Of a stretch of 64,000 nucleotides of DNA, positions 1-64,000 are shown one piece after another. The notes under the pieces are model-generated. The model made no database searches. It was not told the DNA's origin and saw only the letters and a list, made by a program, of their open reading frames with translations. The first letter of the stretch is position 1; each line of letters begins with the position of its first letter. Origin of the DNA: an uncultured delta proteobacterium (GTDB lineage Bacteria > Desulfobacterota > Binatia > UBA9968); the NCBI GenBank assembly GCA_963803415.1, contig CAWDMI010000006.1, positions 92,399 through 156,398 on the forward strand, read 5' to 3'. A program made the translations under genes and the position numbers.

Positions 1-2
1 GG

Positions 3-716
3 TTTTCCAAAAGGCACCTTTACGCTGATCCTGATGAACGGTACGTGTTCATGGCGCAAGGAGACGGCGGGTCTGGAATCGGCGCCATCAATACCAGCTT
101 GGTGAAAGTCGACGAGATTCAGTCCTGGTGGGATCTCCTCGCGCCGAAATTAAAGGGTAGGATCGTTATGACCGACCCGAACTCGGCCGGCAACATCGGA
201 AGCTGGAGATTCCTTTACTACAGCACGGATCTAGGGCCCGACTTTATCAAACGTCTGCTGACCGAAGCCTCCCTGACGTTTGCCGCGAACGAGCATCAGA
301 TGATGGATTGGGTTGGGTCCGGAAAATACAACATTCACGTGATGGCGAAGCTTGAGAATACCCAAAACGCGCGCAAGCAGGGCTTGCCGGTGATGCAGGT
401 CTTTAGCGAGAAGGAGGGTGACGCGCTGAGCACGGGCTCTGGACACCTGTGCGTGTTCAAAGAAACGCCCCATCCAAACGCCACGAGAATCTACGTCAAT
501 TGGTTTTTATCGAAGCAAGGACAGCTCGCGTGGCAGCAGTATACCGGGAGGAATTCCTTCCGCACGGACATCCCCAAGGACATGCTGCCCTTCAAGGACG
601 AGCAAGCACCGAAAGAAGGAAAAAATTATCTCCTTTCGAGCTTACCGAAATACGAGGACGTGGCACCGCTCAGAAAGCTGGTTGACGAAACTTTAGCTCA
701 GGTGAAGCAGAAATGA
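3..716 (+). CDS. ABC transporter substrate-binding protein (AfuA/FbpA-like), 5'-truncated by window edge
   Basis: Frame is open from base 3; contains LLAPKLKGRI and PHPNATRIYVNWFLSKQGQ motifs shared with the paralogs below. Confidence 0.85.
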   Translation, partial: FSKRHLYADPDERYVFMAQGDGGSGIGAINTSLVKVDEIQSWWDLLAPKLKGRIVMTDPNSAGNIGSWRFLYYSTDLGPDFIKRLLTEASLTFAANEHQMMDWVGSGKYNIHVMAKLENTQNARKQGLPVMQVFSEKEGDALSTGSGHLCVFKETPHPNATRIYVNWFLSKQGQLAWQQYTGRNSFRTDIPKDMLPFKDEQAPKEGKNYLLSSLPKYEDVAPLRKLVDETLAQVKQK

Positions 717-1870
717 GCACAAGGATCTCAGGGTCGAGGCTGAGGCTGGAATGCCGGGTTGTCGCCCGTGTGCTCCTGGGGTGTTGTCTCATGGTTGTTT
801 GGCGGCCACAAGATTTGCGCGCTGCCGACGCCGACCCATCATGGCAACAGGGATGGCAAAAAGTCGTTACCGCTGCGGAGCAGGAAGGACAAGTGACGGT
901 CTACGCGCCGCCGGGCAAGCCATATCAGGATGCGATTGCGACGTTTCAGGAAAAATACCCGCGGATCAACCTCAACTATGTTCCCGGTTCAGGGACGAAC
1001 AATTCGCAAAAGCTGCTCTCCGAGCGCAGGGCGGATAAGTACATTGATGATGTCTTCATCGGGGGTTCAGGCACGCTGACTCTGGTGCTGCTGAAAAGCG
1101 GGGTTTTGGATTCTATCCCGCCCGTGTTGGTGCTGCCGGAGAATAGAGATCCGGGACTTTGGTTTTCCAAGAAATACACGTACGCGGATGCAAAAAATCA
1201 GCATGTATTTATGTTCCAGGGTAACGTGTCGACCGATATCGGCGCCTACAATACCCAGCTCGTCGATGCGGGCGAGATCAAATCGTTCTGGGACGTGCTC
1301 AATCCCAAGTGGAAAAGCAAGATGGTGGCTTTTGACCCCAAAGAGCGAGGGCATATCCAGCGGATGAGGGCTATCTATTACAACCCCGTTCTTGGAGGTG
1401 AGTTCATTCGCCGGCTTTTCTCCGAGATGGACGTGACCGTGGCGCGGGATCAAAGACAACTGCTGGACTGGGTCGCCAGTGGAAAGGCGCAAATCTATCT
1501 GTTTGCGACCGCCAGCGACGTTGATGACGCGCAGAAAAAAGGTCTCCCCGTCGGAGTCCTCGTCGGAAAACCCGAGGAGGGCTACATGTCTGGCGGCTTC
1601 GGGCACCTGGGTTTAATCGACAAAGCTCCACACCCCAATGCTGCCAAGATTTTCGTGAACTGGTTGTTATCCAAAGAGGGCCAACTTCAGTGGCAGAAGA
1701 AGTCGGACAACAACTCGCTCAGAACGGATATTCCGAAAGAGATGTTGAGCGACCAAAAGAGCATTCCAAAAGAAGGGGGCAAGTATCTCAATGCCAGTTT
1801 GCCGGAGTATGAAGACGTTCGACCGTTGCTGAAGATCGTTGACGAAGCCCTGAATACGACGAAGAAATGA
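713..1870 (+). CDS. ABC transporter substrate-binding protein (AfuA/FbpA-like)
   Basis: Signal-peptide-like N-terminus, AAEQEGQVTVY, LNPKWKSK, APHPNAAKIFVNWLLSKEGQ. Confidence 0.9.
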   Translation: MSTRISGSRLRLECRVVARVLLGCCLMVVWRPQDLRAADADPSWQQGWQKVVTAAEQEGQVTVYAPPGKPYQDAIATFQEKYPRINLNYVPGSGTNNSQKLLSERRADKYIDDVFIGGSGTLTLVLLKSGVLDSIPPVLVLPENRDPGLWFSKKYTYADAKNQHVFMFQGNVSTDIGAYNTQLVDAGEIKSFWDVLNPKWKSKMVAFDPKERGHIQRMRAIYYNPVLGGEFIRRLFSEMDVTVARDQRQLLDWVASGKAQIYLFATASDVDDAQKKGLPVGVLVGKPEEGYMSGGFGHLGLIDKAPHPNAAKIFVNWLLSKEGQLQWQKKSDNNSLRTDIPKEMLSDQKSIPKEGGKYLNASLPEYEDVRPLLKIVDEALNTTKK

Positions 1871-1886
1871 TAAGGAGGCAGGATCT

Positions 1887-3059
1887 ATGCTCACCAGAGA
1901 AGAAAACGAGATGCTGACGCGCGTAGGCCCGGGAACGCCCGCCGGAGAACTGCTGCGGCGTTACTGGCATCCCGTCGCCGTCGCCCAGGAGTTGACCGAG
2001 CGAAGTCCCACCCAGGTCGTGAGGATTCTCGGTGAAACCTTGGTGCTGTTTCGCGACCAGACCGGGAGAGTTGGACTCATCGAGGATCGCTGTGCCCACC
2101 GCGGAGCTTCCCTCTGTTACGGTCGAGTCGAGGAGCGCGGCATCGCCTGCCCGTATCATGGCTGGCTTTACGATACTCACGGCAACTGCCTTGAGACGCC
2201 GCCGGAACCCGCCGAGAGCCAGTTCAGGCTCACCGTAAAGCAAAAGGCTTACCCGGTGCAGAAATTCGTCGGGCTGTACTGGACCTACATGGGCCCGGCT
2301 CCGTTGCCGGTGATTCCAAAGTACGATGTTTGGGCGCGCAAAGACGGGACGAGAAAAATTTTTGTCCAGCCCCAGTTGGACTGCAATTGGTTCCAAGCGA
2401 TGGAGAACTCGGTTGATCCCGCCCACCTACAGATCCTGCACCAGGAAACTGCAATAGATTCTAGCCGTCGCCCGGCTGCGAGCACGACGCGGGGTTTCAC
2501 AGACGATATCGAGGGGTTTGATTTCTACGAGGTTGCTTTCGGGATCATGAAACGGCGAAAGTACAAGAATGGAATGCTCGACGAGCATCCCTTGATTTTC
2601 CCCAGCATTTTGCGGCAGGGAAATGCGACGCAGATTAGGGTACCCATCGATGACACGCATACCAAAGTGTTTTTCGTGCGCTTTTATGCCACTGCGGATG
2701 GGAAGGCCGTTGAAGAAAATGAGAACCTGCCCGTGGAATATGTGAAACCCTACAAGAACCCGCCGGAAGCGCTTCATCCCTTCACAAAGTTCCGTATGGA
2801 CGCGGTGCAGGCACAGGACCACATGGCATGGGAAACGCAGGGGCCGATCGCGGATCGCACGCGCGAGCGTCTCACTTCATCGGACCGCGGCATCGTCATG
2901 CTGCGCCAGATCATGAAGCGGGAGATGGACAAGGTACGCCAGGGATTGGATCCCCTGGGCGTGATCAGGGATCCATCACACGCGGTCATCGACACCAATC
3001 TGATGGAATCCATCAAACAGGCGGCGCAATCGCGCGCGCCTGAAGTCAAGGTAGCCTAA
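1887..3059 (+). CDS. Rieske non-heme iron aromatic oxygenase, alpha subunit (phthalate 4,5-dioxygenase-like)
   Basis: Rieske CAHR...CPYH; mononuclear Fe motif ENSVDPAHLQILH; N-terminal VGPGTPAGELLRRYW; AGGAGG RBS. Confidence 0.92.
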   Translation: MLTREENEMLTRVGPGTPAGELLRRYWHPVAVAQELTERSPTQVVRILGETLVLFRDQTGRVGLIEDRCAHRGASLCYGRVEERGIACPYHGWLYDTHGNCLETPPEPAESQFRLTVKQKAYPVQKFVGLYWTYMGPAPLPVIPKYDVWARKDGTRKIFVQPQLDCNWFQAMENSVDPAHLQILHQETAIDSSRRPAASTTRGFTDDIEGFDFYEVAFGIMKRRKYKNGMLDEHPLIFPSILRQGNATQIRVPIDDTHTKVFFVRFYATADGKAVEENENLPVEYVKPYKNPPEALHPFTKFRMDAVQAQDHMAWETQGPIADRTRERLTSSDRGIVMLRQIMKREMDKVRQGLDPLGVIRDPSHAVIDTNLMESIKQAAQSRAPEVKVA

Positions 3060-3290
3060 CCAGCAAATTTCACGCTTAGCGAATCCGCCGCGCTGCCATC
3101 GATGCTGCAGTGCGGCGGGTCAGGTTCCCACCAGTCGGTTACAACGTCACGGCAGGCGCCAAAGCCCGTTCGTCTGACGAAAAGGTTTTACGCGTAACCG
3201 ATCTGCCGCGTAACCTCCTTGCCACATCCCGGCCGAGAGGATATGATCCTTGCGCTTTCGCGGGAACAAGCGGGCCGTGGACAAGAGGCC

Positions 3291-4385
3291 ATGATGCAAA
3301 AAGCGGTTTTGGAATTTTCTCACGTCGTGAAACGTTACGGGTCGGTTCTTGCGGTCGACGGAATCAGCTTCAGTATTGCTCCGGGAGAATTCTTCACCCT
3401 GCTCGGTCCTTCGGGCTGCGGCAAGACCACCACGCTAAGACTTGTCGCGGGGTTGGAAGAGCCGGACGGAGGCGAGATCCGGCTTGACGGCGAGGCCATC
3501 GCGTCGCCGAAAGAGGGAATTTTTCTTCAGCCCGATAAACGCAAGATGGGAATGGTTTTTCAATCGTACGCGATCTGGCCGCACCTGACGGTTTTTGAAA
3601 ACGTGGCGTTCCCGCTTCGAGTCCGCAGGGAGTCGGCGAACGCCATGCGGCAGCGCGTCGCGGAGGCTTTGAGCCTGGTGGGTCTTGCCGGCCTGCAGGA
3701 CCGCGGCGCCACCGAGCTTTCCGGCGGCCAACAGCAGCGGGTCGCGCTGGCGCGCGCCCTCGTCTACACGCCTTCGATCCTTCTGCTCGATGAACCGCTG
3801 TCCAATCTAGACGCGAAGCTCAGGGAACAGATGAGATTCGAGCTCCGGGGGCTGCAGCGCAGGCTCAACCTTCCCGTTCTCTATGTGACGCACGACCAGA
3901 CGGAAGCGATGACCCTCTCGGACCGGATCGCGGTTGTCAACGGCGGCCGCCTGGAACAGGTCGGAACGCCGCTGGAAATGTATGAACATCCGGCGACAAC
4001 CTTCGTCGGTGAGTTTCTCGGGCGGACGATCATTCTGGAAGGACGCGTGCAAAAGAGAAACGGCAAGAGTTGGATTGAACTCTCCAACGAGAGCGGCCGT
4101 CTTTTCGTGGGCCGCGATGATTGCGGGGCTTTCCAGGACGGCGCCGCGGTGCGCGTGGTATCGAGGCCCGAGGACATCGAAATTCTACCTGCTGGCGACA
4201 TGGGTGCGAATGAATTGCCCGCGACAGTCGAAGAGGTGGCCTACCTGGGCGACCGATTCGAGTACAGCGTGAGCGCGGCCGGCCGATCTTTTCTTCTGCC
4301 CGCGCCGAAGAAAACCCGCTTCACCTCTGGCTCTCAAGTTCGCCTCGCCTTCGACCCCGAGCGGGTCAACGTGTTGCCGGCGTGA
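3291..4385 (+). CDS. ABC transporter ATP-binding protein (PotA/FbpC-like, TOBE domain)
   Basis: Walker A GPSGCGKT, signature LSGGQQQR, Walker B LLLDEP, YVTHDQ; start chosen at ATG 3291 after GAGG. Confidence 0.93.
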
Positions 4386-4476
4386 ATTCGTGTTGCTGAA
4401 GAGTCCCTTTTCCCTTTGTTGGATCATCGGACACTTGGACCAACCGCGAGGTTCCCGGTAGAAAGGATTTTAACTC

Positions 4477-5394
4477 GTGGTCATCGATTGTCACGCGCAT
4501 TTGGTTCCGCCGAGTTGGTTTCATCCGAAATCGCCGAGGTCTATCTTTGACCTAGAAGGCTTGTTCAAAGAGCAGGATGAAGCCGGGGTCGATCTCACCG
4601 TGTTCGGTAACAACTGGATTCGCTCGCCGGATGGGCACGATCCGCTTCGAGTCGTTCAAGAGTTTAACGCGTACGCAGCCGAGCTGACCGCCAAACATCC
4701 GCAGCGGCTGCTCGGGCTCGCCTGCTCGGTGCCGTTTGACGACGGACAAATCTTGAAGGAAACGGAACGGGCCGTGAAGGAGTATAAGCTGAAGGGAATC
4801 ATGGTGAACTCCAGCGCAAAAGGCGAGTATCTCGACTCGCCGCGCGCGGCGCCGTTCTTTCAGCTCGCGAGTGAACTGGACGTGCCGGTCTTCATCCACC
4901 CGCCGAAAGTCACGATCGGGAACGAAAAGATGGAGATCTTTCGGCTGCCCGAAATGATCGGCAGGCCTTTTGACACCACGTTGTCGTTGGCCCGATTCAT
5001 CCTCACCGGCGGGCTGGAGAAATTTCCCAAGTTGAGGATGGTCTGCGCGCATGTCGGGGGTGCGCTGCCGATGCTGCCTGGCAGGCTTGGGTGCGGTTAC
5101 GAGCTGCGTAAAGATAGGAGCTTTGGACCCTGGGAGCCGGACCTGATCACGCGTCCCCCGGCGACTTATATCCAAGAGCTTTATTTCGACACGGTGTCGC
5201 TCCACCCGCCGGCGGTCCAATGCGCGATCGACACGATCGGCATCGACCATGTCCTTTTTGGCAGCGACTCGCCGCCGGTCCCCATTGCCCTTAAACGGTC
5301 CGTCGACGTGATCCACGCCTTGAAAATCACGGATAGTGACAAGCAGAAGATCCTGGGTGGCAATGCGGCGAAACTCCTCGGCTTGGCTGGATAG
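4477..5394 (+). CDS. Amidohydrolase_2 family protein (ACMSD/LigW-like decarboxylase or hydrolase)
   Basis: IDCHAH, VFIHP, AHVGG, YFDT, LFGSDSP motifs. Confidence 0.88.
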   Translation: MVIDCHAHLVPPSWFHPKSPRSIFDLEGLFKEQDEAGVDLTVFGNNWIRSPDGHDPLRVVQEFNAYAAELTAKHPQRLLGLACSVPFDDGQILKETERAVKEYKLKGIMVNSSAKGEYLDSPRAAPFFQLASELDVPVFIHPPKVTIGNEKMEIFRLPEMIGRPFDTTLSLARFILTGGLEKFPKLRMVCAHVGGALPMLPGRLGCGYELRKDRSFGPWEPDLITRPPATYIQELYFDTVSLHPPAVQCAIDTIGIDHVLFGSDSPPVPIALKRSVDVIHALKITDSDKQKILGGNAAKLLGLAG

Positions 5395-5401
5395 CGACGA
5401 A

Positions 5402-6151
5402 TTACGAGCCGCCCTCCAGTTCTTTAATAATCGCCGGTGACAGGGAGGGTCTGACGAATTCGTTGTAAATGCACTCGTTTTGCAGCCACATGATGTCCGC
5501 TCGTTGCTTCACGGCTTCGCGCAGCTCATTTTGCAGGTGGACTTCCATGCAGTGTTGTTTGATCACGTCGGCCACCATGTCGCCATGTCCTTTATCGTGG
5601 TACTCATGGGCGCGGAAGAAATCCAAACAATCTGCGGGAATCCACACATAGTGTTTCGCCAACGCCTCCCGTTCCGCTTTCATTCGCATTGGGCCGCCGC
5701 CTTCGAAGACCAGTCCGGTACCGATCGCGACCGCCCAATGGCTGCGTTGCACCAGCGACACGTACATCTCCAGCGCCGCTCGTATGCCGGGAAGCGGGTC
5801 GTAATTGAGAATATCGTCGCGTGCAATGCCGAGCCCGACGGCGAATTTTACCCAGAGCTCGGCGTGACTTGGATACTTTCCGCCGAACAGATCTTCGCCC
5901 TCCTCTTCAACCATGTTCTCGAGCAACATTCTGCGCAGTTCCGGAATCGGGCACTTCTGATAGCGGATACCGAAGAAGCGATGGATGTTGCGGAATTCGT
6001 GAAACTGGTTGCGGGCCCACCCTTGCAGCTGTTCTTTGGTGAGACGGCCGTTCAAAAGAAGCTGCCGCACGGCATGGGGCTTCGCGTGGCGCCGCTGCAA
6101 CGTATGCTGAAGATCGACAATCAGTTCTTCCGGAGCGAGTAAGTTGACCAT
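5402..6151 (-). CDS. PqqC/CADD-like heme-oxygenase-fold dimetal oxidase
   Basis: ENMVEEEG...SHAELW, LVFEG and FFRAHEYHDKGH match the E/H/E/H/D/H ligand pattern; GAGGTGG RBS before ATG 6151. Confidence 0.8.
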   Translation of the reverse strand: MVNLLAPEELIVDLQHTLQRRHAKPHAVRQLLLNGRLTKEQLQGWARNQFHEFRNIHRFFGIRYQKCPIPELRRMLLENMVEEEGEDLFGGKYPSHAELWVKFAVGLGIARDDILNYDPLPGIRAALEMYVSLVQRSHWAVAIGTGLVFEGGGPMRMKAEREALAKHYVWIPADCLDFFRAHEYHDKGHGDMVADVIKQHCMEVHLQNELREAVKQRADIMWLQNECIYNEFVRPSLSPAIIKELEGGS

Positions 6152-6265
6152 AACCACCTCTGCGTTCGCGGGAAGTTCACGAGCACTAGCCGATAAGAAT
6201 CTAGCGCTTTGCCGCGAGCATTGTAAAGTGGCCGCCTCTATGGGTTCTTCGGGGAGTTCTAAGCT

Positions 6266-7480
6266 GTGAGGCTGTGTGCGTGCTCGTACCACGTGCCTCT
6301 CTGCGTGCCGTATTGGACCGGGGCCACTTATCGTGAAATTGCTCGGTCCCTGCTCTCGGGCAGCGTCATCAACGGGCTCGATCTGGACAGGCTCAGCTCC
6401 TCAATAATCGATAAACTTGGGGTCCAGGAGGCCGTCCCCTGCGGCTCAGGAAAATTGGCCCTCGAAATCGCACTGCGCGCTTGCCGCGTTGTGGAAGGGG
6501 ATGAAGTGGTGATTCCGACCTTTTGTTGCACCACTGTTGTCTTGCCGATCTTGGCTGTCGGAGCGCTCCCCGTGCTCGCCGACATCGGCGCTGATCTCAA
6601 CTTGACCGCGGAGACGGTCGCGGCGGTTCTGACGGAAAAAACAACCGCTGTCATCGTGCCCCACCTTTTTGGCAATCCTGCGGATATCAGCGCAATCATA
6701 AAGCTTGTTTCCACCCGAGGCATTCGAGTTATCGACGATGCGGCCCAGGCTTTAGGAGCGACAGTCGGGGGACAATCGGTTGGCAGTTTCGGGGATGCCG
6801 GAATTGTCAGCTTTGGCGACGAGAAAGTTTGTTTCGGACTCGGGGGCGGTGTCGCTGTTACTCGGAGAAAAGGGTTTCTTAGCGGTCGCCCGGGGGGGGA
6901 TTTAGCGCCTGCGCACCTGTCGCCAGCAATACGAAGGTTTTTGTCGACGCTGGTTTGGCGGCGCTGGCGGCGCTGGACGTTGCCGCTGCGAGCCGGGCTG
7001 TCCCCCGTGACCGCACTGAGACCGGACTTGCCTCCCGCTCCGTACCGAAAAGAGGCGATGGCCAATCTGAACGCGGCAGTTGCGGTGAGTCTCCTAGAGA
7101 ATCTGGAACAGAACGTGGCCGCGCGTCGAGCGCGGGTGGAAGCCTATCAGGAATTGCTGGGCAAAGAGGCACGACTAGCGCTCATTCCGCACCGGCGTGG
7201 GTCTGCCTGCCTCACACAGGTGACGCGAGTCCTACCGCGACGTAACGGGGATGAAGTGTCCACGGAACTCGTGAGAATGCTGGGTGAGGCAGGCTATGAA
7301 GTTCAAGGAAGTTATCTACCCATCCACCTGCTCAGTCATTATCAGCAATTCGTGAGGGAGCGTCTTCCATGTGCCGAACGAATCTGGGACCAATTGATCG
7401 AGCTTCCGTGTGAACCGGAGGTGAATTTCGCTCACATAGAGCGGATCGCTTCCATCGTTAAGCAAGCTGTCAAAATGTGA
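6266..7480 (+). CDS. DegT/DnrJ/EryC1/StrS family PLP-dependent aminotransferase
   Basis: GDEVVIPTF, VIVPHLFGNPAD, IDDAAQALGA, SFGDEK (PLP Lys); start uncertain. Confidence 0.85.
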   Translation: MRLCACSYHVPLCVPYWTGATYREIARSLLSGSVINGLDLDRLSSSIIDKLGVQEAVPCGSGKLALEIALRACRVVEGDEVVIPTFCCTTVVLPILAVGALPVLADIGADLNLTAETVAAVLTEKTTAVIVPHLFGNPADISAIIKLVSTRGIRVIDDAAQALGATVGGQSVGSFGDAGIVSFGDEKVCFGLGGGVAVTRRKGFLSGRPGGDLAPAHLSPAIRRFLSTLVWRRWRRWTLPLRAGLSPVTALRPDLPPAPYRKEAMANLNAAVAVSLLENLEQNVAARRARVEAYQELLGKEARLALIPHRRGSACLTQVTRVLPRRNGDEVSTELVRMLGEAGYEVQGSYLPIHLLSHYQQFVRERLPCAERIWDQLIELPCEPEVNFAHIERIASIVKQAVKM

Positions 7481-7587
7481 TGCGACCCTAATAGACAGAG
7501 CGCCCGACGAAAACCGAAGCTTACGGTACCACGATAATACAACTTATTCCAAGGCGAAGGTTTCTCGCAGGTTGGCAACAAGACCGA

Positions 7588-7730
7588 GTGAACGGCAACT
7601 ACGGCGCGGCGGTGAATTACGAGCCGAGCAGTTTTAGCGGCCCGGTCGAAGACCGGAGCCTCAAGGAACCGCCGCTCAAGATCTTGGGGGAGGCGGATCG
7701 GTACGATCATCGCGACGGCAACGATCCAGT
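7588..7730 (+). pseudogene. Short remnant of a monofunctional heme catalase C-terminal region
   Basis: [45 protein letters not shown] resembles the clade-3 catalase segment (NYEPNS...EPPL...G.ADRY.HR..ND); no upstream catalase core. Confidence 0.7.
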
Positions 7731-8345
7731 AAGGCTTCCGGATACCCGGCGTACAGGCTTTGAGACCACCGCTTATTCGATACATTTCGAAGGTTTCCGC
7801 TCGCAATGGCGTCAAAAGAAGCGGTCCGCTGTATCGGTCCTGGATTAAGAAGCAGAAAGCAGTCTAGGTTTTAGAAGGCGCGGTCAAATACTTCACTTGC
7901 TATGGCGAGGCGCATGGTGACCGCCTCGTGACTTCGGTAAGACCTCGCCAAAGCTTACGATGAAGTGGTAATGGAGCCCAAGTAGATCGCGTATGCAAAG
8001 GTAACCCTGTCTCGATGTAGCGGACCGACAACTCGTCATTATAAAGCCGATCGGATAGCTCGTTGTGAGCGAGGATTAAGGCTATCTCTCCTGACTTTGT
8101 TTTTGTCGTAAGGTTTGGCTGAACGGAGCTTCCAGGAATTAGGGCCAGTTAATTGTTCGATGGGCTACGAAATGTTTCGCCGGACTGCTTTTCTCCCCTC
8201 CCACATCAGCATCCCGACAAAGTCGTTGCCAGTAGGGTTGACAGATCCGCGCTTGGTCGCATAATCTCTGCAAAAAATGGCGAATAGCCAACAAAAACTG
8301 CCCGTCGACGATAGACCGGAGGGGTGAAACGCTGAGGGCCGCTTA

Positions 8346-9635
8346 GTGAAAAGAGTACTAGCCATTATTTTAGGCGGAGGCGCCGGAACCCGGCTTTATC
8401 CGTTAACTAAACTTCGAGCCAAGCCGGCCGTTCCGTTAGCTGCCAAATATCGCTTGATCGATATTCCCATCAGTAATTGCATCAACTCCGAGATTCAAAG
8501 GATTTATGTTTTGACGCAATTTAACTCGGCCTCTCTCAACCGACATATTGCCCGCACCTATGGCATGGCAGGTTTCTCTCAGGGATTTGTTGAAGTGCTG
8601 GCGGCCCAGCAAACGCCGGAAAGCCCGAGTTGGTTCGAAGGAACTGCTGACGCCGTGCGCAAATATCTCTGGTTATTCGCGGAGTGGGATGTCGATCAGT
8701 ACCTGATTTTGTCCGGCGATCACCTGTACCGGATGAATTACGCGGATTTTATTCAGCGCCATCGGGAGACAAAGGCAGACATCACGCTTTCGGTAGTACC
8801 GGCCGATGAGGGTCGGGCGTCGGACTTCGGTTTGATGAAAATTGATAAAGCCGGGCGCGTGATGTCTTTCAGCGAAAAACCCAAGGGTGATGCTCTCAAG
8901 GCGATGTGGGTAGACACAACAGTTCTCGGCCTGCCGCTGGCAATAGCGAAGGAGTTTCCCTATATCGCTTCTATGGGTATCTATGTGTTTGAAAAGCGGG
9001 TATTGCACGACTTGTTAAACGAAGTCCGCGACCGAACGGATTTTGGTAAAGAAGTCCTTCCAGCATCAGCGAGAGATTACAATGTGCAGGCCTATCTGTT
9101 CAAAGACTACTGGGAAGATATTGGGACGATCGAAGCGTTTTACAACGCAAATCTGGCGCTCACCCATCAGCCAGATCCCCCCTTCAGTTTCTACGATGAA
9201 AAGGCACCTATCTATACGCGGTCGCGCTACCTGCCCCCCACGAAGTTGCTCGACTCCAAAGTGATTGAGTCGATGGTCGGCGAGGGATGCATTCTCAAGG
9301 AATGTACGATCAGGCGCTCGGTCATCGGAATTCGATCCCGCATCGAAACCGGTTGCGTTATCGACAATGCCTTATTGATGGGATCTGACTACTACGAATC
9401 CCCTATCGAACGTTTGAAAACCTTGGAGAGTGGGAAAGTTCCCCTGGGCGTGGGGGCAAACACGACGATCCAAAGAGCCATTGTCGACAAAAATGCACGC
9501 ATCGGGCGCAATGTTAGAATCGTGAATAAAGATTGCGTGGCGGAGGCGAGCCGGGAAGATCTGGGCTTTGTCATCCAAAGTGGGATTGTCGTCGTAATAA
9601 AGAACGCAACAATTCCTGACGGCACGGTCATCTAG
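8346..9635 (+). CDS. glgC: Glucose-1-phosphate adenylyltransferase (ADP-glucose pyrophosphorylase), cyanobacterial/plant type
   Basis: [51 protein letters not shown]-terminal [17 protein letters not shown]. Confidence 0.96.
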
Positions 9636-9753
9636 CGGGACGGCGGGCGGTGATGAACAGCGGTCGGTTACTCATAGTTGCGCACGTCCGTTGTCGGATG
9701 GCGGTTGATGAGTTCCCGATTCCTAAGTGATAGCGCTACAAGCCAGGCCACCG

Positions 9754-10794
9754 TTAAGTCCGCTCCACCGGCAGTTTCTGTTTGTTCCAATCCAGCATTC
9801 CGCCTTTGAGATTTGACACGTGATCGAAGCCAAGGCCGGTGAGGATGGCGGCGGCGGTGGTGCTGCGGACGCCAGCGCGGCAAATGGCGATGAGGTGCTT
9901 GTCTTTGTAGCCCTCAAGCTCGCTTGCCCGCGCGGGGAGATTTTGAAGTGGGATCAGGATGCTACCAGCAATATGTCCAAGCTCACCCGTGTATTCGTCG
10001 GGCTCGCGGACGTCGACGAGAATGGGCGAGGGGGACGCTGCAACAAGCAATTGGACTTGATTCGGCGTAAGCTGATGAACCTGGTTTAGCTCCCCTAAAG
10101 AGGGGAAGCGAAGCCGGTCGTCATCCAAGGCGGATTGGTTCGGCTGGAGCACTTCCTGTATCTTATCCGGAAGCGGTAACCCAAGGTTGTTCATCACCTC
10201 GATATAGGCTTCCCGCGTCCGGTTGGCTATACGGGGATTTAGCCGTTGTTCGTCACCGATGGTGGACTGGGTGTTGCCGCGGTAGTCATGGGCGGGAAAG
10301 ACCAGCGTCTCGGCAGGCAACACCAAGAGCTTCTGCGTAATGGAGTCGAACTGCTCACCCGCGTCGCCCCCGGCAAAATCACATCGTCCGGTTCCTCGGA
10401 TCAGGAGCGTATCGCCGGTGAAGACTCGATCTCCCGCATAGAGACTCATGCTGTCGGGCGTGTGGCCGGGCGTGGACATAACTTGCAGCTCGATTTCTCC
10501 GATGGGAATTTTCGCCCCGTCGTCGACATGGACGTCGACGTGCGGCGCGGGCGCTTTGCTATGCATAACGACTTTGGCGCCGGTCAAATCTTTGAGCTCA
10601 AAGCAAGCGGTGCGGTGGTCGGCGTGCGTGTGCGTGTCGACCACTGCATCGAGCCGTAGATGATGGTAGGTGACAAGCGCGAGGTAGCGGTCAACTTTTT
10701 CTCGTATCGGGTCGATTAACACCGCTGCCCGGGTTTTCTCGCAGCCGATGAGATAGGTTTTGCATTTACTGCGGTTGAGTTCACGAAAAATCAT
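9754..10794 (-). CDS. Persulfide dioxygenase (ETHE1-like MBL fold)-rhodanese fusion
   Basis: DTHTHADH, TPGHT, FTGD, PAHDY; C-terminal rhodanese DVREPDEY...CRAGVRS. Confidence 0.9.
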   Translation of the reverse strand: MIFRELNRSKCKTYLIGCEKTRAAVLIDPIREKVDRYLALVTYHHLRLDAVVDTHTHADHRTACFELKDLTGAKVVMHSKAPAPHVDVHVDDGAKIPIGEIELQVMSTPGHTPDSMSLYAGDRVFTGDTLLIRGTGRCDFAGGDAGEQFDSITQKLLVLPAETLVFPAHDYRGNTQSTIGDEQRLNPRIANRTREAYIEVMNNLGLPLPDKIQEVLQPNQSALDDDRLRFPSLGELNQVHQLTPNQVQLLVAASPSPILVDVREPDEYTGELGHIAGSILIPLQNLPARASELEGYKDKHLIAICRAGVRSTTAAAILTGLGFDHVSNLKGGMLDWNKQKLPVERT

Positions 10795-10991
10795 TAGAGG
10801 GACTCCTGATTAATAGGCCGGTTTCGTCGATACAATCGACATCACCAAGGATCGTATTTTACCCCGCCACCAATTTCAACTGAGGTTTCACCCGCAACGC
10901 TGGCTGCGCGCTGAAATGTTCACTTGATCTGTTCCCGTTCAGGCGATCAGATTGTATTTTTTGACAGCAACCAAGGCTGTCGCAAAAGATT

Positions 10992-11024
10992 GTTGACATC
11001 TCAATAATCAAAATATAAATGATT
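10992..11024 (+). promoter_or_regulatory. Putative promoter/operator copy 1 (GTTGACATCT...AAATATAAATGATT)
   Basis: TTGACA plus AT-rich block upstream of the permease; 28/33 identical to 17482-17514. Confidence 0.6.
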
Positions 11025-11075
11025 AACAATGTTGGTTTCGGCGCACGCAATTAGCGATCCGGACTTAGCTCCCCT

Positions 11076-12803
11076 ATGAAGAACAGCACGGCGGCGCTTC
11101 CATTTCCACGATTCAGATTTCGCTTTAGAGCCTTTCGCGTGGCGGAGTTTTCCATGGCGGCGCTCCTCGCCGTGCTCATGGGCGCCCCGGTCCTTTTTAT
11201 GCTCATCAGCAGTTTCAATATCGCGTCGCCGACGAAGGAGGCGACATTCGGCATCGCTAATTGGGTGCGCGCTTTTTCCGATCCGGGGACCTTGAGTGCG
11301 TTGTGGATGAGTTTTTTAATTGCCTTCGTGCGGCTTATTCCGGCGATCGCGATCTCGGTTGTGGTTGCGTGGTTGATCGCTCGGACGGACATGCCCGGGG
11401 GGCAGACGCTGGAGTTTCTCTGCTGGTTTGCCTATTTCGTTCCGGATTTTCCGATGGTTCTCGCCTGGATGCTGCTTCTCGATCCCAACTACGGCGTTCT
11501 AAACAGCATCGCCAGATACCTTCCTTTTGTCGACGGGCCGCTTTTTAATCCTTACAGTTTTTGGGGAATTATATGGGTGCACACGTCAGTCAGCGGCATC
11601 TGGTTTAAGGTGATGCTTTTGACGCCCGTGTTTCGCCGGTTAGGCGCCAGTCTGGAAGAGGCCGCGCGCGTCGCCGGCGCGGATAACTTCACGACTCTTC
11701 GCAGAGTCACCCTTCCCGTGCTCTCGCCCATGATCTTGGCGATTGCCGCGTTGAGCTTTATCCGTGGCATTGAATCGTTCAACACGGAGTTGCTTCTCGG
11801 CATCCCGGCGGGCATCTACGTTTACGCAACACGCATTTACGATTTCACGCGCGCAGAACCCCCGGCGTTCGGCGAAGCCACAGCCCTGGGCTCTGTTTTT
11901 CTTGTGGTCCTGGGTATTTTGGCATTTTTCTATCAGCGCCACCTCAAAGGAAAAAGAAAGTTCACGGTAGTGACGGGCCAGGGATACTCGACCACTCGCG
12001 TGAAGCTTGGCAAGTGGCGCTATGTGGCCCTGGGTGCCTGTATTTTTTATTTCGTTGTGATGATGGTCTTGCCGCTGACGTTTCTCATCGTCGGCTCGTT
12101 CATGCGCCGCTACGGGTTTTTCAACATTAGCAATCCCTTTACCCTCGCGCACTGGCAGAACATGCTGAACGATCCTATCTTCCTTGTATCCCTGAAGAAC
12201 AGCCTGATCATCGCAACCCTTGCCGCTGTCACCGGCATCGTTCTCTACTCGGTCGTTGCTTATCTGGTGGTCTCACGGCGTAGCCGAATCGGGCCGGTGC
12301 TGGATCTTTTCTGTTGGCTCCCCTGGGTGATTCCGGGAATCCTGATGAGCCTCGGGCTCCTCTGGATCTTCCTGGCGACGCCCTTGCGATCGGTCCTCTA
12401 TGGATCGGTCTGGGGGATTGCTCTGGCCCTGATGATTAAAGACAGCCCGGTTACGACCCAGGCCTTCAAAGCCGCGATCTTGCAGCTTGGACCGGAACTG
12501 GAAGAAGCGGCGCGCGTTACCGGGGCTTCGTGGTGGTACACGTACCGCAGGATTCTGCTTCCGCTGCTCGCTCCGATGGTTGCGACGGTGGGTCTGTTGA
12601 ATTTTGGCGGCGCGCTCACCAGCGTGAGCACGCCGGTGCTTCTCTACAGCGCGCAGTCGCGACCGCTTGCGATTCTGCTTCTGGAGTACAGCTTTTCCGG
12701 AGAGCTCGAGCGCGCCGCGGCATTGGGCCTTCTCATCACGGCGATCGTCTGTGTCATGATGCTGCTGGGCAGAAAACTGGGATTGCAGTTGACCCAGTCG
12801 TGA
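11076..12803 (+). CDS. ABC transporter permease (FbpB/ThiP-like, two-module)
   Basis: Multiple TM segments; two EAA loops LEEAARVAGA and LEEAARVTGA. Confidence 0.92.
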   Translation: MKNSTAALPFPRFRFRFRAFRVAEFSMAALLAVLMGAPVLFMLISSFNIASPTKEATFGIANWVRAFSDPGTLSALWMSFLIAFVRLIPAIAISVVVAWLIARTDMPGGQTLEFLCWFAYFVPDFPMVLAWMLLLDPNYGVLNSIARYLPFVDGPLFNPYSFWGIIWVHTSVSGIWFKVMLLTPVFRRLGASLEEAARVAGADNFTTLRRVTLPVLSPMILAIAALSFIRGIESFNTELLLGIPAGIYVYATRIYDFTRAEPPAFGEATALGSVFLVVLGILAFFYQRHLKGKRKFTVVTGQGYSTTRVKLGKWRYVALGACIFYFVVMMVLPLTFLIVGSFMRRYGFFNISNPFTLAHWQNMLNDPIFLVSLKNSLIIATLAAVTGIVLYSVVAYLVVSRRSRIGPVLDLFCWLPWVIPGILMSLGLLWIFLATPLRSVLYGSVWGIALALMIKDSPVTTQAFKAAILQLGPELEEAARVTGASWWYTYRRILLPLLAPMVATVGLLNFGGALTSVSTPVLLYSAQSRPLAILLLEYSFSGELERAAALGLLITAIVCVMMLLGRKLGLQLTQS

Positions 12804-12852
12804 GGGTCGTGCACGAACTTGGTGCATCATCGAATCTTAGGAGAGGACGACC

Positions 12853-13935
12853 ATGCATTTCGTCATCGCGATCGTGATTCTCGCCGTAGCGCTTCCTGCC
12901 TGGGGACAACAAAAGAGCCGGGAACGGGAATGGACCGAAGTCCTGGCGGCGGCCAAGAAAGAAGGGAAAGTCGTGGTCGTGACATCGCCTGACCCGGTGA
13001 TGCGTGAGATCGCCGCGAAGTTCAAGAAAAGTTTTGGCATCGCCGTGGAGCATGTCGCCGGAAGATCAAGCGAGATCGCCGCGCGACTCAGGTCAGAACG
13101 CCAGGCTGGAGTTTACACGGTTGATGTTTTCATGGGCGGGATTCAGACGGTGGCGACGATTCTTTATCGGGAAAAGATGCTCGATCCTCTCAGGCCCGCC
13201 GTGATGCTCCCGGAAGTGCTAGATCCATCGAAATGGAAAAGGGGCAAGCTCTGGTTTGTCGATCCAGAGGGGCTATACGTTGCCCGTCCTTTCAGCACCA
13301 TCTCGAACCTGCTCCACATCAATACCAACCAAGTGAAGCCGCAGGATCTCGCAACGGCGAAAGATCTTCTCAACCCAAAATGGAAAGGAAAAATATCCAC
13401 GGAAGATCCCACAACTTCGGGAAGCGGAAGCAATACCGCGGCGCGAGTCTACGCGCAAATGGGCGAGGATTTCATGAAGAAGCTCTACATCGATCAAAAG
13501 CCGGCGATCACCCGGGAACGACGCCAGCTTACCGACTGGTTGGCGCGCGGGACCTATCCCATTGCGTTCGCGGCCCACGATTCGGACGTGGAGAAGATGC
13601 GCAAAGAAGGGTTTCCAATCAAAGAGATCTACGGCTTCCCGGATATGCCGCCGGCGCTTACGGGTTCGCCGTGGCAGATTGTCCTGCTAAACCGCGCGCC
13701 GGACGCGAATGCGGCGAAGATTTTCGTAAACTGGATGCTCTCAAAAGAGGGGCTCGAGATCTATGCCAGGGGAGAGGGAAACGTGACGTTGCGCACCGAC
13801 GTGGATGAGTCTTTCCTGCCGACGGATGTGATTCCGCGCCCCGGGATCAATTATTTCGACACTTACGATTGGGAATGGACAGTTTCGGGAAAGGAGAAAG
13901 TACGGCTGCGGTTAAAAGAGATCCTGGGACGCTGA
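12853..13935 (+). CDS. ABC transporter substrate-binding protein
   Basis: Signal peptide, AAKKEGKVVV, LLNPKWKGKI, NAAKIFVNW. Confidence 0.9.
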   Translation: MHFVIAIVILAVALPAWGQQKSREREWTEVLAAAKKEGKVVVVTSPDPVMREIAAKFKKSFGIAVEHVAGRSSEIAARLRSERQAGVYTVDVFMGGIQTVATILYREKMLDPLRPAVMLPEVLDPSKWKRGKLWFVDPEGLYVARPFSTISNLLHINTNQVKPQDLATAKDLLNPKWKGKISTEDPTTSGSGSNTAARVYAQMGEDFMKKLYIDQKPAITRERRQLTDWLARGTYPIAFAAHDSDVEKMRKEGFPIKEIYGFPDMPPALTGSPWQIVLLNRAPDANAAKIFVNWMLSKEGLEIYARGEGNVTLRTDVDESFLPTDVIPRPGINYFDTYDWEWTVSGKEKVRLRLKEILGR

Positions 13936-13948
13936 TCCGTCGAGGGCA

Positions 13949-14963
13949 ATGAAACCGCGTGTCCTGCTGTTGCGCCCTGAAGAGAGCGCTGACTCCGCGT
14001 TAGACCAGAGGGCTGGAGCGAGACTGGCCTGGCGGCACGGAGTGTTGGCTGATGTCATCCAGTTGGAGGAAAACGTCTTTGACGCCGGAGCAGACAAAGC
14101 GTTAGAAGAGAAGGCCCGGCAGTGGGGAGGAAACCTGTCGGGAATCGTGGGCGCGACCAATGTGCCGCAATCGGCCCGCCTCGGCGAAATTGCAGAGGAA
14201 ATGAAGGTTCTCTGTTTCGTCGCGAACAACAATCCTTCTGTCTGGCAGCGGCGGCGCCACGTTTTTCATATCGGTTTACCGACCACGCAAACCGCCGAGG
14301 CGGTTGGCCATTTGCTCGTGCAGGCGCGGTTCACGCGTGTGTTTCTTTTGCATGATCAAACAGAATTCCAGGATCGTGTCGCGAAAAGCATGAAGTCGGC
14401 TCTGGAGAGAAGAGAAATTCGGGTGCGTTCACGTTCCGGCAACGAGGCCGCGTGGATCGATGAAGTTGCGAGCTGGAATGCAGATCTCGTTTACTTGATC
14501 TATTCGGTAGAAAAAAAAGCGCTGGCGCTCGCAATGGCGTGCAAGAGCGCGCTGCCCAGAACTCCTCAGCTCTTTGGTCGATCCCTATTGCGCCAGACTT
14601 TCATAGATTCGCTGGGGTCCGCTGCCGAAGGTGCGCTGTTCGTGGACCTGTTCCGGCGCGGACCTTCTCGGGGAGCGCAGGAAAGCGCGCTGCTGAGCGC
14701 GCTCTCCTGCGAACGGGTCAACGTTGCCACCGCGAATCACGGGTTTGGTTGGGATGCGATGATGCTCTGTGGTTTGGCTCTCGCCAGGTCGCATGGGGAT
14801 GTCACCGATGCGATACAGTATCTTGAATCTAGCGTTTCTCTCGGGGGAGCAACGGGCGAGATTCGATTTAGTGACCGAAACCACAACGGGCCGTGAAGGG
14901 TTCGGCCCAACACGAATCAGCCGGTGGTATCACGGTCGATTAGAGGAGGCTTATTATGTTTAG
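13949..14963 (+). CDS. LivJ/AmiC-like type I periplasmic-binding-fold protein without signal peptide; apparent +1 frameshift near 14889
   Basis: GIVGATN, VFHIG, GWDAM and GATGEIRFSDRNHNG; reading continues as REGFGPTRISRW in the next frame to 14963. Confidence 0.6.
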
Positions 14964-16047
14964 AGCAATTCTTCTTCTGTTATTTTTGGCGACGCCTGCG
15001 GCGGCGCAGCAGAAAGGTTGGGAAAAGGAATGGACCGAGACGCTGGCGGCCGCGAAAATAGAGGGCAGAGTTGCGGTCGCAGGATCGCCGGATCCCGTGA
15101 TGCGTGACGCGATCATTCCGAAATTTACCGCCCGGTTCGGGATTCAAGTCGAATTCATTGGCGGGCGCGCGACGCAGTATATCGCAAAATTCAAAACCGA
15201 GCGCGCCGCAGGCATCTATTCGGTGGACATTTTTATGACGGGTGTGAACAGCACGGTTAACACGCTGTACGCGGAAAAGCTGATCGATCCCTTGCGGCCG
15301 CTCATGATCCTTCCCGAAGTGGTCGATGCCTCCAGGTGGAAAACAGGAAAGCTGGGGTTTATCGATCCGGAGGAAAAGTTCGTCCTCAGGGTTTTCGACT
15401 CCGTGAATGGCCTTTTCTTCTATAACGCCGATTATGTAAAAGCCGAAGAAGTTGGGTCAGCTAAGGACCTGCTCAATCCTAAATGGCGCGGCAAAATCTC
15501 CACCGACGATCCCATGATATCCGGAACTGGAGCGGCCAACGCCGCAATGCTCTATACGCAACTAGGAGGGGAGTTCGTGAAACGGCTGTACATCGACCAA
15601 AAGCCTGTCTTTTCTCGTGAACGGCGCCAGTATACGGATTGGCTGGCGCGGGGCACGTATCCGATCTGTCTGAACTGTCGCGCGGACGACGTGCGACCGT
15701 TGCGCCAAGAGGGCTTCAAACTTGTAGAGATTTTTGAGTTGTCGGACTTGAGGCCCCAGGTGAACGGCTCTCCGTGGCTTCTTACCGTTGCCAATAAGGC
15801 TCCGCACCCGAACGCGGCGCGCGTGTTTGCCAATTGGATTGTATCCAAAGAGGGTCTCGAGACTTACTCCCGGGGCTACGGGGCCGTCACACTACGGACG
15901 GATGTAGATGAATCGTTTCTTGAGCGCGCAACGATTCCACGCGCCGGTGTGAAATATTTCGACGACACAGAATGGAGCTGGGCTGTGAGTGGCAGGACAG
16001 AAGCACGCGAAAAAATACAGGCGCTCTTGAGAGCGCATGGAAAATAG
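14956..16047 (+). CDS. ABC transporter substrate-binding protein
   Basis: Signal peptide; AAKIEGRVAV; APHPNAARVFANW; close paralog of the next gene. Confidence 0.9.
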   Translation: MFRAILLLLFLATPAAAQQKGWEKEWTETLAAAKIEGRVAVAGSPDPVMRDAIIPKFTARFGIQVEFIGGRATQYIAKFKTERAAGIYSVDIFMTGVNSTVNTLYAEKLIDPLRPLMILPEVVDASRWKTGKLGFIDPEEKFVLRVFDSVNGLFFYNADYVKAEEVGSAKDLLNPKWRGKISTDDPMISGTGAANAAMLYTQLGGEFVKRLYIDQKPVFSRERRQYTDWLARGTYPICLNCRADDVRPLRQEGFKLVEIFELSDLRPQVNGSPWLLTVANKAPHPNAARVFANWIVSKEGLETYSRGYGAVTLRTDVDESFLERATIPRAGVKYFDDTEWSWAVSGRTEAREKIQALLRAHGK

Positions 16048-16146
16048 TAAATCGATATCATTCTCGCGATGATAAATGGTTGGTATCACGTAATGGAGGA
16101 ACTCAATGCCAAGGCTTACCACGAGGTCGAATCGAGGAGGTTTCTT

Positions 16147-17241
16147 ATGCTTAAGGTAGTTGTCTTGCTCTTAGTTTGGATCGGCACGGCGTCAGCCCAG
16201 CAAAAGGGCTGGGAAAAGGAGTGGAATGAAGTTCTGGCTGCCGCCAAGAAAGAAGGTAAAGTCGCCGTCGCGGGATCTCCGGATCCGGTGATGCGCAACG
16301 ACATTATTCCGACGTTTACTGCGCGGTTTGGAATCTCGGTTGAATTTCTCGGCGGCCGTGCCAGCCAGTATCTGGCGAAAATCAAGACCGAACGGGCGGC
16401 GGGAATTTATTCGATGGATGTTTTCCTGACCGGTCCGGACTCGACGGCGAGCACGCTCTACGGCGAGAAACTGATCGATCCTCTCCGGCCGCTGCTGATT
16501 CTACCCGAGGTGCTCGAACCCTCGAAATGGAAAGTAGGCAAGCCGTGGTTTATCGATCCGGAGGAAAAGTATGTTCTGAGGACATTCCGGTCCGTCGACA
16601 ACATGCTTTTTTATAATGCCGACTATGTGAAAGCCGAGGAAGTCCGCGCGGTAAAGGATCTGTTGAATCCTAAATGGCGCGGCAAGATTTCGGCGGAAGA
16701 CCCCTTTGTTTCGGGATCGGGGGCGAACACGGCAGCGAGTTTTCTCGTTCAGCTGGGCGAAGAATTTCTCAAGAAGCTTTATATCGAACAAAAGCCCGTC
16801 ATTTCGCGCGAGCGCCGCCAGTTTACCGATTGGCTCGCGCGCGGAACGTACCCGATCTGCTTGAATTGCCGCCAGGACGACGTCCGGCCGCTACAGAAAG
16901 AGGGCTTCAAATTGATCGAAGTCTTTGAAATGGTAGACATCCCCAGCCATGTGAACGGCTCGCCGTGGTTGTTGACAGTTGCCAATAAGGCGCCGCATCC
17001 GAACGCGGCGCGGGTCTTCGCCAACTGGATTGCGTCGAAAGAAGGTCAGGAGCTGTATTCCCGTGGCTATGGCGCCGCGAGCTTGCGCACCGACGTTGAT
17101 GAATCTTTCTTGAACAAGCAAGAGATTCCCCGTTCCGGAGTGACGTATTTTGACGATACCGATTGGCACTGGGTTGTCACCGGTAGGAAACAGGCGCGCG
17201 AGAAGGCGCAGCAGTTGTTGAGAGAACAAGGTCTAAAATAG
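16147..17241 (+). CDS. ABC transporter substrate-binding protein (tandem paralog of 14956-16047)
   Basis: GAGGAGG RBS before ATG 16147; long identical peptide blocks such as TDWLARGTYPICLNCR and VNGSPWLLTVANKAPHPNAARVFANWI. Confidence 0.9.
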   Translation: MLKVVVLLLVWIGTASAQQKGWEKEWNEVLAAAKKEGKVAVAGSPDPVMRNDIIPTFTARFGISVEFLGGRASQYLAKIKTERAAGIYSMDVFLTGPDSTASTLYGEKLIDPLRPLLILPEVLEPSKWKVGKPWFIDPEEKYVLRTFRSVDNMLFYNADYVKAEEVRAVKDLLNPKWRGKISAEDPFVSGSGANTAASFLVQLGEEFLKKLYIEQKPVISRERRQFTDWLARGTYPICLNCRQDDVRPLQKEGFKLIEVFEMVDIPSHVNGSPWLLTVANKAPHPNAARVFANWIASKEGQELYSRGYGAASLRTDVDESFLNKQEIPRSGVTYFDDTDWHWVVTGRKQAREKAQQLLREQGLK

Positions 17242-17481
17242 GTCTAGCTTGGCCGAGGCGAGTCGTGATCAGACCGATAAAGTCTCGGCTAAGCGCGCGC
17301 CAAGGTGCACAACGAATGGTGTTCTCAGGCGACGCGTAGCAGAGAGCCTCGGCTAGGCCGAATTTGAGCAATAAGTATTTCCACCTGGCCAACTAAAAAC
17401 CAATTTCCGCCCAAAATACTTGCCGATTCAGTTGTTCATGGGTTCTGCGGCGCCAAATTTCGTCGCGCATTGTTAAAAATA

Positions 17482-17514
17482 GTTGACATCTTAACTATTG
17501 AAATATAAATGATT
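17482..17514 (+). promoter_or_regulatory. Putative promoter/operator copy 2
   Basis: GTTGACATCTTAACTATTGAAATATAAATGATT, near-identical to 10992-11024. Confidence 0.6.
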
Positions 17515-17547
17515 GGGCAGCAACAGGTTTCATCGGGAGGGACTGAA

Positions 17548-18690
17548 GTGGCAGGACCGACAACCTACGAGAGTTGGATTCACAACGAAGGCGTCCCTGT
17601 GGTCGAAGCGTTTGGGATCGAGGATCTTCTGTCGGCGCCGCGACAACCTTGGTCGAGGACTGGGGGCAAGGGGGCCTTCATTCAGCTTCGCGGCATGGAG
17701 GGTTTTACCGGCATGTATCTCGGGGAGATCGCACCGGGCGAAAGTTTGAATCCGCAGAAGCACTTCTATGACGAGTTGATTTATATTTTGCGCGGGCATG
17801 GGGCGAGCGAGGTGTGGTGGGAAGGGAACGGGAAGAAAGCATCTTTTGAATGGGAAGAAGGGGGAATGTTCGCTCTGCCGTTGAACTGCATGCACCGGCT
17901 GCTGAACGGGAGCCAGGAACCGGTGTTGTATCTTGGGGTGACGAGCGCGCCTTTGTTGATGGACCTGATCCACGACCCGGATTTTATTTTTAATTGCGAC
18001 CATGTCTTTCATCAGAGATTCGACGGTGAGAGGGATTATTTTGTGCCGGGCACTCACAGAAGCCAGCCGGTCGGCGGTTTTTGGGTGTGGGAGTCGAACT
18101 TTATCGCGGATGTCCGCAGAGCGGTGGTGGATCCCGCCGAGCGCAAGGGTTCAGGGGTCAGGATCACGGCATTGGAAATGGGAGGGAGCGCCCTCGTAGG
18201 ACATATCGCCGAATGGCCGGTAGGTCGTTATCACAAAGCACACCATCATCAAGGCGGAGCGATTCTGCTGATCTTGAGGTCGAAAGGATATACGCTCATG
18301 TGGCCGCAGGAAGCTGGGATTCATCCCTACGCTGAGGGTCGCGGCGATCAAGTCGTCAAGGTAGATTGGAAAGTGGGAAGCGTGATGAGCCCGCCTACCG
18401 GTTGGTTCCATCAGCATTTCAATATGGGACAGGAACCGGCCCGGCAACTAGCCTTCCGCTATACCGGAAATTCGGGCAAGTACCGGTTGGGAATTGCCAA
18501 AGCTCTGAATAAGGCTGCAGGCGCCGGTGTGCGAACAAGCGTCCGCGAAGGAGGCACGCTCATTGAATATGAGGATGAAGACCCACAAATTCGCCGAGAC
18601 TACGACGCCCGGATCAAGGCGCAAGGGATAGAACTGCAGATGCCGTCCGCCTCCTACCGGGATTTCCCGCAGGAACGCGCGGTGCCATGA
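17548..18690 (+). CDS. Bicupin protein (gentisate dioxygenase-like fold)
   Basis: PQKHFYDELIY, YHKAHHH, WFHQHFN; GGAGG RBS before GTG 17548. Confidence 0.8.
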   Translation: MAGPTTYESWIHNEGVPVVEAFGIEDLLSAPRQPWSRTGGKGAFIQLRGMEGFTGMYLGEIAPGESLNPQKHFYDELIYILRGHGASEVWWEGNGKKASFEWEEGGMFALPLNCMHRLLNGSQEPVLYLGVTSAPLLMDLIHDPDFIFNCDHVFHQRFDGERDYFVPGTHRSQPVGGFWVWESNFIADVRRAVVDPAERKGSGVRITALEMGGSALVGHIAEWPVGRYHKAHHHQGGAILLILRSKGYTLMWPQEAGIHPYAEGRGDQVVKVDWKVGSVMSPPTGWFHQHFNMGQEPARQLAFRYTGNSGKYRLGIAKALNKAAGAGVRTSVREGGTLIEYEDEDPQIRRDYDARIKAQGIELQMPSASYRDFPQERAVP

Positions 18691-19863
18691 ATGAGTGGAG
18701 GTGTTCATTTTAACCGGGTCCCACCGATGCCGCCACCCGGCTCTATCCGCGAGATCATCCTTGCAGTCCTTCTGACCGTTGGGGTTGTTTCCTGTCTGGG
18801 TGAGGATCCGGTGCGGGCGCAGACACGGGAGGAATCGGGGCAGGCGATTTGGGAGCGGACGGTCAAATCAGCCAGCGATGAAGGCAAGCTGGTCATTTCG
18901 ATTCCACCCAGCCCGGAGCTCAGAAAGGGAATTGAGGAATACTTCGCAAGACGCTACGGCGTTGCGACGGAGCTGGTACCCGCCAGGGGCGCTCAGGTGA
19001 TCCGCAGGATTGCGGAGGAGGCGCGCGCTGGTATCCGCTATTTTGATCTGCACATGGGCGGCAGCGAGTCCATTGTCAAAGGTCTTCTCCCGGCAAACAT
19101 CCTGGAGCCCGTTGAGCCATGGCTGATTCTTCCCGAGGTAAGAGAAGCACGTAACTGGTGGGGTGGACACATGTGGGTGGATCGCGCGAAACGCTTTGTC
19201 TACGACTTCAGCGCCTATCAAACAGCAACGATCTGGCACAACACGCGCCTGCGCGGGGAGGCAATACGTTCTCTGGACGATTTTCTCAATCCGAAATGGA
19301 AAGGGCTGATTGGGTTCAGTGATCCCAGGGTTCCCGGCTCCGGTTCGTCGATGTGGTCTTACATGTGGGAGGTAAAGGGCGAGGAATATTTGCGCAAGTT
19401 AGTGGCGCAAAAGATCATGGTCGTCGCCGACACCAGGCTTCTTGCCGAGAATTTGGCCCGGGGGAACGTGGCACTTGCCGTGGGCATCGGTTACGGGGAA
19501 TTGTTGCCATTTATGAAGGCCGGTCTTCCGGTCAAGGCCCTGGCGACCCCGAAAGAAGGGCTGTACGCGACCGGAGGCTACGGCAACCTCACGATCATCA
19601 AAAATGCTCCCCATCCCAATGCGACACGATTGTTTGTCAATTGGCTTTTGGCCAGGGAGGGACAGGAGGTTTTTACGCAAAGCATGGGCAGCGCCACGCG
19701 CCGTCTGGACGTAAAAACGGAATGGCTGAAAAAATTTTTTGTCGTTGCGGCCAAGGATGAACTGACGGTCGAGCAATACTTCAAGATGGAGAACCAATCC
19801 GAGGAGAAAATCACCAGGGTGCGCGATCCCGCGGTCGACCTCGCGCGCCGGCTTCTCGATTAA
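18691..19863 (+). CDS. ABC transporter substrate-binding protein
   Basis: EGKLVI, FLNPKWKG, APHPNATRLFVNW. Confidence 0.88.
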   Translation: MSGGVHFNRVPPMPPPGSIREIILAVLLTVGVVSCLGEDPVRAQTREESGQAIWERTVKSASDEGKLVISIPPSPELRKGIEEYFARRYGVATELVPARGAQVIRRIAEEARAGIRYFDLHMGGSESIVKGLLPANILEPVEPWLILPEVREARNWWGGHMWVDRAKRFVYDFSAYQTATIWHNTRLRGEAIRSLDDFLNPKWKGLIGFSDPRVPGSGSSMWSYMWEVKGEEYLRKLVAQKIMVVADTRLLAENLARGNVALAVGIGYGELLPFMKAGLPVKALATPKEGLYATGGYGNLTIIKNAPHPNATRLFVNWLLAREGQEVFTQSMGSATRRLDVKTEWLKKFFVVAAKDELTVEQYFKMENQSEEKITRVRDPAVDLARRLLD

Positions 19864-19915
19864 GCGTGGAAACAGACACAGACAGAAACAGATAGATAGA
19901 GAGAGAGGAATCTGA

Positions 19916-21493
19916 GTGGGAGAACTTTGTTTTGCTGACTTGCGTGAGTTTGTCGCCGAGCTTGAAAGGCAGGGGAAGCTCTACCGCTGGCGGCGTGCCG
20001 TTAACAAGGACACCGAGCTGATGCCGTTGATGCGCTTGCAGTACCGCGGGCTCGCGGATGAACAGCGCCAGGCGTTTCTCTTTGATCACGTGGTCAATTC
20101 CAAGGGCCGCACCTATGACATGAAAGTCCTCACCGGTGTTTACGGCGCGTCGCGGCCGATTGTGGCTCTGGGCATGGGATGCAAAGATGCCGGTGAAATT
20201 TATGAGAAATGGCAGCGCGCGGTCACGAAGCCGATTGACCCCGTGACCGTCAACCGGAGTCGCGCGCAAGAACAGATCCACATCGGGCCGGAGCTAGAAA
20301 AGGAAGGGCTCGCGATGCTGCCCGCGCCGGTCGAGGAACCGGGCTTTAGCGGTGGGATCCGGGTCACCGCGCCCGTTGTTACTCAAGATCCGGAAAGCGG
20401 AACGCGCAACGTAGGAATGTACAGCGGTCACTTTTTCGCGCCCGACCGCTTTCTAGCTGGCATCGCGCGCATTCACGACGCAATGCTTTATCATTTTCCC
20501 GTGGCGCGCCGCCGCGCCGAACCCTTGCCCGTTGCGATCGTCCTGGGCGCACTGCCCGATATCGCCTATGTCGCCGCCGCCAATATTCCTTATGGCATCG
20601 ACGAGCTGGGTGTCGCCGGCGCATTGCGGGGGCGCCCGGTCGAGATGGTGCCATGCAAGACGATCCCGTTGCAGGTGCCAGCCGAAGCTGAGATTGTGAT
20701 CGAGGGTGAATTATCGACGGAAGAGACCGAGCACGAGAGGCCGTTCAGCGATTACCCGGGTTATCTCATGGCCGAGGGCGCCAGCAAGCAGGTGGTCAGA
20801 GTCAAGGCGATCACCCACCGGCGCGACGCGCTTTTTACCGCGATCCTTGTCGGCTTGCCGCCGAGTGAGTCGAACGGCATCTCGCGCGCGTGCCGTGAAA
20901 TGATGCTGTATAGTTACCTGAAATATGGCTGCGGGCTGTCCGAGGTTTTGGAGGTTTGCTGTCCCGAAATGGGCGGCGGATGGAACTGGTGGGTGATTCG
21001 CATGCGTAAGACCCATCCGACCAAACCGACGCAGGTCTTGCACGCGGCTTCAAGCATGGGGGCGGCCAATAAAGTCATCATTGTCGTGGATGAAGACATT
21101 GACCCCAAGGATCACGAGATGGTGACGTGGGCGATGAGTTTCGCCATGCAGCCGCATCGCGACGTCCAGGTGATTACCGGCCGCTCACCGCTTCTCGATC
21201 CGTCGGCGCGCTCGCTCATGACCAATCCGGAGGAGCGAAGTTTTCCCCCGCCGGTCGGCTGCTCGGGAATGCTGATTGACGCGACGCGCAAGGGGCCGTT
21301 TCCGCCGGTGGGTTTGCCCAAGCGTCCCTTTATGGAGCAAGCGTTGAAAATCTGGCAAGAGGAGGGGCTGGCGCCTTTGCGACTCAGGAACCCCTGGTAT
21401 GGCTACCCATTGGGTTTATGGAACTCGGCGGACGACGAGTGGGCGGAGCGGGTGACACAGGGGAATTACTTTCGGATGTCAGAAAAAAAATAG
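19916..21493 (+). CDS. UbiD family prFMN-dependent (de)carboxylase, atypical active site
   Basis: DLREFVAELE, DPESGTRNVGMY, VPAEAEIVIEGE, ERPFSD, IIVVDEDIDP, IDAT. Confidence 0.88.
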   Translation: MGELCFADLREFVAELERQGKLYRWRRAVNKDTELMPLMRLQYRGLADEQRQAFLFDHVVNSKGRTYDMKVLTGVYGASRPIVALGMGCKDAGEIYEKWQRAVTKPIDPVTVNRSRAQEQIHIGPELEKEGLAMLPAPVEEPGFSGGIRVTAPVVTQDPESGTRNVGMYSGHFFAPDRFLAGIARIHDAMLYHFPVARRRAEPLPVAIVLGALPDIAYVAAANIPYGIDELGVAGALRGRPVEMVPCKTIPLQVPAEAEIVIEGELSTEETEHERPFSDYPGYLMAEGASKQVVRVKAITHRRDALFTAILVGLPPSESNGISRACREMMLYSYLKYGCGLSEVLEVCCPEMGGGWNWWVIRMRKTHPTKPTQVLHAASSMGAANKVIIVVDEDIDPKDHEMVTWAMSFAMQPHRDVQVITGRSPLLDPSARSLMTNPEERSFPPPVGCSGMLIDATRKGPFPPVGLPKRPFMEQALKIWQEEGLAPLRLRNPWYGYPLGLWNSADDEWAERVTQGNYFRMSEKK

Positions 21494-21601
21494 CAACCAT
21501 TGGAGGACCGATGGTTCATTGACCGCTTGGATCAGGAGTTCATGACTCAATTCGCGATCGACTAAGCATAGTTTAGACAAATCAAACAAAGGAGAAAAGA
21601 G

Positions 21602-22321
21602 ATGAAAAACGACGCCGCTGACAAGACTATAACCGAGCGAGTCCATATCTTCGATACTTTTGAGGCTCTGAAGAGGCGCGACGGCATCAGCGGGCGGGTG
21701 GACATGGCCAGGTCACCCAATAGTTACGTTGCCATCTTTCAGACTCGTCCGCGCGGGGGAGAAACGCATATCCACCAGCATCCCGATTCGGATCAAATTC
21801 TTTTCATTCTGAAGGGTGAGGTGACGGTCGAGGGGCTCGAAGGCAAATATGTCTTGAAGCCCAATCAAGGCGTCCTTATTCCCGCGGGTGTTCACTACGG
21901 GTTTACGAACACCACGCAGGAAGATGTGGTCTTTTTGACCATTCGCACCGAGTCCACGGGCGGGCGCAGGGTGGCCCATGTCGAGAACGTTCCCTCCGAT
22001 GTGAGGCTAAAGATTCCGGAAGCGGAGATCATGGCGCGAGGGATCGGGCGCCATATCTATGTTTACGCTATGGACCGCAAGACCTTTGGCGTTTCCACGC
22101 TCCTGCATGAAGACTGGAACAAGGCCTCTCTTCTGCGCATGCATTGCGACTATGAGATTAAAGATGGGTTCGTGGTTGCGACGCTTCCAGAGCGCTTCGT
22201 TCGCTGGTACCGGCTCGAGACGCTCACGGAAGCGGACTATAAGCTCCTTCCCGGAGAAGACAAAACTCGCGTGCGCGTCGACCTCAGTCCCTTGATTCGT
22301 CGGGAATCGGTGAACGCTTGA
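21602..22321 (+). CDS. Cupin domain protein with uncharacterised C-terminal domain
   Basis: HIHQHPDSDQILFILKG...IPAGVHYGFTN. Confidence 0.8.
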   Translation: MKNDAADKTITERVHIFDTFEALKRRDGISGRVDMARSPNSYVAIFQTRPRGGETHIHQHPDSDQILFILKGEVTVEGLEGKYVLKPNQGVLIPAGVHYGFTNTTQEDVVFLTIRTESTGGRRVAHVENVPSDVRLKIPEAEIMARGIGRHIYVYAMDRKTFGVSTLLHEDWNKASLLRMHCDYEIKDGFVVATLPERFVRWYRLETLTEADYKLLPGEDKTRVRVDLSPLIRRESVNA

Positions 22322-22332
22322 GGAGGTCGGAC

Positions 22333-23379
22333 ATGAAAATTGCATTAGTGGTTGCGTTACTGATAGGGCTTGTTGCCGCTCCGCTTAACTTTGTGACCGG
22401 GCAGGTCCCGAATCAGATCCTCGAAGGGGCCAAGCGCGAGGGCAGGCTCAAAGTGGGGATTACGGTCCGATGGGAGGAGGGGGGTAAGCCAGGCGCGAAA
22501 AGAATGGTTGAGGCGTTTCAAGCGCGTTATCCCTTCGTCAAGGTCGAATACGAGCGTGTCGGCGGCTCGAGGGAGCGAGAACGGGTCTTCACCGAGATGG
22601 CGGCCGGGAAGGTCACCTACGATGTTACCGCGTTGAGCCAGACACAGGTCCCGATTGCGTTAAAAGCCAACGTGGCTGAAATCATTGATTGGCGATCTCT
22701 GAAAATCCCGCCGCAGCACATCCATCCGGAAGGAGCCGGAGTGTACTACCGCCAGCAGCTATATGGCATCAGTTACAACCGAAAGCTCTTGCCTGAGTCG
22801 GTAGCGGAAAAATTCACCTGGGAGGATTGTGCGAATCCAAAATGGCGAAAAAAGGTGGCCATGGACACGCGACCGCGTCATCTGGAAATCTTCTGGCAGC
22901 CCCAAGTTTGGGGCCGGGAAAAGACCTTGGCTCATGCGCGCCAGCTCGCGGAGAATCAAACTGTTTTTGAGCGTGACCGCTCCGGAGCCATGACGAAGCT
23001 TGCTCTGGGGGAATACCCGATCGTCTGCGGCGCGTTTTATTCGAGCTACTACGAGCACACGCGCTCTGGAGGCAAAGAAAACATAGGCTTTCATTGGGCC
23101 GAGCCCATTCCCATCAACATGGGTGAAGTTGTCTTCGTGCCGAAGGGTGCGGCGCACCCGAACGCTGCCAGGCTTTGGATTCTTTGGTCTCTTTCCGAGG
23201 AGGGTCAAACCATTCTTGATGAGGTCGAGGGAAGCGCGAGCCCCTTCTTTCCCGGCACGCAGGCCGCACGCATCATCAAAGGGAAAAAAGTCGCCTGGTA
23301 CGAACCCAAGTGGAGTACAAAAGCCGACGAGATCTTGAACGAGATCATCGAAGCGCTCGGTCTTCCGGTCGCCCGCTAA
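22333..23379 (+). CDS. ABC transporter substrate-binding protein
   Basis: AGGAGG RBS; GAKREGRL, YNRKL, AAHPNAARLW. Confidence 0.88.
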   Translation: MKIALVVALLIGLVAAPLNFVTGQVPNQILEGAKREGRLKVGITVRWEEGGKPGAKRMVEAFQARYPFVKVEYERVGGSRERERVFTEMAAGKVTYDVTALSQTQVPIALKANVAEIIDWRSLKIPPQHIHPEGAGVYYRQQLYGISYNRKLLPESVAEKFTWEDCANPKWRKKVAMDTRPRHLEIFWQPQVWGREKTLAHARQLAENQTVFERDRSGAMTKLALGEYPIVCGAFYSSYYEHTRSGGKENIGFHWAEPIPINMGEVVFVPKGAAHPNAARLWILWSLSEEGQTILDEVEGSASPFFPGTQAARIIKGKKVAWYEPKWSTKADEILNEIIEALGLPVAR

Positions 23380-23385
23380 CTAAGC

Positions 23386-25110
23386 ATGAAACCAAGACTC
23401 CCCAGCGGGGAGACACTGTTCTTCTGTCTTATCGTCGCCATTCTCCTATGGCTGATCGCCATTCCCCTGTTACAGATGCTATTGAATAGCTTCCGTACGG
23501 GTCACCCGGCGGTGCCGGGCCCGTTTACGATCAAGAACTATCTCGCCGCCTACGGCAATCCGTTAACCTACCGAATGATTTTCAATACCCTTGTGTTTGC
23601 CAGCGGCGGCACGACTGTGACCCTTATCACCGCGGTCCTCTTTGCCTGGTTACTGGAGAGGACCGACATGCCGCTGCGAAATCTCTGCTGGACCCTCCTA
23701 TTAATTCCACTGGCCATGCCCGGGCTACTCTTTTCCATGGCTTACGTCTTTCTCTTCATGCCACAAAGCGGTGTCGTCAATGTCTTTTTGCGCCAGCTGC
23801 TGAGTACCGTGGGGACAGAGGTGTCGGACGGGCCGATCAACATCTATTCTCTGGGCGGGATGATTTTCTTGGATGGGGTCAGGGGGGTAACGACGGTGTT
23901 TCTTATCATTGTCGGCGCCTTTCGCATCATGGATCCGGCGTTGGAGGAAGCCTCGTCAAGCGCGGGAGCGCAGAGCTGGACCACGCTCCGGCGGGTCACC
24001 CTTCCGGTTTTGCGCCCGGCACTGCTGGCGGCACTGCTTTATGAATTTTCGTCGTCGATGGAGTCGTTTGAAGCTCCCCTGGTCGTGGGACTTCCCGGGC
24101 GTGTGTACGTCTACAGCACCATGATCTATATTTCCACCCGGGATGCGATACCCAATTACGGACTCGGCGCTGCATTTGCGGCGAGTTATTTCATCATGGC
24201 CCTGGTCCTGGTGTATTTCTATCAACGCGCTACCCTGCGTCAGCCGGAACGTTTTGCCACTGTGACCGGTAAGGCTTACCGGCCACGCGTCATTCAGTTG
24301 GGCGGATGGCGTTATCCTGCCCTGGGGATGTTTGTTCTCTACTTCACCGCGAGCGTTGTGCTTCCGCTCGCGGTGTTGTTCTGGGCTTCTCTTTTGCCCT
24401 CCTATCAACCGCCGTCTTGGCAAGCGCTCTCTCAACTCAGTTGGAAAAACTACCGCCTGGTCCTTACGGAGCCCGGAGTCTTTCGCGCTCTTTGGAATAC
24501 GTTCGTGATCACTTTCACGACGGCAACATTCACTGCGTGTCTCGCCTTTGCGGTTTCGTGGCTGGTTGTCCGGACGCGGATCAGAGGCCGCCTCGCTCTG
24601 GACGGATTTACGTTTGCCTCTCATGCCGTTCCCGGTGTGGTCGTTGCGCTCTCGTTTATATTGCTCTATCTGCGCCCGCCGTTTCGTTATTTGGGTCTTT
24701 ACGGCACGGTCTGGATCGTCTCCTTTGCGCTGATTGTGCAATATATTGCATTTGCAACTCGCACGACCAATGCGAGCGTGTTGCAGATCCACAAAGAATT
24801 AGAGGAAGCCGGCGAGGCCAGTGGCGCCAGCAGACTTCAAATCCTGGGTCAGATCACGTTCCCGTTGATACGGCCCGCGTTTGTCGCGTGTTGGATCTGG
24901 GTGGCGGCGCACGCGATGAGAGCTTTCTCCGTTCCTTTGATGTTAGCCGGTCGCGAGAATTGGCCGTTATCGGTGATGCTTTGGCATTTTTGGGATGAGG
25001 AGCAAAACTTGCCGGCGGCGTCCGCCATGGGCGTGATGCTGATTTTATTATTGAGCGTGTTCACATTTTCGGGTAGAGCTTTAACCGTGAAGGGATTTAC
25101 GCAACCGTGA
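23386..25110 (+). CDS. ABC transporter permease (FbpB-like)
   Basis: TM segments; LEEASSSAGA and LEEAGEASGA EAA loops. Confidence 0.92.
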   Translation: MKPRLPSGETLFFCLIVAILLWLIAIPLLQMLLNSFRTGHPAVPGPFTIKNYLAAYGNPLTYRMIFNTLVFASGGTTVTLITAVLFAWLLERTDMPLRNLCWTLLLIPLAMPGLLFSMAYVFLFMPQSGVVNVFLRQLLSTVGTEVSDGPINIYSLGGMIFLDGVRGVTTVFLIIVGAFRIMDPALEEASSSAGAQSWTTLRRVTLPVLRPALLAALLYEFSSSMESFEAPLVVGLPGRVYVYSTMIYISTRDAIPNYGLGAAFAASYFIMALVLVYFYQRATLRQPERFATVTGKAYRPRVIQLGGWRYPALGMFVLYFTASVVLPLAVLFWASLLPSYQPPSWQALSQLSWKNYRLVLTEPGVFRALWNTFVITFTTATFTACLAFAVSWLVVRTRIRGRLALDGFTFASHAVPGVVVALSFILLYLRPPFRYLGLYGTVWIVSFALIVQYIAFATRTTNASVLQIHKELEEAGEASGASRLQILGQITFPLIRPAFVACWIWVAAHAMRAFSVPLMLAGRENWPLSVMLWHFWDEEQNLPAASAMGVMLILLLSVFTFSGRALTVKGFTQP

Positions 25111-25180
25111 AATCTTCGCCAGCGAGCGCGGAGTTGGGACAAGTCCCGTGCAGGCTCTAGTCGGATGCAGGAGGTTTGCG

Positions 25181-26302
25181 ATGGAAATGATCGTGCGACA
25201 ACCGAGCTTGATCGGCAGTTTCGTCTTGTGTCTCGGGATTCTCATCTGCGGCGAGACGCGGGGAGATTGGAAGCAGGAGTGGGAACACACGCTCGCAGGC
25301 GCCAAAAAAGAAGGCCAGGTGAATATCTATATTTACCGCTATGAAAAGCTGCTGGAGGATTTTAAGAAAGACTATCCCGAGATCAAGGTGGTCTCGGTGA
25401 CGGGGAGGGGAAGTCAATTGACGACAAGGATCATCGCCGAGAGAAGGGCCGGCAAGTTTATCGCCGATGTCTATAGCGGCGGCGCGAACGGGAATTTCAA
25501 TTTTCTTTATAAAGGAAAAGCGCTCGATCCTATCAAGCCTGCGCTGATTCTTCCCGAGGTTGTCGATGAATCGAAGTGGTATGGGCATGAGCACCGCTAC
25601 GTGGATCCGGAAGGGCAGTACATCTTCGCCTATCTTGCGAACCCGAGTTCGGCTCAGCTCTGTTACAATTCCCAACTCGTGGACCCCAAGTCGTTCAATT
25701 CGTACTGGGACCTCGTGAACCCCAAGTGGAAAGGCAAAATTGTTTCGCTCGATCCCAGCGATACCGGATTGGGGGCGACCATGCAATTTCTGTATTATCA
25801 TCCTGAATTGGGCCGGGAGTTCATCAAGAAGTTTTTCGGATCGATGGAGATGACCTTCAGCAAAAACTTCACTCAGATGACCGACTGGCTCGCGCAGGGA
25901 AGATTCGCCTTGTGTATGGGCTGTAAAGACGTGGATCGGGCCAAGCATCAGGGATTGCCGGTGGACGGATTCGACACCAGCCTGTGGAAGGAGGGGGGGA
26001 GTTTTTCGACCGGCGGTGGCTCGCTGAGCCTCCTCAACCAGGCGCCTCATCCCAATGCGGCGAAAGTTTTTATTAACTGGTATCTCTCACCCAAAGGGCA
26101 ACTCGCCTTGCAGAGGTTCGGTGATCCGGACGATCCGGCAAATTCTCGCAGAATCGACATCTCGAAAACCGATGTGCCGGTTGGCAACCGCCTCGTCGAG
26201 GGAAGAAAGTATTTTGACGTTATTAAGCCGGAATATGCCGACATGAAGCCGATCTTCGATCTGGCGAAGGAAATCATGAAGGCGAACGAGCAGAAAAAAT
26301 AG
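25181..26302 (+). CDS. ABC transporter substrate-binding protein
   Basis: GAKKEGQV, LVNPKWKGKI, APHPNAAKVFINW; AGGAGG RBS. Confidence 0.9.
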   Translation: MEMIVRQPSLIGSFVLCLGILICGETRGDWKQEWEHTLAGAKKEGQVNIYIYRYEKLLEDFKKDYPEIKVVSVTGRGSQLTTRIIAERRAGKFIADVYSGGANGNFNFLYKGKALDPIKPALILPEVVDESKWYGHEHRYVDPEGQYIFAYLANPSSAQLCYNSQLVDPKSFNSYWDLVNPKWKGKIVSLDPSDTGLGATMQFLYYHPELGREFIKKFFGSMEMTFSKNFTQMTDWLAQGRFALCMGCKDVDRAKHQGLPVDGFDTSLWKEGGSFSTGGGSLSLLNQAPHPNAAKVFINWYLSPKGQLALQRFGDPDDPANSRRIDISKTDVPVGNRLVEGRKYFDVIKPEYADMKPIFDLAKEIMKANEQKK

Positions 26303-26575
26303 CTCGCAGTCCGAGAAACGGTTCGGTCACTTGAATGAACCTGGGGATTGTGGCGCGGGTATTACCGAATGATTTTTGGTTTGCTCATTTTTGTCGGGTG
26401 TCATAACCTTGCTTTCCTGAGAGCGGCTGGTGATCAACAAAAGGGGAAAGTCTTGACCTTGTTGAATGGGGCGTCACGGCGTGACGTTAACCCGCGAGCT
26501 CTTTGATTCGGCTTGCGCAGCGCCGAAATACAGAAGTAATCTCAGAAACCAAAGGCTTCAAGGAGGTAAGGTTGG

Positions 26576-27701
26576 ATGGCTGAAAAAATCGACCCCAAAA
26601 GCAAAGAGTATATTCCAGAGCGCTACGATACTTATCAACATTGGCAGGCGGCGCAAAAGATTCCGGTCGTCAAGGGCTTCTTTGTTGAGGACATCAATAC
26701 CGTGGAATTGGCTCCCTGGGATCTCAAAGGTGGAATGGCCTCGTTTGTCGTGCTTGACGGGACCGGCGGCATCAACGATGCGTATATCTGCGAGATTCCG
26801 CCGGGGGAAAAACTCAAACCGCAGAAACATCTCTATGAAGAGATGGTTTACGTGACCAAAGGACATGGGGCGACCACCGTTTGGCAGCAGGAGGGTAAGA
26901 AGCACACCTTCGAATGGGGACCGGGCAGCCTTTTTGCTGTGCCGTTGAACGCGCACTATCAACACTTCAACGCCAGCGGTACCGAACCGGCCAGATATTT
27001 TGCAGTCACGAACTCCTGTTTCATGATTAACCTTTTCCATAACGTGGACTTTATTTTTGGCGACGACTTTCCTTTTTTGGATCGTTTTGACCCGGCAACC
27101 GAAGGCTATTTCAGCGGCAACGGCGAATTATATGGCCGCTTTTTCATGTCGACCAATTTTGTTCCCGATACGCTCACCATCAAGCTGGCCGATTATAGTG
27201 AAAGAGGAAAGGGCAGTACGAACATGAAGTTCGATCTGGCCCGTCAAACCATGTGCGCGCATATCTCGGAGTTTCCGGTGGGCACATACAAGAAGGCGCA
27301 CCGGCACGGCCCCGGCGCGCACGTCATCATTTTAGAGCGGCCGCGGCTATTCGGTTCTATGGCCCCAAGACGAAGAGCCACGGCGGGTGGATTGGAAACC
27401 CGGCAGCGTTGTGGTTCCCCCGGACAGGTGGTTCCACCAACACTTCAACTCCGGAGCGCAGCCGGCGCGATACCTGGCGCTGCGCTGGAACAATTGGCGT
27501 TTTCGTTTTTTCAGGATGACCGATGAGGGCTCGACCTATACCAGCGTCAAAAAGGGTGGGGGGCAAATCGAATTTGAGGACGAGGATGCTGCGATTCACC
27601 GTGACTTTGAAGCGGCGATCAGAGCCGCGGGAGCCCAATGCCAAATGGGCTCGTACCATCCGGGGTGTACGTACAAGGTGGATAGCGTTCGATCCGCTTG
27701 A
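26576..27701 (+). CDS. Bicupin protein (paralog of 17548-18690), split by an apparent +1 frameshift at ~27335
   Basis: PQKHLYEE, YKKAHRHGPGAHVIIL, then next frame SGRGYSVLWP...VDWKPGS...WFHQHFN. Confidence 0.8.
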
Positions 27702-27719
27702 TGTGTCGAAAGGTGTCTC

Positions 27720-29456
27720 ATGGACTATACGTCGAGCGCGCGCGAGAGCAAAAGCACGATTGCATGGATGCCCCGCATCGATGCGGGCTTTTTGCTCATG
27801 GTATTCCTGATTGGAACTCTGGGTTTCTATATCGTCTACCCGCTCGTCCTCATTCTCATCAACAGCTTTAACGTCGCCACCATTGCGGATCCTCCGGTTT
27901 ACGGCTTGCAGGCGTGGAGAGAGGCTTTTAGCGAAAGGGGAATCTGGCAGTCTTTGTGGAACAGCGTCAAGATCGGTATCGTTGTGCAGATCGTGGCGTT
28001 TCCGCTGGGAATTTTTATCTCCTGGCTGCTCGCTCGCACCAATGTTCCCTGTGCCTACGGTTTCGAGTTTCTCTTCTGGGTCTCCTTTATCCTCCCCAAC
28101 CTGGCCACAACTTTTGGTTGGATCTTGATGCTGGATCCCAATACCGGGCTCATCAACGCCTGGCTCCGTTCGTTGCCTTTGATCGGGGGCCTGAATTTCA
28201 ACATCTACTCATTTTGGGGAATTATCTGGGCGCACTTGATGGCCAATGCGGTTTCCACAAAGGTGATGCTCATGACCCCTGCGTTCCGGCGCATGGATGC
28301 TGCAATGGAAGAAGCCAGCCGGATGTCAGGCGCCAACGTTCTCGTAACCATGCTGAGAATTACTGTGCCGGTCATGACGCCGGTCTTGGTGGTCGTGTTC
28401 TTGTTGAGCATCATTCGCATCTTCAGCAGCTTTGAAACCGAATTGCTTCTCGGGATTCCCTGGGGGTTCTATGTGTATTCGACAAAGATTGTCGACCTCG
28501 CGCGGCAAGAACCGCCGCTAGTTAGCCAAGCTGCAGCCCTCGGCAGTATTATCTTGCTGTTTTTGGCCGCTTTTATCCCACTCCAGAGAAAGCTGATCGC
28601 AAGGCGCCAGTTTACGACGGTCACAAGCCAGTTCAAACCTAAAATTATCGACCTGGGCCTGTGGCGATATCCGGCAACAGTATTTGTGGCGCTGGTAGTA
28701 TTTTTGTTAGATGTGGTCCCGGTGCTCAGCGTTGTGGGCGGAAGTTTCATGGTGCGATTCGGATTTTTCAACCTTCCCAGGACGTGGACTTTGGAGTACT
28801 GGCAAATGGCGCTTATCGATTCGCGTTTGCTCCTCGCTCTGAAGAACACGCTGTTCGTTGCCGGCGGTGCCGCGCTTATAGGCCCGATCCTTTTTTCCCT
28901 TGTGGGGTATGTGCTCGTGCGCACGCGGCTTCCCGGTCGAAGCCTGTTGGATTCCATCTGCTGGTTGCCATCGGCGGTTCCAGGGGTGCTGTCAGGTCTG
29001 GGTCTTCTGTGGATGTTTCTCGGCACACCGTTTTTCCGCCCCCTCTATGGAACCCTATTTCTGCTGCTGATCGCAACGATGCTGAGCGGCGTCACGCTCG
29101 CGACACAAATTTTCAAGGCGAATTTTGTCCAGCTGGGAAAGGAGCTTGAGGAAGCGTCGCGCATGTCGGGCGCCGGCTTCTGGCACACCTATGTTAAAAT
29201 CGTGATCCCTTTGATGATGCAGACGATGGTTTTGATCTCCGTCCTAAAATTCATGTTTGCGGCGCAACAGACTTCCAGCATCATCCTTCTTGCCACGTCG
29301 GAATCGCGCACGCTCTCGCTCCTTGCCCTGGATCAGGTCGCTTCCGGAGGGCGGGAAGTTGCAAGCATTACCGTTATTTTCATTATGGCGCTAACGCTCG
29401 GCGTGGCTCTGGTGGCCCGATCCTTCGGTTTGAAGGTCGGGATGAGGGCCGAGTGA
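27720..29456 (+). CDS. ABC transporter permease (FbpB-like)
   Basis: TM segments; MEEASRMSGA and LEEASRMSGA. Confidence 0.92.
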   Translation: MDYTSSARESKSTIAWMPRIDAGFLLMVFLIGTLGFYIVYPLVLILINSFNVATIADPPVYGLQAWREAFSERGIWQSLWNSVKIGIVVQIVAFPLGIFISWLLARTNVPCAYGFEFLFWVSFILPNLATTFGWILMLDPNTGLINAWLRSLPLIGGLNFNIYSFWGIIWAHLMANAVSTKVMLMTPAFRRMDAAMEEASRMSGANVLVTMLRITVPVMTPVLVVVFLLSIIRIFSSFETELLLGIPWGFYVYSTKIVDLARQEPPLVSQAAALGSIILLFLAAFIPLQRKLIARRQFTTVTSQFKPKIIDLGLWRYPATVFVALVVFLLDVVPVLSVVGGSFMVRFGFFNLPRTWTLEYWQMALIDSRLLLALKNTLFVAGGAALIGPILFSLVGYVLVRTRLPGRSLLDSICWLPSAVPGVLSGLGLLWMFLGTPFFRPLYGTLFLLLIATMLSGVTLATQIFKANFVQLGKELEEASRMSGAGFWHTYVKIVIPLMMQTMVLISVLKFMFAAQQTSSIILLATSESRTLSLLALDQVASGGREVASITVIFIMALTLGVALVARSFGLKVGMRAE

Positions 29457-29469
29457 CCGGTCGGACGGA

Positions 29470-30055
29470 TTAATGGCCCGGAGCAGAAACGTCTCGGGAT
29501 TTCTACTGTTGATTTGCCGGCATCCGGGACTGGTTCTTCTATTATCATCCGGATTTGGGACCGAAGTTCATGAAGCGCCTCTACAGTGAATCGGACATCA
29601 CGTTTTACCGTCAATATCCTCAGGCCGAGGACTGGCTCGCTGCTGGTAAATTCGCTCTTTGTCTTTGTCGCCACCAATCGATCAAGGAGGCCAAAGCCCA
29701 GGGTCTTCCCGTGGACCTCATGGACCCTCACAGCTTCAAAGAGGGCGTCGGAGTCGAGTCCCGCTCACGGAGCCTCGCCCTCATGAATAAGCCTCCTCAT
29801 CGCAACGCCGCCAGGGTGTTTGCGAACTGGCTTCTTTCCCGGGAGGGCCAGGAGGACTTTCAAAAAGTCTCGGCCCAGTTTGTTGCTTCCCGCGCGGCTG
29901 GATCACTGCGGGTGGATGTTCCGAAGGATAACCTCCCGCCGGCAAACAGACTCCTGCCCGGGGGAAAATATCGCTTAGAATGGCCGGAGCTGGCGGATAT
30001 CGCCCCGGTCCGAAAGGTCTTTGACGAGGCGCTGGCGGAAGCCGGGAAACAGTAG
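29470..30055 (+). pseudogene. 5'-truncated ABC substrate-binding protein
   Basis: Only the C-terminal half (FYYHPDLGPKF...PPHRNAARVFANW) is present; no signal peptide or N-lobe between the permease stop and this fragment. Confidence 0.75.
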
Positions 30056-30114
30056 TTGAATTCGTTCGAATTTCATACGAAAAACTTCGATTATACTAAC
30101 CAGGGGATACAATC

Positions 30115-31236
30115 TTGAGTTTTCTGCGCATTCGAAACCTTCACAAGAGTTTTGGCGGGGTCAATGCGGTTGGGGATTTAAGCCTCGACATCGAAGAGGG
30201 GGAATTCTTTACTCTTCTCGGGCCCAGCGGGTGCGGGAAAACCACCACTCTTCGTTTGATTGGGGGGCTGGAGAAGCCCGATAGCGGCGAGATCTCTTTA
30301 GGAGACCGGTGTCTGGTCTCGCCCGCGCAAAGAGTTTTTGTCAATCCCGAAAAGCGGGAGATGGGAATGGTGTTCCAGTCCTATGCGCTCTGGCCGCACA
30401 TGACGGTCTTCGAGAATGTGGCCTACCCGCTTAAGCTGCGCTGGGAAAAGAGGCCGGTGATTCAAGAAAAAGTCCATGCGGCTCTAGAGCTGGTGGGTTT
30501 GAGGGGACTGGAGGATCGTCCGGCACCCGCGCTGAGCGGCGGGCAGCAACAACGGGTCGCTCTGGCGCGTGCCCTGGTATTTTCGCCGCGCGTTCTTCTT
30601 CTCGACGAGCCCTTGAGCAATCTGGACGCCCGGCTGCGCGATGAAATGCGCCAGGAGCTGAAGGCATTGCAACGGCGCGTCGGCGTCACCATGGTGTTCG
30701 TTACCCATGACCAGATAGAGGGCTTGAGCCTATCCGATCGCATTGCGATCATGCACCAGGGCCGGCTGTTGCAGGTGGGGGTTCCCGAGGAAGTCTACCA
30801 CCGGCCAAAGACGGCAGTGGTGCGGGATTTTTTAGGGAAAATTTTTTCCCTCGCGGGCCGCATCGTCGAAGCAAGCGACCAGATCGTGAAAGTGGCCGTG
30901 GACGCTTCCTGCTCTGAACCTCTTACCGTTCCCATCCCTACGGCGCCGTCACTGAACTTGGGCTCGTTCAGTGTGGGACAGAACGTTCTCCTGGCAATCC
31001 GGCCGGAGAAAGTCGTCTTTAGGAATTCGGTTCCAGACGCAAAAGCCAATTTGGTTCAGGCCACATGCGAGAGCGCTCACTTCCTGGGTGACCGTTATGA
31101 ATATACGGTGGTTATCGGCGAACAGAAACATCTTTTGATCCTACCTGCTTCGGAAACTCACAGGGTTGGCGAGAAGATATTCATAGAGTTGAAGCCGGAG
31201 GAGATCACCGTCTGGCCTGCGGCAGAGTTTGTCTAG
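30115..31236 (+). CDS. ABC transporter ATP-binding protein
   Basis: [28 protein letters not shown]. Confidence 0.93.
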   Translation: MSFLRIRNLHKSFGGVNAVGDLSLDIEEGEFFTLLGPSGCGKTTTLRLIGGLEKPDSGEISLGDRCLVSPAQRVFVNPEKREMGMVFQSYALWPHMTVFENVAYPLKLRWEKRPVIQEKVHAALELVGLRGLEDRPAPALSGGQQQRVALARALVFSPRVLLLDEPLSNLDARLRDEMRQELKALQRRVGVTMVFVTHDQIEGLSLSDRIAIMHQGRLLQVGVPEEVYHRPKTAVVRDFLGKIFSLAGRIVEASDQIVKVAVDASCSEPLTVPIPTAPSLNLGSFSVGQNVLLAIRPEKVVFRNSVPDAKANLVQATCESAHFLGDRYEYTVVIGEQKHLLILPASETHRVGEKIFIELKPEEITVWPAAEFV

Positions 31237-31469
31237 GTAGCCGGGATTTTTTCTCTGCTATCTGTTTAGGCGAGACTTCACGGGTTGCGCGAAGCGGCGA
31301 TCACACCGAATCTAGCTCGTTTTGTGAGGTCGCGTTGACGTTCAGGGCGCGCCTTCGCCAAGAGCTGATATTTCCTTGACGACAAAAGTTACCCCCTGCC
31401 TGAAGCCGAGAGGTTGCCAGCGCCAGCCCTTGTAGCTAAATTGTCCCCCAAAGAGTTTATTGGTGCAGC

Positions 31470-32342
31470 ATGGAGCGCAGTTCTGATATCCGCAGACTCG
31501 TCGCGGCTCTGGCAATTACCTCGATCTATTTCGTAGCCGAGGTCATCGGGGGCCTCCTCACCAATAGCTTGGCGTTACTGTCTGACGCAGGCCATATGTT
31601 CTCGGACATTGTGGCGCTGTGCTTGAGTTTGTTCGCTTTCTGCATGGCCCAGCGACCGGTCACGGCCAAGAGAACCTACGGCTATCACCGACTCGAGATC
31701 CTGGCCGCGTTGTTCAATGGACTGAGCCTTTGGCTGATCGTGGGAATAATTTTTCACGCCGCCTACAGCCGCATTGCAAGCCCGCCAGAGATTAAAAGCA
31801 CGGGGATGCTGATCGTCGCGTCGGTTGGATTGCTTGTGAATGTGAGCGCCGCGGCCATTCTCTACGCGTCCCATCACGACAACCTCAATGTTCGCGGCGC
31901 GTTCATGCACGTGCTGAGCGATGCGCTGGGGTCCGTTGGAGCGATTGCGGGTGCTGTCACGATGATTGCGACGGGGTGGTACGCGGCTGATCCGCTCGTT
32001 AGTGTTTTCATTGGCGTCCTCATCCTTTATACTTCGTGGAGCCTGATTAAGGAGTCCATGAGTATCCTGATGCAATCCGTTCCAAAGGAAATTGATCTCG
32101 ACGAAGTTCAGTCAGCGATCGAGCAAGTCGGAGGAGTCATTAAAGTCCATGATTTGCATGTGTGGGCGGTCACATCGGGGGTGTTTACCCTGAGCACGCA
32201 CGCCGTGATCGATGGCCAGAAGGAATTTCATCAAGTGCTCAATGATATCGAGAAAACACTCAAGATCCGATTCCACATTGAGCACACAACCGTCCAGTTG
32301 GAAACGGAGGATCGAACAGAACAAGAATTTCAAGCGTTTTAG
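31470..32342 (+). CDS. Cation diffusion facilitator (CzcD/ZitB-like Zn/Co/Cd efflux)
   Basis: SLALLSDAGHMFSD, TYGYHRLE, AFMHVLSD, HDLHVW, HTTVQLE. Confidence 0.93.
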   Translation: MERSSDIRRLVAALAITSIYFVAEVIGGLLTNSLALLSDAGHMFSDIVALCLSLFAFCMAQRPVTAKRTYGYHRLEILAALFNGLSLWLIVGIIFHAAYSRIASPPEIKSTGMLIVASVGLLVNVSAAAILYASHHDNLNVRGAFMHVLSDALGSVGAIAGAVTMIATGWYAADPLVSVFIGVLILYTSWSLIKESMSILMQSVPKEIDLDEVQSAIEQVGGVIKVHDLHVWAVTSGVFTLSTHAVIDGQKEFHQVLNDIEKTLKIRFHIEHTTVQLETEDRTEQEFQAF

Positions 32343-32403
32343 CTTGTTCGTGCCGATTTTCACCGGTTCCTGCCGGCGGCCGAGGATAACGTCGAACCTG
32401 GCC

Positions 32404-33717
32404 ATGGCTGATACGAATTTTACTGCCGCAGAGCTGTTCGAATCCTGGCCCGCGCTCTCAGTCGATGAGCGCGCCGAGGGGTTTGAACTTCTTCGGCGCG
32501 AGGAAGCAGAAAAATTTTTTCTGCAGTTGAGCGCGCGCGACCAGGCTCAGATGGTCCTGGCGCTTCCGGCGGGAGAGCGGCGGATATGGCTCCGTCTTTT
32601 GCCACCGGACGAGGCCGTCGACGTCATCCAGGAGGCGCCCCTCGAAGAAAGGGAGAATCTGCTTCAGCTCCTCGATGACACGACCCGCAGAGAGGTGAGA
32701 GGGCTGCTCGTCTATGCCGCGGATGATGCTGGAGGGCTCATGAATCCTCGGTATGCCCGCCTTCGGCCCGACATGAACCTTGACGAGGCAATCAGCTATC
32801 TGCGGAGAGATGCGCGCGCGCGGGCCGAAAGCGTGTACTACGCTTACGTCGTGGATGCGGACAATCGCTTGCGCGGTGTGGTCTCCTTTCGTGACTTGTT
32901 TGCAGCGAGCGGAGAAAAGAGAGTCGAAGACGTCATGCGTAAAGATGTCGTGACGGCCTCCGAAGAAATGGACCAGGAAGCGCTGAGCCAGCTTTTCGCG
33001 CGCCACAATTTGATGATGATCCCGGTCGTGGACTCGGAACAACGGATCAAGGGAATTGTCACGTTCGACGACATTATCGATGTGGTCCAAGAAGAGGCCA
33101 CGGAGGATATTCACAAGATCGGCGGCACCGAAGCTCTGGACGCGCCCTATCTGCAGATTCCGCTGCTGCAAATGATCAAGAAGCGCGCCGGCTGGCTGAC
33201 CGCCCTGTTCATTGGGGAGCTGCTTACGGCGACCGCTATGGGGCATTTTGAAGCGGAAATCGCGCGGGCGGTCGTGCTCGCCCTTTTCTTGCCGCTCATT
33301 ATCAGCAGTGGTGGAAACTCGGGTTCGCAGGCCACGACGCTCGTTATTCGCGCGATGGCGCTGCAAGAAGTCAGGCTGCGAGACTGGTGGAGAGTGGTTC
33401 GGCGCGAGCTTGCCACCGGCCTTGCCCTCGGGTCCATTTTGGCGATCATTGGTTTGATCCGTATTCTGGTTTGGCAGGCCACCTTCCACGTTTACGGTGA
33501 GCATTACGTGCTCGTGGCCGCAACCGTTGCGCTCAGCCTGGTCGGAGTGGTTCTCTGGGGAACGGTCGCAGGTTCGACGCTGCCCTTTGTCCTGCGGGTC
33601 GCGGGCTTCGATCCGGCCAGCGCTTCGGCCCCGTTTGTGGCAACGCTCGTCGATGTCACAGGGATTGTGATTTATTTTACGGTTGCCAGCCTGGTGCTTC
33701 GAGGAACCTTGCTTTAG
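32404..33717 (+). CDS. mgtE: Magnesium transporter MgtE
   Basis: N domain, CBS pair (AGGLM, PVVD), SGGNSGSQA, DPASASAPFVATLVDVTG. Confidence 0.93.
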   Translation: MADTNFTAAELFESWPALSVDERAEGFELLRREEAEKFFLQLSARDQAQMVLALPAGERRIWLRLLPPDEAVDVIQEAPLEERENLLQLLDDTTRREVRGLLVYAADDAGGLMNPRYARLRPDMNLDEAISYLRRDARARAESVYYAYVVDADNRLRGVVSFRDLFAASGEKRVEDVMRKDVVTASEEMDQEALSQLFARHNLMMIPVVDSEQRIKGIVTFDDIIDVVQEEATEDIHKIGGTEALDAPYLQIPLLQMIKKRAGWLTALFIGELLTATAMGHFEAEIARAVVLALFLPLIISSGGNSGSQATTLVIRAMALQEVRLRDWWRVVRRELATGLALGSILAIIGLIRILVWQATFHVYGEHYVLVAATVALSLVGVVLWGTVAGSTLPFVLRVAGFDPASASAPFVATLVDVTGIVIYFTVASLVLRGTLL

Positions 33718-34471
33718 ACGGATAGAGAGCCGAATGGGAGCCAAAATATCGCGACAGCGGTTTTGTAGCGAGCGTTTCCTGCCGAGACGGGCGGCTGTTT
33801 GTCCCTGTCGGGCCGAAGAAATAGGCCGTGGCGATGCGGGAAATCGGGCGCTGCGCAAGACGGTTTTATGCGTGGCGACCCTGTTGTGTTTTGTGCTTCA
33901 CGGTTGCGCTGCGATAAAAGGTTCTCCAAGGTCAGTCGAGAGTTCTATGCTCATGGGGCGCGTGCTGATCAATAACAGCTACCGAGGGCGCAACGGCTTG
34001 CTCCCCATGGGGCTCCAGGCGAAGAGCATTCAGGTTGAAATCCGCAGCGAGGACTGGGAGAGAATTGCGCGAGGAAGCACGGATGAAGAAGGCTACTTTT
34101 TCGTGCCCAACCTTCCACCGGGTGATTACTACTTGCGCAGCGTTGCGTTCGACGTAGTTTCTGAGAAGAGAACCGACGGGATGCGCTTCAGTGTCCGGTT
34201 CCTCAAAGCCCGGGTCGGCGTGAAAACGGTTACTTATCTAGGTACGCTCTTAGTGGAGGTTTCCCGGGAAGGAGAGTTCCATTTCAAAGAACTTCATGAC
34301 GCAGAAAAGGCGCGCCAGTGGCTGTTGAAGGCAATGGGCGGGACTGGATGGGAAACATGTGAATTTATTTCGGCTCCCCCGAGTTCCGTAATTCCTCCCG
34401 CGGGACAGTTGTCCGGCGTGAAGAAGGATAAACCTGCTGCCAACGCCAATCCGACAAAATCAGCGCGATAA
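33683..34471 (+). CDS. Hypothetical lipoprotein-like protein with carboxypeptidase-regulatory-like (prealbumin) fold segment; true start probably downstream
   Basis: LHGC lipobox-like motif; TDEEGYFFVPNLPPGDYYL. Confidence 0.5.
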   Translation: MPAWCFEEPCFRRIESRMGAKISRQRFCSERFLPRRAAVCPCRAEEIGRGDAGNRALRKTVLCVATLLCFVLHGCAAIKGSPRSVESSMLMGRVLINNSYRGRNGLLPMGLQAKSIQVEIRSEDWERIARGSTDEEGYFFVPNLPPGDYYLRSVAFDVVSEKRTDGMRFSVRFLKARVGVKTVTYLGTLLVEVSREGEFHFKELHDAEKARQWLLKAMGGTGWETCEFISAPPSSVIPPAGQLSGVKKDKPAANANPTKSAR

Positions 34472-34631
34472 GTTCGCCGCACGTCCAGTATGGATCACCG
34501 ATCGTCTGTTTCGACTCTGGCGTTGCCGGAGCACACTCGGGTTTGGCCAGCGTAAGGATCTTCGGTAGCCGTTGGATTGCGGGAGTAACGGAGCGAGGCT
34601 AGTGAGACGCAGGTAACGAAGGTAAGACGGT

Positions 34632-35366
34632 ATGGAGTTAGAAAGCAAGGCCGAGCTGTTGTGTATTCACTGTAAGCGTTTTGTGCCTTCTGATGCTTTG
34701 ATTTCCGGCGAAATCATCCGACCCGGGATCGTGGAAATGATCAAAAAGCGCGATCCTCAGTGGGCATCGTCGAATCTAATCTGCTCCGAGTGTCTCAACG
34801 TCCTGCGATCGGAGTATGTAGAGAATGCTTTAGAGGATGAGAAGGGGGAGCTTTCCCGCTTGGACCGTGAAGTAATCGCCAGCCTGAAGGAGCAGGAGAT
34901 TCTTACGGAAAATTTGAATCTCGCTTTTGATCAGGACCTCACATTGGGGCAGTACGTAGCCGACAAGGTGGCAGACTTTGGTGGAAGTTGGCCATTTATT
35001 GTGATTTTCTTTTGTGTGCTCGTGATCTGGATGGCAATTAACTCAGCTTTTGTTCTGAGACGGCCATTCGATCCGTACCCCTACATTCTTTTAAACCTGG
35101 TCCTTTCTTGTCTCGCGGCCATCCAAGCTCCCATTATTATGATGAGTCAAAATCGTGCGGAGGCGAGAGACCGTCTGCGCTCCGAGCATGACTACCAGGT
35201 TAATTTAAAAGCAGAGCTGGAAATTCGCCACCTGCATGAAAAGCTTGACATCCTGTTGAAGCATCAATGGCAAAAGCTTCTGGAAGTCCAGCAAATTCAG
35301 CTGGACCTCATGCGAGAGATCGGGAGCAGGAATCAGAGTCTCCCGGGAGAGACCTCTCGTTCCTGA
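34632..35366 (+). CDS. DUF1003 membrane protein
   Basis: ADKVADFGGSWPF, FDPYPYILLNL, QAPIIMMSQNR, DYQVNLKAELEI. Confidence 0.9.
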   Translation: MELESKAELLCIHCKRFVPSDALISGEIIRPGIVEMIKKRDPQWASSNLICSECLNVLRSEYVENALEDEKGELSRLDREVIASLKEQEILTENLNLAFDQDLTLGQYVADKVADFGGSWPFIVIFFCVLVIWMAINSAFVLRRPFDPYPYILLNLVLSCLAAIQAPIIMMSQNRAEARDRLRSEHDYQVNLKAELEIRHLHEKLDILLKHQWQKLLEVQQIQLDLMREIGSRNQSLPGETSRS

Positions 35367-35372
35367 TCGACG

Positions 35373-35675
35373 ATGGCTTGGCGCGGTTTGATCTATCTTT
35401 TTCTAGTTCTGTCTTTTGTTTTGCATGGAATTGCATTTGCTATTCTGGGCTTCAAGCGGGAAAGAATCCATTATTTTTTCCTTACCGGCACGTTTGCTTT
35501 TCTCACTGCCGTTTATCTCATCAAGTTTGAGGCCTGGTCTATGAGCATTCCCGGGACCGGTGTGCCGCTAACCTACCTGCTAAGAATCGCTGCGTTTGCG
35601 TGCACGGCGAGTTACCTGCGGGTCATTTATCACGAAGAAGGTTCGTGGCTGTGGAGGTTACGCCAGTGCCTTTGA
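35373..35675 (+). CDS. Small hypothetical membrane protein
   Basis: Three hydrophobic segments; operon-like spacing. Confidence 0.6.
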   Translation: MAWRGLIYLFLVLSFVLHGIAFAILGFKRERIHYFFLTGTFAFLTAVYLIKFEAWSMSIPGTGVPLTYLLRIAAFACTASYLRVIYHEEGSWLWRLRQCL

Positions 35676-35842
35676 GTTGCCAAGACGCCGGTGTTGTTGG
35701 CCGCGTGGGGTTGCTGCGGGGTTCTCATTTGTGTTGACAGGGTCAAACTGCCACAGTGAAACGGACTTAATTCAGCGTTCGCCAGGTTTCTCGCCGTCAT
35801 CGCCGAGTTTTTCGGGTATGAGCCTGCTCTGAGCGAAGTCTT

Positions 35843-36454
35843 ATGACCGATCCGAGTCACCTTCTACAGCATTGGGGTTATCCGGCGATCTTTTTCTTAG
35901 TTTTCTTCGGAAATCTAGGTCTTCCCGTTCCGGAGGAGACAGTTCTTAGCCTTGCCGGATTTCTCGTGTGGAAGGGTGAACTCCAGTTTCTGATCACGAC
36001 CGGAATTGGCATCGCAGGTGCGGTTGCGGGTGATAACTTCGGCTACTGGGCAGGACGTCATTTGGGAGTGCGAGCGGCGTTACGCTACGGACGATTCGTT
36101 TTCATTACCGCGGGACGGGTCGCCAGAATGCAGGGTTTTATGTCGAGGTACGGAGCTGCGGGAGTTTTTTTAGCCCGTTTTTTTCCGGGGATTCGGTTCC
36201 TGGCCGGTCCGTTGGCGGGAACTTCGTCGATGCCGTACAGGAAGTTTTTTATTGCCAATTTCTGTGGCGCGGTCTTTTACGTGCCGCTGATGGTATCTAT
36301 TGGCTACGGCGTGGGGATTGGATTGGGCGAAAAGTTAAAGAAGGTAGGTCAGTTCGAATATATTGGGTTGCTCTTAATAGCCGCAACCGCGCTGCTGATT
36401 TTGGCGTGGAGAGCTCTCAGATATCAACAACGGACGGCGCAGCCCAAAGAGTAG
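35843..36454 (+). CDS. DedA family membrane protein
   Basis: GLPVPEE, GDNFGYWAGR, ARFFPGIR. Confidence 0.9.
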   Translation: MTDPSHLLQHWGYPAIFFLVFFGNLGLPVPEETVLSLAGFLVWKGELQFLITTGIGIAGAVAGDNFGYWAGRHLGVRAALRYGRFVFITAGRVARMQGFMSRYGAAGVFLARFFPGIRFLAGPLAGTSSMPYRKFFIANFCGAVFYVPLMVSIGYGVGIGLGEKLKKVGQFEYIGLLLIAATALLILAWRALRYQQRTAQPKE

Positions 36455-36578
36455 CAATTGTGTCAATTCGAAAAGGCCCCTAGTCTTAGCACGCGCGGGG
36501 GGCCCGACCGTTGCGATGGCAATTTCTGTCGCAGATAATCCAAGCCAGCGGTTGTGATTTCAAGGATAGAAAAAGATT

Positions 36579-37121
36579 CTACCTAGCTAGAGGCCGCGCG
36601 AAACCTTTGGGTCTGGCTCCCTGGCGCGATCGAGTCGTTTTGCCGGAGCGCGGCTCAAGAGCCGCGCTCAAAGGTTGCATTGCGACCGCAGGCGCATGGC
36701 CGCTTGTGTGTTTTGCTCTCCAGCGCTTCAGGCCGGCACGGATATAAGTTGGATTGAGAGTTAGCACGTCACAAATTCTCTCGAATGAGAAAATCCAGGG
36801 ATGGTCTGGCTTCATGATCCATGCTTCGGCCTCCCGGTAGATGGTTTCAGCCCTTTCGGCCCGACTCTGGGCATAGCGCTGATAGCACGCGACGGCGTCC
36901 TCCAGAATTGCAAGCGCGAGTTTCTGTTCCGGAAGAAGCAGATGCCGAGTGCGCCGCGTCCGGTGGTATTGAATCGGAAGCAAAATATCAGGCTGGAAGA
37001 TAGAGAAATGTTCCGGTCTCATTTTTGATCTTTCATCGTTCCAGCGGGATAGTTCCTGCGAAAGAAATGCATTAGGCTCTTGCGGAGCAAAAGGAATTAC
37101 TTCCTTCAATGTTCTCATCAT
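36579..37121 (-). CDS. Conserved hypothetical protein
   Basis: AGGAG RBS; globular core PEQKLALAILEDAV...EAEAWI...FSFERICDVL. Confidence 0.65.
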   Translation of the reverse strand: MMRTLKEVIPFAPQEPNAFLSQELSRWNDERSKMRPEHFSIFQPDILLPIQYHRTRRTRHLLLPEQKLALAILEDAVACYQRYAQSRAERAETIYREAEAWIMKPDHPWIFSFERICDVLTLNPTYIRAGLKRWRAKHTSGHAPAVAMQPLSAALEPRSGKTTRSRQGARPKGFARPLAR

Positions 37122-37272
37122 TAATTCTCCTGCTCGATTTGCATGTCCCTTGTCCATGCCGAATCCGGGTCAGCGAAGTGATTGCTGATGCATCGAAGAT
37201 TCCCAGAAATGGCGAGTCTACGGCGCCTACCCCAGAGAATTGGACTGGAGGCGCGTTCGAGGGCAAATCAGA

Positions 37273-37641
37273 TTAGAGATTCAGAACAGAGATGAAAAGA
37301 TGGCGCGGGATTTTGGGAGCGAAACTCTTTTGGGGAGGGCCCAAGCTGATCGGTGCGGCTAAGCTGGTGATGCGGTAATTTTCAACGGTGGACGGTGCCT
37401 TATCACGGGTGTGTCCGTTGAGGGTTTTGTTGAGCGAATCGTCCGTATCTTCAGCGATGAGCGAGGTGCCTTCTAACCATTCCCGGGCAGAGTGAGGTTT
37501 TAGGGATTTGGGTGCTTCACTATGGAGATCAAAAGAGATAGACACTTGGGGTGGGGCGAATCCGGAGGCCGCAACGTTAAGCACCAGTGAAAAGAGTGCC
37601 CAAGCGGCGAAGATAGGAAAAACGTTAGTTCGTGCTAACAT
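37273..37641 (-). CDS. Small exported/membrane-anchored protein with C-terminal ...RHLFISVLNL (putative leader peptide)
   Basis: N-terminal hydrophobic segment, polar linker, tail similar to that of 39317-39676. Confidence 0.5.
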   Translation of the reverse strand: MLARTNVFPIFAAWALFSLVLNVAASGFAPPQVSISFDLHSEAPKSLKPHSAREWLEGTSLIAEDTDDSLNKTLNGHTRDKAPSTVENYRITSLAAPISLGPPQKSFAPKIPRHLFISVLNL

Positions 37642-37698
37642 TTTGACGAAAGAAACAACAGAGCTTGCCAACGCAGTCAAACCTGAGATTTCCTCCAG

Positions 37699-39195
37699 TT
37701 ATTCCGATTTCTTAAGCGCGAGAAAAATAGAGTTTTCACCTCTCCGGACCAAGAAAAGTATCGACGGCTTTCCGCCATTTTCGATGGCTTGCTGATATTC
37801 CTTAAGATTGCGCACGGACTTGCGATTGACCTCCACGATCACGTCTCCCTGTTCCAGTCCCGCATCGTCGGCCGGGCTCCCAGGGGCAACGCCAGTAACG
37901 ATTACCCCTGTGCTTCTATCCAATCCCAGTCGCTGCGCTATTTCCGGCGTAATATTCTGTAGAGTCAATCCCAGCTTTTCCTTGGCCGGTACGGACGCCA
38001 CAACGGTTTCGTCCTTGAGCTCACTGATGGTAACTGCAAGCACCAATTCTTTGCCGTCGCGGATAACCTTGACGCGGGCTGTCTTCCCTAGAGCGGTATT
38101 GGCCACCAGGATGGGAAGGTCGTTAGCGTCTTTAATTTCCTTACCATCAAATGTCACGATTACGTCACCGCTTTTCATACCGGCGATGTCCGCGGGTCCT
38201 TTGGCCGTGATGTCCGCTATCAGAGCGCCTTGAGCTTCTTTCAAACCTAGCGAATTGGCAATTGCTGGGGTTACTCTTTGAATGCTGACGCCCATAAAGC
38301 CTCTGGTAACTTTTCCCCTGTCTTTGAGTTGTGGCAGCAGCTGCTTGGCCAGGTTAATTGGAATCGCAAAACCGATTCCAATACTGCCTCCCGTTTCACT
38401 GTAAATCGCCGTGTTGATTCCCACCACCTCGCCGTGCAGGTTGATCAAGGGGCCACCGGAATTGCCGGGATTGATCGAGGCGTCGGTTTGAATGAAATTA
38501 TCATAGGGCCCGGCACCGATGTGCCTGCCTTTGGCGCTGATAATGCCGGAGGTAACAGTATTATCCAGCCCGAATGGGTTACCGATCGCTACGATCCACT
38601 CCCCCACTTCCAGAGTGTCGGAATCCCCGAGGGGCGCGGCCGGCAGCTCTCTTTTGGCATCGATCTTGATCAAGGCGATGTCAGTTTTTGGATCATTTCC
38701 GACGACCTTGGCCTTGAACTCGCTTTCGTCGGATAGCTTTACGAGAATCTCGTCGGCTTTCTCGACCACATGGTTGTTCGTCAGGATAAAACCCTGCTTA
38801 TCGATGATGAAACCCGATCCGAGGCTTCTCTCAGGAGATCGTTCTTGGGGAAGGCGATTGCCAAAAAAACGCCGCCAGAATTCCGCGCCCGGGCCCTGCT
38901 CGCCGAACGGACTTGCGGAGCCCGGGTCGGAAGCTTCGGCGCTTTGCTTCGTCGAGATGTTGACGACCACGGGCTTCAGGGTTTTTGCCAAGGTCACAAA
39001 ATCGAGACTTGCTTTGGCGATTGCCGGAGCTGGCCCACCAGACTGACTCGCATTCGCCACCGGATGGAGCCAGTTTCCTGGCGCTGCTCTTTCCCACATC
39101 TCGCCGATCGCGGCTCCGGTGAGAAGAAAACCAAGACCGATGGCCACGACGACGTGCGTCTCTAGCTTGAAATACCGGTTTGTGAATGCTTTCAT
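37699..39195 (-). CDS. degP: Do/DegQ family periplasmic serine endoprotease with 2 PDZ domains
   Basis: GSGFII, TNNHVV, DIALIK, QTDASINPGNSGGPL; two PDZ domains. Confidence 0.93.
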   Translation of the reverse strand: MKAFTNRYFKLETHVVVAIGLGFLLTGAAIGEMWERAAPGNWLHPVANASQSGGPAPAIAKASLDFVTLAKTLKPVVVNISTKQSAEASDPGSASPFGEQGPGAEFWRRFFGNRLPQERSPERSLGSGFIIDKQGFILTNNHVVEKADEILVKLSDESEFKAKVVGNDPKTDIALIKIDAKRELPAAPLGDSDTLEVGEWIVAIGNPFGLDNTVTSGIISAKGRHIGAGPYDNFIQTDASINPGNSGGPLINLHGEVVGINTAIYSETGGSIGIGFAIPINLAKQLLPQLKDRGKVTRGFMGVSIQRVTPAIANSLGLKEAQGALIADITAKGPADIAGMKSGDVIVTFDGKEIKDANDLPILVANTALGKTARVKVIRDGKELVLAVTISELKDETVVASVPAKEKLGLTLQNITPEIAQRLGLDRSTGVIVTGVAPGSPADDAGLEQGDVIVEVNRKSVRNLKEYQQAIENGGKPSILFLVRRGENSIFLALKKSE

Positions 39196-39316
39196 GTTTC
39201 CCCTCGTTAACATGCTTTTCGCCTGCCTTTGAATCCCGGCGGAAAAAGGCCGCGGGATGCGGACGACTCTCCAACCCCAGATTCGATCTGAGGGTGGGGT
39301 GCGAAAGCCAAAAGAA

Positions 39317-39676
39317 TCAGAGCACCAAAACCGGCGTTAACCTATATGCGAATGGGTTAACTACCAGGGTGGCGAGCTTGGGCGAGTGAATTTCGATCCC
39401 AGGAGAGTTCTGTGGCGGCTCCTCAGCAAAAAAATAGACTTTCAGCGGCTTGGCAAATTCCACATGGGCAAAGCTACCATCCTCAGGTTCCAGGAAAGGG
39501 CTTTCGCCCAGAGCCTTCCCGTCCGGTTGGCCCGTGTTCGGCTCACAGGGAGCGGCGATTCTGGCGGAGGTAGGCGTACTAGGGGCGGAAGCATAACCGT
39601 CGCTCAGAGATGCGCTTAAGGCCCAGAGGAATGCGAACGCTAACGATAGCACCCACGCTTTGTTTAATTTTAACAC
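39317..39676 (-). CDS. Small exported protein with C-terminal ...AYRLTPVLVL (putative leader peptide of degP)
   Basis: Signal-peptide-like N-terminus, Pro-rich linker, hydrophobic tail; hairpins between its stop and degP. Confidence 0.5.
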   Translation of the reverse strand: MLKLNKAWVLSLAFAFLWALSASLSDGYASAPSTPTSARIAAPCEPNTGQPDGKALGESPFLEPEDGSFAHVEFAKPLKVYFFAEEPPQNSPGIEIHSPKLATLVVNPFAYRLTPVLVL

Positions 39677-39947
39677 ATTCGTTTACCGCCTAAGCTATGA
39701 GTTTAAGCGGCGAAGGGGTAAAGTCAATAGCCGCTCAAGGCAATTGGACGTACGGGGGTAACAGAAGGTTTAGCCTGCCACAAATAATCTTTTCGCCGGG
39801 AGCTTGTTTTTAGCTGTTCCTCCGTATCAAAATGGTGGAACGCCACCTAGGGGTAGTCTTCAAACGGTTCGATCTTGGAGTGCTGGTTTTGCTTGATAAT
39901 CCTCGTTTTCCGGCAAAAGATGAACAATCCTATGCTCCGCATCCTCG

Positions 39948-41321
39948 TTACCGCCCTAACACCCTCGCATCCAGAACCTCAATAACATTGGTGAGCCACT
40001 TTTCCCACCCAAAGACCTGCACTATTGCTCCTGGTTCGAGGGCGTCAGTCGTTGTAGAGTCTTTGAGGCGACACCACAATTCTCTTTCTCCCTCTATCAC
40101 CAAACACAAGAGCCCACTCATCATATCTTTTTCCTTAATCCGACCGGAGAGCAAAACCGCGAGGCCAAATCTGTGCCACAGCAACCTCAGATAGAGATCC
40201 TCTGGGTCTTTCAGTGGCCTGAGAATTCGGCGGCCCTCTCTCGGCGGAAGGTCTTCCAGGAGATATCCCCGATGGCGCTCTAGAAAAACAATTGTTTGCG
40301 GGCAGAGTCCAAGGCCGCAAAAGAGAGAAAAGCCTGCGCCATGTAGGCTGCGGAGATGCCCTATGTCCTGGATATCCTCCACGACAACCGCAATCGCGGG
40401 ATGATTCTCGTGGGACGCAAGGTCCTTCAACCCTTCGAAAACATCAGGAGGAAGTGGCTGCCTGAGATAAAGAGCTACCTCCTTTACGGATTGCGCCTTA
40501 TCGATCAATTCTCTGACGGTAAGCCGATCAAAAGCGCGGCGTGCCGGTCCGATTTCGTCTGCTGATAATTTGTCTTTTCGCTGCCGGAGGAGATGACGCC
40601 CCATTTCGTTGGTGAACACCCCCGGTTTGCCCACCAAAAACTCCATTGCGACTTTCCAGGATCCTCTCTCTTTAGATGTCAGCTCGTGCTCAAAACGGTG
40701 ATCTAGCTTTCTTATGAATTCTTCCAGAGTGTCTCTCAAGGCTTGAGCTTTTCTCTGCTGCACTTCCATGAGAAAGGGAAAATTCGCGTGCCGAGAGTGC
40801 TTCTCTTGCAAGGCAGTGAAATGCCCCAAACAGATCCCTTGCGAGGATTTGTAGGCTTCCAGGAATTCACCGTCTCGGATGAAATCAAGTAGATCTTTGA
40901 AGGAGTAAGATTCAAATTCGTTGACGTAAACACAAGCCGGACAGGGCGCTTCCTTCATACGCGCAGAAAGCGTTCGTTTAACTTTGCCGAGTAAGTATTT
41001 TAGCGTCCGCTTTTTTTGAGGCCTTTTACTTAGGTCATCGGTCAAGAATATAAATTTCCTTAAGAGGTCGGAGGCAAAAATGGCAAAGCCTGCGTCAGGT
41101 GAGCAGATCACTGGTAACGAGGGAACTTGCCAGGTATGCCAGTTACAAAAGCCAAAGGACCTCATTAATTGAAGTCGAATGGGAACGTCGAGAACCGATT
41201 CGTAGAAAAGTGCGTCGAGATAGTGCCGGCTAGTTTGGATGGCGAGATGGCAAATCGGGCAACCGGCTTCCTGGAGTGCATTCAAGAGCTTGAAGTAAGA
41301 ATAGCCTTTGTCCACGCTCAT
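39948..41321 (-). CDS. DUF6062-like Cys/His-rich protein with C-terminal extension
   Basis: Two repeats: CPIC...GFCNWH and CPAC...GICLGH; EFIRKLDHRF. Confidence 0.7.
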   Translation of the reverse strand: MSVDKGYSYFKLLNALQEAGCPICHLAIQTSRHYLDALFYESVLDVPIRLQLMRSFGFCNWHTWQVPSLPVICSPDAGFAIFASDLLRKFIFLTDDLSKRPQKKRTLKYLLGKVKRTLSARMKEAPCPACVYVNEFESYSFKDLLDFIRDGEFLEAYKSSQGICLGHFTALQEKHSRHANFPFLMEVQQRKAQALRDTLEEFIRKLDHRFEHELTSKERGSWKVAMEFLVGKPGVFTNEMGRHLLRQRKDKLSADEIGPARRAFDRLTVRELIDKAQSVKEVALYLRQPLPPDVFEGLKDLASHENHPAIAVVVEDIQDIGHLRSLHGAGFSLFCGLGLCPQTIVFLERHRGYLLEDLPPREGRRILRPLKDPEDLYLRLLWHRFGLAVLLSGRIKEKDMMSGLLCLVIEGERELWCRLKDSTTTDALEPGAIVQVFGWEKWLTNVIEVLDARVLGR

Positions 41322-41348
41322 ATGATTCCGGATTAAACCGATTGTTGA

Positions 41349-41435
41349 TCAGCGCAGCGGCCGCCGGCTTACAAAGCCCTGAAGGCATGAGCGCGAAGAC
41401 ATCACAGGGACATCAGAGATGATCGCAATGCGCAT
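41349..41435 (-). pseudogene. Remnant N-terminus of a metallophosphoesterase
   Basis: GGAGG RBS then MRIAIISDV (start of the DxH motif), after which homology breaks off and the ORF ends at 28 aa. Confidence 0.5.
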
Positions 41436-41470
41436 GAATGACCTCCAGGTATAGCCGATTTGTGATGGAA

Positions 41471-41899
41471 TCAATTCCCACTCTTAATGACGAGCACGGA
41501 GCAGTGGGCGTGGTCTACCACCTTATCTACTGTGGCGCCTAGAACCCTCCTTCTCAGAGCTGAGTGAGGGTTTATCCCCATAATGACCAGGTCCGCTTTT
41601 AAATCTTCGGCGATCCTCACGATCACATCCCCGGGCTTGCCGAAATCTATATGGATTTTTGCAGACAGGCCTCGTTGGTTAAGATTGTTGATTGCTTCGT
41701 CCATAATCTTGGAATAAAAGTTCTTTGCTTGTTCCCTTGCTTCTTCCACTTCGCTCACGGTCTCCGCGTATTCCGGAATCCTGCCGACAGCCAATATGTG
41801 AAGTTCAGTCGTCGCAGCCTTGGCAAGCTCCGCCACCCTTTCGAGAGCGACCTTTGCGCCATGGGAACCATCGTACGCGAATAAGACTTTGTTAAACAT
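41471..41899 (-). CDS. Universal stress protein (UspA family)
   Basis: KVLFAYDGS, ADLVIMG, LGATVDKVVDHAHCSVLVIK. Confidence 0.92.
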   Translation of the reverse strand: MFNKVLFAYDGSHGAKVALERVAELAKAATTELHILAVGRIPEYAETVSEVEEAREQAKNFYSKIMDEAINNLNQRGLSAKIHIDFGKPGDVIVRIAEDLKADLVIMGINPHSALRRRVLGATVDKVVDHAHCSVLVIKSGN

Positions 41900-43055
41900 T
41901 GTCCTTCTCTCCTTTTGTTTCGAATAGGATGTCTCGTTCCCTGCCCTTTGGTTCAAAAAAGGCTTGAGCGATGAGTGTCGGGATTATAGCGGTCAAGATA
42001 ACGACGACGACAAGAATTGAGTATTGCTCCCTGTTGATGATCGCGTGCGTAAGTCCGTATAGGGCGGAGATGGTTCCGAACGTCAGCCCCGTGCTCATCA
42101 TTAGGGTGGTATAGAGATTGATCTTTGTGGTGAAGCGGAAAAGTGCCCCGGCTGGATACAAGGCGAGAAATTTGGCGAGACTCTTGGCCAAGAAGAAGAC
42201 GACGACCAAGCCAAAAGCTGTGACCACAGCCTTTAGATCAACCAGGCTACCGGCTTTAAGAAAGTAGAACGGGGTAAGCAGCGCAAACGTGGTGGCTCGC
42301 ATCCTCTTTATCAGCTCCCTGTTGGCCAGAAACGTATCGGCCAAGACCATACCAACCAGATAGGCGGGAAGCACCCCCTCGCTGCCGCCTCGCACCGCGA
42401 GATACGCGAGGACCAAGAGGACAAGGTAGAGGTACTTCACCTCAGGCTCGCTGGAATGCGCGTTGACTCTCTTGAGATAGTAAGGCGTAATTTTCGGGAG
42501 AACAATCAGGGCTACAGCGGTCACGGCCAAAAAGATCCAGAACCAAACTCCGAAGCTGGTAAAGAGCAATCCTAAGGCGATGACGGTTCCAAGATCATCC
42601 ACAAAACAGGCGGCGAGAATTAGTTTTCCTATCGGTGTCTCGTTCAGTCCGGTTTCCACCATGACCGCATAGACCACGGCAACCGACGTAGTGGACATGG
42701 CAATCCCGGCGATTTGTGCTGCTCTGAGATCCCAGCCGAGGAGGAGCTGAGCCGCCAGCCATGACAGAGCGAATGGGGCAAAAAATCCTATAATTCCCAG
42801 GACCAAGCTCTCTTTCCAGAATCTCTTTAAGGTCTGGCTTTCAAGCTCTGCGCCAGCAAGGAACGTTAAGACTATAGCGCCAAAGCTGGCGAGAAAGTTT
42901 ATCCACTCCGTAATCTGCGGCCGAAACGTGTTGCCCGCGACGATGCCGACGATGAGCTCGATTAAGGCGACGGAAATTCCGATCCTTAAAGAGACGAGAC
43001 TTGATATCAGGGCAAGAAAAATCCAGACGGATGCGTCCCACCAGAGCTGTTCCAT
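41892..43055 (-). CDS. Cation:proton antiporter (CPA2 / Na+/H+ exchanger family)
   Basis: About 12 TM segments; FLAGAE, STTSVAVV, ACFVDDLG. Confidence 0.9.
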   Translation of the reverse strand: MEQLWWDASVWIFLALISSLVSLRIGISVALIELIVGIVAGNTFRPQITEWINFLASFGAIVLTFLAGAELESQTLKRFWKESLVLGIIGFFAPFALSWLAAQLLLGWDLRAAQIAGIAMSTTSVAVVYAVMVETGLNETPIGKLILAACFVDDLGTVIALGLLFTSFGVWFWIFLAVTAVALIVLPKITPYYLKRVNAHSSEPEVKYLYLVLLVLAYLAVRGGSEGVLPAYLVGMVLADTFLANRELIKRMRATTFALLTPFYFLKAGSLVDLKAVVTAFGLVVVFFLAKSLAKFLALYPAGALFRFTTKINLYTTLMMSTGLTFGTISALYGLTHAIINREQYSILVVVVILTAIIPTLIAQAFFEPKGRERDILFETKGEKDNV

Positions 43056-43071
43056 AGATGTAACTCCTGTA

Positions 43072-43128
43072 TGAAGGCAGACGTCATCAGCCCTGGTGGG
43101 CGGTTATGGGAGAACGCCATCTCCCGGA
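43072..43128 (-). ncRNA. Fluoride (crcB) riboswitch
   Basis: Minus strand reads GGAGATGGCGTTCTCC-CATAACCGC-CCACCAGG-GCTGATGACGTCTG, matching the crcB motif, directly upstream of the antiporter RBS. Confidence 0.9.
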
Positions 43129-43160
43129 GGCAAGCAATTTCGATTGCCTACTTGCGTTTT

Positions 43161-43189
43161 AAATTATGGGATCATGTTAAGGTTGTCAA
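43161..43189 (-). promoter_or_regulatory. Sigma70-like promoter for the riboswitch operon
   Basis: TTGACA-17 nt-TAATTT on the minus strand about 30 nt upstream of the aptamer. Confidence 0.6.
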
Positions 43190-43217
43190 GAATTCTGAGC
43201 GGCGTCACAGCCGTTCG

Positions 43218-44435
43218 CTATGATGCGGGGATCGCGGCAACAGCGGGGCGTAGCAAAATGACCATCAAGCCTACGCTTACGATGGAGAGGATTCCTAGGA
43301 TCCAAAAGATCGTCGCCAGATCTGTGGTTACGAGGAGCATACCGACAATAGACGTCGATGTTGTCTTGGAAACTTGCTGGATCAGCCGGTCGAATGAAAT
43401 AATCCCGCCGCGCAACTCGCGCGGGGCGTTTTGCGTCAGCAGGCTTTTCTGCATTGGGGAGATGGCGCCGTTTGCCAATCCATAAAAGAAAAGCGACATC
43501 CCAACAAGCCACACGCCGGGAAGCAAAGGAACCACAACCAGGGTGGTTCCGCTGATGAGAAAGGCGACGAAGAGAAGCCTGGTAGTGTCAAAGGCGGCTG
43601 CCAGCCGGCCTGACTGGCTTGAAGTTATCATCGCACCGATGGAAAAGAAGATATACAGGAGTCCAGCCGTTGCCGTCGATATGCCATGCGTGCGGACGAG
43701 AAAGAGGGGAAAGTAGGTGAGGAAGCCGTAATCAAGAAAAAAACGCAGGAACCCGGCTGAGAAAGCGACCATAAGGCGGGGATGGCGCGTGAGGCGAAGG
43801 ACGTCCCTGAGATAGGTCTTAGATTCTGTCTTGGTGCTGGCTTTCGTCTCCGGCATCCAGAGAAAAACGAGCGCCCCGAGAGGAACCGTAAGGGAATAGA
43901 AGAGAAAAGGCCAATACCATGCAATGGCGGCGAGGATTCCACCAAGCGGCGGAAACACCAGATATCCGACGCGGTCGAGAAAGACTTTAAGTCCCTGCCC
44001 TCCGACTTCGTTGTGTCCTTCGAGCATGTCTCCGATCAAGACGATGGTGAGCGGGATCACAGCGCTGAAAGCGACTCCCTGAAGCGTTCGTAGAACGAGG
44101 ACCCAGAAGAAACTTGGAGCCAGCGCGATCGACGCTCCGCTCAGACCGTAGAGAACCAGTCCCCAGGCGAGGAGGAGTCGCCGGCCGTAGAGGTCAGCCA
44201 CTGCTCCAAAAAACGGCGCCAGTACGATCGCCGGAGCGGTATAGAGAGTCATGATGAGAGAAAGGGCAGAGTCACTAACACCAAACGGCTGGGTCATTGC
44301 TGGAAGAGCAGGTTGGATGAAGTTAACGCCCATGATCAGGGCGAGGCTCGAGGCATAAACCAGCGCAAGGGTTCGGCGTTGGACTGGGCCTAGCTCACCG
44401 AGACCGAAGAGGGTGGGCAAAGATAGGGAACGCAT
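43218..44435 (-). CDS. MFS transporter
   Basis: GAVADLYGRR motif A, 12 TM pattern, WMPET. Confidence 0.9.
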   Translation of the reverse strand: MRSLSLPTLFGLGELGPVQRRTLALVYASSLALIMGVNFIQPALPAMTQPFGVSDSALSLIMTLYTAPAIVLAPFFGAVADLYGRRLLLAWGLVLYGLSGASIALAPSFFWVLVLRTLQGVAFSAVIPLTIVLIGDMLEGHNEVGGQGLKVFLDRVGYLVFPPLGGILAAIAWYWPFLFYSLTVPLGALVFLWMPETKASTKTESKTYLRDVLRLTRHPRLMVAFSAGFLRFFLDYGFLTYFPLFLVRTHGISTATAGLLYIFFSIGAMITSSQSGRLAAAFDTTRLLFVAFLISGTTLVVVPLLPGVWLVGMSLFFYGLANGAISPMQKSLLTQNAPRELRGGIISFDRLIQQVSKTTSTSIVGMLLVTTDLATIFWILGILSIVSVGLMVILLRPAVAAIPAS

Positions 44436-44657
44436 GATCACAAAGCGGGGGAATCTAATTCAACAGGCAGGAAAAAGCAACCAGGTAGAGCGCTGAGGGC
44501 CTGTATGGAGGTCCCGCTTCGTCCCTGCAACGACTGTAGAAATACCCCTCAGAAGGGCCTCTTGCCAGAGGTTAGGGTTTTCTCCTACAATCGCCGACCG
44601 TGGTGGAACTGGATTTTCATAGCGGCCGTGTGAGGAAACAATAGGCCATAGAACCCG

Positions 44658-45641
44658 ATGCGAAACGATCAGGTCAGCCGGCAGTGGCATTTGCTCCGGC
44701 GGTTAGAGGGTTCTCGGGGAGTCACCCTGCAGGAACTCGTTGACGGCCTGCCGGAAGACTTCCCCAAGAATTCCCGCACAATCCGGCGCGACCTGGAGGC
44801 GCTTAGTGAAGTTGGGTTTCCTCTCTACACCGAGCGCGCCAATGGACAAACGCGCTGGAAGCTCATGGAGGGGTTCCGGAACATCCCGGCGCTCGGCTTC
44901 TCCGCGACCGAGCTGATGGCCCTTGTTTTCAGCCGCAACCTTCTGCGGCCCTTGGAAGGCACCGAGATCCAAGCGTCTCTTTCTTCAGCGCTGACCAAAG
45001 CGGCGGCGGCCTTGCCGCCCCAGGGCCACGAGTATGTCCGTGACATGGAAAAAGTCTTTTCCGTGGGGTTGGGTCCACATAAGAGCTACCGCCAACACAA
45101 AGAAACCATTGACCCTATCTCGCAAGCGATCTCGCAAGCAAAAACGGCGCAGATGCGGTATTTTTCCGCCTCACGCAACACTACGGCTCGGAGGGAGGTC
45201 GATCCGTATCGCCTTTGGTATGCGGCAGGCGGCCTCTATCTGATCGCTTACTGCCATCTCCGTAACGACGTGAGAATGTTCTCCGTCGAGCGTATCCGCT
45301 CTATCACGCTCACGGATCATCCCTATCAGCTCCCTTTGGGCTTCGATGTGGAAGAGTATGTTCAAGACGCGCTCATGGTTATGCGCGGTCGGCGAATAGA
45401 CGTGGAGCTTTTGTTTTCAAAGACGGCAGCGGCTTGGGTGAAAGACAAGCTCTGGCATCCAAGTCAGCAAACCAGTTTATCTAGGGATGGACGGTTGCGG
45501 ATGGCGCTGAAGGTGGCTGATACGGATGAGTTGGTTGGATGGATCTTGAGCTTTGGCAGCCAGGTCCGCGTCGTTGGGCCCGATAAATTGAGGCAGAAAG
45601 TCAAAGAAGAAGCCGGAAGAATAGTGAGTTCAAAAGTTTAA
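44658..45641 (+). CDS. WYL-domain transcriptional regulator (wHTH-WYL-WCX)
   Basis: RTIRRDLEAL HTH; RREVDPYRL...LYLIAYCHLRNDVRMFSVERI; WILSFGSQVRVVGP. Confidence 0.93.
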   Translation: MRNDQVSRQWHLLRRLEGSRGVTLQELVDGLPEDFPKNSRTIRRDLEALSEVGFPLYTERANGQTRWKLMEGFRNIPALGFSATELMALVFSRNLLRPLEGTEIQASLSSALTKAAAALPPQGHEYVRDMEKVFSVGLGPHKSYRQHKETIDPISQAISQAKTAQMRYFSASRNTTARREVDPYRLWYAAGGLYLIAYCHLRNDVRMFSVERIRSITLTDHPYQLPLGFDVEEYVQDALMVMRGRRIDVELLFSKTAAAWVKDKLWHPSQQTSLSRDGRLRMALKVADTDELVGWILSFGSQVRVVGPDKLRQKVKEEAGRIVSSKV

Positions 45642-45786
45642 CGGTTCAAAGGTTCAACGACCGATGCAGAATTTTTGAACTCTTGAACCCTTGAATTTTC
45701 AACGAGCGGATTTTTGAACAGCTTGAACTTTTGAACTCTGGGACCTCGAACTTCTTTTAGAAGTTGAACCTTTGAACTTTTAAACC
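45628..45786. repeat. Degenerate 8-bp tandem repeats: GTTCAA-core x4, then inverted TTGAAC-core x~10
   Basis: GTTYAA at 45628, 45636, 45644, 45652; TTGAAC at 45675, 45683, 45714, 45723, 45731, 45764, 45772. Confidence 0.85.
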
Positions 45787-45804
45787 AAAACGGTAGGAGG
45801 GCAC

Positions 45805-46248
45805 ATGGCAGCAAAATATTTCGAAGATTTGGAGGCCTGGAAAGAAGCCCGGCGTTTAACCAATAAGATTTATGCCGCTACACGTTCCCCTGGTTTTTCA
45901 AAAGACTTTGGTCTGAGAGATCAGATTCAGCGCGCCGTGGTGTCAATCATGTCGAATATCGCTGAAGGGTTTGAACGAGGAGGGAATCAAGAATTCGTCC
46001 AGTTCCTCTACATCGCCAAAGGGTCATGCGGTGAGGTACGATCACTGCTTTACGTAGCCCTAGATCAAGGATACATCACGCGTGAACTGTTCGTTGAAAT
46101 GTCCAACTCGTCCAAAAGGCTGTCGGGCATGCTGGCCGGTCTGATCGACTATCTAAAAGGAAGCCGCATGCGGGGGGAAAAGTATAAGAAACCGGAATAT
46201 AAATCTTTGCGGGAAGAGCTGGAAGAGCTGACAAAGCAAACACCTTGA
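45805..46248 (+). CDS. Four-helix-bundle protein (23S rRNA-IVP / bAvd-like, TIGR02436-type)
   Basis: FEDLEAWKEAR, DFGLRDQIQRAVVSIMSNIAEGFER, FLYIAKGSCGEVRS; AGGAGG RBS. Confidence 0.93.
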   Translation: MAAKYFEDLEAWKEARRLTNKIYAATRSPGFSKDFGLRDQIQRAVVSIMSNIAEGFERGGNQEFVQFLYIAKGSCGEVRSLLYVALDQGYITRELFVEMSNSSKRLSGMLAGLIDYLKGSRMRGEKYKKPEYKSLREELEELTKQTP

Positions 46249-46378
46249 AGCCTTTGAACGTGTTTGCTGTTGAGCCCTTAAACGTTTGAACGGCATTTAT
46301 GTTAAACTTTTGAACCACTAACCGATGGAACCCTTGAACCGTTAAAGCTTTGAACCCCAATTTTGAACGTTTGGAACG
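46245..46378. repeat. Degenerate 8-bp TTGAAC-core tandem repeats
   Basis: Cores at 46254, 46270, 46278, 46286, 46302, 46310, 46326, 46334, 46342, 46350, 46363, 46372. Confidence 0.85.
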
Positions 46379-46656
46379 ACAAGGTCGACTTCGTTGTGCG
46401 CAAGGACACCCCATACCGTCGAAGGGAATTCTCCAGGAGGAGAAGGGTTTCGATCGACGATCAGGAGGTTTATGTTGTAGCCGCGGAGGATTTGATCCTG
46501 TCAAAGCTTGAGTGGGCAAAGGATTCCAGGTCGGAAGTTCAACTAACCGACGTTCGAAACCTGCTTCGGTCCGTCAAACGACTTAACCGCCGCTATCTCG
46601 CTCGCTGGGCGAAGCAGCTAGGCGTTGAATCCCTCTACCGGGAGGTTATGCGGTGA
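46379..46656 (+). pseudogene. 5'-truncated nucleotidyltransferase-fold (DUF6036-like) TA component
   Basis: KVDFVVRK...AAEDLILSKLEW...QLTDVRNLL is the C-terminal half; the catalytic GS/DxD N-terminal half is absent, with the repeat tract in its place. Confidence 0.65.
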
Positions 46657-46955
46657 AAGACACCTCGGATGAAATCGACAAAAAGTTTCACAACATGCTG
46701 CTGGCTCGCTCCGGCGAGGAGCGTTTGAAGATGGGTTGCTCGATGCACGCGACTGCGCGCGCGTTAGTCATAGCCTCTGTCCCTCAAAAGGACGCGGTTG
46801 CAGTGAACCGGGCGTTGTTTCTGCGCTTTTACGGCGACGAGTTTGAGCCCAAAAGGCGTAAAAGAATCCTTCGGGCCTTGCACAAAGCCGCCGGGAAGAA
46901 GGGGCAACAGAGACAAAAGGTGACAGAAAAAGAAAAAAAACTTTTTAGATCGTGA
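46653..46955 (+). CDS. Small hypothetical protein, probable partner of the nucleotidyltransferase
   Basis: GTGA overlap; MKDTS...RSGEERLKMGCSM...LFLRFYG. Confidence 0.65.
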   Translation: MKDTSDEIDKKFHNMLLARSGEERLKMGCSMHATARALVIASVPQKDAVAVNRALFLRFYGDEFEPKRRKRILRALHKAAGKKGQQRQKVTEKEKKLFRS

Positions 46956-47045
46956 CTTTGAATCTTCGTTCCGCGGGGTGTGTCAAGTGCCTGGGTCGAG
47001 GACAAAGCGCACAGTGGCAGCGAACCGCCAAATGGAAATAGGTAT

Positions 47046-47063
47046 TACCCAATTAATTGGGTA
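47046..47063. promoter_or_regulatory. Perfect 18-bp palindrome TACCCAATTAATTGGGTA, possible operator
   Basis: Self-complementary; lies in the long AT-rich intergenic region upstream of the helicase. Confidence 0.45.
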
Positions 47064-47149
47064 GTGAATTAGGTAGCGGCAACATGGGATAAGATAATCA
47101 CATCACGAAAAGCCGATGTGATAAGAACTCAGTAGGGCCTTTAAATTTC

Positions 47150-47246
47150 GTAAACGATTTGAACGGAGCGCCTGTCTTGAGCGTAGGGAAGCGAAGTCGA
47201 CGGAAAGCGATTGAACGTATTGAACGATTGGAACGATTTGAACGGA
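47150..47246. repeat. Orphan 9-bp TTGAACG repeats interrupted by a REP-like half element
   Basis: ATTGAACGT ATTGAACGA TTGGAACGA TTTGAACGG; internal CCTGTCTTGAGCGTAG...GTCGACGG. Confidence 0.65.
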
Positions 47247-47258
47247 AGTCGTTCGGAT

Positions 47259-47305
47259 TGACCTCGGATGTCAAAAAAAATCAAAGCGCGTGACCTTATG
47301 TGTCA
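47259..47305. promoter_or_regulatory. Two TGAC-N7-GTCA inverted repeats, candidate WYL operator
   Basis: TGACctcggatGTCA (47259-47273) and TGACcttatgtGTCA (47291-47305), 32 bp apart. Confidence 0.5.
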
Positions 47306-47720
47306 ATCCCTTGTTGTATAAGGTTTGCGAATGAGGAAAGAAAGGTTGCATGGCCATCGTGGATTTGGCGTTTGATTGACCGGCAGCAAGGTTTCCGTGG
47401 ATCACGGATACGCTCTCTATTCGGCGATAAGCCGGCTTTTGCCGGAGATTCATGGAGCAGGAAACATTGGCCTAGATCCACGCAGGGTGCACGTGCGACC
47501 AAACGGGGCCCGACACTTTTTTCCAGCAAAAATTCCCTTGTGAGATTCGGGCCATGTCGCTAAAATGCCTCAAATCTCAGAGGTGGCAGTTTCGGCTCTT
47601 TGCCTTCTTTCCGCTTTCAGCTTTGATTATTCATCCTTGCCTTCATGCCGGAGTCTCCGAACAACAGTCGGTTGATTGCGTGGAATTGCGGCCAACCATA
47701 GTTTCTTCCGGGAGAAGTTC

Positions 47721-50700
47721 TTGGTAACTCTTTCTATCCAGCCGGGACAGCTTCTGACTGGCTCTCTTTTCAACGAGCCGATGCGGGTGGAGACCGTCAG
47801 GTCCAATGGCCCTGACACGTGGGTGTTGGGTCTCGTTGGTCTCCAGTCGGAAAGGTTCAGGAATGTCACTCTTACGGACAAAGATCTAGCGACACTTAAG
47901 ATCCAGGAGACGACTTGTTCTTATGACGGTGATGGGCAGCTTCTTCGGCTCGGATTGCAGGCCTACGCATTAGGAATAGCCTACGAATTTGATCCTTACT
48001 TTGGCCTTTCCATTTCTCGCGTCGATCCCTTACCGCATCAGCTCGAAGCCGTTTATGACTACCTCCTGAAAGTCGCCCGGGTACGATTTCTGCTGGCTGA
48101 CGATGCAGGAGCGGGGAAGACCATCATGGCGGGGCTGCTTATCCGTGAGCTCAAGCTCAGGGGCCTTGCCGAGCGAATCCTGATTGCCTGCCCATCGAAT
48201 CTGACCTTTCAATGGCAACGGGAGCTCAAGGAAAAATTTGACGAGAAGTTCCTTGTCATGAAAGGTGGCGACATCCGCGATCAGTTCGGCGTAAACCAGT
48301 GGATGGAGCAAAAGCAAGTCATCACGTCGCTTGATCTTGCCAAGCGTACCGACGTCTTACCCGGGTTGCGACAGGTCCGCTGGGAGCTTGTTATCGTGGA
48401 CGAAGCCCACCGCATGTCAGCCTCAGATCCGGAGCACAAGACGCAGCGTTACCGGCTCGGTGAGCTGATGCGCGACACCAGCGACCATCTACTGCTTCTC
48501 ACCGCGACGCCCCATCGCGGCGACCCGGAGAACTTCTCATTCTTTCTCCAGTTGCTGGATGCGGATGCCTATGCTGATGTGAAGTCGATTCGCCAGGCGA
48601 TGGACCGGCGCCGCGCTCCCTTCTACCTACGTCGCACCAAGGAAGCCATGGTCTATTTCCCGGAGCGCCAGACTGACGGCTCATGGATTGCGCGGAAGAT
48701 CTTCACCAAGCGCATTCCCAAGACGGTTGATTTCGAAATAGACGGGGCTGAGTTCGAATTGTACCGAGATGTTACCAATTTCGTGAGACGGCAGAGCGCT
48801 AAGGCGGCGGCACAAGGGGAAGATCCAAGGGCTAGGGCGATTGGTTTTCTAATGGCCTTGTACCAACGTAGGCTTGCCTCCAGCACCTACGCCGTCCGCC
48901 ATTCTTTGGAAAATCGCGCTCGCAGGCTCGAGGATGGCCTCAAGCGAGCCCAGGAACTCGCTCGTCTTGCACCGCCAGAACTTCCCGACCCAGAAGAATT
49001 CGAAGAGATGGAGGAAGCGGAGCGGGAACGGCTGGAGGAAATGCTCGATGCGATCACCCTGTCAGGGAATGCCGAGCAGGTCCAGGAGGAGATCGGCGAG
49101 CTGAAAAGACTTGCGGCACAAGCCCAAGCTGTTGAGGACCCGGGTTCTGAGGCAAAACTCTCCCGCCTTAAACAAATCCTTGAGCAGGAGGGATTCTTTG
49201 ATCAGCCCGAGAAGAGGCTTCTTATCTTCACGGAATTCAAGGACACACTCGACTACCTCGTTAATCGACTCAAGTCCTGGGGCTTTCGCGTCGGATTTAT
49301 CCACGGCGGAATGAAACCTGGTTCGCGTGATGAAGCGGGCACGCGACTCTGCACCGAGCAACAGTTCAAAGACGGCGAGATTCAGGTGCTTGTTGCCACC
49401 GAGGCGGCAGGAGAAGGTATCAACCTCCAATGCTGCCATATCCTTTTTAACTACGACATCCCGTGGAACCCGAACCGCTTGGAGCAGCGCATGGGGCGCA
49501 TCCACAGATATGGGCAGCAGTACGATTGTCTCATCTTTAACTTCGTCGCCACGAACACGATCGAGGGGAAGGTGCTGCAGCGCCTGTACGAAAAGCTTGG
49601 CGAGATCCGTGACGCCCTGGACGACGATGCCGTCTTCAACGTGGTTGGCGAAGTTCTTCCCGCCGCTCATGTTGAACGCGTCCTGCGCGACTACTACTCC
49701 GGCCGCCTTGGAGATGCGGATCTGGAAGACCGCCTGCTCAAGAACGTCGATGAAAAGCAGTTTCGCAACATCTGCCAAAACGCGCTTGAGGGACTGGCGG
49801 CAAAGAAGCTAAATCTTGAGATGCTCATCGAGCGCCGAGCCAGGGCTCAGGAACGAAGAGTCGTCCCCGAGACGATTGCGCGCTTTATTCGCGAGACCGC
49901 AGACTACGTGCCCCTCACGCTCAAGCCTGTTCCATCCCTGCCGCATACCTTTGAGCCGATCAGGACTCCCACAACCTTGAGGCGCTACGAGAGCGAGACG
50001 GATTGGAGACTGCCCGCGCTCGCCACAAGGTATCCACGTCTTTCCACCGACCGTGAAACAGCAGACAAAAATCACCTTGAATGGGTCACTCCCGGACACC
50101 CACTCTTCGAGGCTCTTAGACGCCACGCCCTCAACCAGTCACGGCCAGTCTTCGCCAAGGGGGCTTGCTTCTATTCTCTGCTCCACGAGCGTCCGGCACG
50201 GCTCGACTTCTACCGCGCCCGCGTTGTGGACGGCGTAGGTAATGTCATCCATGAACGGCTTTTTGTGGTCGAGCTTGGGGAGACCGGTGATCCTTCCCTT
50301 CGTGAAGCGAGCCTTCTTGGGGACTGCACGCCCGCCGAGCCAACCAAGAATCTGCCTGCGGTCGCAGCACTACCAGAAGCAACCGCATGGCTCAATCAAC
50401 ATGCCCTTACTCCATTCCTAGAAGAGGTACGCGCCGAGCGCCTAGCTGAAATCGATCGCATCGCAGCCCACGTGGAGCTTTCGCTCACCGAGCTTTTACA
50501 GAAGGCCGACGAAGAGATCGGCAGAGCCGGAGCAGAGATTGAGAAGAAGGTTGGAGGGGCAGAAGGTCGCTTTGCCCAGGCTGAAGCCCGTCACGCAGAA
50601 CTGATGGAACGCCGGGAAAAGCGGCGCCAGGAGCTGGAGCGCCAGAAAGCTTTGTCGCTTCAAGCTGTCGAGCGTTTGGCCAGCGTGCTGATCCTTCCCC

Positions 50701-51152
50701 ATCCGGAACGAGAAGCGCCCGAAGTGAGACGATTTCGGCCCGATCCGGAGGTCGAGGAGGCCGCCATGCGCGTCGTCATGGAATTTGAGAGAGCCCAAAA
50801 CCGTCAGGTCTATGATGTGCATGAAAAGAATCTCGGCTACGATATCACCAGCCTCGATCTCAACTCCGGCGAGCTTCGCCTCATCGAAGTGAAGGGCATC
50901 GGCGCCTCAACCGGCACCGTGCTTCTCACTCCCAACGAACGCCGCGTTGCCGAAGACCGGCGAGACTGCTACTGGCTCTACGTTGTTACCGACTGCAATG
51001 CCCAGTCGAAGCTGCAAGACCCCATCAAAGACCCCGCCCGCTTTCCGTGGCATGAAGTGAAGAAGGTGGAACATTATTATCTTTCTGTCGATGCTTTGAC
51101 GCAGCCGATGCAGGTTCGTGAAGACCCGGAAACTTATGGAGGGAGACAGTGA
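47721..51152 (+). CDS. SNF2-family helicase with C-terminal DUF3883 (NO VEIN-like) nuclease domain
   Basis: [37 protein letters not shown]; GYDITS...IEVKG...LTPNE. Confidence 0.93.
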
Positions 51153-51700
51153 CTAAGCCTGATGGCAGATCCGACGTTCCTATCGAGCGAATCGAGAGCG
51201 CGATTCTTTTTGTCCGAGGGCACAAAGTGATGCTGGATTCTGACCTGGCGGCGCTTTACGGGGTCACGACGTTCAATCTCAACAAAGCGGTGAAGCGGAA
51301 CACGGATCGCTTTCCCGAGGACTTTATGTTCCAACTAACGGCTGAAGAAGCCAGCAGTTTGAGATTCCAAATTGGAATGTCAAAGGCTAAGGGGCGAGGG
51401 GGACGGCGGTATTTGCCTTACGTGTTTACGGAGCAGGGTGTGGCTATGCTATCCAGCGTGCTTCGGAGCAAGCGGGCGGTCCGGGTCAACGTAGAAATCA
51501 TGCGGGCCTTTGTTCGCTTGCGCCGGATGCTTGCGTCCAACGAAGAACTGGCCCGGAAGCTCGCTGTTCTGGAAAAGAAATACGATTCCCAGTTTAGAGT
51601 TGTCTTCGAAGCCATTCGAGAACTCATGGCGTCACCGACGCCAAAGCGTAGAAAGATCGGTTTTTTGGTAAGCGAGACGGCAGCGAAATATGGGCATTGA
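51149..51700 (+). CDS. ORF6N (KilA-N-like) DNA-binding domain protein
   Basis: [18 protein letters not shown]...[16 protein letters not shown]...[13 protein letters not shown]. Confidence 0.92.
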
Positions 51701-51713
51701 AAAGTGGACATCA

Positions 51714-51956
51714 AACGAACGCCGCGTCGCCGAAGACCGCCCTACCTGCCGCGCAGGGCACCTGTGTGCCGTCGCACGGCCACAGGCAGGCGGCGCAGGC
51801 AAGCGCGACTGCTACTGGCTTTACGTTATTACGGGTTGCAAGTCACAAGCCTGTCTTCAAGAGCCAATCAAAAATCCCGCTCGCTTCCCGTGGCATGAGG
51901 TTAAAAAAGTAGATCACTACTATTTGTCGCTGCATGCTTTGACCCAAACTATGCAA
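51714..51956 (+). pseudogene. Diverged duplicate of the helicase DUF3883 3' end with a 63-bp in-frame palindromic insertion
   Basis: NERRVAEDR[21 aa]RDCYWLYV...[18 protein letters not shown] matches the helicase at 50934-51113. Confidence 0.88.
51741..51803. repeat. Miniature nested palindromic (REP-like) insertion
   Basis: CCTACCTGC...GCAGGCAAG outer arms with inner CCTGTG...CACAGG; absent from the intact helicase copy. Confidence 0.65.
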
Positions 51957-51999
51957 CTCTTAACGATCCTGCTGAGAAAAGAACATATACAGGAGGGTT

Positions 52000-52593
52000 A
52001 TGATGCCCAAACGAGAACCTGAAATAACTGCTCTTGAAGCGGTTTATGCTGCATTGAAACCCCTAGAGCCCGAAGTGCGAAGGAAGGTGCTGGCGTCTGT
52101 CTATTCACTTTTAGAGGTACCCTCTCAGGAACCATCGCAGCAACACCCACCCGGAAAGGACGGCTCCCTCCCTAAGCCACCAACGGATGGCGGCCGCGCA
52201 GAAAGTTCCCGTCCGGTTGGCCTAACCGAACTAGTCAGGGAAAAGAGCCCGGGTACGAACGCTCAGCGAATCGTCCTTTTTGCGTACTACCGTGAGAAGC
52301 ATGAAGGGATCTCCCGGTTCAGCAGTGATGATCTCAAGGAATATTTCGGGAAGGCTAGGGAGCACCCGCCCCAAAACTACAGCCGCGACTTTCGCGAGGC
52401 AGTCAAGAGAGGCTGGATTCACGAAGACGACTCAGATTCTTATATAACTTCCAAAGGTATCGAGGCAGTGGAGGCAGGATTTACCGGCGAGCGCAGATAC
52501 AGGGGACGTCCCACGCGGACATCGTCCCGCCGTCAAACCAGAAGGCGAATTGGAAAGCGGGCTAAGGAAACAAAACGTCAACGCTCTCGATGA
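52000..52593 (+). CDS. Hypothetical protein: N-terminal helical hairpin, probable C-terminal winged helix, basic tail
   Basis: AGGAGG RBS; IVLFAYY...DLKEYF...PPQNYSRDFREAVKRGWI...YITSKGIEAVE wHTH-like pattern. Confidence 0.65.
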   Translation: MMPKREPEITALEAVYAALKPLEPEVRRKVLASVYSLLEVPSQEPSQQHPPGKDGSLPKPPTDGGRAESSRPVGLTELVREKSPGTNAQRIVLFAYYREKHEGISRFSSDDLKEYFGKAREHPPQNYSRDFREAVKRGWIHEDDSDSYITSKGIEAVEAGFTGERRYRGRPTRTSSRRQTRRRIGKRAKETKRQRSR

Positions 52594-52662
52594 TATTGGC
52601 CAAACCTGCGCCGATAGCGCCACAGCTGGCAACCATAATTTTGCGTTTTGCAAGGCGCCTCA

Positions 52663-53529
52663 ATGATTGATGACCAATTCATCTTGGGTATAGAACGTCT
52701 CCGCGATGAGTTAGGAGATCTCAAGTCTGGTTTGCGTGATAGGTATCGGTCTGCGGACCGCCAGGTGACAGCAGAGGATCTGAAGGAAAGTGCGGCACGT
52801 ATAGCCGAGAAGTGGATGGTTGGTTGCGGTCCTGTAATCGAGCGGTTGGGGATCATTTCTTCGGACTACCTGGCGGATCTACATGTTCATTTTCAAAGGC
52901 TACTGACATTTTCTGAGCGGGCCTCAAGACGCAAACTTTATGAGGTCGAAATTAAAGCGGTTTTGAATCGCATTACGGGAGAACTAATTATTCCCCTTAA
53001 ACGATTTTCTAGGCAGGGAACAATTGCGCAACCCGCCCATCCGGTTGAGTCAGTGCAGCCACAACTGGCAAATGCAACTGGCGGAAAAAACGGCGATGAA
53101 TTTCAGCCGACCGCTTTTGTGGCGCATTCTTTTTCTTCTAATGACAGCGTTGTGATCGACTGCGTTATCGGAACACTAAGCGCTTTAGGTGTCGCTGTTA
53201 TAACCGGAGAGAAGCCAAGAGCCGACCGTATTTCAGAAAAGGTTAAAAGACTCATAGATGGGCAATACCTATTTATCGGGGTGTTTACACAGAGGGAGAA
53301 AATTGCCCGCCGAAAAGAATGGACTACGAGCGCGTGGCTGATCGACGAAAAGGCTTACGCGGTCGGAAAGGGCAAGAAACTTATTCTCTTAAAAGAAGAT
53401 GGGGTTCAAAGTATCGGGGGCATTCAAGGCGATTACCAGTTTGTTGATTTTTCGAGAAATCGACTTCACGAGATACCTATTGCACTCTTGAACATCCTGC
53501 ATGTGACAGCACGGGGGCTTCGTTCATAG
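52663..53529 (+). CDS. Protein with N-terminal helical domain and C-terminal TIR-like / nucleoside-deoxyribosyltransferase-like domain
   Basis: AFVAHSF, ISEKVKRLID...FIGVFT, SAWLIDEKAYAVGKGKKLILLKE (Glu at the TIR catalytic position). Confidence 0.7.
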   Translation: MIDDQFILGIERLRDELGDLKSGLRDRYRSADRQVTAEDLKESAARIAEKWMVGCGPVIERLGIISSDYLADLHVHFQRLLTFSERASRRKLYEVEIKAVLNRITGELIIPLKRFSRQGTIAQPAHPVESVQPQLANATGGKNGDEFQPTAFVAHSFSSNDSVVIDCVIGTLSALGVAVITGEKPRADRISEKVKRLIDGQYLFIGVFTQREKIARRKEWTTSAWLIDEKAYAVGKGKKLILLKEDGVQSIGGIQGDYQFVDFSRNRLHEIPIALLNILHVTARGLRS

Positions 53530-53563
53530 CAATACTATAATAGTTTTCACAATCCAGATTTCA

Positions 53564-56500
53564 ATGATTCCCAAAGAATGTAAGCGGCTGGCGGAGGTGG
53601 ATTTTCCGATTGCGGTGGTGAGCAAACATGCCGCGAAGGAGAAGTCTATCCGCTACGGCCATCCGTCAACGCTGCATTTATGGTGGGCACGGCGGCCGTT
53701 GGCCGCGTGCCGCGCGATGTTGCTAGGGCTTCTTCTGCCTGATCCTTGTGATCAGCACTGCCCCGAGGAGTTTAAACAAAAAGCTCATGAGCTTTTGCCA
53801 AAGGTGCAGGGAGCAGTGGGCCCTAAGGACGAGGACCTTAGAAAATCTCTCCTCAAATTCATTGGTGACTTTGCTAACTGGGATCTCTCGTCCGACCGCA
53901 CTTACCTGGAAGTTTCACGCGAGCTCGTAAAAGCAGCTCATTCAGAGGAAACCCCGCTCGTCGTTGATCCGTTTGCCGGTGGCGGTTCGATCCCGCTCGA
54001 GGCATTGCGACTTGGTTGCGAAACGTTCGCGAGCGACTTAAATCCGGTCGCCTGTTTGATCCTCAAGGTGATGTTGGAGGACATTCCCAGATACGGAGGG
54101 CAAAAGGTAAAAGTAAAAAAACAAAATGGGGAAGAAGTCGGGGCTGATGGCTTAGCTGACGCACTAAGAATCGTTGGGAAAGACATCAAAGAAGCAGCCG
54201 AGAAGGAACTCTCCGAGCTCTACCCAAAAGACCCCGATGGCGCCACACCCATCGCCTATCTCTGGGCGCGCAGTGTGCGCTGCGAGTCGCCGAACTGCGG
54301 CGCGGAAATACCGCTCGTGCGCTCATTCTGGCTCTCCAAGAAAGCAGACAGGAAACGGGCGCTTAAGTATCGGGTAAAAAGGCAGGAAGAGAAAACTCCA
54401 GAGATCGAATTTCAAGTTTTCGAGCCGCACACTGATGCCGACGTGTCCAAGGGGACAGTGTCCCGAGGGAATGCTGCATGCCCAGCATGCAACATGGTGC
54501 TGAGAGTCGATCGGGTACGCGGGCAGCTCACCGCACAGAGAGGTGGTGCGGACGTGCTGTTTGACACCAAGGGTAGCCGTATGGGCGGCGCGCGGTTGCT
54601 GGCGGTGGTTCTGATTAAGGCCGGCGATCCGGGTCGTGACTACCGACTGCCGACGGAGTGCGATTACGATGCGGTGCGAAAAGCGCAGGCACGTGTCGTG
54701 AAGATACTTGACAAGTGGGAACGCGGTGGGAAGCATGGCCTTTGCCCTGTCCCGGATGAATCGTTACCGCCGATTGGGACGCTGGGCTTCCGCGTGCAAC
54801 GGTACGGCATACTGCAGTGGGGCGACCTCTTTACGGCGCGACAGAAGGCGGCGCTGGTCATGCTGAGCACAATAGTGGCTCGATCCTCACACAACGGCGC
54901 GGCCAACGAGATTGCCGGCCTGGCTTTAAGCCGACTCACAGACATCTACAACGCGCAAGGTGTTTGGGAGACTACAAAGACTCAGGTCAGAAACCTATTC
55001 TCCCGGCAGGCGATCGCAATGCGCTGGGACTTCGCTGAGGCAAGTGCTTGTGCGGAACAGGCGGGGGACTACCAAACCACCTTCGAGACTATGGTTCGAG
55101 TTGCAGAAAGGCTGGCGGCGTTCAACAGCAGTGGCCAGGTGCAGCAAGCTGACGCCGCAAGCTCCTCGTTGCCAGACGAGACAGTGCCCGTCTGGTTCAC
55201 TGACCCACCATACTATGATGCTATTCCGTACTCGGACTTAGCTGACTTTTTCTACGTCTGGCTCAAACGCGCGCTGCCGAACGATGCGCTGTTGCGGGAT
55301 TCATCCGATTCTGCGAACCCTTTAACTCCGAAGTTGCACGAGGCAGTGCAGGATGAGACTAAGCGCGACAACGGCCGTGTGAAAGACCGGGCGTGGTTCG
55401 AGGAGAAGATGGCGAAGGCCTTTGCCGAAGGACGGCGCGTCCTTCGCGAGGACGGCATCGGCTCCGTGGTGTTCGCTCACAAGACGACTGAAGGTTGGGA
55501 GGCGCTCCTTTCGGGTATGATCCGCGGTGGCTGGACGATTACGGGCTCTTGGCCGATCGCCACTGAGATGGCTACAAGGATGCGTGCTCGCGATTCCGCC
55601 GCCCTTGCTACCAGCGTTCACCTCGTGTGCCGGCCTCGCACCCACGAGAAAATCGGTGATTGGCAGGAGATGCTGCGCGAGTTACCCAAGCGAGTCGGGG
55701 ACTGGATGGAGCGTCTGCAATCGGAAGGTATCCGCGGGGCAGACTTGGTTTTTGCTTGCATCGGGCCGGCGCTGGAAATCTACAGCAGGTATTCAAGAGT
55801 CGTTGATGCTGAGGATCGAGAGATTCCGCTGGGCGGTGATCCGGAGGCGACTGAACCGCATAAGCGAGGCTATCTCGCCTACGTGTGGGAGGCTGTTGGC
55901 CGTGCTGCGTTTGGAGCAGGTTCTTGGAACTGCTGAGGCTGGGGCACGCAACGGCGCGGCGGGAGCTTTGGAAGAGGATGCACGGTTGACGGCGCTTTTC
56001 TTGTGGACGCTACAAAGCACGAATGGCGAACAGGCAGAAGGCAATAGGCAAGAGGCAATAGAAAAAGAGTCTGAAGGGGATGACGACGAGGAGGAAGAGA
56101 CAAGTACAAAGGGCAAGAAGAAGAAAGGTCTGACTCTAGTATTCGATGTCGTGCGGCGGTTTGCGCAGCCGCTGGGGATTCATCTCGATAGTTGGGAAGA
56201 CCGGATCATTGAGACTGACAAAGGAATTGTTCGGCTGCTTCCCGTTGGGGAGCGTGGAGAGCAGCTTTTCGGTGATGACGGAGCCGACATGGTGGCTGAC
56301 TGGCTGGAGCGGGAGCCGACGGGCGCGCTTCAATTGGCACTGTTTCCTGATCGGGGCGAAGCCGCGCCCAAAGTAAAAAGTAAAAAGGTAAAAGGAAAAA
56401 GAGGCGCTGCTAAGGAAGTAAGCACGAAGCAGGAGGCGACGACCTTGGACCGAGTGCACGCGGCGATGCTGCTCCAGTCGACCGGGCGAGCGAACGCTTT

Positions 56501-56636
56501 GAGGGCCTTGCTGAAGGCTGAGCAGGATCGCGGTCCGGATTTTCTCCGTTTGGCCAACGCCCTGTCCGCGTTGTATCCTAAGCAGAGTGAGGAGAAGCGG
56601 TTACTTGACGCTATGCTGCTGGCCGTACCGAGGTAA
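53564..56636 (+). CDS. DUF1156 adenine-specific DNA methyltransferase; apparent +1 frameshift at TTT 55910-55912
   Basis: LHLWWARRPLA, motif I DPFAGGGSIP, Zn insert CESPNC/CPAC, motif IV TDPPYYD; removing one T restores GRAA-LEQVLG and continues to 56636. Confidence 0.88.
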
Positions 56637-56657
56637 GAAAATAGGAGGAAGCGAAAC

Positions 56658-56873
56658 ATGTTTGACCGAATCACTTTTGACCCCCAAATCATGGGAGGCA
56701 GGGCTTGCATCCGTGGGATGCGGATACCAGTTTCTGTGATTGTTGGTCAAATCGCTCATGGTGCTACGTTCGATGAGATTCTTGAGGGCTATCCCGACCT
56801 GGAAAAAGAAGATATCCAACAGGCAGTCGAGTATGCCGCTTGGCTAACCCAGGAAGAAATTCACTTCCGTTAG
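56658..56873 (+). CDS. DUF433 antitoxin-like protein
   Basis: RITFDPQIMGGRACIRGMRIPV...EILEGYPDLEKEDI. Confidence 0.92.
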   Translation: MFDRITFDPQIMGGRACIRGMRIPVSVIVGQIAHGATFDEILEGYPDLEKEDIQQAVEYAAWLTQEEIHFR

Positions 56874-56883
56874 GAATCGGGAG

Positions 56884-57243
56884 GTGCGATTTCTTGCCGA
56901 CATGTGCATGGATGTGCGGGTCGCGACCTGGTTGAACACCCAAGGGCACGAGGCCACGCACCTGCGGGACGAAGGGCTTCAGCGAATGGCGAACGGCGGG
57001 ATTTTTGAAAAGGCTATCGCCGAGTCCCGCGTAGTCGTGACATTTGATCTCGATTTCGGCGAGATCGTGGCCTTTACTAAGGGACGTAAGACCGGAGTCA
57101 TTTTATTCCGCCTACGAAATACTCGAACATCCCATGTAATTCAGCGCCTCTCCGCCGTGATTTCCGAATGCGCGGATACTTTGACGAGGGGTGCTATTGT
57201 GATTGTCGAAGAGAGCCGGCATCGGGTGAGAGAGTTTCCATAG
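56884..57243 (+). CDS. DUF5615 PIN-like (VapC45-like) toxin
   Basis: MRFLADM, RVVVTFDLDFGE, GVILFRL. Confidence 0.88.
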   Translation: MRFLADMCMDVRVATWLNTQGHEATHLRDEGLQRMANGGIFEKAIAESRVVVTFDLDFGEIVAFTKGRKTGVILFRLRNTRTSHVIQRLSAVISECADTLTRGAIVIVEESRHRVREFP

Positions 57244-57350
57244 ATCGTGTTTGACGAAATAATCCTGCGTCTCAAGAACTGATAAGCCTGAAGCAGAAAG
57301 GAATGAGCTGGTCGCCCAGACAAAGCAGGGAAGTAAGTCACTGAGCAATT

Positions 57351-60098
57351 ATGGACCCGTGGTACAGAGTCGTAACCCCGAGGAAGGAAGTCAGGGAAGG
57401 GCGATCCTTTAATCCTGACGAGTTCGCTATCGCGCTTGAGCAGGTTGTGGCGGGCACGGCGCCTGAAGACTATACAAATCCGGAGCAGTTCTTTTCCCGC
57501 ACGTGCTTCACCCGGGCGCTCAGAGATCACGCGGGGATGGTTCTCAAGCGTTTGGCGGGGAAAACCGAGAACACAGCTCCCGTCCTTACATTGATCACCC
57601 AGTTCGGCGGCGGCAAGACTCACACGCTGACAGCGCTCTACCATTTGGCTAATAACCCGAAAGCATCAGCCGGCAATGCAGGCGTCTCTGAACTCATGAA
57701 GCAAGCTCAACTTGCCGAATTGCCTAAAGCTAAAGTGGCGGTTTTTGTGGGTAACGCCTGGGATCCTCAAGCCGGGAAGGAGACCCCGTGGATCGATGTC
57801 GCGCGGCAGCTCGCCGGCGACAAGGGCGTGGAACTGCTAGGTAGCGCCGCAAAGTCCACGCCCCCTGGGACCGAAGCTTTGGGGCGGGTCTTCGAGGCAG
57901 CCGGAGATTCCGTCCTGATTCTTTTCGACGAGGTTCTTAATTTTCTCAATCGACACCGTCCCATGGCCGACCTGTTTTATGCATTTCTTCAGAATCTGAC
58001 GGTAGCGGCGACCGGCACGAAGCGGGCGGCTGCGGTAGTGAGTCTCCCGCGGAGCCAAGTCGAGATGACGCCCTCGGATGAGGAATGGCAGGACAGAATC
58101 ACCAAGGTCGTGCGGCGAGTCGCCAAAGATCTAATCGCGAACGACGAAAGCGAGATTAGCGAGGTGGTTTGCCGCCGGCTCTTTGAAAACCTCGGAAACG
58201 AGCGGGTCAGGAAAGCTGTGGCCAAGACGTATTCCGATTGGTGTTTCGATAGAAGAGCGCAGCTCCCGCCCGAGTGGACGGCTGTAGACACGGCGGCCAC
58301 GGAAGCCAAGGCGCGAGAATACCTGCGGACTCGTTTTGAGACCTGTTATCCCTTTCATCCCGCGACACTCTCGGTCTTCCAGCGTAAATGGCAGGCGCTT
58401 TCCCACTATCAACAGACGCGCGGCACCTTGGCCATGTTGGCCCAATGGATTTCTCTCGCCTACAGGGAAGGCTATCGCAAGGCCCGGACCGAACCTCTGA
58501 TCACACTTGGGTCAGCGCCGCTCGATGTATCCGAATTCCGTGCCGTCGTGCTCGGGCAGTTAGGAGAATCTAGGCTGGTCGCGGCGATAGAAACGGATAT
58601 CTCCGGGACAAACTCCCATGCGAACGCCCTTGATGCAGACGCCAAAGGATCACTCCGGGAAATTCACAGGCGCGTAGGGACGACGATTCTCTTCGAATCG
58701 TCGGGAGGCCAGGTGGAAAAGGTAGCTCACCTTCCAGAACTACGATTTGCCCTCGGAGAACCTGAGGTCGACAACACTTCGATTGACAACGCCGCACACG
58801 CGCTGGAAGGAAAGAGTTTCTTCATAAGCCGGGTGGGTACAGACGGTTTCAGGATCTATCACAAGGCGACAATCCGAAAGGCCGTCAGTGATCGGCGGGC
58901 ATCACTGGACGAAGCTACGGAAATCAAACCCACTGTGGAGTCTTTAGTAAAGAGGGAATGGGAAAGAGGCGCAACGATTCCGATCGCTCCATTCCCTCAG
59001 GATGGTACGGAGATCTCCGACTCTCCTCGAATGACTCTTATCCTGATGAACCCGGACGATGAATGGAGGGGCGACGGTCAGATAAAGGATTGGATCATCC
59101 AATGGACAAAAGAGCGAGGGAAATCCCCGAGGCTTTACCCCGGATCGCTTGTCTGGTGCATAAAAAAGCCCGGCCGTGAATTACGCGACAAAGTAGAATT
59201 GTGGCTGGCGTGGAGGCGGGTTGCCAAGGAAGTCGCGGATGGAACTTTAGGAGCGGATTATGATCGGGCGGATCGCGCCGATATTCAGGCGAATGCGACC
59301 ACGGCGGAGGGGGCAGCGAAAGATGAGGTCTGGGCCGGTTACAGGTATGCAGTTTTAGCCGACCAACGGGAGAAGGACGGCCTAAAAGTGATTGACTTGG
59401 GGGCGGGCCATGCAAGCGGCGGCGAGACCCTTTGTGGACGTGTGGTTGCTGCCCTGAAATCAAATGCGTTACTCAACGAATCCGTGGGCGCCGGCTATAT
59501 CGATAGGAACTGGCCGCCGGCATTGAAAGAATCGGGGGCGTGGCCATTGTCGAGCCTGCGTCAGAGTTTCCTCAACGGTTCGCTCACGAGGCTGCTCGAT
59601 CCCGATGCAGTGTTGAAGGGGAAGATTGTCGAGTTCGTGACCAACGGAGAGCTTGGCCTCGCGTCCGGAGCGAAAGCTGACGGAACATACGAGCGATTCT
59701 GGTTCGACGAGCCGGTCTCCTCAGACGAGGTTAGCTTTGAGGCGAATGTCTTTCTTTTGACGAAAGCAAAGGCGAAGGCGCTCAAGACAAAGCCAGTGAT
59801 CATCGAGCCACCCCCTGAAGACAAGCCACCGGAAGAAAAGAAGGAAGAGAAGGAGAAGCTCACCGAGGAGCCGCAGCTCGGCAGGACTACCCTTCGCCTC
59901 AGTGGAACGCTACCCCCTGAAGTCTGGAACCGCCTTGGTACGAGGCTGATAACGAAGCTCAGATCGGGGAACGATCTAAAGATAGATGTGGCGTTTTCCG
60001 TCTCGGTGGATGCCAAATTAGCAGCGGGCTTCGAGGCCGAGTTGCGGCAGATACTGGAAGATCTAGGCCTGACAGACAAAGTCAGGATCGAAAGGTAA
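57351..60098 (+). CDS. DUF499 AAA+ ATPase (BrxC/PglY-related)
   Basis: EFAIALEQV, Walker A TQFGGGKTH, Walker B LILFDE, YPFHP, QQTRGTL. Confidence 0.9.
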   Translation: MDPWYRVVTPRKEVREGRSFNPDEFAIALEQVVAGTAPEDYTNPEQFFSRTCFTRALRDHAGMVLKRLAGKTENTAPVLTLITQFGGGKTHTLTALYHLANNPKASAGNAGVSELMKQAQLAELPKAKVAVFVGNAWDPQAGKETPWIDVARQLAGDKGVELLGSAAKSTPPGTEALGRVFEAAGDSVLILFDEVLNFLNRHRPMADLFYAFLQNLTVAATGTKRAAAVVSLPRSQVEMTPSDEEWQDRITKVVRRVAKDLIANDESEISEVVCRRLFENLGNERVRKAVAKTYSDWCFDRRAQLPPEWTAVDTAATEAKAREYLRTRFETCYPFHPATLSVFQRKWQALSHYQQTRGTLAMLAQWISLAYREGYRKARTEPLITLGSAPLDVSEFRAVVLGQLGESRLVAAIETDISGTNSHANALDADAKGSLREIHRRVGTTILFESSGGQVEKVAHLPELRFALGEPEVDNTSIDNAAHALEGKSFFISRVGTDGFRIYHKATIRKAVSDRRASLDEATEIKPTVESLVKREWERGATIPIAPFPQDGTEISDSPRMTLILMNPDDEWRGDGQIKDWIIQWTKERGKSPRLYPGSLVWCIKKPGRELRDKVELWLAWRRVAKEVADGTLGADYDRADRADIQANATTAEGAAKDEVWAGYRYAVLADQREKDGLKVIDLGAGHASGGETLCGRVVAALKSNALLNESVGAGYIDRNWPPALKESGAWPLSSLRQSFLNGSLTRLLDPDAVLKGKIVEFVTNGELGLASGAKADGTYERFWFDEPVSSDEVSFEANVFLLTKAKAKALKTKPVIIEPPPEDKPPEEKKEEKEKLTEEPQLGRTTLRLSGTLPPEVWNRLGTRLITKLRSGNDLKIDVAFSVSVDAKLAAGFEAELRQILEDLGLTDKVRIER

Positions 60099-60146
60099 CC
60101 ACTGCCCAACGGTTCCCAAACTTCGTACGGGAAGGGAGATTAAACG

Positions 60147-60617
60147 ATGGCAGATTGCCTTGTGTATTGGAAATACTTTAGAGACGAAGCGTACGAGGAT
60201 GAAGCTAATGCTTTTACTCAACACTGGTTTACAAGAAGTCCTTACTTTTTTGACCAAATAAAACCCGGTAATAACCTCTGGGTTGTCGTTTCAGGCGGGC
60301 GGGAGTTCCCACAGGAATGGCGCTTGCTTCAAAGAATTTTGGTTCGAGCACTAAAGCCAGAAAGAACAGATCGTCCTTACCATGCAATTGGCGACACTAA
60401 GAAAAGCCAGATATTCGATATTCGAAAGCAGAAAGATTTAGCGCCGTTTCTGCGGAAACTGAAATTCGCCAGTGGAGTAAGAATCACCGCTAAAGGGAAA
60501 TTGATAGGCCGCTCGCTGCAATCGATAAGGCCATTAGCTGAGGAGGACGTGGAACTCCTCGAAAACTATACTAGGGGGTTAAAGAAAGCCCCAGATTTCA
60601 CTGGTTTGGTTAGCTAA
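60147..60617 (+). CDS. Hypothetical protein, possibly PUA/EVE-like
   Basis: LVYWK...QIKPGNNLWVV...SLQSIRPLAEEDVELL pattern; GGGAG RBS. Confidence 0.55.
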   Translation: MADCLVYWKYFRDEAYEDEANAFTQHWFTRSPYFFDQIKPGNNLWVVVSGGREFPQEWRLLQRILVRALKPERTDRPYHAIGDTKKSQIFDIRKQKDLAPFLRKLKFASGVRITAKGKLIGRSLQSIRPLAEEDVELLENYTRGLKKAPDFTGLVS

Positions 60618-60628
60618 GACAGGCGTTC

Positions 60629-60823
60629 ATGGACGACTTCGAAAAGAGGCGTCGCTTCCTGATGTTTTTGGATGATCGAGTCTTTCATCCGATTCTAGAG
60701 GGGTCGAAGGGGTCGAGTCCGCTTTTACAGGAGATTTACGGTGAAATAAATGTATCCACGTTGTTGACTAGCTGGAATAACTGGTTTAGCGGAAAAACTT
60801 TTAGGGCCGGCTTGCACGGATGA
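60629..60823 (+). CDS. Short hypothetical ORF, possibly a degraded gene
   Basis: 64-aa ORF immediately after 60617; no recognisable motif. Confidence 0.3.
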   Translation: MDDFEKRRRFLMFLDDRVFHPILEGSKGSSPLLQEIYGEINVSTLLTSWNNWFSGKTFRAGLHG

Positions 60824-61237
60824 ATCAAGCTGTGGACGACTCAGCACGAAGGACCTGCACCAAACAGCTATCGACGTTCGATAGCCGTCGTGAGAAGGCA
60901 GCACCGATGACCACTGCCAAGTAGATAAAGCTTCTTGGCGACCTAGAGAATCATCTGCCGGCCCAATCAAAGAGAAGGCCGCTTTAGGTTCTTTCTCCGG
61001 ATTCGATGTTTCAAGTTTGCGGAACGACCGAGTGGCTAGCGCTTCAGCGATCTCTCCATGGCGTGCACGCGCTACGAGACTTACACAAAGCGATGAACGT
61101 GGTTAGAGCGCCGGTCAGATGAACGTGAACGTGTTCGAGAAATGATCAGAGCAATCGGAAATCAGATCGTGGTGACGGCGCCGGTCTCGGTCAGGCCGAC
61201 CGACGGCGCGTCACTTCAGCCAACAGATATGCCTTCC

Positions 61238-61360
61238 CTAGTCTTCTAATTTCACGCTACCTTCCGCCTTTGATTTCTTCTCCGCCACGTACTTCCGCAT
61301 AGCAAGGCGCCTCTTTTGTCTCTTGCGCCTATGGGTATTTTTTCGTGCGTCCTGCTTCAT
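61238..61360 (-). CDS. Small highly basic protein (40 aa)
   Basis: AAGGAG RBS, ATG 61360; MKQDARKNTHRRKRQKRRLAMRKYVAEKKSKAEGSVKLED. Confidence 0.5.
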   Translation of the reverse strand: MKQDARKNTHRRKRQKRRLAMRKYVAEKKSKAEGSVKLED

Positions 61361-61554
61361 GCTTATTCTCCTTGTGCGCCGGGATAAACCGGTGGGTTGT
61401 TTGCGGATGGGAGTTCCGCGCGGCAAAGGGTCAGTCGCCAGGATGTCTGATCGTACGAATATTGACACTTTCTTTTCTCGTTTGCCAGGGGGAGTGCATG
61501 GCCGGGCGGGCACGAGTTTCGCTAGGGCTCGCGACAAGCCGCCCTTGTTTTTTG

Positions 61555-61708
61555 GGGTCTTCGGGCTTTCCTGTGAGCAGGACTCGCAGATTGCACCGCG
61601 GAGGCGCGGGGGACGCGGAGTAAAGAGTTCTTGGTTAAAAAATCTCCGATCTCTGCGAACTCTGTGCCTCCGTGGTGAATACTTCTTCACAGAAACCCAG
61701 AACAACCG
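61555..61708. repeat. MITE/REP-like non-coding element
   Basis: Imperfect terminal IR (GGTCTTCGGGCTTTCCTGTGA / TCACAGAAACCCAGAACAACC) around inner IR CACCGCGGAGGCGCGG...CTCTGTGCCTCCGTGGTG. Confidence 0.6.
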
Positions 61709-61865
61709 TTTTTTTTCGCCTGGGCGCGGTTGATCCCGTCGCGCTTTGTTGTTTTGGGTTCCGGTGTATTCCTTCCGTTCGGTTTACCAGGGCTTCTAGC
61801 CGGGCGACCGAGCAAACGGGTTGCGGTCTTGACTGCCCGGCATCGGGAAGCTAGGAAAATAGACT

Positions 61866-62687
61866 GTGCCACCACTCGTCAGCGTGATAATCCCTACTTA
61901 CAACCGATGCGCAATGGTTCGGCAGGCCATTGAATCCGTTTTGGTGCAAACCTATCGGAACTTCGAGTTGATCGTGGTGGATGACGGTTCGGAAGACGGG
62001 ACAGCGGAGAGGTTGACGGGATACGGATCATCGGTTCGCATATATTTCCAGCCCAGGCGCGGTGTTGCGGCAGCGCGTAACCGTGGCGTCACGCATGCGA
62101 CCGGTGTCTATCTGGCCTTCTTGGACTCAGATGATCTCTGGTTGCCCCGCAAGCTCGAGGTGCAGATTGCTTTCATGCAGAAACGGCCGTCGGTGGAGAT
62201 TTGCCAGACCGAAGAGGTTTGGATTCGCCACGGCGCGCGCGTCAATCCTAAGAAAAAACACCGCAAGCCCTCAGGAGAGATCTTCCGGGCGAGCCTGGAG
62301 CTTTGTCTGGTGAGTCCGTCAGCCGTGATGATGAAGCGGGATCTTTTTGACACGCTTGGAGGTTTCGACGAGACGCTGCCAGCTTGCGAGGACTATGACC
62401 TCTGGCTCCGCGTCGCGCGCTCCCATGCGGTGCCTCTCATCACCGGCCCCCTGGTGATAAAGAGAGGCGGGCACCCGGACCAACTCTCCCGCTCGATCTG
62501 GGGGCTCGACCGGTTCCGTGTCGCCGCACTGCAAAAACTCCTTAGCTCGGGTTTGGACGGCGAGAGGAGAGACTGGGTTTTGGAAGTTCTAAGGCGCAAG
62601 GCTACCATTCTGAGTCGGGGAGCGCGCAAGCGGGGCAAAGAAAAAATGGCACAATCCTACGAGGCGGTTTTAAGCAGTTTTGTCTGA
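61866..62687 (+). CDS. Glycosyltransferase family 2
   Basis: VSVIIPTYNR, VVDDGS, ARNRG, FLDSDD, EDYDLW. Confidence 0.93.
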   Translation: MPPLVSVIIPTYNRCAMVRQAIESVLVQTYRNFELIVVDDGSEDGTAERLTGYGSSVRIYFQPRRGVAAARNRGVTHATGVYLAFLDSDDLWLPRKLEVQIAFMQKRPSVEICQTEEVWIRHGARVNPKKKHRKPSGEIFRASLELCLVSPSAVMMKRDLFDTLGGFDETLPACEDYDLWLRVARSHAVPLITGPLVIKRGGHPDQLSRSIWGLDRFRVAALQKLLSSGLDGERRDWVLEVLRRKATILSRGARKRGKEKMAQSYEAVLSSFV

Positions 62688-62716
62688 GTATGGATTGCGC
62701 TGAAAAGCGCTTCGGT

Positions 62717-62875
62717 TAGCAGGGTGCTGAAAAAAGATTAAGAATGCTTCGATCGCCTCAGCATGACCGGAAAAATTATCAACGATTTCAATACCCCTTC
62801 GTTCGCCACTTCGATAAACTCAGTGCAGGCTCTGAGCCTAGTCGAAGGGTGAGAGGTCTTTTTCAGTAGCATCAG
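62717..62875. mobile_element. MITE-like element with IS-like ends and internal REP-like palindromes
   Basis: TGCTGAAAAA...TTTTTCAGTA termini; internal CTTCGATAAACTCAG / CTGAGCCTAGTCGAAG inverted pair. Confidence 0.6.
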
Positions 62876-62884
62876 TGGAGAGAT

Positions 62885-63427
62885 ATGGACCAGACCATAG
62901 ACTACGCGCGGGCCAAGGGCTTTCATGAGCAAACCGTCAAACGATTAATGTCCCTGCCTGAAGAGGATCAACGAATCCTAATGGAGATGGTTAGCGCGCT
63001 TAAAATAGGTCAGAACCACATTCGGGATTTGCTCGATTGGTTAGATGAGATCGCGCTTCGCGACGGAGGAAGCATTGCGACGATTTTAGCTCGCGCAACT
63101 TTTTGCGAGATCCTTACCAATCCGCGGTTGGGACGCAACGACAAGCTAAAGCGCGTTAAAGAGGAGCTGCGACGGCTCCGGTTCCCACGGCTCAGTCAGA
63201 TCGAGACGGAAATCGCCAGCAGGATCCAGGCCCTCAAGCTTGGCCGGCACACTCAGGTAGCGAGCCCCCTTGGGCTGGAAGGGGGCTTTCTGACGGTACA
63301 GTTGAAGGCGGCCAGCTATGACGAACTCAAACGGTTAGTTTCGGGGCTGGCTCAAGCCGTAGACACATCAGAAGTGAAACAGATCTTCGATCTGCTCGAA
63401 GGTCGTAGGGTTCCAGGCACGGAATAA
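62885..63427 (+). CDS. Hypothetical helical protein upstream of the SplB-like gene
   Basis: GGAGA RBS; LRRLRFPRLS; 3 nt from the next gene. Confidence 0.65.
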   Translation: MDQTIDYARAKGFHEQTVKRLMSLPEEDQRILMEMVSALKIGQNHIRDLLDWLDEIALRDGGSIATILARATFCEILTNPRLGRNDKLKRVKEELRRLRFPRLSQIETEIASRIQALKLGRHTQVASPLGLEGGFLTVQLKAASYDELKRLVSGLAQAVDTSEVKQIFDLLEGRRVPGTE

Positions 63428-63430
63428 GCG

Positions 63431-64000
63431 ATGAAAGAATTTAGACCCGAGCGTGTCATTTTTGAAGCGGACGCGGAATCGAGCCCGATTTTTCGTAATT
63501 TGAGAAGCGCTCTTCCCGATGTTCCCTTCGAGCGTGTCGAAGACGTGCAAACCCGGTGGCAACAACTGAGGCCGCAGGCGGATCCGTTCGGACACGGCAA
63601 AAAAAACCTCTTCCTCGCACGGCATAAGGGCGAGTTCTTGAAGAAATGCCCCGGCAGCGCAGGCCAAGTTTGTTGCAACTATTTTGTCATTAATTTTGCC
63701 AGCAACTGCCCTATGGACTGCAGTTATTGCTACCTGCAGGAATACCTCGATCAGAACCCTGCGTTGAAAGTGTTCAGCAACGTGAATGACCTCATCGATG
63801 AGGCGGATCAACTCTTAAGCCGCCATCGGCGCTTTTTTTTCCGCATCGGCACGGGTGAGATCACCGACAGTTTGGCGTTGGAACCCTACATCGGGTTTTG
63901 CCGGGAGGTGGTGCCTTTTTTTGCGGATCAACCTAATGTTTTGTTGGAGCTCAAAACCAAGAGTGATCGGGTCGATCCTCTGCTTGAATTGGACCCCAAG
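63431..64000 (+). CDS. Spore-photoproduct-lyase-like radical SAM protein, 3'-truncated by window edge
   Basis: CPG...CCNY, NCPMDCSYCYLQ (CxxxCxxC), RIGTGEITDSL, LELKTKS. Confidence 0.88.
   Translation, partial: MKEFRPERVIFEADAESSPIFRNLRSALPDVPFERVEDVQTRWQQLRPQADPFGHGKKNLFLARHKGEFLKKCPGSAGQVCCNYFVINFASNCPMDCSYCYLQEYLDQNPALKVFSNVNDLIDEADQLLSRHRRFFFRIGTGEITDSLALEPYIGFCREVVPFFADQPNVLLELKTKSDRVDPLLELDPK

Follow-up and report, generated by a model that had tools for sequence, protein, structure and literature searches.

An Hma operon of a divergent clade with embedded cargo, core-gene remnants and a candidate TIR-fold gene pair

Genes and features of the locus

The window that we analysed, a 64,000-nt stretch from an uncultured delta proteobacterium, holds a block with three large genes for a helicase, a methylase and an ATPase, a WYL regulator gene ahead of them and smaller genes between and around them (Table 1). 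ORF and family scans recovered the genes named in the first-pass annotation, at the positions that it gave and on the + strand. That annotation had overlooked the four-helix-bundle gene between two repeat arrays, the truncated nucleotidyltransferase gene with its partner and a copy of the 3' end of hmaA. It had also seen no integrase or att site, and this was borne out: no integrase occurs among the scanned ORFs, there is no tRNA, and no repeat was found that joins the two block ends.

Table 1. Features of the locus and their positions in the window
Feature	Position	Strand	Evidence or remark
Whole block of ~17 kb, missing in same-genus genome G002	44484-61848	.	MFS and glycosyltransferase genes 338 nt apart there
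WYL-WCX regulator, weak N-terminal HTH	44658-45641	+	Pfam WYL 7e-21, WCX 1e-18, HTH_11 0.0012 (HTH_11 under its cut-off)
Degenerate ~8-nt TTGAAC-type array, left of four-helix-bundle gene	45628-45794	.	Repeat search and sequence
Four-helix-bundle protein (23S_rRNA_IVP / TIGR02436)	45805-46248	+	Pfam 3e-36; NCBIfam TIGR02436 over cut-off; further copies on C1
Degenerate TTGAAC-type array, right of four-helix-bundle gene	46242-46385	.	Repeat search
Nucleotidyltransferase, C-terminal half (intact relatives 183-191 aa)	46363-46656	+	NTP_transf_5 weak
100-aa partner gene coupled to nucleotidyltransferase	46653-46955	+	Both genes also follow WYL in L240 and L244; fragments of the partner in L257
hmaA: SNF2/Helicase_C with C-terminal NOV_C (=DUF3883) PD-(D/E)xK nuclease, intact	47676-51152	+	PADLOC HmaA 4.9e-174
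ORF6N gene, PADLOC candidate PDC-S05	51149-51700	+	Pfam 2e-33; PDC-S05 2.6e-58; several paralogues elsewhere in genome
Degenerate copy of hmaA 3' end, ~last 75 codons	51714-51959	+	In 110-aa open frame 51690-52022, between cargo genes
196-aa conserved partner of TIR-fold gene	52003-52593	+	185 homologues
288-aa protein: N-terminal helical bundle and C-terminal TIR/NDT-fold domain	52663-53529	+	432 homologues
hmaB: DUF1156 amino-methyltransferase, frameshifted	53564-56636	+	PADLOC HmaB 7.5e-120
DUF433, predicted antitoxin	56658-56873	+	Pfam 5e-26; 8 other loci have this family between hmaB and hmaC
DUF5615 PIN-like, predicted toxin of TA pair	56884-57243	+	Pfam 5e-24; 5 other loci
hmaC: DUF499 AAA+ ATPase, intact	57351-60098	+	PADLOC HmaC 3.5e-92
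156-aa probable PUA/EVE-like modified-base reader, stand-alone	60147-60617	+	Weak fold matches; nuclease fusions in relatives

The description of the locus as WYL-headed holds for position but not as a link to Hma. Orthologues of the WYL gene (61-82% identical) stand in relatives at the head of variable defence cargo; none of 17 stretches around them contains an hma gene, and 7 contain type I Cas genes. In the other direction, no WYL gene was found near other hmaA genes in 96 stretches, with no hit among 108 upstream ORFs at E<=1e-12 in a Pfam check of ORFs of 200-420 aa (the phmmer positive control comprised close orthologues only). With no linkage found in either direction, we reject the WYL protein as an Hma component; it is likely the regulator of a variable defence slot that Hma came to occupy. 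Upstream of the gene, a hairpin at 44556-44573 and a promoter-like site overlap at chance level, and promoter and terminator counts equal the shuffle level. Further along, the truncated nucleotidyltransferase shows 78-80% identity with the C-terminal half of its counterparts in L240 and L244, which match DUF6036 weakly, and its 100-aa partner gave no family match in Pfam, PADLOC or NCBIfam.

Identity and condition of the core operon

On HMM scores and architecture, we consider it probable that the locus represents an Hma operon (Type-1 BREX-related, BR), with an intact HmaA likely nicking phage DNA, a frameshifted hmaB, an hmaC ATPase gene and unrelated passengers that were likely stacked by recombination with other Hma alleles. 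The PADLOC check proposed earlier returned Hma, each core model being the top match of its gene (HmaA 579, HmaB 399 and HmaC 308 bits). Rival PADLOC models score lower (PLD_Helicase 108, DUF1156_MTase 153 and DUF499 71 bits); across all three core genes the Hma models reach 2.6-5 times the bits of the Gao-type ones. The Gao-type NCBIfam models NF042962/3/4, whose cut-offs are 1200, 1000 and 1100 bits, give 107, 211 and 177 bits. The helicase has the Type-1 architecture, ending in NOV_C and lacking any match to the PLD/HKD family in the Pfam scan of the locus, and the genes run helicase-methylase-ATPase on the + strand, with three genes and a remnant frame in the A-B junction and two genes in the B-C junction. 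DUF3780 and PglZ are absent from the locus, as had been noted for DUF3780, and the genome's single PF12635 and single PF08665 matches both lie on contig C2. The clade is far from the model centre: HmaA scores 579 bits against 1,692 for that of the genome's second Hma, to which it is 36% identical. Calling the locus a little-studied BREX-related variant was right about BREX and wrong about a little-studied Gao variant: the PADLOC scores name it Hma, a system already known. Publications describe the order of its genes, the cargo within it and the nickase activity of HmaA.

Two of the three core genes are intact. The NOV_C domain of HmaA spans residues 1026-1112 (4.7e-21, Pfam), and the Walker A, DEAH, motif VI, GYD, ExK and PNE motifs are kept in 70-71 of 71 relatives. 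Defence residues are present, including position 1056, E1071, K1073 and E1088 (1158-aa numbering), as paired with the Halomonas residues by motif order rather than by direct alignment. HmaC carries the GGGKT motif found in 22/22 and lacks the optional N-terminal HEPN (no HEPN_Swt1 match in Pfam). In hmaB, motif I (DPFAGGGS) and motif IV (DPPY, present in 38/38) are followed by a +1 frameshift in a T run at 55910-55912, so that the 790-aa product keeps both motifs and loses about 240 C-terminal residues. Across this site 46 related hmaB copies read in one frame, and the frameshift could be an assembly error; no same-strain reads over it were found, since four runs contained only 5-8% of the words, no RNA data set was listed and the compared contigs came from other strains.

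In Halomonas, HmaA alone blocks T4 through its SNF2 motif VI and NOV_C nickase (Liu et al. 2024, PMC11232893), and by analogy with this homologue the intact HmaA would likely nick phage DNA. HmaB may mark self DNA, probably as m6A, and HmaC may scaffold scanning. Self-marking is unproven because T4 phage propagated in cells that overexpressed HmaB remained sensitive to HmaA (Liu et al. 2024, PMC11232893). Truncation may have inactivated HmaB, in which case HmaA would act by itself. Among published loci, hmaB adjoins only 85.3% of hmaA (PMC11232893). The cargo would be co-transcribed as backup defence.

Two other accounts of the operon can be weighed on this evidence. A DUF3780-less, re-ordered Gao restriction-like system (Type-2 BR) under WYL control would draw on the DUF499, DUF1156 and SNF2 families common to both systems, on the weak matches to Gao-type models and on the WYL gene lying upstream on the same strand, yet the much higher Hma scores, NCBIfam results far below cut-off, a helicase with C-terminal NOV_C and no PLD/HKD match, a DUF3780 gene on C2 and a WYL gene unlinked to Hma in other loci make it extremely improbable. 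On model scores and the placement of DUF3780 and PglZ, we also reject Type-2 (Gao) and Type-3 BR identity as such. We consider it somewhat unlikely that the locus is decaying, with hmaB a real pseudogene and with ORF6N, the four-helix-bundle gene, the TA pair and the nucleotidyltransferase gathered in a neutral sink as selfish passengers of little defence value. Such decay would fit a broken hmaB in an assembly where frameshifts are rare (1/84 orthologue pairs), the truncated nucleotidyltransferase, the ORF6N and four-helix-bundle paralogues scattered over the genome and the short hmaB (710 aa) of the second Hma. It fits poorly with the intact hmaA, hmaC, WYL gene and TIR pair and their conserved catalytic motifs, with the protection that Halomonas HmaA gives by itself, or with a preprint in which 7/9 tested Hma-embedded candidates were protective (bioRxiv 10.1101/2024.01.29.577857).

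Embedded cargo and gene-end remnants

The earlier view of the operon as a hotspot for accessory genes, and the comparison of cargo turnover that it called for, are answered by related loci: 48/53 A-B and 34/36 B-C junctions measure at least 250 nt, the cargo comprises 192 ORFs in 100 families, and rather than identical gene content the A-B junction shows 45 distinct cassettes among 46 loci. Published surveys found insertions in 66.5% of Hma loci (PMC11232893) and embedded genes in 931/1,485 (Payne et al., bioRxiv 10.1101/2024.01.29.577857). A literature search on the mobility of ORF6N and four-helix-bundle genes returned nothing.

Among the cargo lies the degenerate hmaA tail, which holds a hairpin-like, frame-keeping insert of ~60 nt. 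It is 74% identical to the window's own hmaA over 153 nt and 84% to the intact hmaA of L129, with mismatches by codon position of 9/2/29; in L129, an hmaA tail, the 196-aa gene and the TIR gene follow different cargo. DNA profiles along all three genes were run against 90 loci, 889 kb in total after masking. The mask also covered gene starts at contig edges (L063, L079), real genes with frameshifts (L060, L095) and a helicase of another kind (L065). The 31 matches, in 20 loci, are all on the + strand and come only from junction-facing ends: 13 A tails, 11 B heads, 4 B tails and 3 C heads, with no A head and no C tail, outward ends that are less testable (A-head conservation 0.56; only 20 loci with sequence behind hmaC). 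Twenty-one interior windows gave no match except two minus-strand matches of one B window. A copy of its own tail lies downstream of hmaA in 9/63 cases and of its own head upstream in 0/63, against an own-tail background of 8/1,291 ordinary genes in this genome only (1,291 of its 1,589 ORFs of at least 400 aa); the p = 1e-8 is an overstatement, the loci not being independent and the background coming from one genome. Mismatches by codon position are 51/35/173 in A tails and 24/14/63 in B and C ends, and the closest intact hmaA is foreign for 7/10 tails, several by small margins. Fusions of a head to a tail occur in L062, L041 and L079, two of them with about 12-17 nt of overlap. Tail copies also stand behind non-Hma genes (HsdM, WYL in L240 and pyruvate kinase), and the process is therefore not Hma-specific.

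The remnants probably arose as scars when Hma alleles recombined on one side. Incoming DNA of another allele would pair by homology within a single core gene, while its far end would be joined through a short or illegitimate junction, producing the order A, cargo 1, B head fused to A tail, cargo 2, B, and the A tail may supply start signals to the gene that follows. One-sided recombination is known in transformable bacteria as homology-facilitated illegitimate recombination (PMC6382021), and cargo exchange by flank recombination is known at integrase-free hotspots (PMC5635113). The scars fit both a one-step recombination and integration of a whole allele followed by deletion. No description of scars or remnants at embedded defence genes was found in literature that included few subscription papers.

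Two further explanations compete for the remnants. An origin within one genome, in which gene ends or the entire operon were duplicated in tandem and then partly deleted without foreign donors, is compatible with the head-to-tail fusions and with the 3/10 tails closest to their own hmaA (one, in L099, at 96%). Two-thirds of the mismatches to the own gene nevertheless fall at third codon positions, which is not expected from neutral decay, the window tail is closer to a foreign gene than to its own, and the cargo differs on the two sides of a scar instead of being duplicated; we find such duplication quite improbable. It also seems unlikely that the hmaA tails are more than scars and persist because they are translated, either as linkers that couple translation to the following cargo gene or as mini-proteins that bind HmaA. 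The third-position bias would suit this function, as would the open frame of 10/11 A tails, with an in-frame start near the 5' end and a stop near the native position, and the frame-keeping, hairpin-like inserts in the window copy and in L114. Conserved columns, however, deviate in 24/173 cells of the tails against 35/2,139 in intact HmaA (alignment edges and a D-to-N variant shared among tails raise the tail figure), a chance in-frame start within 10-40 codons is probably common, and B-head and C-head remnants would call for another explanation. Recombination between alleles is the reading that we carry forward.

Behind the window's scar lies a gene pair that mostly lives elsewhere: the 196-aa gene is directly upstream of the TIR gene in 62/62 loci with room, and the pair adjoins Hma in only 1/80. 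The label TIR-like given at first pass is backed by the predicted fold (model pLDDT 87.7), which resembles the nucleoside deoxyribosyltransferase (NDT) 6evs (Z 12.7, rmsd 3.2, 117 aligned) and the SARM1 TIR (Z 11.0, rmsd 2.8, 115 aligned), and by TIR_2 matches in 62/120 family members. E229, within SxWxxDE, is invariant in 120 sequences, and from the TIR motif we take it to be the catalytic glutamate. The family has no significant PDB sequence match, 0/120 members matched in NCBIfam and none in viral contigs; of 301 genomes of the phylum only its own carries it. By sequence pattern the 196-aa protein appears winged-helix-like, with no useful match in Pfam or PDB profile searches. No PADLOC 2.0.0 model matches the pair, no ThsA-type effector or cyclase gene (Thoeris, CBASS or Pycsar) occurs among the locus ORFs, and no description was found in the literature covered, again with few subscription papers. 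We predict that the pair is a defence module outside the named families tested.

The last gene of the block probably encodes a PUA-like modified-base reader. The fold gives the earlier mention of a possible PUA-like gene little backing (pLDDT 57.6; best Z 3.9, rmsd 7.0, 91 aligned), although most of 19 fold matches are of EVE/YTH/ASCH/SRA/McrB-N type, judged from their titles. Better support comes from relatives: 26/34 long homologues are fused to a nuclease (HNH 17, NOV_C 9), and in L112 the start of the same gene stands behind hmaC. None of 53 family members has a PUA-type Pfam match, a PDB profile search matched only the HNH part (TagI, E 0.003), Atlas matches are mostly unnamed and no PADLOC 2.0.0 model was matched.

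Taken further, Hma and other anchors (hsdM, WYL) may gain defence genes by one-sided allele recombination, which would stack cassettes and leave head-to-tail scars from which the sequence of cargo gains could be read and unrecognised defence genes located. The 196-aa protein and its helical-bundle-TIR neighbour, caught in this way, may make up a two-gene anti-phage system that is new and stands alone, the partner binding the TIR/NDT nucleosidase and gating it. We offer this tentatively, as a possibility somewhat short of even. With the system and its cargo slots published, the Hma finding itself is ordinary, and the value lies in the remnants and in the unnamed pair and reader. The pair and the PUA-like reader family are phage-defence candidates unnamed in PADLOC 2.0.0, NCBIfam 20.0 and Pfam.

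Relation to known systems

The name Hma and the helicase-methylase-ATPase order were published by Payne et al. (2021, PMC8565338). The present locus shares with Hma (PMC8565338, PMC11232893) the gene order on one strand, the SNF2-NOV_C, DUF1156 and DUF499 genes and the cargo in both junctions; it differs in its divergent clade (36% identity to the genome's canonical HmaA), its frameshifted hmaB and the non-core WYL gene upstream and PUA-like gene downstream. With hmaB frameshifted it falls outside the Payne 2024 curation filter of three intact genes, which is not part of the family definition. Type-1 BR is the DUF499-centred BREX-related class with a tripartite core (PMC12839542), and the locus shares that core, the helicase with a C-terminal, apparently active PD-(D/E)xK nuclease and the lack of DUF3780 and PglZ. 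It belongs to the subset without a HEPN-fused ATPase, and the C-terminal part of its methylase (the HTH triad in PMC12839542) is out of frame. Like the Hma-embedded HEC/PDC genes (bioRxiv 10.1101/2024.01.29.577857), the cargo is embedded and co-oriented, with ORF6N corresponding to PDC-S05. The main text of that preprint does not mention gene-end remnants. Payne et al. left open how and why genes embed in Hma, and junction-end remnants would be a countable footprint of integrase-free stacking. Unlike the HEC/PDC genes, neither the 196-aa/TIR pair nor the PUA-like gene is recognised by a model of PADLOC 2.0.0.

The restriction-like system of Gao et al. 2020, composed of DUF499, DUF3780, DUF1156 and SNF2 proteins, reportedly confers phage defence. 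Three protein superfamilies are shared with this Type-2 BR, whereas it needs DUF3780 and mostly an HKD-helicase and the locus has neither. Among WYL repressors, BrxR (PMC13622015) also has the HTH-WYL-WCX architecture and stands first in a defence locus, as the WYL gene does here. CapW is another repressor of this kind. The present gene differs in that most of its orthologues precede type I CRISPR-Cas, Fic or TA cargo and in that no conserved operator motif was found in 20 upstream regions.

The PUA-superfamily modification-dependent nucleases (EVE-HNH VcaM4I and SRA-HNH TagI) resemble family members of the last gene that carry HNH or NOV_C behind the same N-terminal domain, and the EVE/YTH/ASCH fold match is weak; the window copy differs as a stand-alone domain without a Pfam PUA-type match. 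In the orphan-module arrays of CdiA, Rhs and MafB, cargo changes while the anchor gene persists in partial copies. Flank recombination at integrase-free hotspots (PMC5635113) likewise changes cargo between conserved flanks without an integrase and leaves partial anchor copies, as does homology-facilitated illegitimate recombination (PMC6382021). A double crossover, however, replaces one cargo with another and leaves no scar; in the loci studied here the cargo is stacked and head-to-tail fusions are left behind.

An Hma system in an accessory block

The locus is a real but known system, and its cargo behaviour is likewise known; the parts worth following are its gene-end scar statistics and a gene pair encoding a TIR-fold protein. 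PADLOC gave Hma as the best match for each core protein (HmaA 579 bits, HmaB 399, HmaC 308), against 108, 153 and 71 bits for its models of the DUF499, DUF3780, DUF1156 and SNF2 restriction-like system (Type-2 BREX-related, BR), and NCBIfam's three models of that system all scored far below cut-off. These scores make a Type-2 BR system without DUF3780 very unlikely, and what the first-pass annotation had taken for a little-studied variant of it proves to be a named system: Payne et al. 2021 (PMC8565338) gave the name Hma to the helicase-methylase-ATPase order, which PMC12839542, mentioning earlier links to EVE domains, renames Type-1 BR. The helicase and nuclease motifs of hmaA are kept in 70-71 of 71 relatives, DPPY of hmaB in 38 of 38 and GGGKT of hmaC in 22 of 22.

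The window is C6:92399-156398 of the source genome (G000; 7.05 Mb, seven contigs). This genome carries a second, canonical Hma (1,692 bits; 36% HmaA identity with the window) whose ATPase is fused to HEPN_Swt1 and from which the window's clade is distant. Its hmaB encodes just 710 aa and leaves 233 nt up to hmaC, so this gene, like the window's, lacks the C-terminal part; behind that hmaC lies a remnant of an hmaB 3' end that resembles the window's clade. The DUF3780 and PglZ families are represented in G000 by one gene each, both on a contig other than the window's, which suggests that the genome also has a distinct Type-2 BR system and a BREX-like locus.

All named genes lie on the + strand, as first described. 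In G002, a genome of the same genus, the MFS and glycosyltransferase genes that flank the block here are separated by just 338 nt, and similarity to the window ends at 44484 and starts again at 61848, so by comparison with this one genome about 17 kb is accessory. ORF and family, tRNA and repeat scans found no integrase, tRNA or end repeat at the block, in agreement with the earlier failure to see an integrase or att site. Between the WYL and helicase genes are a four-helix-bundle gene and a nucleotidyltransferase reduced to its C-terminal half, together with a 100-aa partner gene. In two other loci (L240, L244) WYL is followed by this pair in intact form; in the window the four-helix-bundle gene occupies the spot of the missing N-terminal half. 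The stretch behind the 156-aa gene is probably a decayed gene, its 64-aa ORF having no match in the family libraries.

Features of the locus and related sites (bare positions, window; C, contigs of G000; L, loci of other genomes except L127)
Feature	Position	Strand	Basis or remark
WYL-WCX gene	44658-45641	+	ORF map, three family libraries
Degenerate ~8-nt TTGAAC arrays, first 30 nt inverted	45628-45794 and 46242-46385		Bracket four-helix-bundle gene
9-nt TTGAACG-type array	47153-47246		Recurrent in many environmental contigs
hmaA, SNF2-Helicase_C-NOV_C	47676-51152	+	ORF map, three family libraries
ORF6N gene, then two unnamed genes (196-aa, TIR-fold)	hmaA-hmaB gap	+	ORF map, family libraries
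Composite linker (ORF6N 3' end, hmaA tail directly after)	51625-51955; L114:4587-6336; L129:1400-1680		Recurs in three genomes of the set, ahead of different cargo
CCTGCC...GGCAGG hairpin-like inserts in core-gene remnants	51741-51803; L114:4720-4757; L112:9222-9250		Located at one and the same codon in window and L114, frame preserved
hmaB, DUF1156 methylase, then DUF433-DUF5615	upstream of hmaC	+	ORF map, family libraries
hmaB frameshift	55910-55912		Three T's; frame of relatives needs two
hmaC, DUF499 ATPase	57351-60098	+	ORF map, three family libraries
156-aa gene	behind hmaC	+	ORF map
64-aa ORF and non-coding sequence	60629-61240		73% match at C1:485783-485886
REP-like inverted repeat	61554-61707		Near right end of block; dozens of genome copies, clustered on C3
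Second Hma (L127)	C1:118200-130000
hsdM (type I RM, read from sequence)	C1:399733-401229	-	Then TIR-like gene, own-tail copy, small TA-like genes
Second gene with TA-like cargo and tail copy	C4:545987-547609	+
DUF3780 gene	C2:2332706-2333212
PglZ gene	C2:542724-543242
WYL 3'-end copy	L240:2645-2722		81% over 98 nt; flanked by stacked nucleotidyltransferase cassettes; same scar pattern at non-Hma anchor

Across the hmaB frameshift, 46 related copies run in one frame; the shifted product has 790 aa, keeping motifs I and IV and losing ~240 residues. Because frameshifts are rare among G000-G002 orthologue pairs (1 of 84, with internal stops in 4; 34,216 aa compared), a real mutation is somewhat favoured over an assembly error. 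By analogy, the locus may still work: loss of hmaB need not silence it, since Halomonas HmaA alone stops T4 via motif VI and its NOV_C nickase and 14.7% of hmaA genes have no hmaB nearby; T4 from an HmaB-expressing host was still restricted, with no escape (Liu et al. 2024, PMC11232893). Elsewhere, hmaB carries large insertions of ~300-800 nt at a recurrent site (residues ~270-295; L033, L041, L058, L062, L118) or one of 1.7 kb at residues ~157-168 (L095).

Cargo turnover and the WYL gene

Embedded genes are reported in 931 of 1,485 Hma systems, with 7 of 9 tested candidates confirmed (Payne et al. 2024, bioRxiv 10.1101/2024.01.29.577857), and insertions in 66.5% of loci (Liu et al. 2024, PMC11232893). 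Among the best 80 of 558 related loci (72-80% HmaA identity, many phyla), eight close-kin stretches and the window, at least 250 nt separate the core genes in 48 of 53 complete hmaA-hmaB and 34 of 36 hmaB-hmaC junctions. At the first junction 45 of 46 loci, and at the second 23 of 34, carry distinct cassettes; 192 cargo ORFs fall into 100 families, and DUF433 occupies the hmaB-hmaC slot in eight further loci. Gene content differs among relatives rather than being identical, which upholds the original proposal of a hotspot.

The 196-aa protein has 185 homologues and the TIR-fold protein 432; the former's gene lies directly upstream of the latter's in all 62 metagenome loci with room, and the pair occurs near Hma in only 1 of 80 loci. 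As a raw share, about half of the 26 longer pair loci scanned have defence- or mobility-related neighbours by our reading of the Pfam table (ThsB-type TIR, caspase, Mrr, NucS, Shedu, SLATT, DUF4062, AIPR and integrases). The 288-aa TIR-fold protein, called TIR-like from the start, is confidently modelled (pLDDT 87.7) as a helical bundle followed by a TIR/NDT domain matching NDT at Z 12.7 and SARM1 and ThsB at about 11; W225, D228 and E229 are invariant in its family. The two proteins may form a complex, with weak support from a structure prediction: it scored 0.60 against 0.00 for the best of three controls, past a mark that 116 of 157 solved pairs and 2 of 215 mismatched ones attain (18 of the solved and both mismatches at or below 0.60), with runs agreeing in at least 8% of contacts and partner pLDDT at least 67.

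The 156-aa protein is likely a modified-base reader, stand-alone here: 26 of 34 long members among 218 profile matches are fused to HNH or NOV_C. These fusions speak for the PUA-like assignment better than the weak model does, most of whose fold matches, at Z no higher than 3.9, belong to the PUA superfamily. The start of this gene also lies behind hmaC in L112. The ORF6N gene corresponds to PDC-S05 in PADLOC, yet its paralogues are scattered in G000.

The island had been described as WYL-headed, and WYL does lie upstream of the defence genes on the same strand; linkage to Hma is what did not hold. Of 61 kin genomes, 31 have an orthologue (E≤1e-20; best 61-82% identical), and none of 17 stretches around such orthologues (in four, the downstream part spans from under 1 kb to 1.6 kb) has an hma gene; behind them stand type I Cas genes in seven and SoFic in two. 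Conversely, we found no WYL gene in 96 stretches surrounding other hmaA genes, nor in 108 ORFs lying upstream at 67 loci. WYL thus heads a defence slot of variable content. That WYL controls hma is plausible by analogy (PMC13622015); a hairpin and promoter scan and a motif search of upstream regions found no operator. One WYL orthologous group precedes CRISPR-Cas I-C, I-E, I-G/U and Myxan-type I-B (L244, L249-L254), the types being swapped behind the same regulator.

Gene-end scars and their probable origin

Behind the window's ORF6N gene lies a copy of roughly the last 75 hmaA codons, 74% identical over 153 nt, with a hairpin-like insert inside. DNA profiles of 60-codon windows along hmaA, hmaB and hmaC were searched against masked sequence (889 kb, 90 loci) and matched the hmaA tail 13 times, the hmaB head 11, the hmaB tail 4 and the hmaC head 3; every one of these matches is on the + strand, and they come from 20 loci. 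Over the same sequence the outward ends (hmaA head, hmaC tail) gave no match, and 21 interior windows gave none save two minus-strand matches from one hmaB window, although conservation in several interior windows exceeds that of the gene ends. Searching next to each hmaA gene with the last 75 residues that it encodes gave a downstream copy for 9 of 63 genes, and none of 63 has an upstream copy of its head, against tail copies behind 8 of 1,291 ordinary G000 genes (odds ratio 27, its p overstated by kinship). The footprint is not specific to Hma: tail copies also follow hsdM, one WYL orthologue and some housekeeping genes.

Tail mismatches with the locus's own hmaA number 51, 35 and 173 at codon positions 1, 2 and 3, and conserved columns are altered in 24 of 173 cells, a count inflated by alignment edges, versus 35 of 2,139 in intact HmaA. 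Among 78 intact tails the nearest is foreign for 7 of 10 copies and own for three (one at 96%); the window tail matches the hmaA gene of L129 at 84%, and in L129 hmaA, HEPN, NTase, an ORF6N end and a tail precede the same 196-aa/TIR pair. At three loci the head of a downstream gene is fused to the tail of an upstream one, two with ~12-17 nt of overlap.

The simplest reading is that cassettes from other Hma alleles were stacked by one-sided recombination, with one homologous joint and one that would be short or illegitimate. The same scar would result if an allele had integrated as a whole and a deletion had followed. In the main texts of the literature searched, we found no printed account of gene-end scars at embedded defence genes. 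One-sided stacking would be of the same type as homology-facilitated illegitimate recombination (PMC6382021) and would represent a modified form of the flank recombination described at hotspots lacking an integrase (PMC5635113).
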